Shown here one piece after another: positions 1 to 32,000 of a stretch of 32,000 nt of DNA. The DNA is from Nonlabens ponticola (lineage in GTDB: Bacteria > Bacteroidota > Bacteroidia > Flavobacteriales > Flavobacteriaceae), in contig NZ_CP034549.1 of assembly GCF_003966335.1 (NCBI RefSeq), forward strand, positions 1,800,001-1,832,000, given 5' to 3'. The notes beneath the pieces are model-generated. The model saw nothing but the letters and a program-made list of their open reading frames with translations, had not been told where the DNA came from and did no database searches. Every line of letters starts with the position of its first letter. Positions within the stretch are counted from its first letter, which is position 1. Position numbers and translations under genes: made by a program.

Positions 1-2
1 TA

Positions 3-962
3 GGACGTATCGTCTTTAGAGCAACGCTCGAGCGTGATAATGTCGAAGTTGTTGCTATCAACGACCTTGTTGATGTGGAGCAACTTGCATACCTACTAGA
101 ATATGATTCTGTACATGGTCGTTATGGTGGATCTATCGAGATTAAAGATGGTAACCTTATCATCGATGGAGTCCATGTGCGCGTTACTGCAGAGCGTGAT
201 CCAAAGAATCTTAAATGGGACGATGTGGATGTAGATGTTGTTGCAGACTGCACAGGAATCTTTACAGACCTTGACACGGCACAAGCGCATATCGACGCTG
301 GTGCTAAGAAAGTGGTGATTTCCGCTCCATCAAAAACAGCTCCTATGTTTGTGATGGGTGTCAATGACAATGAGCTAACAGCAGATCATACTATAGTATC
401 AAACGCATCTTGTACTACTAACTGTCTAGCGCCTATGGCAAAGATCCTGGATGATAACTTTGGTATCGAGGAAGCATTGATGACAACGGTACACGCAGCC
501 ACAGCTACCCAGGCTACTGTTGATGGACCTAGCAAGAAGAACTATAGATTAGGTCGTAGTGCCTTGAATAATATTATACCTACATCTACCGGTGCAGCTG
601 TTGCCGTGACTAAGGTAATACCTTCACTAAAGGGTAAATTGACTGGTATGGCCTTCCGCGTGCCAACTGCTGACGTATCTGTGGTTGACCTAACTGTAAA
701 ACTAAAGAAAGAAACATCTTTAGAAGAAGTGAGCGCAGCCTTTAAAAAAGCATCTCAAGGTGCTATGAAAGGTGTAGTAGGATATACTGATGAGCCTGTG
801 GTATCACAGGATTTTGTTAGCGATGCACGTACAAGCATCTATGATGCTGATGCAGCGATTGAGTTAAACCCTACTTTTTACAAATTAGTGAGCTGGTATG
901 ACAATGAGTTTGGTTACTCAAACAAGCTTGTTGACCTTGCAGAAAAAGTAAATTCTCTCTAA
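3..962 (+). CDS. gap: type I glyceraldehyde-3-phosphate dehydrogenase, N-terminus cut by the window edge
   Basis: The frame is open from nt 3 ([22 protein letters not shown]...) into listed ORF 75..962. Contains the catalytic [12 protein letters not shown] motif and C-terminal WYDNEFGYS. Confidence 0.95.
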
Positions 963-975
963 CCAACCATTCCCT

Positions 976-1007
976 AAAGCTGCTAGTATTTTACTAGCAG
1001 CTTTTTT
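976..1007 (+). terminator. rho-independent terminator of gap
   Basis: Perfect inverted repeat AAAGCTGCTAGTA (976-988) / TACTAGCAGCTTT (992-1004) with a 3-nt loop, running into TTTTTT (1002-1007), 14 nt after the gap stop. Confidence 0.85.
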
Positions 1008-1030
1008 ATGTTTAAATAATACCATCTTTT

Positions 1031-1885
1031 ATGATACTTATTACTGATAGCGGTTCAACAAAATGCGACTGGATTGCGCTCGATGAAAAAGGCGAGCAGC
1101 TATTTAAAACGCGCACTGAGGGCATGAATCCAGCAATCCTATCAGTAGAAGAGCTGCAATCTCGTATGGTGAGCAGTGAAGAGTTGGTATCCAGTAAAGA
1201 TGAGGTAACCCAAGTGTTTTTTTACGGTGCTGGTTGTGGTACAGAAAAGCCCAGAATGGCTTTGCAAGTATTGTTACAAACCTATTTCTCTAATGCAGAG
1301 GTAACTGTAAAAGAAGATACAGCAGCAGCGGTATATGCAGCAGTAGGCGATAAGCCTGGTGTGGTTTGCATTCTAGGTACCGGATCAAATTGTTGCTTCT
1401 CTGATGGTAAGAACATCACTCATAAGGTAACCAGCTTAGGTTATACACTTATGGATGAGGCTAGTGGTAACTGGTATGGGAAAGAATTGATAAGAGATTA
1501 TTACTTCAAAAATATGCCAGAAGATCTGAGAAAATCGTTTGCCGTGGCCTATGACATGGAAAGTGATCATATCAAATTTAATCTTTATAAACAGCCCAAC
1601 CCAAACGCTTATCTAGCAAAGCATGCAGAATTTATTTTTCAGAATTTAGACGAGCGCTACATTAAAAAATTACTGCGTCGTGGTTTGCGCAAATTTTCCC
1701 GTAACATGATCCTTCAATTCCATGAAGAGATTAAGGCGCATCAAGTCCATTTTGTGGGTAGCATCGCACATTTTGCTGAGCGTCGCATCAAGCAAGTTGC
1801 TGGTGAGTTTGACTATGAGGTAGGCAATATAGTACGCAGACCTATAGAAGGCCTAGTGGATTATCATCGCGCGAAGTTGGCGTAA
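1031..1885 (+). CDS. BadF/BadG/BcrA/BcrD-type ATPase, N-acetylglucosamine kinase-like
   Basis: N-terminal ILITDSGSTKCDW and ILGTGSN resemble the ASKHA phosphate-1 and phosphate-2 motifs. 284 aa is a typical size for the family. Confidence 0.65.
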   Translation: MILITDSGSTKCDWIALDEKGEQLFKTRTEGMNPAILSVEELQSRMVSSEELVSSKDEVTQVFFYGAGCGTEKPRMALQVLLQTYFSNAEVTVKEDTAAAVYAAVGDKPGVVCILGTGSNCCFSDGKNITHKVTSLGYTLMDEASGNWYGKELIRDYYFKNMPEDLRKSFAVAYDMESDHIKFNLYKQPNPNAYLAKHAEFIFQNLDERYIKKLLRRGLRKFSRNMILQFHEEIKAHQVHFVGSIAHFAERRIKQVAGEFDYEVGNIVRRPIEGLVDYHRAKLA

Positions 1886-1949
1886 ATAGATGTGCTGCTT
1901 TAAAAGTCAATGGTGCCATTAGCATGAAGAAAATGCGATCTTTTTTGTT

Positions 1950-2471
1950 TTAATGAAACTTGATATATTCAATATCTAGTTTAAAGTCGCTGGATTCATC
2001 ACGTAGATGAAGGAAGTTATATCTTAAAATGGTTTCCTTAAATTCATCTTTAGGCCTGCGTGTCATGTAGCCTTCTTGCATATTGAATAACTTGAGGTCA
2101 TCCATATCAACATGCCAGGTAGTCCAATGATCTTTTACAAGATCAATGGTAACACTCAACTTCTCGTCCTGCCAACCTTCTTTATATTCCATTTGAAATT
2201 CAAATGGTTGACCATCAGTACGCAATCTTATCTCAATAAAATTATAATTACTTAAATCTTGAATTTTTCTTTTAGAACGCAGCGCTGCCCATCTTAAAAT
2301 ACCAGATTTTTTGATGTGGCCTGACATTTCAAGATACTCCTCATGTTGAATTAAGTCGGCTTTACTCAAGCCGCCTGCGATCTTATCTGTAATAGCAGTC
2401 CATTCAAATTCTCGTTGATTTTCTTCAAAAAGAATTTCAATAGGTGTGATTTTATAATTTCTAAAGTCCAA
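1950..2471 (-). CDS. CIA30-like (complex I intermediate-associated protein 30 family) domain protein
   Basis: 173-aa ORF. WTAITDKIAGGLSKA near the N-terminus resembles the W..vnD.VMGG.S signature of bacterial CIA30 proteins. Assignment by eye only. Confidence 0.45.
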   Translation of the reverse strand: MDFRNYKITPIEILFEENQREFEWTAITDKIAGGLSKADLIQHEEYLEMSGHIKKSGILRWAALRSKRKIQDLSNYNFIEIRLRTDGQPFEFQMEYKEGWQDEKLSVTIDLVKDHWTTWHVDMDDLKLFNMQEGYMTRRPKDEFKETILRYNFLHLRDESSDFKLDIEYIKFH

Positions 2472-2511
2472 TGGTAGTATTATTCCTTCTAAAGATAATT
2501 AGAAACATTTT

Positions 2512-3189
2512 TTAAAGCGATTGTTTGAAATGAATAGTTTCGAGATTTTTTGGATCAAGAAAGCAGTAAATCATGATGTCACTATCTGGAACTTGGTATT
2601 GAAATAAAAATTTCAACGGTTTTATAATTCGATAATCGACATCATTGATAAGCCATTGTGGATATCCAGCTAGTTGATTTGACGATGGTTGATTATTCTG
2701 ACTTTTTGTTGACAGCATTTTATTTTTTGCTTCACGATATAATGTCCAAGGATGATTTGGGGAAAGCGCTACAATTTTATGATGTAATTCTGGATTGATG
2801 TGAATGATCGCTTCCCACATAGGTAGAGAATAATTCTCGTTTGCAATCTTTACAGAATTATCAACTTGACTGACATTCACCTCCATGAAATCTTTGCTAC
2901 TTTGCTTAACCGCTTTTGTAAGTAAGTAGACATCAAGATTATAATCTGGATGATGCAAGGTTGCTAGATATGGTAAACGATTTATTTCCTTTCCAGTATG
3001 ACTTAAATGGCTACCATTTAATAATTTATCAACTGAAAATGGGTAAGAAGTCAGTAGTAAAGGTCTTATTAATTCAATTACTTCTTCAATCGCGGAATCA
3101 TTTATTCTAGGCACCTTGTCGCGAGTGCGCATGAGTTGCTCATAATAGCTTAAAACATTACCCCAATGCTTTTCCAGATACTTCCACAT
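2512..3189 (-). CDS. hypothetical protein with a weakly DUF1963/YwqG-like C-terminus
   Basis: Clean 225-aa ORF with no competing frame. C-terminal LAGYPQWLINDV...KFLFQYQV...IMIYCFLD loosely fits the GGxPxWxQ...LLxQ...lyfF pattern of DUF1963. Spot GC counts are about 30-35%. The CDS is likely real; the function is very uncertain. Confidence 0.3.
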   Translation of the reverse strand: MWKYLEKHWGNVLSYYEQLMRTRDKVPRINDSAIEEVIELIRPLLLTSYPFSVDKLLNGSHLSHTGKEINRLPYLATLHHPDYNLDVYLLTKAVKQSSKDFMEVNVSQVDNSVKIANENYSLPMWEAIIHINPELHHKIVALSPNHPWTLYREAKNKMLSTKSQNNQPSSNQLAGYPQWLINDVDYRIIKPLKFLFQYQVPDSDIMIYCFLDPKNLETIHFKQSL

Positions 3190-3191
3190 AA

Positions 3192-3230
3192 ACTAAAAAT
3201 AAGAAAAGCATCCAATCATTGGATGCTTTT
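3192..3230 (-). terminator. probable rho-independent terminator of the DUF349 gene
   Basis: 11-bp inverted repeat AAAAGCATCCA (3204-3214) / TGGATGCTTTT (3220-3230). On the minus-strand transcript the hairpin is followed by CUUAUUUUUAG. It lies 23 nt after the stop at 3253. Confidence 0.6.
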
Positions 3231-3252
3231 CAATAATGGATTTGATAAAGAA

Positions 3253-5388
3253 TTAATTCTCTTCTTGTTCGTCATTCTCCGTTTCAGTTTCAGGCGCGTT
3301 GTCTTTTTCTATCTGGCGTTGTAGAATATTCAACTGCTTTTGCTTTTCCTTGATCACATCCAGCTCTTTTTGAAGAGCGTCAATATTCTTGCGCTGTTGG
3401 ATAAGCAGTGGATTCTTATCGTCCTTTGCATTAAAGAATTGCAGATTGTTCTCAAGCTGACGCATCTCGTCCTGAATCTCATCGCGACGCTTGCGCAGGT
3501 AGAAACGTTCATTTTTAAAATCTCGTTCTTCACCTTCTTTGAGGCTGGATAACTTGTTCTCGTACTTGATCATTTCTGCATCGACAGCGCTCAATCCAGC
3601 TGCCGTCAATTTAGATTTTACTAGCTTGTCAAACTTATCGTGGATATGACGCTTTGAGTGAGGAACGCGACCTATGGTAGCCCATTCATCCATAATGGCT
3701 TTTACCTGAGATTGCATGGCGTCTTGATCATCTTGAGGCAACAATTCCTTGAGCTTATCATATACTTTTACTTTCTCCTCAAAGTTTGCAAGCTCCTCTT
3801 TGTTCTCTGCTTTTTTCTGGGCGTTTTTTTGATCAAAGAATGCGTTACAAGCTTTCTGGAATCGTTTCCAGATCCTGTCGCTATCCTTCCGTGGCACATG
3901 ACCTATTTTTTTCCAGTCTGCTTGAATACGTTTCATGATATCCAGCGATTCCTGAAAATTCTCTGAATCTTGATGCTGCTCTGCAATGGCAATGAGCTTC
4001 ATCTTCTTATCAAGATTTTTCTGCTGTTCCTCTTTTAAGGACTTATAGTAATCATTTTTGGCTTTATTGAATTCTCTAGTTGCCGTACGGAAGTTATTCC
4101 ATACCTGATTATTTACTTTTTTAGGCGCTGGACCAGTTTGCATAAACAGTTCACGCAACGCGTTCACTTCTTTTAAACGTTCTTGCCAATCTTTATGGGA
4201 CTTAGGCTCACTTTCTACAATGCGCTCAATCTCTGCAATAATGTTCTCCTTAATGACTTGATTCTTCTCAGCTTGTTTATCTCGTTCAGCATAGTATTCT
4301 TGACGCTTCTCATGGATCACGTCACTAGCAGCTTTGAATTCATCCCAGATTGGATCTCTCATTTCTTTGGCAACAGGACCGCTGTCTTCTTTCCACATAC
4401 GGTGTAGTTCCTGCAGCTCACGCAGTGCTTTGTGAATGTCTTGCTCCTCAGCAAGTTCCTTAGCTCTCGCAATAATCTTGTGTCTAAATTCAAGATTACG
4501 TTCAAAATCCTTATCGCGTAACTCCTTACTTAAAGAGATGTAGTCATAAAAATTCTGTACATGCAAGCGGTAATCTTCCCAGATGATATTGTAGGCATCA
4601 TGTGGTATGCTACCCGTGTTTTTCCATTCATCCTGATATTGATTGAATTTTTTGAACGTGGTTCCTATATTCTCTTCTTCATCGATTAGATTCTTTATAC
4701 CTTCAATGATAGCGCGACGTTTCTCAAGATTACTTTCTTGTTCTTTTCTAATCGCACGCTGGTGTTCACCTTTTTTCTTGCGGTATAAGCTATGTAAGTC
4801 GGTAAAAGCCTTACTGTCCTTGTTATTGTATTCAAAAGTTGATCTATCAGCTTCTGGTAAGGTTTCTTGATCAGCGGTAAACCGCTTAAGATCTGCTGCC
4901 TTTAGTTCCTCGTCTTTAAGCTTAAATGCCTTTTCAATCTCAATGGCCTGCTTTTTAAAACTATTGATAGGATATTCCTGTATCAATTCTCGCAACTCAT
5001 CAGATAGTTGAGCAATCGTCAGGTTAGAATAATCCTTTGCTTCTGGAGATTTGGAATTTTCATCTGTAGATACATCTTCCTCTTCATCCTCATCTTCATC
5101 TTCTTCGTCAACCTCGACAATAGGATCGTTGGTGGTTTCTACTTTTTTCTTCTCTTCAACAATAGCATCTTCATGTGTGCTTGAATCGTCCACAGGTGCA
5201 TCGACCTTGTTATTGCCAGGCACGGTTTTCTCGGCAGATTCTGGTTCTACCTCGATGTGTTCTTCGTTTTTGGCTTTTTCAGATTCTTCGACGATCGCTT
5301 TTTCATGCGCGTCTGGTCTGTTGGCTGCCTCTTCTTGAGAGGTTATTTTTCCATCTGCTTTAGGTTGCAGGTTGTCATTCGTTTCCAT
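3253..5388 (-). CDS. DUF349 domain-containing helical-repeat protein with an acidic N-terminal tract
   Basis: Repeated W/F-x2-xG-x-xP...W-x2-F units: WKNTGSIPHDAYNIIWEDYR, WKEDSGPVAKEMRDPIWDEFK, FMQTGPAPKKVNNQVWNNFR, WKKIGHVPRKDSDRIWKRFQ, WATIGRVPHSKRHIHDKFD. N-terminal VDEEDEDEDEEEDV run. K/E-rich throughout. Confidence 0.75.
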   Translation of the reverse strand: METNDNLQPKADGKITSQEEAANRPDAHEKAIVEESEKAKNEEHIEVEPESAEKTVPGNNKVDAPVDDSSTHEDAIVEEKKKVETTNDPIVEVDEEDEDEDEEEDVSTDENSKSPEAKDYSNLTIAQLSDELRELIQEYPINSFKKQAIEIEKAFKLKDEELKAADLKRFTADQETLPEADRSTFEYNNKDSKAFTDLHSLYRKKKGEHQRAIRKEQESNLEKRRAIIEGIKNLIDEEENIGTTFKKFNQYQDEWKNTGSIPHDAYNIIWEDYRLHVQNFYDYISLSKELRDKDFERNLEFRHKIIARAKELAEEQDIHKALRELQELHRMWKEDSGPVAKEMRDPIWDEFKAASDVIHEKRQEYYAERDKQAEKNQVIKENIIAEIERIVESEPKSHKDWQERLKEVNALRELFMQTGPAPKKVNNQVWNNFRTATREFNKAKNDYYKSLKEEQQKNLDKKMKLIAIAEQHQDSENFQESLDIMKRIQADWKKIGHVPRKDSDRIWKRFQKACNAFFDQKNAQKKAENKEELANFEEKVKVYDKLKELLPQDDQDAMQSQVKAIMDEWATIGRVPHSKRHIHDKFDKLVKSKLTAAGLSAVDAEMIKYENKLSSLKEGEERDFKNERFYLRKRRDEIQDEMRQLENNLQFFNAKDDKNPLLIQQRKNIDALQKELDVIKEKQKQLNILQRQIEKDNAPETETENDEQEEN

Positions 5389-5451
5389 GGTAAATGGTTT
5401 TAAAGGATGGCAAGATAATTAGAATATACACGGTTGCCAATGATCGTCACA

Positions 5452-6243
5452 CTAGTTATTCCACAATTCCCAGGCCTTTTCTGCTTGATGGACAAGCATC
5501 TGGTAACCGTTAGAGACTCTGGCGCCATGCTGTAAGCCCAGTTTCATAAATAGGGTAGTAGGTGGATTGTAGACCAGATCAAACAGTACGTGGCTCCCAT
5601 TTAAATGCTCATAAGGAATTGCAGGTTTACCGCTTACATCTGGATGCGTTCCCAGCGGTGTGGTATTTACAATGAGCCCTATCTGATCCAGCACATTTTT
5701 ATTAATCGATTTATAATCTATGGTGTGCTCGTCTTGTGGATCGCGACTCACTTTTAAATAAGGAATCGACAGTGCCTCCAGCGTATAAGCAATCGCCATT
5801 GATGCGCCACCAGTACCTAAAATAAGCGCGTTACTATTGATAGGCAAGAATGGTTCTAGACCTTTCCCAAAGCCATAGGCATCTGTATTATGACCTATCC
5901 ACACATTATCCTCAATGGTAATCGTATTGATGGCACCTATTTTTTGTGCCTCGTCACTCACATGGTCCATGATCTTAAAAACACTTTGCTTATACGGTAT
6001 TGTCACGTTAAGGCCTCTAATGATCTCGTGTTTTCCTTGTGTTGTGCGCTGTCGTTTGTTGTATGTTACGCTTTCGCGAAAGCTAACTAAATCATCCTCG
6101 TGCGCTATTTCAAAATTGCGGTAGTGATGATCTTTGAGCCCTAATTCCTCAAATTTATTACTGAAATAAGAGCGTGAAAAGCTATAATCCAGTCGTTCAC
6201 CAATAAGGCCAAAAATGCTATGCGGGATTTGCTTGATTTCCAT
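5452..6243 (-). CDS. aroE: shikimate dehydrogenase
   Basis: FGLIGERLDYSFS, GLNVTIPYK, NTDAYGF and LILGTGGAS (NADP-binding glycine motif). The start overlaps the upstream DUF368 gene by 26 nt. Confidence 0.9.
   Translation of the reverse strand: MEIKQIPHSIFGLIGERLDYSFSRSYFSNKFEELGLKDHHYRNFEIAHEDDLVSFRESVTYNKRQRTTQGKHEIIRGLNVTIPYKQSVFKIMDHVSDEAQKIGAINTITIEDNVWIGHNTDAYGFGKGLEPFLPINSNALILGTGGASMAIAYTLEALSIPYLKVSRDPQDEHTIDYKSINKNVLDQIGLIVNTTPLGTHPDVSGKPAIPYEHLNGSHVLFDLVYNPPTTLFMKLGLQHGARVSNGYQMLVHQAEKAWELWNN
6053..6090. repeat. palindromic element copy A, embedded in-frame in aroE
   Basis: TTTGTTGTATGTTACGCTTTCGCGAAAGCTAACTAA. It carries the CTTTCGCGAAAG core (6071-6082) plus a GT-rich left arm matching copy C (TTGTTGT..TTACG). 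Translated on the minus strand as SFRESVTYNKRQ. Confidence 0.6.
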
Positions 6244-7261
6244 AATGATCTAACAGATAAATGATGCCAAAACCTAGTCCAATAACCACGATCGCGATCC
6301 ATGTGTGCGGTTCCTGCAATGATGGGAAATAACGGGCATAGTTCTCAAGGATGGGATCACCAGCGGCATCCATCATGGTCGTACCATTCTCGGTTACTTT
6401 GTAAACCTCTTTCTTCCACGGCCATACAACGCCCAATGAGCCAGTGATAAATCCTATGATACTCGCGTTAGTCTCACCACGGTAATGTTTCATTGTCCAG
6501 CCCAATAAATGCGACAGAGTAATCAAACCCACCAGTGATCCTAAAATAAAAACGGCTAGAATTATAAGTAGATCTGTTTGAGTATCGTCATACCACCATT
6601 CAAAATTCCAGCTGAAAATCTTGACAATGGCATTGAGAAATGCGTTGATGCTATCGACCATGAGTAATACATAATTGCCTAATAATATAAGCAGAAATGA
6701 ACCACTCAAACCAGGTATGGCCATACCTGAAATGCTCACCATACCACAAAAGAATATGAAAATCAAGTTGGTATTGGTCGTTGCTGGATCTAGCAACGAC
6801 GTGCCTATACCTACCACGGCGCCGCCTAACAAAAACATGACCCTGCGACTGGTCCAGTTTTCATAATTGCGAGATAGGTAATATATCGAGCCCAGAATCA
6901 TCCCAAAGAATAGTGCCCAAACGAGAATAGGGTAGTAGCTTATCAATACATCAAAGCCCAGACTTACCGTGAAGTAACTAATGAATTCTCCCAAAATCAA
7001 TAGGAACAAAAACCGACCATTCACATACTCATAAAAACTACGGAATCTACCGCCCAACAATAATTGAAATGAGACGCCATTGAGCCGCTGGAAGGAATAT
7101 AGAAACTCTTCATAAAAACCTGCTACGTATGCTACCACGCCACCACTGACACCAGGAACCTTATTGGCGGTTCCCATAGCCATACCTTTAAGCACTAGAA
7201 AGAACTTGTCTGAAAGACTGCGAGTAGGTTGTGGATGTACTATGGTTTTTGACTTGCCCAT
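6218..7261 (-). CDS. DUF368 family membrane protein (family reported as polyprenyl-phosphate transporter, PopT-like), paralog 2
   Basis: Polytopic membrane protein with VPGVSGG near the N-terminus and a second IPGLSGS motif. Overlaps the upstream paralog by 22 nt. Confidence 0.8.
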   Translation of the reverse strand: MGKSKTIVHPQPTRSLSDKFFLVLKGMAMGTANKVPGVSGGVVAYVAGFYEEFLYSFQRLNGVSFQLLLGGRFRSFYEYVNGRFLFLLILGEFISYFTVSLGFDVLISYYPILVWALFFGMILGSIYYLSRNYENWTSRRVMFLLGGAVVGIGTSLLDPATTNTNLIFIFFCGMVSISGMAIPGLSGSFLLILLGNYVLLMVDSINAFLNAIVKIFSWNFEWWYDDTQTDLLIILAVFILGSLVGLITLSHLLGWTMKHYRGETNASIIGFITGSLGVVWPWKKEVYKVTENGTTMMDAAGDPILENYARYFPSLQEPHTWIAIVVIGLGFGIIYLLDHYGNQANPA

Positions 7262-8196
7262 CGCTCTAAGATAAGTATAAGGGCTAGACCTATCACTGTT
7301 AAAACGATCACTAATAATATCTGCGGATCACCATCAAATTGACTTGGTAAAACGCTTCTTTCAAGAAATGGAACTTCTTGACCTTCAGAATTTAATCGGG
7401 TAGAGATAACCTCTTTCCATGGCCATAGTTTGTTAAGCGACCCAATCATGAAACCTGTTAAAAGTGCGAGCGTTAAGTTTTCTTTATGTTCAAATAACCA
7501 CGTTAACGCGCGTGAAAACACCTTAATTCCTAGAATGGCGCCGATACCAATTAGCGCAATGTTTCCTAGATTGGATAACGCTTCTTTCCACTCGCCGGCT
7601 GCAATACTTTCTACCAGTCCTGTAATAGAATTGAGAACGGTTTGATAACTACCTAAAAGTAGTAATAAAAATGCGCCAGAAACACCAGGAAGTATCATCG
7701 CGATGATAGCAATAAAACCAGAAAATATTAAGTACCACCAACTATCTGGCGATCCCAATGGCTCTGCAATGGTTATATAGTAAGATATTGCCGTGCCGCT
7801 TATGATAGCTATAATCACCAGCACATTCCAATGTTTGATCTGTTTACCTATATACCAGATGCTCGCGAGCACTAATCCAAAGAAAAAAGCCCAAACCAGT
7901 ACTGGATGTTCTTCAAGCAAATAGGTGATAACCTTGGACAGACTCAATATGCTGATTAAAATACCTCCAAAAAGCGCCACGAGAAATCCTAGATTGTATT
8001 TTTTGATGGTGGCGTTGAATCCTAATTCCTTGAAATCTTTGAAAATTCCCAGATCTAGATCGTCAATTGTTCTAATCAGCTCTTCATAAATTCCTGTGAT
8101 AAATGCAATAGTACCACCACTAACGCCAGGTACTACATCTGCTGCACCCATGAGTATTCCTTTTAATATTACGCTTATGTTGCGTGGTAATGCCAT
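7240..8196 (-). CDS. DUF368 family membrane protein (PopT-like), paralog 1
   Basis: VVPGVSGGTIAFITGIYEELI and a second LPGVSGAFLLLLLG motif. Polytopic membrane protein. Confidence 0.8.
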   Translation of the reverse strand: MALPRNISVILKGILMGAADVVPGVSGGTIAFITGIYEELIRTIDDLDLGIFKDFKELGFNATIKKYNLGFLVALFGGILISILSLSKVITYLLEEHPVLVWAFFFGLVLASIWYIGKQIKHWNVLVIIAIISGTAISYYITIAEPLGSPDSWWYLIFSGFIAIIAMILPGVSGAFLLLLLGSYQTVLNSITGLVESIAAGEWKEALSNLGNIALIGIGAILGIKVFSRALTWLFEHKENLTLALLTGFMIGSLNKLWPWKEVISTRLNSEGQEVPFLERSVLPSQFDGDPQILLVIVLTVIGLALILILERWASQKP

Positions 8197-8234
8197 GAGA
8201 ACGACTAGTTATGAAATTGACTTAAAATGAAAAT

Positions 8235-9506
8235 CTACCTGTGGATTGTCTGCGTTCTGTCTGGACCTACACTAACTATTTTGATAGGAATATTGAGTTC
8301 TTTCTCAAGAAACGAGATGTAATCATTCAGCTCTTTAGGGAGCTGATCTTCAGATCTTAATTTAGTCAGGTCTTCTTTCCATCCTGGCATCTCTTCATAG
8401 ATAGGAGTAACGTTCTCTGGCTCGATATTGTATGGTAAATGCTCGATGCGTTCACCTCTATACTTATAAGCTGTTGCGACTTTGATTTTATCAAAACCAC
8501 TCATCACATCACCTTTCATCATCATTAGCTGGGTAACGCCGTTGATTTCACAAGCATATTTTAATGCAACTAGATCCAACCAGCCACATCGCCTTGCGCG
8601 TCCTGTTGTAGCGCCAAATTCATTACCTACACGTGCCATTATCTCGCCGTACTCGTCATCAAGTTCCGTTGGGAAAGGACCACTACCTACACGTGTGGTG
8701 TATGCTTTGAATATGCCGTACACTTCACCTATTTGTGTAGGTGCAACACCCAATCCGGTACAAGCACCAGCTGCTGTCGTATTAGATGATGTAACAAATG
8801 GGTAGGTTCCAAAATCTATATCAAGTAAGGATCCTTGAGCACCTTCCGCAAGAATAGACTTGCCGCTTCTTTGCGCTTGTTGCAGGTATTCTTCAGAATC
8901 TATAAAGGTGAGTTCTTTCAATTCTTTTACAGCTGCAAAAAACTCTTTTTCCAGCTCTTTGAGATCGTATTGTATATCCACATTGTGAAACCCAATCATC
9001 GCCTCGTGTTTATCTGCTAGATTGCGGTACTTTTCTTTCCAGGTAGGCAATTCAAGATCGCCTAGACGAATACCGTTTCGGCCTGTTTTGTCCATATAAG
9101 TTGGACCTATACCTTTGAGTGTAGAACCAATTTTTGCTTTACCCTTAGAGGCCTCACTGGCCGCATCCAGCAACCTGTGCGTTGGTAGGATGAGATGCGC
9201 CTTTCGCGAAAGCAATAACACCTTTTTTATATCCAGATCAAACTGTTTAAGATTGTCCAGCTCTTTCTTAAAAATCACGGGATCAATCACAACGCCATTA
9301 CCTACCACATTGATAGCTTCCTTGTGAAATATACCGCTGGGAATGGTGTGTAGGACATGCTTGATGCCGTCAAATTCTAGCGTATGACCAGCGTTGGGAC
9401 CGCCTTGAAATCTGGCAATGATGTCATAGTTGGAGGTGAGTACATCAACAATTTTTCCTTTTCCCTCGTCGCCCCATTGCAAGCCGAGCAATAAATCTAC
9501 TGCCAT
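8235..9506 (-). CDS. purA: adenylosuccinate synthase
   Basis: GLQWGDEGKGK P-loop, GGPNAGHT, TTRVGSGPFPTE and GATTGRARRCGWLD. The start codon shares 1 nt with the stop of the upstream Fur-family gene. Confidence 0.95.
   Translation of the reverse strand: MAVDLLLGLQWGDEGKGKIVDVLTSNYDIIARFQGGPNAGHTLEFDGIKHVLHTIPSGIFHKEAINVVGNGVVIDPVIFKKELDNLKQFDLDIKKVLLLSRKAHLILPTHRLLDAASEASKGKAKIGSTLKGIGPTYMDKTGRNGIRLGDLELPTWKEKYRNLADKHEAMIGFHNVDIQYDLKELEKEFFAAVKELKELTFIDSEEYLQQAQRSGKSILAEGAQGSLLDIDFGTYPFVTSSNTTAAGACTGLGVAPTQIGEVYGIFKAYTTRVGSGPFPTELDDEYGEIMARVGNEFGATTGRARRCGWLDLVALKYACEINGVTQLMMMKGDVMSGFDKIKVATAYKYRGERIEHLPYNIEPENVTPIYEEMPGWKEDLTKLRSEDQLPKELNDYISFLEKELNIPIKIVSVGPDRTQTIHR
9201..9212. repeat. 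isolated copy of the CTTTCGCGAAAG palindrome inside purA
   Basis: Exact 12-mer. On the coding strand it reads CTT TCG CGA AAG GCG = L-S-R-K-A in the conserved LLLSRKAHLILP segment. No insertion is apparent. Confidence 0.4.
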
Positions 9507-9973
9507 TATGTGTTCTTTTCGGTTGTGTTTTTAATACCGTAAAAGTATAAAGAATGATTGGTTATGGTTACATCAAACACCTCTTCAATCGTCTTTTTTA
9601 TCGACTCGATTCTAGGGTCGCAAAACTCAATTACTTCATGAGTATCATTAAGTATCAAGTGGTCATGCTGGCGATCAAAATAAGACTTCTCATAATGTGC
9701 TTGATTTTGACCAAATTGATGACGACGCACCAGTCCACAATCGAGTAACAATTCAATTGTATTATACAGCGTGGCGCGGCTCACGCGGTAGTTCTGGTTC
9801 TTCATTTTGATGTACAAAGATTCTACATCAAAATGTTCTTCACTCGCATATATCTCATCAAGAATAGCATAACGCTCAGGTGTTTTACGGTGCTTGTTAT
9901 CGTTCAAAAACTGGGTAAAAACATTGCGTACAATTTCCTGTTCTTTCTCTAGATTGTTGATAATTTCTTTCAT
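9506..9973 (-). CDS. Fur family transcriptional regulator
   Basis: 155 aa. N-terminal winged-helix-like [14 protein letters not shown]...[11 protein letters not shown] and C-terminal His/Cys cluster DRQHDHLIL...EFCDP. Metal specificity cannot be determined from the sequence. Confidence 0.75.
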
Positions 9974-9976
9974 GAA

Positions 9977-12178
9977 TTAGGATCTTGTAACGGTATCGAT
10001 ACCATTTAATTTATTGAGATTTTGCATGAGCTTTGTCAGCATACCACTATTGGGAACCACAACGGTTATTTGACCTTTAAAAACACCATCATCACTATTA
10101 AAACTAATGTTGCGTATGTTGACATGCATATTTTGAGAAATGAGCTGTGTGATCTCCTGTACTAATCCCATGCGATCTAGACCTGTCAGATGAATATCTG
10201 CCTTGTGCTCTTTTTGTGTACTATCAATCCATTTTGCACTGATGATTCGGTAGGCAAACTTGCTTTGCAAACTTATGGCATTAGGGCAATTTTTTTTATG
10301 AACTTTAATGCCATCACTTACGGTGGTAAAACCAAAAACAGGATCACCTGGAATAGGATTACAACATTGCGATAAGGTATAATCCAATTGGGATTCCTCT
10401 TTACCGAAGACCAGTTCATCATACTTTTGAGTAACCTCATCCTTATGCAAGTCCACATTCTCTGGTGCCTTGCGTATTTTATTTTTGAAAAAGGAATACA
10501 GTGCATTGCTGCGACTGTTTGCATAGTCCTTGATCATTTTATTGTCAATGCTACCTATACCAACGCGATAAAATAAATCCTGACTCGTTTTGAGTTTGAA
10601 AAATGTCACCATCTGATTGACGGTATTCTCGTCAAGCGGTATTTTTTGTGACTTGAGCTTGCGCATCAAGATCACTTTTCCTTCTTCAGAAATTGATTTT
10701 TGATCTTCCTTGAGCGAGCTCTTGATTTTTGATCTTGCTCTTGCAGTCGTTGCATAATCCAACCAGTTTTTAGTTGGTTTTTGATTGTCACTGGTGATAA
10801 TATCTACCTGATCACCGCTATTGAGCGTGTGAGATAATGGTATCAGCTTACCATTGACTCTAGCGCCACGAGTGTGAAGACCAACTTCTGTATGAATAGC
10901 AAAAGCAAAATCAAGTGGTGTAGCGCCTTTAGGTAAGGATTTGAGTTCGCCCTTAGGTGTAAAAACAAAGATTTCCTTACTATACAAGTTGAGTTTGAAT
11001 TGCTCTACAAAATCGACGGCATTAGTCTCTGAGTTTTCAAGCGCTTCTTGTAGCCTATTGAGCCACTCGTCCAAGCCATCTTCCTTGCTGCCTTGTTTGT
11101 ATTTGTAGTGTGCTGCATATCCTTTTTCTGCGATCTCGTGCATACGCTCACTGCGTATCTGGACTTCTACCCAATGACCATCTGGTCCCATGACAGTTAT
11201 ATGTAGTGCTTCATAACCAGTGGATTTAGGTGAGCTTATCCAGTCGCGCAATCGCACTGGATTAGGCCTGAAGTGATCTGTAACGATACTATAAATCTTC
11301 CATGCTAGGAATTTCTCGTTGGCACGATCACTGCGAAAAACGATGCGCACCGCAAACTTGTCATAAACTTCTTCAAAAGCAACATTTTGCTTGAGCATCT
11401 TGCGACGTATGGAGAAAACTGACTTAGGTCTTCCCTGAATTTTATATTCCAGTCCTTCTCTAGTCAAGCTCTCATCAATAATGTTACTGAATTGCTTGAT
11501 GTAAGCATCTTGTTCCTCTTTACTATCAGCAATAGATTTTGTAATGTCCTGAAAAACCTCAGGCTCTGTGTATTTCAGGCCTAGATCTTCAAGCTCTGTC
11601 TTGATATTGTATAATCCTAGACGATGTGCGATGGGCGCATATATATACAGCGTCTCACTAGCTATCTTCACCTGTTTATGAGGTGGCATGCTGTCCATGG
11701 TTTGCATGTTGTGCAGACGGTCAGCAATCTTGATGATGATCACACGGACGTCTTCATTGAGCGTCAAGAGCATCTTACGGAAGTTCTCTGCCTGTGACGA
11801 GATATCGGCCTCATTTTTAAGGTGCGAGATCTTTGTCAAGCCATCAACAATGCGGGCAATGGTGACATTAAAAAGTTGTTCAATATCTGCCAGCGTGTAG
11901 GCCGTATCTTCAACCACATCATGAAGTAGGGCAGCGGCTATGGCTGTGGCGTCTAGGCCTATTTGTTTTGCAACAATTTTGGCGACGGCGATAGGATGAA
12001 AAATATAGGCTTCTCCAGATTTGCGACGTTGTGGGCTGTGCGCCTCGACGGCAATATCAAACGCCTTGCGTATAAGAGCCTTGTCATCGTCACTAAGCGC
12101 CTGATAACTTATACGCAAGAGTTCCTTGTACTCCTTGGCAATACGTTTATTTTCTTCCTTGACGGCAACTGTACTCAT
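9977..12178 (-). CDS. rel: long RelA/SpoT-homolog (p)ppGpp synthetase/hydrolase
   Basis: HD hydrolase motif LHDVVEDT. Synthetase region GRPKSVFSIRRKM...YEALHITV. TGS-like FVFTPKGELKSLPKGATPLDFAFAIH. ACT-like C-terminus. 733 aa. Confidence 0.92.
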   Translation of the reverse strand: MSTVAVKEENKRIAKEYKELLRISYQALSDDDKALIRKAFDIAVEAHSPQRRKSGEAYIFHPIAVAKIVAKQIGLDATAIAAALLHDVVEDTAYTLADIEQLFNVTIARIVDGLTKISHLKNEADISSQAENFRKMLLTLNEDVRVIIIKIADRLHNMQTMDSMPPHKQVKIASETLYIYAPIAHRLGLYNIKTELEDLGLKYTEPEVFQDITKSIADSKEEQDAYIKQFSNIIDESLTREGLEYKIQGRPKSVFSIRRKMLKQNVAFEEVYDKFAVRIVFRSDRANEKFLAWKIYSIVTDHFRPNPVRLRDWISSPKSTGYEALHITVMGPDGHWVEVQIRSERMHEIAEKGYAAHYKYKQGSKEDGLDEWLNRLQEALENSETNAVDFVEQFKLNLYSKEIFVFTPKGELKSLPKGATPLDFAFAIHTEVGLHTRGARVNGKLIPLSHTLNSGDQVDIITSDNQKPTKNWLDYATTARARSKIKSSLKEDQKSISEEGKVILMRKLKSQKIPLDENTVNQMVTFFKLKTSQDLFYRVGIGSIDNKMIKDYANSRSNALYSFFKNKIRKAPENVDLHKDEVTQKYDELVFGKEESQLDYTLSQCCNPIPGDPVFGFTTVSDGIKVHKKNCPNAISLQSKFAYRIISAKWIDSTQKEHKADIHLTGLDRMGLVQEITQLISQNMHVNIRNISFNSDDGVFKGQITVVVPNSGMLTKLMQNLNKLNGIDTVTRS

Positions 12179-12228
12179 ACAGTAAAGTTACAGCAGTTTC
12201 AAGGATAAATCAATAGGCGATGCACTCA

Positions 12229-12270
12229 ATGTTGGTGGGTTTGTTACGCTTTCGCGAAAGCGTAATTCTT
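12229..12270. repeat. palindromic element copy B (REP-like), downstream of CotH-like gene 1 and upstream of rel
   Basis: GTTGGTGGGTTTG + perfect 22-nt palindrome TTACGCTTTCGCGAAAGCGTAA (12244-12265). It starts 24 nt beyond the minus-strand stop at 12289. Confidence 0.8.
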
Positions 12271-12288
12271 AAAATCCATATGGTAAAC

Positions 12289-13518
12289 TTATTGCACAGA
12301 AATAGTATCCTGTTTAATTACAAATTCCTCATTGAGGTAGTCCATGCGTTGCGAAAGCCATTGTTTAAGATCTTCTACATACTCCATGTATGTTGTAAAA
12401 ATGACTCTATTAGGCCAGGTCTCTCGTGCCATCATGTGGTACTTTTTATGATTGCTGATGACAGTGGGCTCAATAATTGCAGCTTGATTATCTAGGAAGG
12501 ATAATAGGCGATCTTTTTGCTCATAAAAATAGCTATATCGCTTCTTGCGCAAGGCAATAAACTCTGGATCTTCTAAGATATACTTGAGCCATTCATTATC
12601 GTCCAGTAGGTAACCTTCGATTTCATAATTATCACTGTAATTAATATTTCCAAAGCCTATATCAAAATCCCAAACTGGACCAAATTTCAATTTTCCACCT
12701 GGCTTGTAGGTAAAGTAGACACTTGAATAAAAGTTGGCATCTTGATTACGTGATATCTCTTGAAGAATGTACCAATCCACCAGCGTCTCCATATCTACAT
12801 ACTCCTTATAAGTGCTGTAATCATTTTCATTTGAATTGAAGAAAGCCTGCTCTGTGTCTAGTATAAATTGCTTGACATCTTTGAACTCTTGATCGTCCAC
12901 TGTAATGTCAGGTTCTTTGATTTTAATTGTATATTTCTTTGTGTAAATGGAGGCGTCATCTGGTTTTAATCGCGACACGTGATCTAATTCAAGAAGGTAT
13001 CCATTATCCTTGGTAATTCTGTTTTTCTGGAGTTCTATCTTTTCTGTTACCAGGAACAATCCATGCCAGTCGCCATCTATATTGACATTAAAAAATTGAC
13101 TTTGAGGAGTGTAGGATAGTTTGCTCATGCGGCTCATCTCAAACGCCAGACTATTGCGCAACATGGTTTTATCATAATAATTTGCCAGTAGAATCCATTT
13201 TTTGGCGGGCGGCATGTTGCCTATCGCATTAGATTTATCCAGCTTCATTTGATAAGGCTTCTTTGGTGCGAGCCATGTACTGTGCCCGCGATGTCTTATT
13301 TTACCACCCAGCACTGTATTACTCAAGAATGCTTCGGGATTTTCTTGTACCGTAATTACTGTATAATCATCACGAGCAATACTATCTTGAATGTTAACTT
13401 TATGAATATCAAGCGTTGGTATAGACTTACCTGGCGTGGATAGCAATATAATTGCGGCTACCACTGCGGTGACAACTATAGCCACAGTACCTAAAATAAT
13501 CAATTTTCCTTTTTTCAT
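12289..13518 (-). CDS. CotH kinase family protein, N-terminal membrane anchor
   Basis: LLANYYDKTMLRNSLAFEMSR, NVNIDGDWHGLFLVTEKIE and VWDFDIGFGN fit CotH-family patterns. N-terminal hydrophobic helix IILGTVAIVVTAVVAAIILL. Confidence 0.7.
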   Translation of the reverse strand: MKKGKLIILGTVAIVVTAVVAAIILLSTPGKSIPTLDIHKVNIQDSIARDDYTVITVQENPEAFLSNTVLGGKIRHRGHSTWLAPKKPYQMKLDKSNAIGNMPPAKKWILLANYYDKTMLRNSLAFEMSRMSKLSYTPQSQFFNVNIDGDWHGLFLVTEKIELQKNRITKDNGYLLELDHVSRLKPDDASIYTKKYTIKIKEPDITVDDQEFKDVKQFILDTEQAFFNSNENDYSTYKEYVDMETLVDWYILQEISRNQDANFYSSVYFTYKPGGKLKFGPVWDFDIGFGNINYSDNYEIEGYLLDDNEWLKYILEDPEFIALRKKRYSYFYEQKDRLLSFLDNQAAIIEPTVISNHKKYHMMARETWPNRVIFTTYMEYVEDLKQWLSQRMDYLNEEFVIKQDTISVQ

Positions 13519-13601
13519 TCAGACTGTTTCTGCTTTCATGTAGATGAGGATAAGTCATTTCCTATCTTAAAAGTCCTCATCTGGTAAATTATACTTTATT
13601 A

Positions 13602-14846
13602 CTACTCATTTACAAATTCATTATTTAGATAATCCATGCGTTTTGTAAGCCAATCTTTAAGGTCATTTACTTCTTCCTCGTATGTCATCCGCGCGACTCT
13701 ATTAGGCCATAATTTGCGCCCCAAAAGATTGTACTTCTTATGATTTCTTTGAGCGTTTTCTTGTAGCATGTTACTGGTGTCATCAATAAATTTAATCAAT
13801 GCATCTTTCTTACTGTAAAAATAGGCATAGCGCTCTTTGCGCCTGGCTATAAATTTGGGATCATCCATGATATATTTGAGCCAGTCATTACCTTCAAAAA
13901 GTAAACCCTCTATCTTGTAGCTATTGCTATAATTGATGTTGCCAAATGCGATGTCATAATCCCAAATAGGCCCTATTTTCAATTTCTCGCCAGGCTGCCA
14001 GGTCCAGTAGACGCTGCTATAAAAACTCGCGTCGTTGTTGCGAGAGATTTCTTGAATAATGTACCAATCTACAAAACTATCCATATCTACATAATCTTTA
14101 TAGGCCGTGTAATTATCTTGTTTAGCATTGAGAAATGCATCCTCAGTTTTCAATAGAAAATCTTCTATTTGTTGATACTCAGGCTCACCTGATACAAGAT
14201 TGGGTTCTTTTATTTTAAATTGATAATGTTCAGTTTTTACATAAACATCTTCCTCGTCCATCCTGTCTTTAGGCTCTATTTCCAGTAAGAAGGTGTTCTT
14301 TTTTGGTATTCTATTTTTTTGCAACTCAACTTTTTCAGTAAGTAGGTAGAGCCCGCGTGAGTCACCATTAAGTGTAACCTCATAAAATTTACTATCAGGT
14401 GTAAATTCTAATTGACTTAATCTGCTTAATTCAAAGGCTAGACTATTGCGCAGCATAGTCTTGTCATAATAATTAGCAAGTAATATCCATTTTTTGGCTG
14501 CTGGAATTCCTGCAATGGATACTGATTCATTCAGTTTTATTTGATATGGTTTTTTGGCAGTTTGCCAAGTTGTGTTACCGCGACCTCTTATTTTTCCTTC
14601 AATAACATTTCCAAAAAGAGCATTTGTTGAGTCTTTGAATGTAAAGACAGTCTCAACATAATCATCCTTGGGCACCACTTCTGCAAGATCAGGATTATCA
14701 TCATCTATTTGAAAACTTATGTGCCCGATAAAACTATTTGCTTTACTCTTTGCGATTTCTTGTTGCGATATGCAATGTGTTGAGATCGAGGCACAAAACA
14801 TAAGTAATAGAAGTTTTGATTTGCCGTAAGCTATTTCCTTCTTCAT
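13602..14846 (-). CDS. CotH kinase family protein, signal peptide (tandem paralog)
   Basis: Collinear with 12289..13518 at roughly 55-60% identity by eye: LLANYYDKTMLRNSLAFELSR, LNGDSRGLYLLTEKVE, IWDYDIAFGN. N-terminal KSKLLLLMFCASISTHC signal-like region. Confidence 0.7.
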   Translation of the reverse strand: MKKEIAYGKSKLLLLMFCASISTHCISQQEIAKSKANSFIGHISFQIDDDNPDLAEVVPKDDYVETVFTFKDSTNALFGNVIEGKIRGRGNTTWQTAKKPYQIKLNESVSIAGIPAAKKWILLANYYDKTMLRNSLAFELSRLSQLEFTPDSKFYEVTLNGDSRGLYLLTEKVELQKNRIPKKNTFLLEIEPKDRMDEEDVYVKTEHYQFKIKEPNLVSGEPEYQQIEDFLLKTEDAFLNAKQDNYTAYKDYVDMDSFVDWYIIQEISRNNDASFYSSVYWTWQPGEKLKIGPIWDYDIAFGNINYSNSYKIEGLLFEGNDWLKYIMDDPKFIARRKERYAYFYSKKDALIKFIDDTSNMLQENAQRNHKKYNLLGRKLWPNRVARMTYEEEVNDLKDWLTKRMDYLNNEFVNE

Positions 14847-15008
14847 TAATCATTTCATTTTATGGTAAATATAAGATGGCCAATGCAAACTGCGTGTAAG
14901 GACGCGCCTTAACCACTGTATGCAATATTGTTGATCATAAATTTTCTTACATACCGTCGTTTAAAAACAATCTACTTATTTTTAAATTTTTTAACCAATC
15001 ATATTTAC

Positions 15009-16319
15009 ATGGGAACATTTATTATAGAAGGCGGTCACCAACTTAAAGGCGATATACAACCACAAGGAGCTAAAAATGAGGCTCTACAAATATTATGTGC
15101 AGTATTATTGACTGCAGAGCCAGTGGTGATCAACAATGTTCCAGATATCATTGATGTCAATAAACTCATCGCATTACTCAACAACCTAGGCGTGCGCGTT
15201 ACTAAAAATGGTACGGCATCATACACCTTTCAAGCAGATGAGGTAAATCTCGATTTTTTGCAATCAGAGGATTACAAAATTCAAGGACGTGGACTGCGCG
15301 GTTCTATAATGCTGGTTGGGCCATTATTGGCACGTTTTGGAAAAGGATACATACCACGACCTGGTGGTGATAAAATAGGTCGTCGCAGGCTGGACACACA
15401 CTTTGAAGGCTTCATCAAGCTGGGCGCAACCTTTAGATACAATAAGGAAGAATATTTCTATGGAGTAGAAGCAGACAAGCTTACAGGCGCACAAATGCTG
15501 CTGGATGAAGCATCTGTTACTGGTACGGCAAACATCGTTATGGCTGCGGTACTTGCATCTGGCACGACTACTATTTATAATGCCGCGTGTGAACCATACT
15601 TGCAGCAGCTGTGTAAAATGTTGGTGCGCATGGGTGCCAAAATCGAAGGTATAGGATCTAATTTGCTCACTATTACAGGTGTCAAAAAGCTAGGTGGAAC
15701 TACACATTCCATTTTACCAGATATGATTGAGATAGGTAGTTGGATAGGACTTGCTGCTATGACCAAAAGTGAGATCACCATCAAGAATGTCGCTTATGAT
15801 GAGTTGGGAATTATTCCTGCAACCTTCCGCAAATTGGGAATAACTATAGAGCGCAAGGGCGATGACATCTACATTCCTGCGCATACTGATGGATATGAGA
15901 TACAAAATTATATTGATGGGTCCATCCTGACGATCTCTGATGCGCCATGGCCTGGTTTTACACCAGATCTCCTGAGTATAGTTTTAGTCGTTGCCACACA
16001 AGCACGTGGTAGTGTTCTCATACACCAGAAGATGTTTGAAAGCCGTTTATTCTTCGTGGATAAACTCATCGATATGGGCGCCAAAATCATTTTATGCGAT
16101 CCACACCGTGCGAGCGTTATAGGTCATGATTTTGAGTCTAATCTTAAGGCAACCACCATGACATCACCAGACATACGTGCTGGAATTTCTCTATTGATTG
16201 CTGCATTGAGTGCCAAAGGTACCAGCACCATTCATAACATTGAGCAGATTGACCGCGGTTATCAAAATATTGATACGAGACTGCAACGTATAGGAGCAAA
16301 GATTCAGAGATTGAGTTAG
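15009..16319 (+). CDS. murA: UDP-N-acetylglucosamine 1-carboxyvinyltransferase
   Basis: MGTFIIEGGHQLKGDIQPQGAKNEALQILCA is a typical MurA N-terminus. The listed ORF starts at a TTG (14928) and adds 27 non-conserved residues, so the ATG at 15009 is preferred. The active-site loop reads RPGGDKIGRRRLD. Confidence 0.93.
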   Translation: MGTFIIEGGHQLKGDIQPQGAKNEALQILCAVLLTAEPVVINNVPDIIDVNKLIALLNNLGVRVTKNGTASYTFQADEVNLDFLQSEDYKIQGRGLRGSIMLVGPLLARFGKGYIPRPGGDKIGRRRLDTHFEGFIKLGATFRYNKEEYFYGVEADKLTGAQMLLDEASVTGTANIVMAAVLASGTTTIYNAACEPYLQQLCKMLVRMGAKIEGIGSNLLTITGVKKLGGTTHSILPDMIEIGSWIGLAAMTKSEITIKNVAYDELGIIPATFRKLGITIERKGDDIYIPAHTDGYEIQNYIDGSILTISDAPWPGFTPDLLSIVLVVATQARGSVLIHQKMFESRLFFVDKLIDMGAKIILCDPHRASVIGHDFESNLKATTMTSPDIRAGISLLIAALSAKGTSTIHNIEQIDRGYQNIDTRLQRIGAKIQRLS

Positions 16320-16330
16320 GTTGCGATTAT

Positions 16331-16378
16331 GTTGCAGTTGGGTTGTTGTGATTACGCTTTCGCGAAAGCATAATCACA
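16331..16378. repeat. palindromic element copy C (REP-like), downstream of murA
   Basis: GT-rich GTTGCAGTTGGGTTGTTG followed by the 32-nt palindrome TGTGATTACGCTTTCGCGAAAGCATAATCACA (16347-16378; 15 of 16 pairs). It begins 12 nt after the murA stop. Confidence 0.8.
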
Positions 16379-16471
16379 TAGAAGAATTTCAACTATTGAC
16401 ATTTTTAGTGATCAAAAGCTAAATAAACACGCTTACCGTAAGTTAGGCAAGGAATTTGCTACCTTTAGAAT

Positions 16472-17083
16472 ATGAAACGATCACTATTAATCGCGTTTTT
16501 ACTTATCGCTTTTTGCGCACAGGCGCAAGAAACGTCAAGATCATCAACTCGCAAGATTGATCCTGTACCAGAAACTGAAGAAGGTGGCTCGCTATTATTT
16601 CCTAAGAAGAAAGAATCTACACCTATTTACAAAAGACCTAGTACCAAACCAATGGTCAACATGCGTACGGAGCGCGAATTGTTGGATCCTGGAGTACAAT
16701 TTACCCAACAGAAATTCTTTAAGGATGAAGGTAATAGTATAGGTTTTAAAAGCGATACGTTTTTAGGAGAAATACGTACTGGTGAAGCCGTTCTTGAAAT
16801 GGTATGCCGAGATCATAAGGCACAAGATGGAGATCGAGTACGCGTGTGGATCGATGATAAGATGGTGGTCAAGGAAATCTATTTAACCAACGCCTTTCAA
16901 GGATTTAAAATAAATCTAAAACCAGGTTTCAATAAAATTGAGATTGAAGCGCTCAACCAAGGACTTTCTGGACCTAATACTGCTGAGTTTAAGGTCATGA
17001 ATGAAAAAGGTGAAGTCCTTTCTAAAAATGTCTGGAATCTTGCTAGTGGCGTACGAGCAACTATGATAGTGATCAAGAGTTAA
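16472..17083 (+). CDS. exported hypothetical protein (signal peptide, K/P-rich linker, beta-rich C-terminal domain)
   Basis: MKRSLLIAFLLIAFCAQAQ signal peptide. Residues about 20-70 are low complexity (PKKKESTPIYKRPSTKP). No family recognised. Confidence 0.6.
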   Translation: MKRSLLIAFLLIAFCAQAQETSRSSTRKIDPVPETEEGGSLLFPKKKESTPIYKRPSTKPMVNMRTERELLDPGVQFTQQKFFKDEGNSIGFKSDTFLGEIRTGEAVLEMVCRDHKAQDGDRVRVWIDDKMVVKEIYLTNAFQGFKINLKPGFNKIEIEALNQGLSGPNTAEFKVMNEKGEVLSKNVWNLASGVRATMIVIKS

Positions 17084-17092
17084 ATAGGTTAG

Positions 17093-17929
17093 ATGAAGCT
17101 TTATCTTTCCATTCTAACACTGGTATTTTCAACAAATCTTCTTCCTTCTCAAATTCCTGTCGAAACTTATCGGGAAGAAATCTCATCTCTAAACGGTGAC
17201 CAAGAAATATTCAATTATTGGAAAAAACTAGAAGCCGTTGATCAAGAAATTCTTGTGAATTTGACAGATGTAAGAAAGGCAGACAGCCTTTCTATAGATC
17301 AAATGATTCGCACTGCACTGGTTTTTGAAATTCACGGAACTAATAAGTACACAAAATACAACAGTGTTCCCATTATTAATCTATCACATAATTATGTAGG
17401 GTCAAGTCAGCTTGCTTTCTGGCCAATTATTGAAAGATGTTCAGAAATCGGTGGCGTGATTGATACTATTGGTGGTGAGTATCCTGCATACGTTCTAGAA
17501 AGTGTCTCATTGACGTTTTATAACTATTCTTTATTTGCACAAGAATCAAAATATCCTGAATTATTAGAACACCTATCACATGAGCATACAACTAATGTTG
17601 TTGCTGAATTAGAAGAATCGTTTCAAACTCAAAGAACCTTATCAAATTTGAGATTAATTGAAGTCATGAATTCATGGTATAATCAATCGTATAAAGAAAT
17701 TGATAGATCTAAAACTTTTTCTCTAGTAGAGATGTCTGACGGCAAAGTGTACATCAATCATCATGGTCGTTTCCAACAATTAGATCTCATTCAAGGACTG
17801 CATGATTCACAGACTTATAGAATTGTCAATGAACCTTTTGGCTGGAGTTACATTTATAGGAACGATGGCTCCTTATCACTTGTTGATAAAGATGGATCAA
17901 TACTAATGGAATATACTATTGCAGATTAG
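17093..17929 (+). CDS. exported hypothetical protein
   Basis: MKLYLSILTLVFSTNLLPSQ signal-like N-terminus. Starts 9 nt after the previous gene. Spot GC counts are about 32-35%. No family recognised. Confidence 0.55.
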   Translation: MKLYLSILTLVFSTNLLPSQIPVETYREEISSLNGDQEIFNYWKKLEAVDQEILVNLTDVRKADSLSIDQMIRTALVFEIHGTNKYTKYNSVPIINLSHNYVGSSQLAFWPIIERCSEIGGVIDTIGGEYPAYVLESVSLTFYNYSLFAQESKYPELLEHLSHEHTTNVVAELEESFQTQRTLSNLRLIEVMNSWYNQSYKEIDRSKTFSLVEMSDGKVYINHHGRFQQLDLIQGLHDSQTYRIVNEPFGWSYIYRNDGSLSLVDKDGSILMEYTIAD

Positions 17930-17937
17930 ATCAAACT

Positions 17938-18531
17938 TTATAAGCTAATATCATTCACTTGCTGTTGAGTCAATTCAATCACATCACCACTTTTCATAGA
18001 TCCAGTTTTTAAATTACCAATACGCACTCTTGCCAATCTCAAAGTAGGAAAACCAACTTTAGCAGTCATTTTACGTACTTGTCTAAATTTCCCTTCGGTC
18101 AATGTGATGCTTATCCAGCTAGTAGGACCATGCCTTTCATCCCTAATTTTTTGTCTTGTCGGTGGTAAATTTGGATCTTTCCCTATAATGCGCGCTTGAC
18201 AATTCGTTGTTTTGTAATCATTACCATTGATACTAATAATTAATCCATTTTTTATTTTTTCAATCGCGTCATCCGTAATTTGTCCATCTAATTGAGCGTA
18301 GTATTCTTTCTCTGTCTTATCAGTTGTATTAATCTTATAGCTTAAAGAGCCATCGGTTGTGATAATGAGTAAACCTTCGCTGGTCTCATCTAGTCTGCCT
18401 ACCGCCATACTATTTGTAGGGAAATCAAACAGCTCACTCAAAAATCGCTTGTTTTTTTGATGCCTGTCATGTGTGATGAACTGACTCAACATTTTATAGG
18501 GTTTGTAGATTAAAAAGTGCTTATGCTGCAT
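17938..18531 (-). CDS. RsuA/RluE-type pseudouridine synthase without an S4 domain
   Basis: FLIYKPYKMLSQF and the catalytic-Asp motif GRLDETSEGLLIITTDG. C-terminal GKFRQVRKM. Confidence 0.85.
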   Translation of the reverse strand: MQHKHFLIYKPYKMLSQFITHDRHQKNKRFLSELFDFPTNSMAVGRLDETSEGLLIITTDGSLSYKINTTDKTEKEYYAQLDGQITDDAIEKIKNGLIISINGNDYKTTNCQARIIGKDPNLPPTRQKIRDERHGPTSWISITLTEGKFRQVRKMTAKVGFPTLRLARVRIGNLKTGSMKSGDVIELTQQQVNDISL

Positions 18532-18596
18532 GCAATTATAAATTCTATCTATTTACTAGGGTTATAGCTGTGCGAGAATCTACTTAACATTGTACC

Positions 18597-19823
18597 ATGA
18601 AAAGATTATGGAGTTTACTGACCTTAGTTTTATTGATTCTTGCAAGTTGTAAAGATAAATCACCTGTATCTCTCAAGGCTGGTGACTGGCGACTTACCTT
18701 GGATTTAGGAAACGGTAATATGTTACCACAGCAAACAAGCGTCAGCGAGTTAGAAGTGTGGAATCTCATCAATGATACTGAGATCATTGAAGTCACTGAG
18801 ATAGAAATAAAAGGCGATAGTATCTATTTAAGACCACCTGTTTTTGAAGGGTATTTTGCTGGAGTTTTTAAGAGCGAGAATCTTATTCAAGGGTCATTCA
18901 TTAAACCCAGTCTCAATAGAGTAGTACCATTTTCACTAGAATATGGGAACGGCAATAGGTTTGAGAAGTCTTCATCATCTGATAAAGTTGCAAAGGTCAA
19001 TGAGGTCTGGGAAGTCGTATTTAGCCCAGAAGCTGCCCAGGATCGATATATTGCAAAAGGTGTTTTCAATCAAACAGGCAGCAAAGTCACGGGCACGTTT
19101 GAAACCACCACGGGAGATTATCGTTATCTGGAAGGAACCGCGACGGCAGACAGTTTGTTTTTATCAACTTTTGATGGTGCGCATGCCTTCTTATTTAAAG
19201 CAGCTATAAATGATGATGAGATGTCAGGAATTTTTTACAGCGGTAATCACTGGCAAGAACCTTTCATAGGTAAGGTCAATGCAGATTATCAGCTGCCCAG
19301 CGCGACCGATCTTACTTACTTGAAAGAAGGTTTTGATCGCTTTGAATTTGAATTCCCAAATAAAGATGGCCAGATGGTCAGCCTTAATGATCCTATGTTC
19401 AATGACAAAGTGGTTATCGTACAATTAATGGGTAGCTGGTGTCCCAATTGTCTTGATGAGACTAGGTTTTACGTGGACTATATAAACAATAAGCAACATG
19501 ATGATGTTCAGTTTGTTGCCCTGGCTTTTGAATATGCCTCAACACAAGAAAAAGCTTTTGAGTCGATCGAGAAGTTGAAACAATCGGTAGGAATTCCCTA
19601 TCCGGTTTTGCTCGCTCAGCACGGCAATGTAGATAAGAATATTGCTGCACAAAAACTTCCTATGCTCAATCACGTATTATCCTATCCAACCTCTATTTTT
19701 ATTGATAAATCAGGAGAAGTGCGCAGGATTCATACAGGCTATAACGGTCCAGCAACTGGCGTTTCCCATGAGCGCTTTAGAGAAGATTTCTATAGTTTTG
19801 TAGATAGCCTGAGAGCTGGATAA
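18597..19823 (+). CDS. TlpA-like thiol:disulfide oxidoreductase lipoprotein with a large N-terminal extension
   Basis: Lipobox LILASC at residues 13-18. Thioredoxin-fold WCPNC motif at about residue 282. About 240 aa precede the Trx domain. Confidence 0.75.
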   Translation: MKRLWSLLTLVLLILASCKDKSPVSLKAGDWRLTLDLGNGNMLPQQTSVSELEVWNLINDTEIIEVTEIEIKGDSIYLRPPVFEGYFAGVFKSENLIQGSFIKPSLNRVVPFSLEYGNGNRFEKSSSSDKVAKVNEVWEVVFSPEAAQDRYIAKGVFNQTGSKVTGTFETTTGDYRYLEGTATADSLFLSTFDGAHAFLFKAAINDDEMSGIFYSGNHWQEPFIGKVNADYQLPSATDLTYLKEGFDRFEFEFPNKDGQMVSLNDPMFNDKVVIVQLMGSWCPNCLDETRFYVDYINNKQHDDVQFVALAFEYASTQEKAFESIEKLKQSVGIPYPVLLAQHGNVDKNIAAQKLPMLNHVLSYPTSIFIDKSGEVRRIHTGYNGPATGVSHERFREDFYSFVDSLRAG

Positions 19824-19886
19824 GTGTTGATTGGTGTTGGGTTTGTACGCTTTCGCGAAAGCGTAATCACAACCAATTACAACCAT
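19824..19886. repeat. palindromic element copy D (REP-like), most complete copy, in a convergent gap
   Basis: GTGTTGATTGGTGTTGGGTTTG + TACGCTTTCGCGAAAGCGTA (19846-19865, perfect 20-nt palindrome) + ATCACAACCAATTACAACCAT. The GT-rich and AC-rich arms are imperfectly complementary. Confidence 0.8.
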
Positions 19887-19914
19887 AAAAAAAGCTCCAT
19901 CTGGTAGATGAAGC
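19887..19914 (-). terminator. rho-independent terminator of the carbonic anhydrase gene
   Basis: The minus-strand RNA reads GCUUCAUCU-ACC-AGAUGGAGC (9 bp including one G-U) followed by UUUUUUU (plus-strand A-run 19887-19893). It begins 23 nt after the stop. Confidence 0.8.
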
Positions 19915-19937
19915 CTTGTAAGATAGGAAGCTAAAAT

Positions 19938-20567
19938 CTAGCTCACTTGATAGATATCCATTTCTTCCTTGATGAGTTTATCTACATCAACCTTGAGGTC
20001 GATAAGCTTACCACTTGCGAGATCAAATACCCAACCGTGGATTTTTATGCCTCTCGATTTGTATGCGGCTTGCACATCCTCGTTTTTGAGCATATTTACC
20101 ACTTGTTCCTGTACATTAAGTTCGATCAATCGCTCATAGCGCTTGTCCTCATTACTTATAGCAGACAATTCTTTTTTATGAGTTCTATAGACGTCTCTAA
20201 TATTGCGCAAGTAGGGATTCAAAATTCCTAGATCGCTGTTGCCCATGGCTGCCTTTACACCACCACAACCGTAGTGTCCACATATAACTATATGATCAAC
20301 ACCTAGATGCTTTACGGCATAATTTGTCACGCCTAGTGCGCTGATGTCAGTATTTGACACCATGTTGGCAATATTTCTATGTACAAATACTTCACCAGGA
20401 CCTAGTCCCATGATTTCTTCGGCAGTGGCGCGACTGTCACTACATCCTATGTATAGAATTGAAGGGCTTTGACCTGAAGCCAATTTATCAAAGTACGCAT
20501 CATCTTCTGCCAACTTTGATTTGATCCATTCTTTATTATTCTCAAAAACCGTTTCTAAATTTTTCAT
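19938..20567 (-). CDS. beta-class carbonic anhydrase
   Basis: Zinc-ligand motifs CSDSR and HYGCGG. 209 aa. Confidence 0.9.
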   Translation of the reverse strand: MKNLETVFENNKEWIKSKLAEDDAYFDKLASGQSPSILYIGCSDSRATAEEIMGLGPGEVFVHRNIANMVSNTDISALGVTNYAVKHLGVDHIVICGHYGCGGVKAAMGNSDLGILNPYLRNIRDVYRTHKKELSAISNEDKRYERLIELNVQEQVVNMLKNEDVQAAYKSRGIKIHGWVFDLASGKLIDLKVDVDKLIKEEMDIYQVS

Positions 20568-20630
20568 TGATTGTTGTTTGAGTCTTAAAATACAATCAAT
20601 CCAGTGGTGGATAAAATTTATTAGAAATAT

Positions 20631-21920
20631 TTAAGAAACCTCATAGCTCTCACCATGTTGAGATTGATCCAGCCCACGATCCTCTTGATCTTCTCGCACG
20701 CGTATTGGGATCATTTTATTCACTACCCAATATAAGATCCAGCTACCACCAAAGGTGAATATGGAAACCAAAACCAAAGCGATGATATGCCACATAAACG
20801 TATCAGTCTCGCCGTAGATTAGACCTACTTCTTTGGCAAAGACAGCGGTAAGAATCATACCGACAATACCACCAATACCGTGCGATGGGAAAACGTCTAG
20901 TGTATCATCAAGAGTGGTTTTATTTTTTAATCGAATAGCATAATTACTTATCAATGCAGCAATAAAACCTATAAAGATGGACTGTCCTAAACTCACAAAA
21001 CCAGCAGCTGGTGTAATCGCAACTAGTCCAACAATGGCACCTATACAGGCGTTGAGCGCACTCATCTTGCGGCCCGCAAAACGATCATAAAATATCCAAG
21101 TGATCATAGCGGTAGCACTAGCAAGATTAGTGTTTGCAAAAGCTATAATAGTATCACTGTTGACGCCTAGCGCAGATCCAGCATTAAACCCGAACCAGCC
21201 GAACCAGAGTAAGGCTGTTCCCAAAATTATATAAGGTGTATTTGACGTCTGATGGATCACTTCTTTGCGTTTACCTAAAAACACCGCACCAGCAAGTGCT
21301 GCAAATCCAGCGCTCATGTGAACTACGGTACCACCAGCAAAATCAAGTACACCCCAATTGCGCAGCAATCCATCTGGATGCCAAGTCATGTGAGCGAGCG
21401 GCGCATAAATGAATAAAATGAACAGGACGATAAAAAGAATATAACTGCGGAAGCGGATGCGACCAGCAAAACTACCTGTAATCAACGCTGGCGTGATGAT
21501 GGCAAACTTTAATTGAAAAAAAGCAAACAAAAGAAATGGGATTGTTGCTCCAAAATCCTCGTTGGGTGACAGGCTTACACCATTAAAATTGAGATACGTG
21601 CGTGGATCACCTATGATACCACCTATGCTGTCGCCAAAGGCCAAACTAAAGCCCACGATGATCCATAATACACTTACAATACCTAGCGCGACAAAACTTT
21701 GCAGCATGGTGCTAATGACATTCTTGCTATTGACCATACCACCATAAAAAAATGCCAGACCTGGAGTCATGAGTAATACAAAGGCGCTTGCTACCAGCAT
21801 CCATGCAGTATCTCCTTTATCAATAGAGTCAGGAACAGCACCCATCTCATAATTGTTGCCCCAAACGAGAACGATTAAAACAAGGATGACGAGAACAATA
21901 AAATTCCACTTTTTTTGCAT
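20631..21920 (-). CDS. amt: ammonium transporter
   Basis: DFAGGTVVHMSAGFAAL signature, multiple TM segments and C-terminal GLDQSQHGESYE. The listed ORF begins at a TTG (21944); the ATG at 21920 (MQKKWNFIV...) is preferred. Confidence 0.92.
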   Translation of the reverse strand: MQKKWNFIVLVILVLIVLVWGNNYEMGAVPDSIDKGDTAWMLVASAFVLLMTPGLAFFYGGMVNSKNVISTMLQSFVALGIVSVLWIIVGFSLAFGDSIGGIIGDPRTYLNFNGVSLSPNEDFGATIPFLLFAFFQLKFAIITPALITGSFAGRIRFRSYILFIVLFILFIYAPLAHMTWHPDGLLRNWGVLDFAGGTVVHMSAGFAALAGAVFLGKRKEVIHQTSNTPYIILGTALLWFGWFGFNAGSALGVNSDTIIAFANTNLASATAMITWIFYDRFAGRKMSALNACIGAIVGLVAITPAAGFVSLGQSIFIGFIAALISNYAIRLKNKTTLDDTLDVFPSHGIGGIVGMILTAVFAKEVGLIYGETDTFMWHIIALVLVSIFTFGGSWILYWVVNKMIPIRVREDQEDRGLDQSQHGESYEVS

Positions 21921-22101
21921 GACTTTATTTTTTGCTAAAGTCAAATATCTAATACCGTGATTATTAGTGTAGGATTATTTGCAGATCAATTTTCACAAAT
22001 CCTATTTTAATGTTAATAGAGTTTTATATTAAACTGATAGTCAGATTTTTAAATAAGTAGATAAGATTTGCTGTGATTGAACTTGCCTAATAATATGACA
22101 T

Positions 22102-22142
22102 AAAAAAGCTCCAATAATTGAATATTTCTCAATTAGTGGAGC
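22102..22142 (-). terminator. rho-independent terminator of the alpha/beta hydrolase gene
   Basis: 14-bp inverted repeat GCTCCAATAATTGA (22108-22121) / TCAATTAGTGGAGC (22129-22142) with one mismatch. On the minus-strand RNA it is followed by UUUUUU (plus-strand A-run 22102-22107). Confidence 0.75.
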
Positions 22143-22165
22143 ACTATGATATTTACTGTTAAGAG

Positions 22166-22999
22166 CTAGTCAATAAAATCGATAAGTAATTTATTGAGCT
22201 CTTGTTTATGAGTAAGATACAAGCCGTGTGGCGCATCTTTTATTATTTCCAGTTTAGAATCTTTTACGAGTTCATGACCTTGCTTTGAGGTAGGTTCCAT
22301 GGGAACTACATTGTCAGCATCACCGTGAATGAATAGGGTAGGAACGTCTATTTTTTTCATAGCGTCTCTTAAGTCTGTTTTACCAAAAGCATCGATACAA
22401 CCCAATGTTGCTTTAGGTGACGCGGCAACGGCAATATTGAAATTGTAATCCAATTGTCCTTGAGAGACTTTGTCTTTATTATCATTGTAATTGACAAAAT
22501 TCTCGCCGAAGTCTGGCAAGAAACCTGCACGATCACTACTTACTGCTGCTTTCATATCTTCAAATACTTTTTTAGGTACACCATTCTCGTTATCGTCGGT
22601 TTTCAACATAAACGGAGCAATGGAGCTTACAAAAATCAATTTATGCAAACGCTCATTACCAAAAATATCGACGTATTGAGCAATCTCGCCACCACCCATG
22701 GAAAATCCAACAAGAGTTACATCTTGTAAATCCAGCTTATCCATTAGATCCTTGAGATCCTCGGCCATGGCTTTGTATGTATAACCATCCCATGGTCGCG
22801 ATGAATGCCCAAAACCACGTCGATCGTATTGAATTACTCTATATCCAGCATCTATAAGTGCTGGTGTTTGATATTCCCACATAGCACTGCTCAATGGCCA
22901 GCCGTGTATAAGTATGACAGGCTTACCAGTTCCATAATCCTCATAAAAAATGGAAATGTTGGAGTCTGCTGCTGCGGTTGTTTTATCTAGATAAGGCAT
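22166..22999 (-). CDS. alpha/beta hydrolase, non-heme haloperoxidase/arylesterase-like
   Basis: VILIHGWPLS, YDRRGFGHSS, nucleophile elbow GFSMGG and C-terminal GDAD...PHG. Confidence 0.85.
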   Translation of the reverse strand: MPYLDKTTAAADSNISIFYEDYGTGKPVILIHGWPLSSAMWEYQTPALIDAGYRVIQYDRRGFGHSSRPWDGYTYKAMAEDLKDLMDKLDLQDVTLVGFSMGGGEIAQYVDIFGNERLHKLIFVSSIAPFMLKTDDNENGVPKKVFEDMKAAVSSDRAGFLPDFGENFVNYNDNKDKVSQGQLDYNFNIAVAASPKATLGCIDAFGKTDLRDAMKKIDVPTLFIHGDADNVVPMEPTSKQGHELVKDSKLEIIKDAPHGLYLTHKQELNKLLIDFID

Positions 23000-23091
23000 A
23001 AAGTTGTTTTCCTTCTAAGTTAAGTAGAAGTAGCCGCCTCGATAAAAAAACTATGTGAATTTGCTTTTTATTTGGACTGAGAGCGCCTCAA

Positions 23092-23709
23092 TTACAACTC
23101 AATACTGCCTTTTCCTTCACGTATCAGGGTAGGCTCGCTAGTCGTTAGGTCAATGACTGTAGAACCTATATTGCCACCATAACCAGCATCAATAATTATA
23201 TCTACTAGTTTACCCCATTTTTCTTCAATTAGGCTAGGATCAGTAGTGTATTCTAGGACTTCATCATCGTCCTTAATGGATGTAGAGATTATTGGGTTGC
23301 CTAGTGCTTTTACCAGTCCTGTAGCTATAGCATTGTCAGGAACTCTTATACCTACTGTTTTTTTCTTCTTAAAAACACTAGGTAGATTGTTATTGCCGTT
23401 TAGGACAAAAGTGTATGGACCAGGCAAGTTGCGCTTGAGTAATTTAAAAGTGGAGCTGTCAATCTGTGCGGTGTAATCGCTCAGGTTACTCAAGTCTTCA
23501 CAAATGAAAGAGAAGTTTGCTTTTTCAAGTTTCACGCCCTTGAGATGTGCTACTTTTTCAAGTGCCGCTTTATTAGTAATGTCACAGCCTAGACCATAAA
23601 CAGTATCGGTAGGATAGATCACCAAGGCACCATCACGCATGGCTTTTGCAATTTTTATAAGTTGCTTTTGATCAGTATTCTCCTCGTATAACTTGATAAC
23701 CTGTGCCAT
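23092..23709 (-). CDS. tsaC: L-threonylcarbamoyladenylate synthase (YrdC/TsaC type)
   Basis: YPTDTVYGLGCD motif, GPYTFVL, VGIRVP and STS. 205 aa with no Sua5 C-terminal domain. Confidence 0.88.
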   Translation of the reverse strand: MAQVIKLYEENTDQKQLIKIAKAMRDGALVIYPTDTVYGLGCDITNKAALEKVAHLKGVKLEKANFSFICEDLSNLSDYTAQIDSSTFKLLKRNLPGPYTFVLNGNNNLPSVFKKKKTVGIRVPDNAIATGLVKALGNPIISTSIKDDDEVLEYTTDPSLIEEKWGKLVDIIIDAGYGGNIGSTVIDLTTSEPTLIREGKGSIEL

Positions 23710-23712
23710 AAT

Positions 23713-23976
23713 TTACGATCTATTAAGTAAAAAATCCAGTGGCATGAATAAGATGCTTGCCACAATGAGAAAAATCAAAATTTTCAACCAATTAGGAAAC
23801 GGTGTAGCCTCATTTGCTGGTACACGATGGTAGCTATGTTTACCATCTTTTCTTATGCGTATAGCAATATGGTCCTTATCCTTATTGATTTTAAAATTTG
23901 CAAATAACAGCAGTGCCACTAGAATCGCAATGATAATAAAGGCACTCATTCCATCTGTTATGGCAATTGCTGTCAT
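23713..23976 (-). CDS. small membrane protein (two predicted TM helices)
   Basis: 87 aa. Hydrophobic FIIIAILVALLLFANF and ILIFLIVASILFMPL segments flank a basic loop. 3-nt gap to tsaC and 9-nt gap to the upstream gene. Confidence 0.55.
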   Translation of the reverse strand: MTAIAITDGMSAFIIIAILVALLLFANFKINKDKDHIAIRIRKDGKHSYHRVPANEATPFPNWLKILIFLIVASILFMPLDFLLNRS

Positions 23977-23985
23977 CTTTTGTTT

Positions 23986-24198
23986 TTAGTCAACTCTTTC
24001 AACTTCACTCTCTAACTTGAGCACGGCGTCGCCATCGTCTTGCTTGATGTAAAGCGCTTTGTTTCCTTCTTCACCTTTACGGGTGATCTCGCTTCCGTCA
24101 ATTGTTCTTGTCACTTCTTTGGTAAACGTTGATTGCACTTCGCCTTCTGCGGTGCCGTTTCCCCAATCCCATTTTACTCTTGTACCTTCCTTGATCAT
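23986..24198 (-). CDS. DUF2945 (Hva1/TUDOR-like) family small protein
   Basis: 70 aa. EGTRVKWDWGNGTAEGEVQ...YIKQDDGD matches my recollection of the DUF2945 pattern (V.W.WG.G.a.G.V). Confidence 0.5.
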   Translation of the reverse strand: MIKEGTRVKWDWGNGTAEGEVQSTFTKEVTRTIDGSEITRKGEEGNKALYIKQDDGDAVLKLESEVERVD

Positions 24199-24225
24199 AG
24201 CTTTTTCTTTTAAAGATAGTATAAG

Positions 24226-24260
24226 TTAGCTTTCGCGAAAGCGTAATAACAACAACTTAA
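24226..24260. repeat. palindromic element copy E (REP-like), downstream of the aldehyde dehydrogenase gene
   Basis: TTAGCTTTCGCGAAAGCGTAATAACAACAACTTAA. 14-nt perfect palindrome at 24229-24242. The left arm lacks one C relative to copies B and D. AC-rich right arm. Confidence 0.75.
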
Positions 24261-24311
24261 CGTACTACTAGTAAAATTCTAAACAAGATTAAATGTCTGT
24301 GCCTTAAGAGG

Positions 24312-25685
24312 CTAAAACCACTTGAGAAACTTTTTTGTCACGGATAACTTGCCCTTATATGGCGGATATTTTACAGGAATATCAAGCCAGGTGCCGCGAT
24401 GAACCACGCTCTTGTAATGGGAAAACGTCTTGAAAGTATCTTTACCATGATAACTGCCTATACCGCTATTGCCTACGCCGCCAAAAGGCAATCGCTCATT
24501 CACAAATTGAACGATGCTGTCATTGACTGCGCCACCACCAAAGGAAAATCGATTCAAGAACCATTTGCTAAATTTTTTATCGCTGGTGTAAACATATGCG
24601 CCAAGCGGTTTTTCATAACTTTCAATCCACGTGACGATATCCTGTTTATCCTTGTAGGTCACCACTGGCAGAATAGGGCCAAAAATTTCTTGCTGCATCA
24701 CCTTGCTGTCACGAGTAGGCTCATTGACCACCGTAGGTGCTATATACAAATTGTCCTTGTCGTGATCGCCGCCTATACTAATGTCTTCACCTTGCAATAA
24801 CTCTACAAGACTATCAAAATGCTGCTCACGAATAATGCGCGGATAGTCTGGTGAGGACTTGACATTGTCGCCAAAGAATTGCGTTATGTATTTTGAAATT
24901 GCGTCGATCAACGGCTGCTTGATAGACTCATGCACCACTAGATAGTCTGGCGCGATACAGGTTTGACCTGCGTTGAGAAATTTTGCCCATACAATGCGCT
25001 GTGCGCAAACATTAACATCAGCACTTTCATGAATAACCGCTGGATTTTTACCGCCCAATTCTAGGGTTACTGGCGTCATGAATTGCGCGGCGGCCTGATA
25101 GATTTTTTTACCTACCGCTGGACTACCTGTAAAGAAAATGTAATCCCATTGTAGGCTCGTGAGTTGTTGTGCGATCTCGCCATCACCCAAAATCACGCTT
25201 GCATGACCTAGTTCAAAACTTTGTTCTATGATGTTCTTTAACAAATCACTCGTGGCTGGTGAGAATTCACTAGGTTTTAAGGTCACTGTGTTTCCAGCAG
25301 CGATGGCGCCAATTAATGGAGCCATAGCCAGCTGGAATGGATAGTTCCAAGGTGCAATAATCAACGTGCAACCATAAGGCTCTGGATATTTGCGAGCACT
25401 TGATGGGAAGTTGAGTAAAGAGGAACTTACCTTAATCGGTCGTGCCCATTGAGGCGTTTTCTTGATGTAGCGATCGACTTCCTTAAGTACGACTTGGTAT
25501 TCGGTCACAAAGGATTCAAACTCTGATTTTGCAAGATCGCTAGCAAGCGCTTTGTAAACTTCCTGCTCTTGATCAATGAGTACGTTCTTTAGCTTTTTTA
25601 AGGCAGCTATCCTATAATTAAGGTCATAGGTCTTGCGGCTATCAAAATGTGATCGCTGCAGCTTGTGTAGTTCTTGTGGTGTCAT
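24312..25685 (-). CDS. aldehyde dehydrogenase, ALDH3-like
   Basis: Catalytic ELGGKNP (Glu) and NAGQTCIAPDY (Cys) motifs. FTGSPAVGK. 457 aa. Confidence 0.9.
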   Translation of the reverse strand: MTPQELHKLQRSHFDSRKTYDLNYRIAALKKLKNVLIDQEQEVYKALASDLAKSEFESFVTEYQVVLKEVDRYIKKTPQWARPIKVSSSLLNFPSSARKYPEPYGCTLIIAPWNYPFQLAMAPLIGAIAAGNTVTLKPSEFSPATSDLLKNIIEQSFELGHASVILGDGEIAQQLTSLQWDYIFFTGSPAVGKKIYQAAAQFMTPVTLELGGKNPAVIHESADVNVCAQRIVWAKFLNAGQTCIAPDYLVVHESIKQPLIDAISKYITQFFGDNVKSSPDYPRIIREQHFDSLVELLQGEDISIGGDHDKDNLYIAPTVVNEPTRDSKVMQQEIFGPILPVVTYKDKQDIVTWIESYEKPLGAYVYTSDKKFSKWFLNRFSFGGGAVNDSIVQFVNERLPFGGVGNSGIGSYHGKDTFKTFSHYKSVVHRGTWLDIPVKYPPYKGKLSVTKKFLKWF

Positions 25686-25688
25686 AGA

Positions 25689-26375
25689 TTAGGAAGATAC
25701 GGCTTTCCAGATAGCATCGTGCGCAGGTACCGGCGCAATAATCGTTATAAGTTCTTTCTTGACAGGATGTATAAAAGATAGCGATCGGGCATGTAAATGG
25801 ATGCTGGCATCTTTATTACTGCGACGCGCACCATATTTTAAATCACCTTTAATTACCTTGCCAACTTTGCTTAGCTGGGATCGTATTTGATGATGGCGTC
25901 CTGTTTCTAGTTGAATTTCTAGTGCCGTATAATTATCCAATTTCTTGAGAAGCGAGTAGGTGAGTACCGCTTTTTTAGAATTGGGAACCTCGTGATCGTG
26001 GGCATAGCTTTTGTTTTGCTTAGGGTTGCGCAACAAGTAGTGAACTAATTTCTCACTTTTCTTCTTGACTTGACCTTCAACCACTGCCCAATAAGTTTTA
26101 TCGGTTTTATGATCTGCAAATAGCTTATTCATGCGCGAGAGCGCTTTGGAAGTTTTGGTAAAAATCACAACGCCGCTTGTCGGGCGATCCAGCCTGTGAG
26201 TAACGCCTAGGTAAACGGCGCCAGGTTTGTCATATTTAACGGCTATGTATTCCTTGATTAGATCTGGTAAGGTGACATCACCTGTCTTATCTCCTTGAAC
26301 CAAATCACCAGAAAATTTATTGACGGCAATCAAATGATTGTCCTCATATAATATGCGATTAGGATCTAGTTGCAT
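25689..26375 (-). CDS. RluA family pseudouridine synthase (no S4 domain)
   Basis: HRLDRPTSGVVIF catalytic motif and GRHHQIR. The start shares 1 nt with the upstream gene's stop. Confidence 0.88.
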   Translation of the reverse strand: MQLDPNRILYEDNHLIAVNKFSGDLVQGDKTGDVTLPDLIKEYIAVKYDKPGAVYLGVTHRLDRPTSGVVIFTKTSKALSRMNKLFADHKTDKTYWAVVEGQVKKKSEKLVHYLLRNPKQNKSYAHDHEVPNSKKAVLTYSLLKKLDNYTALEIQLETGRHHQIRSQLSKVGKVIKGDLKYGARRSNKDASIHLHARSLSFIHPVKKELITIIAPVPAHDAIWKAVSS

Positions 26376-27496
26376 TATAAATCCTTGCGGTAAATACGAC
26401 GTCGCTTGTGTAGGATAGGTTCATAGTCTTTCCATAGAGCTTGTACCGCTATATTATCCTCAAGCTCTGGATTGGTCTCACACAACTCAATGCCATAATC
26501 CATAAAGTTTTGCGTCACGTTGCGGAACATCATCGCGGTAACACCTTTACCCTGTAAACGTGGATGAATACCTATCAGGTAAAAAGCTGCACGATCATTT
26601 TTCTTTTTAGCTTTCAATAAATGCATAAAACCAAAAGGCCATAGTTTTCCTTTTGCTTTTTGAAGAGCTTTAGAAAATGAGGGCATCGTAATGGCAAATG
26701 CTACCAGCTTACCTTCTTTATCCACCACGCATTCCAAATAATCTGGATTGATAAACGGCAGGTACTTTTCACGATAAAGATCGATCTGATATTGCTGGAT
26801 AGGCACGAAGGTTACCAGGTTTGAATAGGTCTGATTGAGCAATTCAAACATGGCATCGACATAGGGCTCTACTTCTTTGATATTCTTGAACTTCAAGGTG
26901 GTGAGCTCATATCTTTTGGCGATGAGATCTGCAAACTTGTGGAAGCGTTCTGGAATTGGGTTGGGTGGTATGAATTTAAACTCGACCCATTCAGCACTTT
27001 TTATGTAGCCTAGTTGTTCTAGATGTTCCTTATAATAAGGATGATTGTACCAGGTAATCATGGTGGCTAGCTCATCATAACCTTTAACAAGCATTCCTGC
27101 TTTATCCATAAGCGTAAAACCTACTGGACCTTCTGTGTACTCTAGCTTGTTCTCGCTGCCTATCTTTCGAACTTCGGCGAGTAAAGCTTTAGTCACTTCA
27201 ATATCGTCGATCATATCTAACCAACCGAATCGCATCTTAGGTTTGCCTTGCTCTTTTACTTCTAGATGATTGATGATTGCAGCGATGCGTCCTACTATTT
27301 TGCTTTCGCGATAAGCAAGAAATAGCCAGCAATCTGCATTTTGAAAAACCTGATTTTTATCAGGATCAAAATTGTCGATCTCGTCATTTATAATAGGAGG
27401 TACGTAGTATGGATTATCCTTGTAAAGCTCCATGGGAAACTTGACAAACTTTTTAATATCCTTGCGTGAGGTAATACGTTGAACAGTTAAACTCAT
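26375..27496 (-). CDS. conserved hypothetical protein, probable GNAT-fold acyltransferase-like
   Basis: 373-aa ORF. C-terminal YLIGIHPRLQGKGVTAMMF resembles the GNAT acyl-CoA-binding motif (Q/RxxGxG/A). N-terminal FPMELYKDNPYYVPP. Assignment by eye. Confidence 0.45.
   Translation of the reverse strand: MSLTVQRITSRKDIKKFVKFPMELYKDNPYYVPPIINDEIDNFDPDKNQVFQNADCWLFLAYRESKIVGRIAAIINHLEVKEQGKPKMRFGWLDMIDDIEVTKALLAEVRKIGSENKLEYTEGPVGFTLMDKAGMLVKGYDELATMITWYNHPYYKEHLEQLGYIKSAEWVEFKFIPPNPIPERFHKFADLIAKRYELTTLKFKNIKEVEPYVDAMFELLNQTYSNLVTFVPIQQYQIDLYREKYLPFINPDYLECVVDKEGKLVAFAITMPSFSKALQKAKGKLWPFGFMHLLKAKKKNDRAAFYLIGIHPRLQGKGVTAMMFRNVTQNFMDYGIELCETNPELEDNIAVQALWKDYEPILHKRRRIYRKDL
27301..27317. repeat. 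degenerate copy of the palindrome core (1-nt insertion) inside the GNAT-like gene
   Basis: TGCTTTCGCGATAAGCA versus the canonical TGCTTTCGCGAAAGCA. Encodes AYRES on the coding strand. Confidence 0.3.
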
Positions 27497-27517
27497 AAAT
27501 AATCGCTGGATAGAAAA

Positions 27518-28411
27518 TTACTGCTTTGGCGCTGGGTCTTTGTGAAAATCAAGTCGGTAACTCATACCTACATTGACCTGATAAAAACTGGGCGTATCCT
27601 TAAAATTGACCGCGCCACTGGCGTCAACTTGCCAGTCCTGATTAATCAAATAGGCTACGCCAGCACGACCTATGTCGTCACTGTAAAAGTCAGAAATCAA
27701 GGTTTGAAACTCACCGAATGCTGCCCAGCGGCGATTAATGCTATGCGTCATGGTTGCAATACCACCATAGCTAGGAAAATCCGTAGTAGCACGATCGGCA
27801 ATGAAATTGAGAACAAGTGCCCAAGGACCCCAATTGTTTTGTGTAATCAACTCAAATCGCGGTGAGATGCTAGGATCTCCTGGTGGCAGCAAGGAGTTTC
27901 TCTCGCTCAAATCAAAATTAGCTCCTACATAAACAGAAACCGCTGGAATGAGATCACGCCATTTAATGCGTCGATTGTCTTTGTAGCTATAGATATTAAT
28001 CTCGCGCTCGCCCCATTTTTTAATTGGATCGAATACCAGATACTTTGCTCCAATCGTGCTGCGAGAAAAGTTAGAAAAACTGTTATCAACGCTACCAAAA
28101 CCACGATTAATAGTCTCATCAACACTGTTAAAAGTCCCAAAATAAGAGAGCTCTAATTCTTCAACGAGAAATCCATATCGTATCTGGAATGCAAGTCCTG
28201 TAAAATCTCTTTCATATCTAAGGATATCATGCTCCTCGCTACGGTAAAAAGCAGAACCTTCAAATTGCACCACATTTGTACCAACTGAAAATGCTCCTTG
28301 TGAGCGCCCAGGATTATTAGTATTAATGGTCTCAGTATATTGAGCGATCGCAAATAGTGGTAAAGACAATACGACTACCAGTGCGATTCTCATCAATTTA
28401 TTCACTTGCAT
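27518..28411 (-). CDS. outer-membrane beta-barrel protein, MetA-pathway/phenol-degradation-like transporter family
   Basis: Signal peptide MRIALVVVLSLPLFAIAQ (an alternative ATG lies at 28393). NNPGRSQGAFSVGTNVVQFEG resembles the family's DRPG...v..g..q.E.G start. Alternating beta-strand pattern, with an aromatic residue near the C-terminus. Confidence 0.55.
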   Translation of the reverse strand: MQVNKLMRIALVVVLSLPLFAIAQYTETINTNNPGRSQGAFSVGTNVVQFEGSAFYRSEEHDILRYERDFTGLAFQIRYGFLVEELELSYFGTFNSVDETINRGFGSVDNSFSNFSRSTIGAKYLVFDPIKKWGEREINIYSYKDNRRIKWRDLIPAVSVYVGANFDLSERNSLLPPGDPSISPRFELITQNNWGPWALVLNFIADRATTDFPSYGGIATMTHSINRRWAAFGEFQTLISDFYSDDIGRAGVAYLINQDWQVDASGAVNFKDTPSFYQVNVGMSYRLDFHKDPAPKQ

Positions 28412-28478
28412 AAATCTATCTTGTACTCAAATTTAAGATTAATTAAAGAGTATCGTGAATATGCCTCTTTAATTTTGA

Positions 28479-28772
28479 TTGCAAAGATACTTTACCTTGA
28501 AATTATTACAGGCCGTTCTTATCATTCTATTAGTATATATGACGGTGCGCATCGTTGTAAAATACTTTGGCAAATCTATTTTGAGATGGGCTGGAGCGAA
28601 GGCTATGGAGCGCGTACAGCGCAACTTTAACCAAGAAAATAGCACAAGTGCAAAGAGGTCAACGGTTGCTGAAGGTGAAGTTAAAGTAGAGCGCAAATCA
28701 ACTACTCAACGTGCTCGCAGTAATCCAAATAAAACAGTAGGCGAGTACGTGGACTATGAAGAAATTGATTAA
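28479..28772 (+). CDS. DUF4834-like small membrane-anchored protein
   Basis: N-terminal hydrophobic helix LLQAVLIILLVYMTVRIVV, basic/low-complexity middle and C-terminal GEYVDYEEID, which is typical of DUF4834 as I recall it. The listed start is a TTG, so the exact start is uncertain. Confidence 0.5.
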   Translation: MQRYFTLKLLQAVLIILLVYMTVRIVVKYFGKSILRWAGAKAMERVQRNFNQENSTSAKRSTVAEGEVKVERKSTTQRARSNPNKTVGEYVDYEEID

Positions 28773-28801
28773 TTTTCATTTTTAATCAGTTTTTCCTTTT
28801 T

Positions 28802-31267
28802 ATGAGCTTTGACTTTAAAAAAATAGCACCGCATCTAGTGGTGTTTGTCATTTTTATAATTGCCGCTTTAGCTTACTTTCATCCAGTTCTCAGCAATAAA
28901 AAACTTTACCAAAGCGACATCGTCCAGTACAAAGGAAATGCTCGCCAACTCATAGAAAATAGGGCAGAGACTGGTGAGGAAATTTATTGGACCAATGCCG
29001 TTTTTGGCGGGATGCCTACTTATCAACTAGGCGCTCGATATCCTTATGACTTTATAGATGCATTGGATCGCGGATTGCGCTTCATGCCGCGACCAGCTGA
29101 TTATTTGTTTCTCTATTTTATTAGTTTTTATGTGTTGATGCTGGTGTTGAGAGTTGACTGGCAGCTAGGATTGATAGGTGCATTTGCCTTTGGATTCTCG
29201 ACATATCTAGTAATTATTCTAGGTGTAGGCCACAATGCCAAGGCTCATGCCATCGCTTATTTCCCACTCGTGTTAAGTGGTATTATTCTGGTTTTTCAAA
29301 AGCGTTATGTAATAGGTGGGTTGCTCACGGCGCTTGCCGTTGCGCTAGAATTGCAGGCCAACCATCCACAAATGACTTATTACTTGTTTATTGCGACAGT
29401 CATTCTGGGTATTGCATATCTCATTGATGCCGTGCGTCGCCAGCAATTGCCTCATTATTTCAAATCTGTCGCGATTATGGCCGTTGCCGCGTTAATAGGT
29501 TTAGGGACCAATGCTGCAAATTTGCTAGCCACGCAGCAGTATAGTCAAGAAAGTACTCGTGGACCTTCTGATCTTACTATTTCAGCTCAAGGCGAAAGCG
29601 TGCAGCCCACAGACGGTCTTGCATATGACTATATCACTCAATATAGTTATGGCCTTACCGAGAGCTTTAACCTAATCATACCTAGGTTTGCTGGCGGCGG
29701 CAGTGGCGCTAGACCAGATGAAGATTCTAATACTGTTGAGTTTTTAGAAAAATTAGGTTTACCTAAAGCTAGCGCGATGGATTTTGTACAAAATCAAGTG
29801 CCCTTATATTGGGGCGACCAGATCATCGTCGAGGCACCAGCCTATATAGGAATTACGGTGTTCTTTCTGGCCGTCATTGCTTTATTCTTAATTAAAGGAA
29901 GACTCAAATGGTGGACGTTGGGAACAGCTATTTTGGCACTCTTACTTTCTTATGGAAAGAACTTAGATTTTCTTACTCGATTCTTCGTGGATTATGTGCC
30001 ATTATATGACAAATTTAGAGCGGTTACTTCTATACAGGTATTGATTGAGTTGGTCATCCCAATTCTAGCAGTAGTCGGGTTGTATCAATTATTCAATAAG
30101 AACAACAAGCTGGAAGAAAAAGGTAAGGCATTGCTGTATGCAGCCATAGGTGTTGGCGGTTTGCTTGCCGTATTTGCAGCATTCGGTAATCAATTATTTG
30201 ATTTTGCAGGAGCTTATGATGCAGCTTACTTGCAACAAGAACAATTAGGCAGTGGCTTTGTCGATGCCTTGAGGCAAGATCGATTTGAAGTGATGCGAGC
30301 AGATAGTTTACGTGGCTTGTTTTACATAGGCGTGATTAGTCTTGCTTTATGGTTGTATTTTAAATCAAAGTTGCAAGAAAACGCGGTACTCATAATTGTT
30401 GGGATTTTTATTCTAGTGGATTTAGTAAGTTTTGATTTGAACTATGTAAACGAGGATGATTATGTGAGCGCTAGCCAATATGACAATGCATTTCAGCGCA
30501 CGCCTATAGATGAGCAGGTGTTACAAGATGATGGTTACTTCAGGGTTTATGATCAATTGATGAATCCTTTCAATAGTGCAAGAGCGCCTTATTTTCATAA
30601 TGCTTTAGGTGGTTATCATGGTGCCAAGCCACGTCGCATTCAGGAGATAGCAGACTTCTATCTTTTTGATCCACAATTGGGAATGCGCTCAGGCCTCAAC
30701 GAGCAAAATCAACAGATCTTGAGCATGTTCAATGTCAAGTATTTGATCGACGTTGATGAGGAAGGTTTACAATTAGTTGAGAATAGAGAAAACTTGGGTG
30801 CCGCATGGTTTGTGAAAGAGTTGCAAGTAGTCAATAACGCTGATGAAGAAATGCTAGCACTAGCAAACCTTGATGGTAAGAAACGAGCTATCATGCAGCA
30901 ATCAGAACTGGAGAAAATAAGTTTGAGTAATATCTCTGTAGATTCCACAGCACAAATCAGATTGATCAGTCACTCACCAGAACAAATGGTGTATCAAAGC
31001 ACCAATAGCAGCGATGCACTTGCCGTATTTTCTGAGGCCTATTATCCGCATGGTTGGATTGCAACTATTGATGGATTAGAAGTTCCTATCGCCAGGGCAA
31101 ACTATGCCTTGCGTGCGCTCAAGGTTCCTGCTGGTAGCCATAAGATAGAATTCACTTTTGAACCAGACGTAGTTGAGACCGGAACGGCTATCATGTTGAC
31201 AAGCAACGTCTTGCTGATTTTGCTATTGCTAGGAGGTACTTTTTATCTCGTACGTAAAAAGAACTGA
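28802..31267 (+). CDS. YfhO-family polytopic membrane protein (GT-C-like glycosyltransferase)
   Basis: 821 aa. Many TM helices in the N-terminal ~560 aa, a large soluble domain, then a final C-terminal TM helix. N-terminal HPVLSNKKLYQSDIVQYKG...YWTNAVFGGMPTYQ is typical of the flavobacterial YfhO-like family. Confidence 0.6.
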   Translation: MSFDFKKIAPHLVVFVIFIIAALAYFHPVLSNKKLYQSDIVQYKGNARQLIENRAETGEEIYWTNAVFGGMPTYQLGARYPYDFIDALDRGLRFMPRPADYLFLYFISFYVLMLVLRVDWQLGLIGAFAFGFSTYLVIILGVGHNAKAHAIAYFPLVLSGIILVFQKRYVIGGLLTALAVALELQANHPQMTYYLFIATVILGIAYLIDAVRRQQLPHYFKSVAIMAVAALIGLGTNAANLLATQQYSQESTRGPSDLTISAQGESVQPTDGLAYDYITQYSYGLTESFNLIIPRFAGGGSGARPDEDSNTVEFLEKLGLPKASAMDFVQNQVPLYWGDQIIVEAPAYIGITVFFLAVIALFLIKGRLKWWTLGTAILALLLSYGKNLDFLTRFFVDYVPLYDKFRAVTSIQVLIELVIPILAVVGLYQLFNKNNKLEEKGKALLYAAIGVGGLLAVFAAFGNQLFDFAGAYDAAYLQQEQLGSGFVDALRQDRFEVMRADSLRGLFYIGVISLALWLYFKSKLQENAVLIIVGIFILVDLVSFDLNYVNEDDYVSASQYDNAFQRTPIDEQVLQDDGYFRVYDQLMNPFNSARAPYFHNALGGYHGAKPRRIQEIADFYLFDPQLGMRSGLNEQNQQILSMFNVKYLIDVDEEGLQLVENRENLGAAWFVKELQVVNNADEEMLALANLDGKKRAIMQQSELEKISLSNISVDSTAQIRLISHSPEQMVYQSTNSSDALAVFSEAYYPHGWIATIDGLEVPIARANYALRALKVPAGSHKIEFTFEPDVVETGTAIMLTSNVLLILLLLGGTFYLVRKKN

Positions 31268-32000
31268 TGCAATCTTCTATATACATCGTTTGCTATTACT
31301 GGCCACCGGCTGGCGGACCTGGCGTGCAGCGATGGTTGACAATGTCTCATTATTTAGTTGAATCTAATTACCACGTCACCGTCGTGATTCCAGAAAATGC
31401 TGATTACCCAGTCACAGATGCAAGCCTGACCAATGACATAAATCCAAAAATCACCATCAAAAAAATTGCCATCAAGGAACCAACCCGATGGATAAAAAAG
31501 ATTCTAGGTGGTAAGACTGCACAGCTACAAAAAGGTATCTTAAATAAAAAACCTGGACTGCTGGAACGCGCATTACTTTGGGTGCGTGGTAATTATTTTA
31601 TTCCAGATGCTCGTAAATCATGGGCTGATAGAGTAGTGCAGGAGCTAGAAAATGATTCTGCTTTCGCGAAAGCAAAAACTCTCATAACGACTGGACCACC
31701 ACATTCTGTACATCTCGTAGGATTGAAATTAAAAAAGAGGTTTACTAAAAACATCGAGTGGATCGCGGACTTTAGGGATCCATGGACTACCATAGGCTAT
31801 CACGACAAATTGCGATTATCGCTAAATGCTCAAGAAAAACACTTAAAACTTGAAAAGCAAGTGCTAGACAGCGCAGATAAATTGCTGGTAACAAGTCCTA
31901 CAACAAGAGCAGAATTTGAAGCCAAAACCAAAACAGCAATAACTGTCATCACCAATGGCTTCAACATAGAACCTAACAATACATCACAACCAGCTGGAAA
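31267..32000 (+). CDS. glycosyltransferase family 4-like protein, C-terminus beyond the window
   Basis: Not in the ORF track because it has no stop in the window. My translation from the ATG at 31267 (shares 1 nt with the YfhO stop TGA) is MQSSIYIVCYYWPPAGGPGVQRWLTMSHYLVESNYHVTVVIPEN...TTGPPHSVHLVGLKLKKRF...FRDPWTT, and the frame stays open to nt 32000. Confidence 0.6.
   Translation, partial: MQSSIYIVCYYWPPAGGPGVQRWLTMSHYLVESNYHVTVVIPENADYPVTDASLTNDINPKITIKKIAIKEPTRWIKKILGGKTAQLQKGILNKKPGLLERALLWVRGNYFIPDARKSWADRVVQELENDSAFAKAKTLITTGPPHSVHLVGLKLKKRFTKNIEWIADFRDPWTTIGYHDKLRLSLNAQEKHLKLEKQVLDSADKLLVTSPTTRAEFEAKTKTAITVITNGFNIEPNNTSQPAG
31659..31674. repeat. copy of the palindrome core inside the GT4 gene
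   Basis: TGCTTTCGCGAAAGCA is a 16-nt perfect palindrome containing the exact 12-mer. It reads TCT GCT TTC GCG AAA GCA = S-A-F-A-K-A. Confidence 0.4.

Follow-up and report, generated by a model that had tools for sequence, protein, structure and literature searches.

The window, i.e. the whole 32 kb stretch of Nonlabens ponticola DNA that was analysed, contains seven exact copies of the 12-nt palindrome CTTTCGCGAAAG, starting at positions 6071, 9201, 12249, 16357, 19850, 24230 and 31661, as listed in a preliminary description of this DNA. No other 10- to 12-mer in the window is repeated nearly as often, and the excess of the motif over chance was confirmed, with 0 copies in each of 100 dinucleotide-preserving shuffles compared to 7 in 32 kb. 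The reported gene context was likewise reproduced: the copies at 12249, 16357, 19850 and 24230 are intergenic, those at 6071, 9201 and 31661 lie within conserved genes. Copy 1 (TTACG-CTTTCGCGAAAG-CTAAC, 6066..6087) is located within aroE on the minus strand, reading V-S-F-R-E-S-V. It is hosted by a lineage-specific aroE stretch (6034..6090, minus strand) of ~13 extra residues (..L-V-S-F-R-E-S-V-T-Y-N-K-R-Q-R-T-T-Q-G), which also holds the A/C-rich, G-poor 3' flank of the copy. Copy 2 (9196..9217) lies within purA (minus strand), reading L-S-R-K-A-H, and consists of the core without TACG/CGTA flanks. Copy 7 (31656..31677) is found within a GT4-like glycosyltransferase gene (plus strand), reading S-A-F-A-K-A-K. 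The variant with a 1-nt insertion that had been claimed at 27301-27317 is present as well; this degenerate copy, TGCTTTCGCGATAAGCA (27301..27317), lies within a GNAT-like gene (minus strand) and reads F-L-A-Y-R-E-S. Among the intergenic copies, copy 3 (12244..12265) is a perfect 22-nt palindrome, TTACGCTTTCGCGAAAGCGTAA, 29 nt past the stop of a CotH gene and 71 nt upstream of the relA/spoT start. Copy 4 (16348..16377), 38 nt past the murA stop, forms a 30-nt near-perfect palindrome, GTGATTACG-core-CATAATCAC. Copy 5 (GTACG-core-CGTAA, 19845..19866) is situated in a convergent intergenic region, and copy 6 (GTTAG-core-CGTAA, 24225..24246) lies between an aldehyde dehydrogenase gene, whose stop is 70 nt before it, and a 70-aa Hva1_TUDOR-like ORF that begins 32 nt further on.

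The strict core of the motif is TTTCGCGAAA. It is embedded in a 22-nt consensus, TTACG-CTTTCGCGAAAG-CGTAA, in which the right arm is the mirror image of the left T-T-A-C-G. The arms occur in dialects (TACG in Dokdonia vs TTCG in N. marinus). Outside the consensus, ~20 nt on the 5' side are C-poor and T/G-rich on either strand, and the 3' side is the mirror image, A/C-rich and G-poor. The footprint with biased composition thus extends over ~50 bp, with T peaks at -4, -8 and -11 that are also seen in strictly intergenic copies; the 17-mer used to collect most loci biases the flank statistics at positions +/-1 to +/-4. Only ~22 nt are conserved, the flanks being alike in composition and not in sequence. 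The core is kept with great exactness. Counts in 115 kb gave 29 copies without mismatch, 3 with one and 2 with two, where an order-3 Markov model expects 0, 0.2 and 3.3, respectively. Exact copies thus outnumber one-mismatch copies ~10:1, and in most of the latter the outermost base alone differs. Among one-mismatch forms with an internal change, CTTTCGCAAAAG is the most frequent (7 cases, vs 1 for the inner C).

A comparison with a Markov expectation had been proposed in the preliminary description, and the counts above provide it: none expected, 29 found. The excess is not confined to the window and extends to other Nonlabens and Dokdonia loci. Loci from 6 Nonlabens/Dokdonia genomes that were not selected for the motif contained 49 exact copies in ~200 kb (~1 per 4 kb), and in both genera there is about one copy per 3-5 kb. 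For a 2.9-Mb genome this corresponds to roughly 600-700 copies, a number extrapolated from loci and not counted directly. A scan with the 17-mer returned at least 120 stretches; among the matches listed, nearly all were from Nonlabens, Dokdonia or Flavobacteriaceae. CTTTCGCGAAAG was absent from the 21 kb checked of a Galbibacter locus. When 80 metagenome loci were scanned for k-mers without bias, just two stood out, HIP1 in cyanobacterial loci and CTTTCGCGAAAG in one Dokdonia-like locus. A genuine siphovirus contig also bears the motif, with host-like density and spacing. These data are best explained by a very abundant motif that is specific to the Nonlabens-Dokdonia lineage of the Flavobacteriaceae. 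The preliminary description knew of no described element with such a core, and no prior description of the motif was found in the literature either.

Among 223 copies, 119 (53%) were coding and 104 intergenic, a split that rests on crude ORF calls. Per base, intergenic DNA is ~5-fold enriched in copies. The coding copies use three frames, reading A-F-A-K-A (60), L-S-R-K (32) or R-F-R-E-S (27). In aroE, the synonymous positions of CGCTTTCGCGAAAGCGT are kept by five species while adjacent codons are variable. The use of all frames and the preserved synonymous positions uphold the earlier view that the nucleotide sequence is conserved and not a peptide. In gaps between co-directional genes, copies sit at a median of ~21-25 nt past the upstream stop and ~80-108 nt before the next start. 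Divergent intergenic regions hold a proportional share of copies.

The proximity to upstream stops would suit an element acting at the RNA level, as the palindrome gives the same hairpin from either strand and could serve as terminator, 3'-end stabiliser or processing site. In agreement with this, three of the four intergenic copies in the window fold far better than shuffles (copy 3 with a predicted -17.2 kcal/mol, z = -4.2), and the copy downstream of murA in N. marinus is a perfect 32-nt palindrome between A5 and T5. The site corresponding to copy 4 in the Nonlabens MAG L057 is degenerate (CTTTCGCATAAG) and carries two compensatory outer-stem changes; in intergenic copies, positions +/-5 to +/-7 are complementary slightly more often than expected (P = 0.03). 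However, about half of the copies lie within genes, divergent regions are not spared, and both copy 24230 and the coding copies fold no better than shuffles. Covariation between left and right half-sites is nil in coding copies and weak at position +/-3 only. The 3' flank is A-rich and not T-rich, and a canonical terminator (19891-19917, minus strand) adjoins copy 5 as a separate feature. A hairpin would also not require an exact sequence, and a search of the whole window against the covariance models of Rfam 15 yielded nothing at E <= 1. An RNA-level function is therefore considered unlikely. The GCTTT/AAAGC stem with a CGCG loop put forward in the preliminary description does form in the 22-nt consensus (-8.3 kcal/mol), but not beyond shuffles in the coding copies. 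Since the coding copies fold like shuffles and the flanks barely covary, structure is not the common denominator. The intrinsic terminator as such was rejected: no copy fits the pattern, the 3' flank is A/C-rich, and copies occur in genes and in divergent gaps. Single copies, e.g. L145:15767, do resemble terminators.

Orthologous positions were compared between related genomes. DNA identity between N. ponticola and N. marinus is 72% and only 2.6% of background 12-mers are conserved, yet all six aligned sites, with their synonymous positions, are exact in N. marinus (6/6, P = 3e-10). Exact sites were also found in Hel1_33_55 (4/5) and BBFL7 (2/3). At the site of copy 1, four other genomes (L141-L144) also have the exact motif, down to its synonymous positions. 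The purA site is exact in N. marinus and reads CTTTCTGGAAAT in Hel1_33_55, TTTTCTTGAAAT in BBFL7 and TTTACGCGAAAT in Dokdonia ponticola, with the S-R-K-A-H peptide unchanged where translated. Upstream of relA, an exact copy is located at 70-85 nt in three other Nonlabens genomes, despite a different neighbouring gene. Copy 4 is exact at the same place downstream of murA in N. marinus and Hel1_33_55, copy 6 at the matching place in N. marinus, Hel1_33_55 and BBFL7, and copy 7 at the matching site in N. marinus and Hel1_33_55. Copy 5 had no orthologous site in alignments with the three Nonlabens genomes that were compared. At the GNAT site, the TGCTTTCGCGATAAGCA variant is shared with Hel1_33_55, N. 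marinus has GCGAAAAGC, and Dokdonia MAG-19 (L116:6052) has an exact core in another frame with an adjoining 16-nt indel. As judged from these alignments, copies are conserved at orthologous positions across species and genera, which argues for selection at the DNA level.

The same alignments bear on how copies arise. Solved AroE structures lack the aroE segment with copy 1, and alignment with other Flavobacteriaceae genera likewise identifies it as an insertion (AroE of 263 aa in Nonlabens vs 243-251 aa). The purA site is without indel relative to its orthologues, which points to an origin by substitution; the pfk copy (L141:17097), judged against E. coli PfkA, presumably originated in the same way. 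A check for insertions of the Rickettsia-palindromic-element or MITE type accordingly found aroE and GNAT insertion-like and purA not, with a conserved body of only ~22 nt. Sequence comparison shows that point substitution at tolerant codons gives rise to new copies, while other copies lie in small lineage-specific indels. The 13-residue Nonlabens-type aroE insertion, which includes the A/C-rich flank, the indels beside the GNAT motif and the intergenic enrichment might also stem from a mobile element, small and palindromic (of the REP/REPIN, MITE or Rickettsia-palindromic-element type), whose transposase gene would lie elsewhere in the genome. Rickettsia palindromic elements are mobile elements of 100-150 bp that, like the aroE and GNAT copies, form in-frame lineage-specific extra segments in conserved proteins; here, in contrast, ~22 nt are conserved, the flanks share composition alone, and the purA and pfk copies arose without insertion. 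With REP, BIME and REPIN sequences the motif has in common that it is a short, hairpin-capable palindrome whose intergenic copies are enriched near gene 3' ends. REPs are extragenic and imperfect, carry GTAG/CGTC tags and often form inverted doublets or clusters (PMC3733652, PMC2817692). The core of CTTTCGCGAAAG is exact and such a tag is absent, about half of the copies (~53%) are genic, some arose by point substitution, and copies avoid one another: there are no doublets or clusters, and only one pair closer than 700 nt among 256 copies. Hence the REP/BIME role offered in the preliminary description fails. Moreover, the sites are old, positionally conserved and not polymorphic, and their over-dispersion is unlike random insertion. 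No transposase was found among the window ORFs examined. We regard spread by a mobile element as very unlikely.

The spacing of the copies is strikingly even. In 77 independent 8-kb blocks, 3 spacings <1 kb were observed vs 26 expected, and 13 spacings <2 kb vs 48 expected. The 8 sites of the window, including the degenerate one, have a spacing CV of 0.15 (P = 1e-4), and the gaps in locus L150 measure 4.6, 4.6, 4.1 and 6.6 kb. The copies are over-dispersed, i.e. they repel one another, and almost none lie within 2 kb of each other. This regularity favours the main rival to the reading set out below, namely a site array for a clade-specific nucleoid-organising, membrane-tethering or partition-type protein, with one dimer per palindrome and the ~4-kb spacing reflecting a loop or domain size. 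Nearly independent half-sites, the ~50-bp footprint with its composition bias and T peaks, and the host-like site spacing in an integrated phage would all be in line with such an array. ParB and Noc sites are read as duplex DNA by a dimer, and parS (TGTTTCACGTGAAACA) and NBS (ATTTCCCGGGAAAT) sites are likewise conserved within genes. As 14-16-bp palindromes of the TTTC...GAAA type that may lie in genes they resemble CTTTCGCGAAAG, but they number few to tens and are regional, whereas CTTTCGCGAAAG is present in hundreds of evenly spread copies, and only 3/7 half-site positions match. No candidate binding protein was found for the array, exact 12- to 16-bp sites in the hundreds per genome far exceed known architectural sets, and known nucleoid proteins accept degenerate sites, while here one mismatch is apparently not tolerated. 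An array of this kind, which resembles the Noc/NBS and ParB/parS systems and has its counterpart in the idea proposed for HIP1 periodicity, is possible but doubtful. A chromosome-structure role has been argued for HIP1 (PMC5861425). In a more specific form, the sites would anchor a clade-specific DNA-binding protein that splits the chromosome and resident prophages into ~4-kb units, the flanks being its extended footprint; this we consider rather unlikely.

Two further explanations were considered. The motif contains TCGCGA and could be a functionless by-product of biased repair, in which a TCGCGA/CGCG methyltransferase and short-patch mismatch repair turn near-matches into the motif. CTTTCGCAAAAG corresponds to an other-strand C-to-T change at the first C of TCGCGA, a change that methylation of this base would predict, and the presence of the motif in a resident phage would agree as well. 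Even spacing and the depletion of close pairs are not explained in this manner, nor is a specificity over 12 to 22 nt with a 20-nt flank bias. Near-matches are also not in excess (2 two-mismatch copies vs 3.3 expected), and the conservation of HIP1 has been read as selection over repair bias (PMC5861425). Biased repair is thus an improbable origin. A model of this type was once put forward for HIP1. Alternatively, a Chi-like signal active in both directions could halt AddAB/RecBCD and load RecA, with the G/T-rich strand 5' of the motif as loading zone. One copy per ~4 kb is similar to the Chi density in E. coli, G and T predominate and C is scarce in the 20 nt on its 5' side, whichever strand is read, and carriage by a phage would protect its DNA. 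Known Chi sites are asymmetric, 5-8 nt long, read on single-stranded DNA and oriented with replication, and a palindrome of 12 to 22 nt shares none of these properties; we deem such a function very improbable. Membership in the Chi-type hotspots fails because CTTTCGCGAAAG is its own reverse complement and hence without strand orientation.

The motif, so far undescribed, looks like a relative of HIP1 and of the bacterial DNA-uptake sequences. HIP1 (GCGATCGC) of cyanobacteria is likewise a short, exact, clade-specific palindrome with a restriction-type hexamer (PMC5861425; PMC4390886). Both occur in orders-of-magnitude excess within genes (in all frames) as well as outside them, exceed background conservation at orthologous sites, have one-mismatch variants that mostly affect the outermost bases, show non-random, regular placement, and surfaced in one k-mer scan. 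HIP1, with its cognate orphan methyltransferases, belongs to another phylum and has another sequence, so that CTTTCGCGAAAG is an analogue and not a strict member. It further differs in its strict core of 10-12 nt within a 22-nt consensus plus ~20-nt asymmetric flanks (HIP1, 8 nt), in being ~4-fold sparser (1 per ~4 kb), in one-mismatch copies that are barely enriched, and in its regularity, a short-range repulsion at 2-5 kb vs the HIP1 periodicity of 10-90 kb. HIP1 is selected, conserved and periodic (PMC5861425), is reported to raise transformation, and has been proposed to act as an uptake sequence (bioRxiv 10.1101/2024.09.10.611283; 10.64898/2026.06.24.733823). Like CTTTCGCGAAAG, the USS of Pasteurellaceae and the DUS of Neisseriaceae have a 9-12-nt core whose extended flanks are weaker, and they number in the hundreds to thousands. 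Part of the copies are genic, in the least costly frames; the copies are conserved between related species, taxa have their dialects, and some intergenic copies double as hairpin terminators. Their steep fall with one mismatch and their evolution by point mutation (PMC1939737) are paralleled here too. Unlike the asymmetric USS and DUS, CTTTCGCGAAAG is palindromic, and known uptake sequences are about four times denser.

Of the three roles that the preliminary description put forward, the data agree best with two: a DNA-uptake-sequence-like motif or a protein-binding site. We tentatively favour, with somewhat less than even confidence, a selected DNA-level signal of the HIP1/USS class that would be read in duplex form by a symmetric protein, its likeliest use being a self tag for uptake or recombination. 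A two-fold-symmetric protein reading double-stranded DNA is suggested because the half-sites vary almost independently and the sequence, not a fold, is the common feature. The cell would benefit from about one site per few kb, and a second site nearby would add nothing. Most likely, the tag would favour uptake or recombination of conspecific DNA in natural transformation: if site-bearing fragments were preferred, drive and selection could spread sites until there was one per fragment-sized stretch. Some intergenic copies may have been extended into long hairpins and could then act as terminators too, as in USS/DUS. Pure substitution and drive would not predict the aroE and GNAT copies within indels. 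Given the host-like motif density of the siphovirus, a cis-acting role in maintenance or protection fits at least as well as uptake drive, and the even spacing fits an architectural role equally well. Riemerella, placed in the Flavobacteriaceae, is naturally competent and favours its own DNA (PMC7965970). The C-poor/G-poor flanks are not accounted for by the uptake-tag explanation. We know of no natural transformation in Nonlabens or Dokdonia.

Few short motifs are both under selection and very abundant, and what they are for has long been puzzling, HIP1 having remained without explanation for 30 years. An independent second system in another phylum, which is longer, more specific, very sharp and strikingly regular in spacing, allows a comparative test of uptake tag, nucleoid organiser and repair by-product. 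If the motif is an uptake or self-recognition tag, abundant marine Flavobacteriaceae would possess sequence-specific natural transformation, with a bearing on ocean gene flow and species cohesion, and adding the 22-mer to donor DNA could improve genetic tools for these bacteria. If the sites are anchor points, the chromosome would have an evenly spaced, sequence-encoded system of architecture or maintenance unlike any described in a bacterium. Already now the motif is a near-diagnostic metagenome marker for DNA of Nonlabens and Dokdonia and of their temperate phages. For annotators, the segments R-F-R-E-S-V, A-F-A-K-A and L-S-R-K are, in some proteins, moulded by a DNA-level constraint.

The 12-nt palindrome CTTTCGCGAAAG is a clade-specific DNA motif that is very abundant, exact in its copies, conserved in position and evenly spaced. 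Its exact copies in the window start at 6071, 9201, 12249, 16357, 19850, 24230 and 31661. About 0.0015 copies are expected from the composition of the window (39.8% G+C), and none occurred in any dinucleotide-preserving shuffle. The motif and its extensions were by a wide margin the most repeated 10-mers and 12-mers. When up to two mismatches were allowed, only a variant with a 1-nt insertion (27301-27317) and a chance-level site at 21628 were added. Gene content was derived from our own ORF analysis and from annotated orthologous loci. Copy 6071 lies in aroE, where it is read as V-S-F-R-E-S-V, copy 9201 in purA (L-S-R-K-A-H) and copy 31661 in a GT4-like gene (S-A-F-A-K-A-K); the insertion variant is found in a GNAT-like gene. 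Of the intergenic copies, 12249 precedes relA/spoT by 71 nt and 16357 follows murA at a distance of 38 nt. The gap that contains copy 19850 is convergent, and copy 24230 has an aldehyde dehydrogenase gene ending 70 nt before it and a small Hva1_TUDOR-like ORF starting 32 nt beyond it. When positions, shuffles and gene content were re-examined, the copy positions and gene contexts of the preliminary description proved right in every point checked. Between purA and aroE, two adjacent and overlapping DUF368/VCA0040-like membrane protein genes were observed (6218-7261 and 7240-8196, minus strand), an arrangement kept in all Nonlabens loci examined. Two tandem CotH-kinase-family paralogues with apparent signal peptides (12289-13518 and 13602-14846, minus strand; Pfam PF08757, E = 3e-41 and 1e-45) are missing at the same position in the other Nonlabens loci compared.

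A scan of one genome per species with a 17-mer containing the motif returned at least 120 stretches, nearly all from Dokdonia, Nonlabens or genomes assigned to Flavobacteriaceae at family level. Among the matches listed, a few singles look like chance (an archaeon, a Myxococcota MAG and a Saprospiraceae MAG). Unselected loci, fetched via orthologous proteins from N. marinus, Nonlabens sp. Hel1_33_55, strain BBFL7, Dokdonia sinensis and one MAG, carried 3-7 exact copies per 21 kb. With the window added, about 200 kb contain 49 copies, a density of 1 per ~4 kb, the orthologous loci being non-independent samples. The 2.9-Mb genome of N. ponticola would contain about 600-700 copies by extrapolation, not by count. 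In a 21-kb Galbibacter locus the motif was absent and no 12-mer was repeated at all.

Individual sites were strongly conserved. Over 24 kb, the window is 72.4% identical to N. marinus and just 2.6% of 12-mers are kept exactly, while all six aligned motif sites were exact (P = 2.8e-10). Four of five sites were exact in Hel1_33_55 (P = 6e-6) and two of three in BBFL7. The same sites recur in independent genomes, which rules out chance or an assembly artefact as the source of the motif. At the aroE site, (C/A)GCTTTCGCGAAAGCGT is found at the same place in five genomes of 56-78% protein identity, with all synonymous positions kept and neighbouring codons varying. The copy upstream of relA is kept in four Nonlabens genomes despite a different upstream neighbour gene, and in three seeded pairs of loci (L052/L107, L106/L122 and L129/L137) the core is exact at merely 69-77% identity. 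The exactness of sites in diverged genomes, synonymous positions included, therefore means that purifying selection, or an equivalent drive, acts on the motif as DNA. Comparison of orthologues further shows that copies arise both by substitution and within small lineage-specific indels, since the purA site involves no indel and the aroE and GNAT sites do. In purA, the exact core is confined to N. ponticola and N. marinus; near-matches elsewhere (CTTTCTGGAAAT and TTTTCTTGAAAT, and TTTACGCGAAAT in Dokdonia ponticola) encode the same peptide across orthologues. The pfk copy at L141:17097, which encodes T-A-F-A-K-A-K and is common to three genomes, sits in a helix that we take to be of normal length by comparison with E. 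coli PfkA. Nonlabens-type AroE has 259-265 aa compared to 243-251 aa in other genera. The extra of about 13 residues (R-F-R-E-S-V-x-Y-N-x-x-Q-R-T-T-N-G-K) corresponds to the motif plus its A/C-rich flank and represents a lineage-specific indel. At the GNAT site, a Dokdonia MAG has the exact core and three Nonlabens genomes have the 1-nt-insertion form; the frame differs between them and a 16-nt indel adjoins. A mobile element as the origin of the copies is a less likely reading.

Alignment of 215-247 copies from related genomes gave the consensus T-T-A-C-G-CTTTCGCGAAAG-C-G-T-A-A. Most of these loci were gathered by the 17-mer TACGCTTTCGCGAAAGC, so that positions ±1 to ±4, among them the almost invariant G/C bordering the core, are skewed to the consensus and farther positions are unaffected. 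Left of the core, C is depleted between -5 and about -24 (9% vs 19% background) and T and G are enriched; the right flank is the mirror image. This bias was present in coding copies of each frame as well as in 55 strictly intergenic copies, with T peaks at -4, -8 and -11. In 115 kb of unselected sequence, 29 exact, 3 one-mismatch, 2 two-mismatch and 33 three-mismatch forms were counted, compared to 0, 0.2, 3.3 and 35 expected from an order-3 Markov model. Two thirds of the one-mismatch forms deviate at the outermost base alone, and the strict core is therefore TTTCGCGAAA. Across all loci the commonest internal one-mismatch variant was CTTTCGCAAAAG (7 cases vs 1 for the inner C), which, read on the other strand, is TCGCGA with its first C changed to T. 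Such a decay product hints that this cytosine may be methylated.

According to a simple ORF model, whose calls are crude, 119 of 223 copies are coding and 104 intergenic, though coding sequence makes up 86% of the DNA. Per base, copies are therefore about 5-fold enriched between genes; still, half of the copies lie within genes. All three reading frames are used (A-F-A-K-A 60, L-S-R-K 32 and R-F-R-E-S 27). Intergenic copies are shared out among co-directional, divergent and convergent gaps in proportion to gap length. In co-directional gaps their median distance is about 21-25 nt from the upstream stop codon and about 80-108 nt to the next start. The eight sites of the window, the insertion variant included, are 3.0-4.4 kb apart (CV 0.15, P = 1e-4 vs random placement); for the seven exact sites only, P was 0.015. 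In 77 independent 8-kb blocks with at least two copies, we observed 3 adjacent spacings below 1 kb where 26.4 were expected. Below 2 kb, the count in blocks of this type was 13 compared to 47.8 expected, and neither low count was reached by any simulation. In the Dokdonia-like locus L150, the gaps between copies are 4.6, 4.6, 4.1 and 6.6 kb. Only one pair among 256 copies was closer than 700 nt, the lone exception to the spacing rule: two intergenic copies of a Nonlabens MAG (L090:5297 and 5385), 88 nt apart. The copies repel each other. REP/BIME elements do the opposite and form clusters, and neither random insertion nor a mutational bias would be expected to give such repulsion; repair bias is likewise a less likely explanation of the motif. 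Location, lack of clusters, over-dispersion and origin by substitution rule out REP/BIME elements and make randomly inserting MITEs unlikely. The REP/BIME-like role suggested from the first reading of the sequence is contradicted on these grounds, the copies inside genes included.

The palindrome had also been described as able to fold into a hairpin with a CGCG loop. Indeed, the 22-nt consensus is predicted to fold (-8.3 kcal/mol). Among the window copies, the advantage over shuffles was large for the intergenic copies 12249, 16357 and 19850 and absent for the intergenic copy 24230 and for all three coding copies. In the large seeded set, no covariation of left and right flanks was found, complementarity being the product of the marginals. 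For the unbiased and non-seed sets, a modest excess was confined to ±3 (26 vs 17, P = 0.004; 21 vs 14, P = 0.03), and part of it may come from species dialects (TACG in Dokdonia vs TTCG in N. marinus). Intergenic copies showed a marginal excess at ±5 to ±7 (P = 0.03) and coding copies none. With covariation nil or weak and coding copies folding like shuffles, the hairpin was rejected as the selected feature. Scans of the whole window revealed no Rfam match and no tRNA or tmRNA. A hammerhead-like reading, based on a recurrent GATGAG upstream of some copies, was dropped because no GAAA follows the stem and Rfam gave no match. No copy matched a hairpin-plus-T-tract terminator pattern. The missing T-tail, a flank polarity reverse to that of a terminator and the copies in divergent gaps and genes exclude termination as a general role. 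Folding, covariation, terminator pattern and Rfam taken together, what the copies have in common is therefore their sequence, made of two half-sites that are nearly independent, and an RNA hairpin role is less likely. A subset of intergenic copies is extended into long hairpins, some of which probably act as terminators. For example, the orthologue of copy 16357 downstream of murA in N. marinus (L145:15752-15783) is a perfect 32-nt palindrome, AAAAAGTTCG-CTTTCGCGAAAG-CGAACTTTTT, with A5...T5, and resembles an intrinsic terminator for both directions with the motif at its centre. A separate canonical intrinsic terminator was noticed at 19891-19917 (minus strand, a 12-bp stem followed by TTTTT), downstream of the beta-carbonic anhydrase gene and about 30 nt from copy 19850. 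Termination there seems to be handled by a different hairpin than the motif.

The motif was also found on phage contigs. The 17-mer matched 20 stretches in IMG/VR contigs, several with multiple copies. A siphovirus-type contig family (L014 and the related L008, L010, L011, L013 and L020) carries the motif at host-like density and spacing. Contig L014 (IMG/VR UViG_3300039191_000376) encodes portal, protease, major head protein, adaptor and tape measure, and its three cores are about 4.5 and 5.1 kb apart. Contigs of this type are probably temperate phages of Dokdonia or Nonlabens. A 30-mer query against GenBank phages yielded, at matches of at least 17 nt, chance matches in unrelated phages only.

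All functional readings of the motif are inferred. A symmetric protein would recognise the motif as duplex DNA, and the benefit would saturate at about one site per few kb. Repulsion is predicted by any 'one per segment' function, because a second nearby site costs in coding sequence without gain. We tentatively rank first a self tag for DNA uptake or recombination. This ranking rests on the pattern of DNA uptake sequences (USS/DUS), matched point for point except for the palindromy of the motif, on the cyanobacterial palindrome HIP1, which was reported to enhance transformation (bioRxiv 10.1101/2024.09.10.611283; 10.64898/2026.06.24.733823), and on Riemerella, placed in Flavobacteriaceae, which is competent and prefers its own DNA (PMC7965970). 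The main rival, an array of architectural or maintenance sites, has in its favour the high regularity of the spacing, the width of the footprint and the occurrence of the motif in phages; we consider it rather unlikely. A Chi-like role is less likely, and the motif lacks the defining properties of Chi as well as those of REP/BIME elements, intrinsic terminators and Rfam families.

Searches of 8 million full texts for the 12-mer and the 10-mer, as well as for palindromic repeats in Nonlabens, Dokdonia or Bacteroidetes, turned up no description of the motif, in agreement with the earlier statement that no described element with this core is known. The motif behaves like USS/DUS, yet is no strict member, as sequence, phylum, length and density differ. 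HIP1 is the closest analogue; the motif behaves alike but differs from it in the same four respects. An unbiased k-mer scan was run on 80 metagenome loci (about 1 Mb) that encode aldehyde dehydrogenase relatives. Among iterated G+C-containing palindromes it singled out just two kinds, HIP1 and this motif. HIP1 (GCGATCGC) or CGATCG-containing repeats were recovered in the cyanobacteria-like loci L202, L219, L207 and L203, serving as a positive control, and the motif in one locus, L150. Analogous motifs of other lineages were sought in about 80 diverse metagenome loci, where none was seen except HIP1 in cyanobacterial loci. Unrelated short repeats were also present in metagenome loci, namely ACTCAGCACT, 13 times in L195, and CAAACACCAA, 9 times in L216.

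Follow-up and report, generated by a model that had tools for sequence, protein, structure and literature searches.

This locus raises the question of why the gene for an essential enzyme should carry a perfect DNA palindrome in its reading frame, and whether that palindrome arrived there as an inserted element. The window (the whole stretch of DNA that was analysed, 32 kb in length) includes aroE, for which the first-pass annotation had proposed an in-frame insertion of a small element resembling Rickettsia palindromic elements (RPEs), tolerated in a surface loop of the protein. Searches against the PDB matched the product to shikimate dehydrogenases with E-values down to 6e-37, and the best of its named orthologues all come from Nonlabens, at 65–78% identity. 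The features of the gene that bear on the question are as follows.

5452–6243, minus strand: aroE (shikimate dehydrogenase), a host gene; open reading frame of 263 aa, Pfam PF08501 at 2e-17.

6069–6084, no strand assigned: aroE copy of the repeated 16-mer, matching at 15 of 16 positions; plus strand CGCTTTCGCGAAAGCt, coding strand aGC TTT CGC GAA AGC G.

6066–6088, no strand assigned: extended aroE copy of 23 nt, the exact reverse complement of intergenic 24224–24246 (TTACGCTTTCGCGAAAGCTAACT); inverted repeat I4.

6028–6066, minus strand: codons of 13 clade-specific extra residues, T60–H72 (TYNKRQRTTQGKH), with an A+C-rich coding strand, directly 3' of the motif.

Positions 6070–6083 read GCTTTCGCGAAAGC on the plus strand, a perfect palindrome of 14 nt. 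On the coding strand, AGC TTT CGC GAA AGC GTA encodes S54 F55 R56 E57 S58 V59, within the stretch ...DDLVSFRESVTYNKRQRTTQGKHEIIRGLNVTIPYK. The palindrome thus lies inside aroE and is translated in frame, as had been annotated, with 6069–6084 read as S-F-R-E-S on the aroE strand. Two further parts of that annotation hold as well. The aroE copy is longer than the 12-nt core CTTTCGCGAAAG, as indicated by the 23-nt exact reverse-complement match to 24224–24246, and its GT-rich arm resembles the arm of an intergenic copy, the one at 16357.

The window contains seven copies of the core, at 6071, 9201, 12249, 16357, 19850, 24230 and 31661. Dinucleotide shuffles gave an expectation of 0.12 core matches even when one mismatch was tolerated, and none of the 100 shuffles reached seven. 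The conserved unit of the repeat is a 16-mer, CGCTTTCGCGAAAGCG, itself a perfect palindrome and referred to here as the word. Three of the seven window copies are intragenic (in aroE, purA and a glycosyltransferase-like open reading frame) and four are intergenic. The copies outside aroE are listed here.

9201–9212, no strand assigned: core copy in purA (8235–9506, minus strand); CTT TCG CGA AAG encodes L S R K, part of the LSRKAH peptide that is invariant, with no indel and synonymous choices only.

12247–12262, no strand assigned: perfect 16-mer, intergenic, 28 nt downstream of a CotH-family stop codon, with the relA/spoT start following 70 nt later.

16355–16370, no strand assigned: intergenic copy, 15 of 16 positions, 37 nt past the stop of an EPSP-synthase-family gene; long GT-rich and AC-rich arms.

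19848–19863, no strand assigned: perfect 16-mer, intergenic between convergent genes, 26 nt past the stop of a redoxin-domain gene.

24228–24243, no strand assigned: intergenic copy, 15 of 16 positions, 70 nt downstream of an aldehyde dehydrogenase stop codon; matches the aroE copy over 23 nt.

31659–31674, no strand assigned: core copy in the glycosyltransferase-like open reading frame (31267 to the window end, plus strand); GCT TTC GCG AAA GCA encodes A F A K A.

Seven cores against 0.12 expected, together with the 23-nt match and the common GT-rich arm, place the observation far beyond chance, and membership of the aroE palindrome in a real repeat family can be regarded as established. The four intergenic window copies lie 26–70 nt past stop codons and have longer arms (TTACG...CGTAA, followed by GT-rich and AC-rich stretches). 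A T-tail is absent from all of the window palindromes, and neither Rfam families nor an encoded RAYT (tyrosine transposase) were found within the 32-kb window.

Beside the copy between convergent genes, a canonical T-tailed hairpin at 19917–19891, apart from the palindrome at 19848–19863, serves the other gene of the pair. Ordinary terminators were considered as the identity of the palindromes and ruled out, given the missing T-tails and the separate canonical terminator at 19917–19891.

The distribution of the word was followed beyond the window by an AroE scan of genome contigs, which gave 12 Nonlabens-clade loci and 24 loci of other Flavobacteriaceae; three deeper relatives with a long AroE were added to the clade set. 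The 283 kb of clade DNA, from 15 genomes, contain 55 cores and 40 perfect 16-mers, or about one core per 5 kb, a density that is an estimate because the sample of ~0.3 Mb lies mostly around aroE and several genomes have orthologous sites in common. Neither the core nor the word was found in 440 kb from the 24 loci of other Flavobacteriaceae. Allowing from zero to four mismatches to the 16-mer, the clade counts were 40, 16 (mostly at the outermost base), 4, 4 and 7, and the outgroup counts were 0, 0, 0, 2 and 20. A decaying family of mobile elements would leave a long degenerate tail, and the 16-mer family has no such tail.

The 55 clade cores comprise 31 intragenic copies (16 distinct non-aroE copies and 15 orthologous aroE copies), 21 intergenic copies and three ambiguous ones. 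All three reading frames are used within genes, yielding AFAKA, (R)FRES and LSRK, and at least 15 of the 21 intergenic copies are found 7–37 nt past a stop codon. Some sites are retained, with an orthologous copy ~73 nt upstream of relA/spoT kept in seven clade genomes. Close relatives were compared for MITE-like insertion polymorphism at the copy past an SSF transporter gene, where the DNA downstream proved entirely different from genome to genome. In L003 one intergenic copy has 9 of 18 positions scrambled while the DNA on either side of it is identical, so that simple point-mutation turnover is no explanation there.

Copies are also spaced more evenly than random (CV 0.50 vs ~0.87, P ~1e-4, eight diverse genomes), figures that are estimates from the same aroE-centred sample. 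Within the window the minimum spacing is 3048 nt (P = 0.003), and the first five spacings span 3.0–4.4 kb. Even spacing of the word along the chromosome is suggestive and must be read with caution because the loci are centred on aroE and have orthologous sites in common.

Viral DNA carries the word as well. The 16-mer is rare in IMG/VR, where it was detected in 40 stretches, and low-G+C phage contigs (with portal, terminase, protease and sheath genes) hold two to six copies each, some of them inside terminase or portal genes. A local transcription-factor operator for aroE was also considered and rejected, since the word is present in unrelated genes and in phage structural genes. Sites of the parS/Noc type were another candidate that was set aside: they have TTTC/GAAA half-sites that are spaced differently, and their copy numbers are far lower than that of the word.

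What is being conserved can be judged from the aroE codons. TTT CGC GAA AGC is identical in aroE of all 16 sampled clade genomes, the 16th being a deeper member of the clade with the same four codons. Among 15 aroE genes we counted 91 columns with an invariant amino acid of degenerate code; a single codon is used in 7 of the 91, and four of those seven are the consecutive TTT CGC GAA AGC. Arg is mostly AGA at the other invariant columns and Ser uses two to five codons, while the Val codon directly after the word varies (GTA, GTC, GTG, GTT). Invariant word codons next to a variable Val argue for a constraint on the 16 bases and not on the protein.

A skeptical account would have nothing special here: protein constraint on RFRES plus codon bias in aroE, with the window copies due to chance or terminators. 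RFRESV is indeed conserved as protein, and TTT and GAA are preferred codons. Against this, 16 genomes agree on CGC and AGC here, whereas at other invariant Arg and Ser columns these codons are in the minority; seven window copies stand against ~0.1 expected and none in 440 kb of the outgroup; and it is the word that accounts for the peptides, not the peptides for the word. We give this account practically no weight, as chance or codon bias is refuted by the window excess, the outgroup absence and the aroE codon test.

How the word enters genes can be followed at four other testable intragenic sites (purA, pfk, gap and a BadF/BcrAD-type kinase), and at 0 of the four was an indel found; base substitution was seen instead. 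The purA peptide (L/I)SRKAH is invariant across the family with its codons free, and CTT TCG CGA AAG occurs only in this genome. In pfk, gap and the BadF-type kinase, some clade genomes carry the perfect word (as AFAKA) where others have AYAKA, AFANA, AFKKA, AFEKA or SFAVA, with protein length equal whether or not the word is there. Intermediates at one to three mismatches from the word exist in pfk, and at some non-aroE sites the word turns over between clade genomes. In-frame insertion is therefore not the normal route of this family into genes, and repeated RPE-style insertion into unrelated genes is not seen, all four carrying the motif at unchanged length.

The effect on proteins is visible in the peptide counts. 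In clade versus outgroup open reading frames, AFAKA was found 22 vs 0 times and FRES 22 vs 3 times, counts that include shadow frames, and in the clade almost all of these peptides are encoded by the palindrome. Such a pattern matches published accounts of uptake sequences (PMC2817400) and of HIP1 (PMC5861425) and not those of insertion elements. Taken with the aroE codons, this recurrence by substitution suggests that the word overrides synonymous freedom in aroE and acts at the level of DNA.

Long arms are missing from the intragenic copies, which consist of the 16-mer alone. Covariation is confined to the outer arms of copies between genes (ttccg/cggaa, ttacg/cgtaa), with zero inside the 16-mer. 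A fixed core with covarying arms indicates sequence-specific recognition of the core, to which a hairpin is added where the sequence is free to form one.

The same arms could be taken as the signature of an RNA-level element, a specific hairpin with CGCUUU/AAAGCG as its stem and CGCG as its loop. Recognised by an RNase or an RNA-binding protein, it would protect 3' ends between genes and act as a processing or pausing site in the aroE mRNA. Being palindromic, the word is present in the transcript whichever strand is read; most intergenic copies lie 7–37 nt past stops on longer stems with compensatory changes, and REPs are thought to work in this manner (PMC3733652). The absence of covariation within the 16-mer, though, implies that sequence and not pairing is kept, and neither T-tails nor an Rfam family accompany the copies. 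The core-only hairpin of intragenic copies is weak, with a 52-nt fold of -5.8 kcal/mol in the window aroE and folds of mostly ~-8 to -13 kcal/mol in aroE orthologues (range -4.5 to -13.2). Even chromosomal spacing and copies in phage structural genes would also be unexpected for an mRNA signal, and we judge an RNA-level element to be quite improbable as the main explanation.

The aroE site differs from other intragenic sites in that the protein here is long. AroE has 263 aa compared with 243–252 aa in other Flavobacteriaceae, whose sequences show a 13-column gap in the alignment between the FRESV region and GLNVTIPYK, so that the shorter linker of relatives, noted in the first-pass annotation, is real. 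Pfam Shikimate_dh_N confirms the extension, its 83 profile positions stretching over 96 residues of AroE, and 11 and 8 residues are missing at this position from the PDB homologues 5dzs and 3fbt, respectively. The extra residues number 13 in the clade (9 in lineage L037) and lie between beta2 and the GLNVTIPYK strand. The outgroup gap adjoins the motif codons and is not over them; all clade members carry the motif, so there is no before/after pair.

An AlphaFold2 model of AroE (mean pLDDT 95) places D51–S58, including the residues of the word, in helix alpha2. S54–S58 were aligned by HMMER to alpha2 of solved AroE structures, and every AroE has alpha2. Residues 59–72 are modelled as a small beta-hairpin (strands 61–62 and 67–68) ahead of beta3, with a block pLDDT of 93. 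The site had been pictured as a surface loop, and the model speaks against this: S54–S58 are predicted to fall in the native alpha2 (helix 51–58), outside the inserted segment. A loose loop is likewise disfavored, as the extra residues follow the motif and are confidently modelled as a beta-hairpin. Of the proposed in-frame insertion, the part that survives is the presence of ~13 extra residues beside the motif that are absent in relatives without the palindrome family; the part that is not supported as proposed is an insertion that comprises the motif, whose residues align to native alpha2.

The 13-residue beta-hairpin is a clade-specific addition, and the aroE event is single, ancient and predates the whole clade. 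Among deep lineages the extra segment differs in both sequence and length (TYNKRQRTTQGKH, ENGQLTDSS, KNDFLPTAQDKPK), and the word is identical throughout. In relation to the motif, the hairpin may be what is left of an element arm, may stem from an indel promoted by the palindrome, or may be there by coincidence; the A+C-rich flank of the word may have supplied its sequence, or the hairpin may have been selected as that flank.

An ancient insertion is retained as a rival. It would hold that a REP/RPE-like element entered aroE in frame at the base of the clade, between beta2 and beta3, and that a hairpin element (GT-rich arm, core, AC-rich arm) contributed its core and its AC-rich arm, the latter encoding the extra residues, and was then retained. 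The 9–13 extra residues begin two codons past the motif and occur only in genomes with the palindrome family, and the segment is otherwise constant at 17–18 residues in outgroups and PDB homologues, so that a chance indel exactly here is roughly estimated at 1 in 10. In composition both aroE flanks resemble the arms of intergenic copies, with an outward A+C of 0.73 and 0.69 compared with 0.68 for intergenic copies and 0.57 for other intragenic copies. The 23-nt identity to an intergenic copy and the arm likeness to the copy at 16357 point the same way. The aroE copy, unlike other intragenic copies, is universal in the clade and stands beside the largest clade-specific indel of its protein; together with the flank composition, these differences suit an inserted element at least as well as a selected word. 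Short intragenic REPs have been described, including RPE-4 and RPE-6, and CGTC-type REPs occur in Bacteroidetes (PMC3733652).

Several observations weigh against this insertion. The motif residues belong to a universal helix, alpha2, so that the old helix would also need replacing. None of the four other testable intragenic sites shows an indel, and intragenic copies are bare 16-mers that lack long arms. The extra segment is wholly different among deep lineages while the core is identical, and the flanks and relatives compared showed neither a GTAG/CGTC tag nor a target duplication nor a clean insertion polymorphism. Finally, it would be a single event, and the co-occurrence accordingly carries little statistical weight. 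Insertion or a palindrome-promoted indel is kept as a rival on account of the indel position, the clade restriction and the flank composition; we consider an inserted element rather unlikely, and note that an ancient aroE insertion is compatible with present-day selection on the family.

The aroE palindrome looks like one copy of a genome-wide word rather than a demonstrated mobile-element insertion, a reading drawn from sequence comparison. Occurring about once per 5 kb, both in and between genes, and preserved letter for letter, the word resembles a selected genome-wide signal, comparable to cyanobacterial HIP1 or the DNA uptake sequences of Pasteurellaceae and Neisseriaceae. We think it probable that CGCTTTCGCGAAAGCG is a lineage-specific iterated palindrome, kept in the Nonlabens clade by selection or a selection-like drive on DNA. 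The word would be placed wherever the genome tolerates it, within genes in the frame that gives an acceptable peptide (AFAKA, (R)FRES or LSRK) and between genes as the tip of longer hairpins just past stop codons, where copies may act additionally as hairpins. In aroE it would occupy the codons of helix alpha2 and have been frozen there since before the clade diversified.

From the pattern of copies we infer a strict sequence-specific protein, probably a dimer, that reads the word in double-stranded DNA and whose function would need approximately one site every few kb. The word could serve as a tag for DNA uptake or recombination, as a site linked to a methyltransferase, or as one that organises the nucleoid. 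An uptake or recombination tag is our leading specific guess, favored because natural competence preferring own DNA exists in Flavobacteriaceae sensu lato (PMC7965970) and because HIP1, a cyanobacterial palindrome, was recently tied to transformation (bioRxiv 10.1101/2024.09.10.611283). Joined into one reading, CGCTTTCGCGAAAGCG would be a functional signal of the Nonlabens clade with a dedicated protein reader, needed about every 3–7 kb, that freezes five codons of the essential aroE enzyme for the lifetime of the genus, reshapes peptides (AFAKA, FRES) and imprints the phages of the clade. This joint reading is a tentative one, quite possible as a whole and short of what we would call probable.

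If true, no word of the HIP or uptake-sequence kind would have been described in Bacteroidota before this one. Literature searches of full text for TTTCGCGAAA returned nothing relevant, and searches for Nonlabens palindromes or highly iterated palindromes in Flavobacteri- found no relevant literature, with incomplete search coverage that leaves novelty unproven. Few independent examples exist of hyper-abundant short DNA words like HIP1 and the uptake sequences, which belong to the most poorly understood features of bacterial genomes. At 16 bp the word has a chance background of essentially zero; it is limited to a small clade whose close relatives do not have it, and it is present in housekeeping genes and phages, which permits clean comparative and experimental tests. 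It raises the questions of which protein reads it, whether it marks self-DNA for uptake or repair, and how far a DNA signal can dictate protein. For annotation, RFRES and AFAKA, although conserved in these proteins, would be by-products of a DNA word and not protein motifs.

Among known systems, the RPEs named in the first-pass annotation are ~150 bp long, encode a conserved peptide and correspond to clean gaps in orthologues of many genes (PMC10969869). The aroE copy is like the RPE-1 type as a palindromic repeat translated in frame in a housekeeping enzyme, beside a lineage-specific extra segment. It is unlike that type in its unit of 16–22 nt, with a perfect palindrome of at most ~22–24 nt, and in having no conserved peptide beyond RFRES; four of four other tested genes are without a gap, and the extra AroE segment is unconserved in sequence. 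The RPE-like interpretation is supported in part.

REPs are short stem-loops, some of them intragenic and translated (PMC3733652). As a class they are imperfect palindromes of 20–40 nt that lie mainly outside genes, downstream of them. The word is comparable as a short stem-loop in many copies, some translated, with intergenic copies past stops on extended stems. It differs from REPs in that about half of its copies are intragenic and that these swap codons one for one, whereas REPs interrupt open reading frames; no consistent GTAG/CGTC end tag, as found in REPs, was present in the examined flanks.

Uptake sequences offer a closer parallel. A third to two thirds of their copies are intragenic, in frames giving tolerable peptides, and these peptides are enriched, the frequency of the encoded tripeptides being doubled (PMC2817400). 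Like USS of Pasteurellaceae and DUS of Neisseriaceae, which number in the hundreds, the word has near-perfect copies and few degenerate ones, enters genes by substitution and not insertion, enriches the encoded peptides, forms hairpins after genes from its intergenic copies and seems to be evenly spaced. Even spacing of uptake sequences was reportedly described by Karlin et al. in 1996. USS and DUS are asymmetric 9–12-mers and not palindromes, unlike the word, which is itself a palindrome and has a density ~4–5 times lower.

HIP1 (GCGATCGC), the highly iterated palindrome known from cyanobacteria, is conserved in every frame to a degree that codon effects do not explain (PMC5861425), and its function is still debated among methyltransferases, nucleoid structure and transformation (PMC5861425, PMC4390886, bioRxiv 10.1101/2024.09.10.611283). 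The word differs from HIP1 in length (16 bp vs 8) and in density (~1 per 5 kb vs up to 1 per gene), in belonging to another phylum and to one genus-level clade only, and in the extended hairpin arms of its intergenic copies past stop codons. In other respects the two are alike. Each is a perfect palindrome that is hugely over-represented across a lineage (55 cores in 283 kb vs 0 in 440 kb of the outgroup), lies in coding DNA in all frames as well as in non-coding DNA (21 intergenic copies of the word), shows non-random spacing, and is conserved at orthologous sites beyond codon preference, for the word in the aroE codons, in the copy upstream of relA and in the 16th genome.

Copies of the palindrome lie at unusually regular intervals through the window, with gaps of 3130, 3048, 4108, 3493, 4380 and 7431 nt between successive copies. 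Eight genomes of the clade show this tendency toward even spacing as well (CV 0.50, P ~1e-4), a figure drawn from loci that share orthologous sites and are centred on aroE.

Copies of the palindrome in the window
6071, 9201, 12249, 16357, 19850, 24230 and 31661: the seven copies
9201-9212: core copy in purA (8235-9506, minus strand), in the LSRKAH codons
31659-31674: third intragenic copy, in a glycosyltransferase-like ORF (31267 to the window end), translated AFAKA

The perfect 12-nt core in purA arises through synonymous codon choice alone. Only this genome writes the invariant LSRKAH peptide of PurA with CTT TCG CGA AAG; the codons differ in 22 further flavobacterial purA genes. The ORF carrying the AFAKA copy is incomplete and extends past the window end.

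Several neighbouring genes have features of their own. The start of aroE overlaps by 26 nt (6218-6243) the 3′ end of an upstream VCA0040-like (undecaprenyl-phosphate translocase-like) gene, one of two such paralogues that lie ahead of aroE in an apparent operon kept across the clade. Downstream of aroE, a 711-aa DUF349 protein (3253-5388, minus strand) has a strongly acidic, low-complexity run, EEDEDEDEEED, at its N-terminus (5051-5388). Tandem CotH-kinase-family paralogues (12289-13518 and 13602-14846) share ~72% DNA identity across 300 nt and constitute repeat D1, with an offset of 1292 nt.

Comparison of clade loci revealed changes at individual palindromes. Upstream of relA/spoT, the palindrome at 3935-3965 in locus L001 has an ortholog at ~3880-3900 in L003 in which 9 of the 18 positions are scrambled, although the intergenic DNA on its flanks is identical to that of L001. 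A second copy in L003 is just ~150-200 nt away, following a deletion. The scrambling appears to stem from an event that was targeted or hit several bases at once, not from slow decay. Synteny among close relatives breaks exactly at the palindrome 3′ of the SSF transporter gene (19442 in L002 and 19304 in L003 versus ~19446 in L001), and palindromes may mark rearrangement junctions.

The 16-mer is also found on phage or prophage contigs, including IMG/VR loci L060, L077 and L046 among others, at a density of about one per 5-6 kb.

16-mer copies on two of these contigs
L060: 4127, 5887 and 10119
L077: 1289, 7849 and 9088

Genes on these contigs were assigned by PHROGs (portal, large terminase, head protease, major head, tail sheath and baseplate), and some copies fall within the terminase and portal genes.
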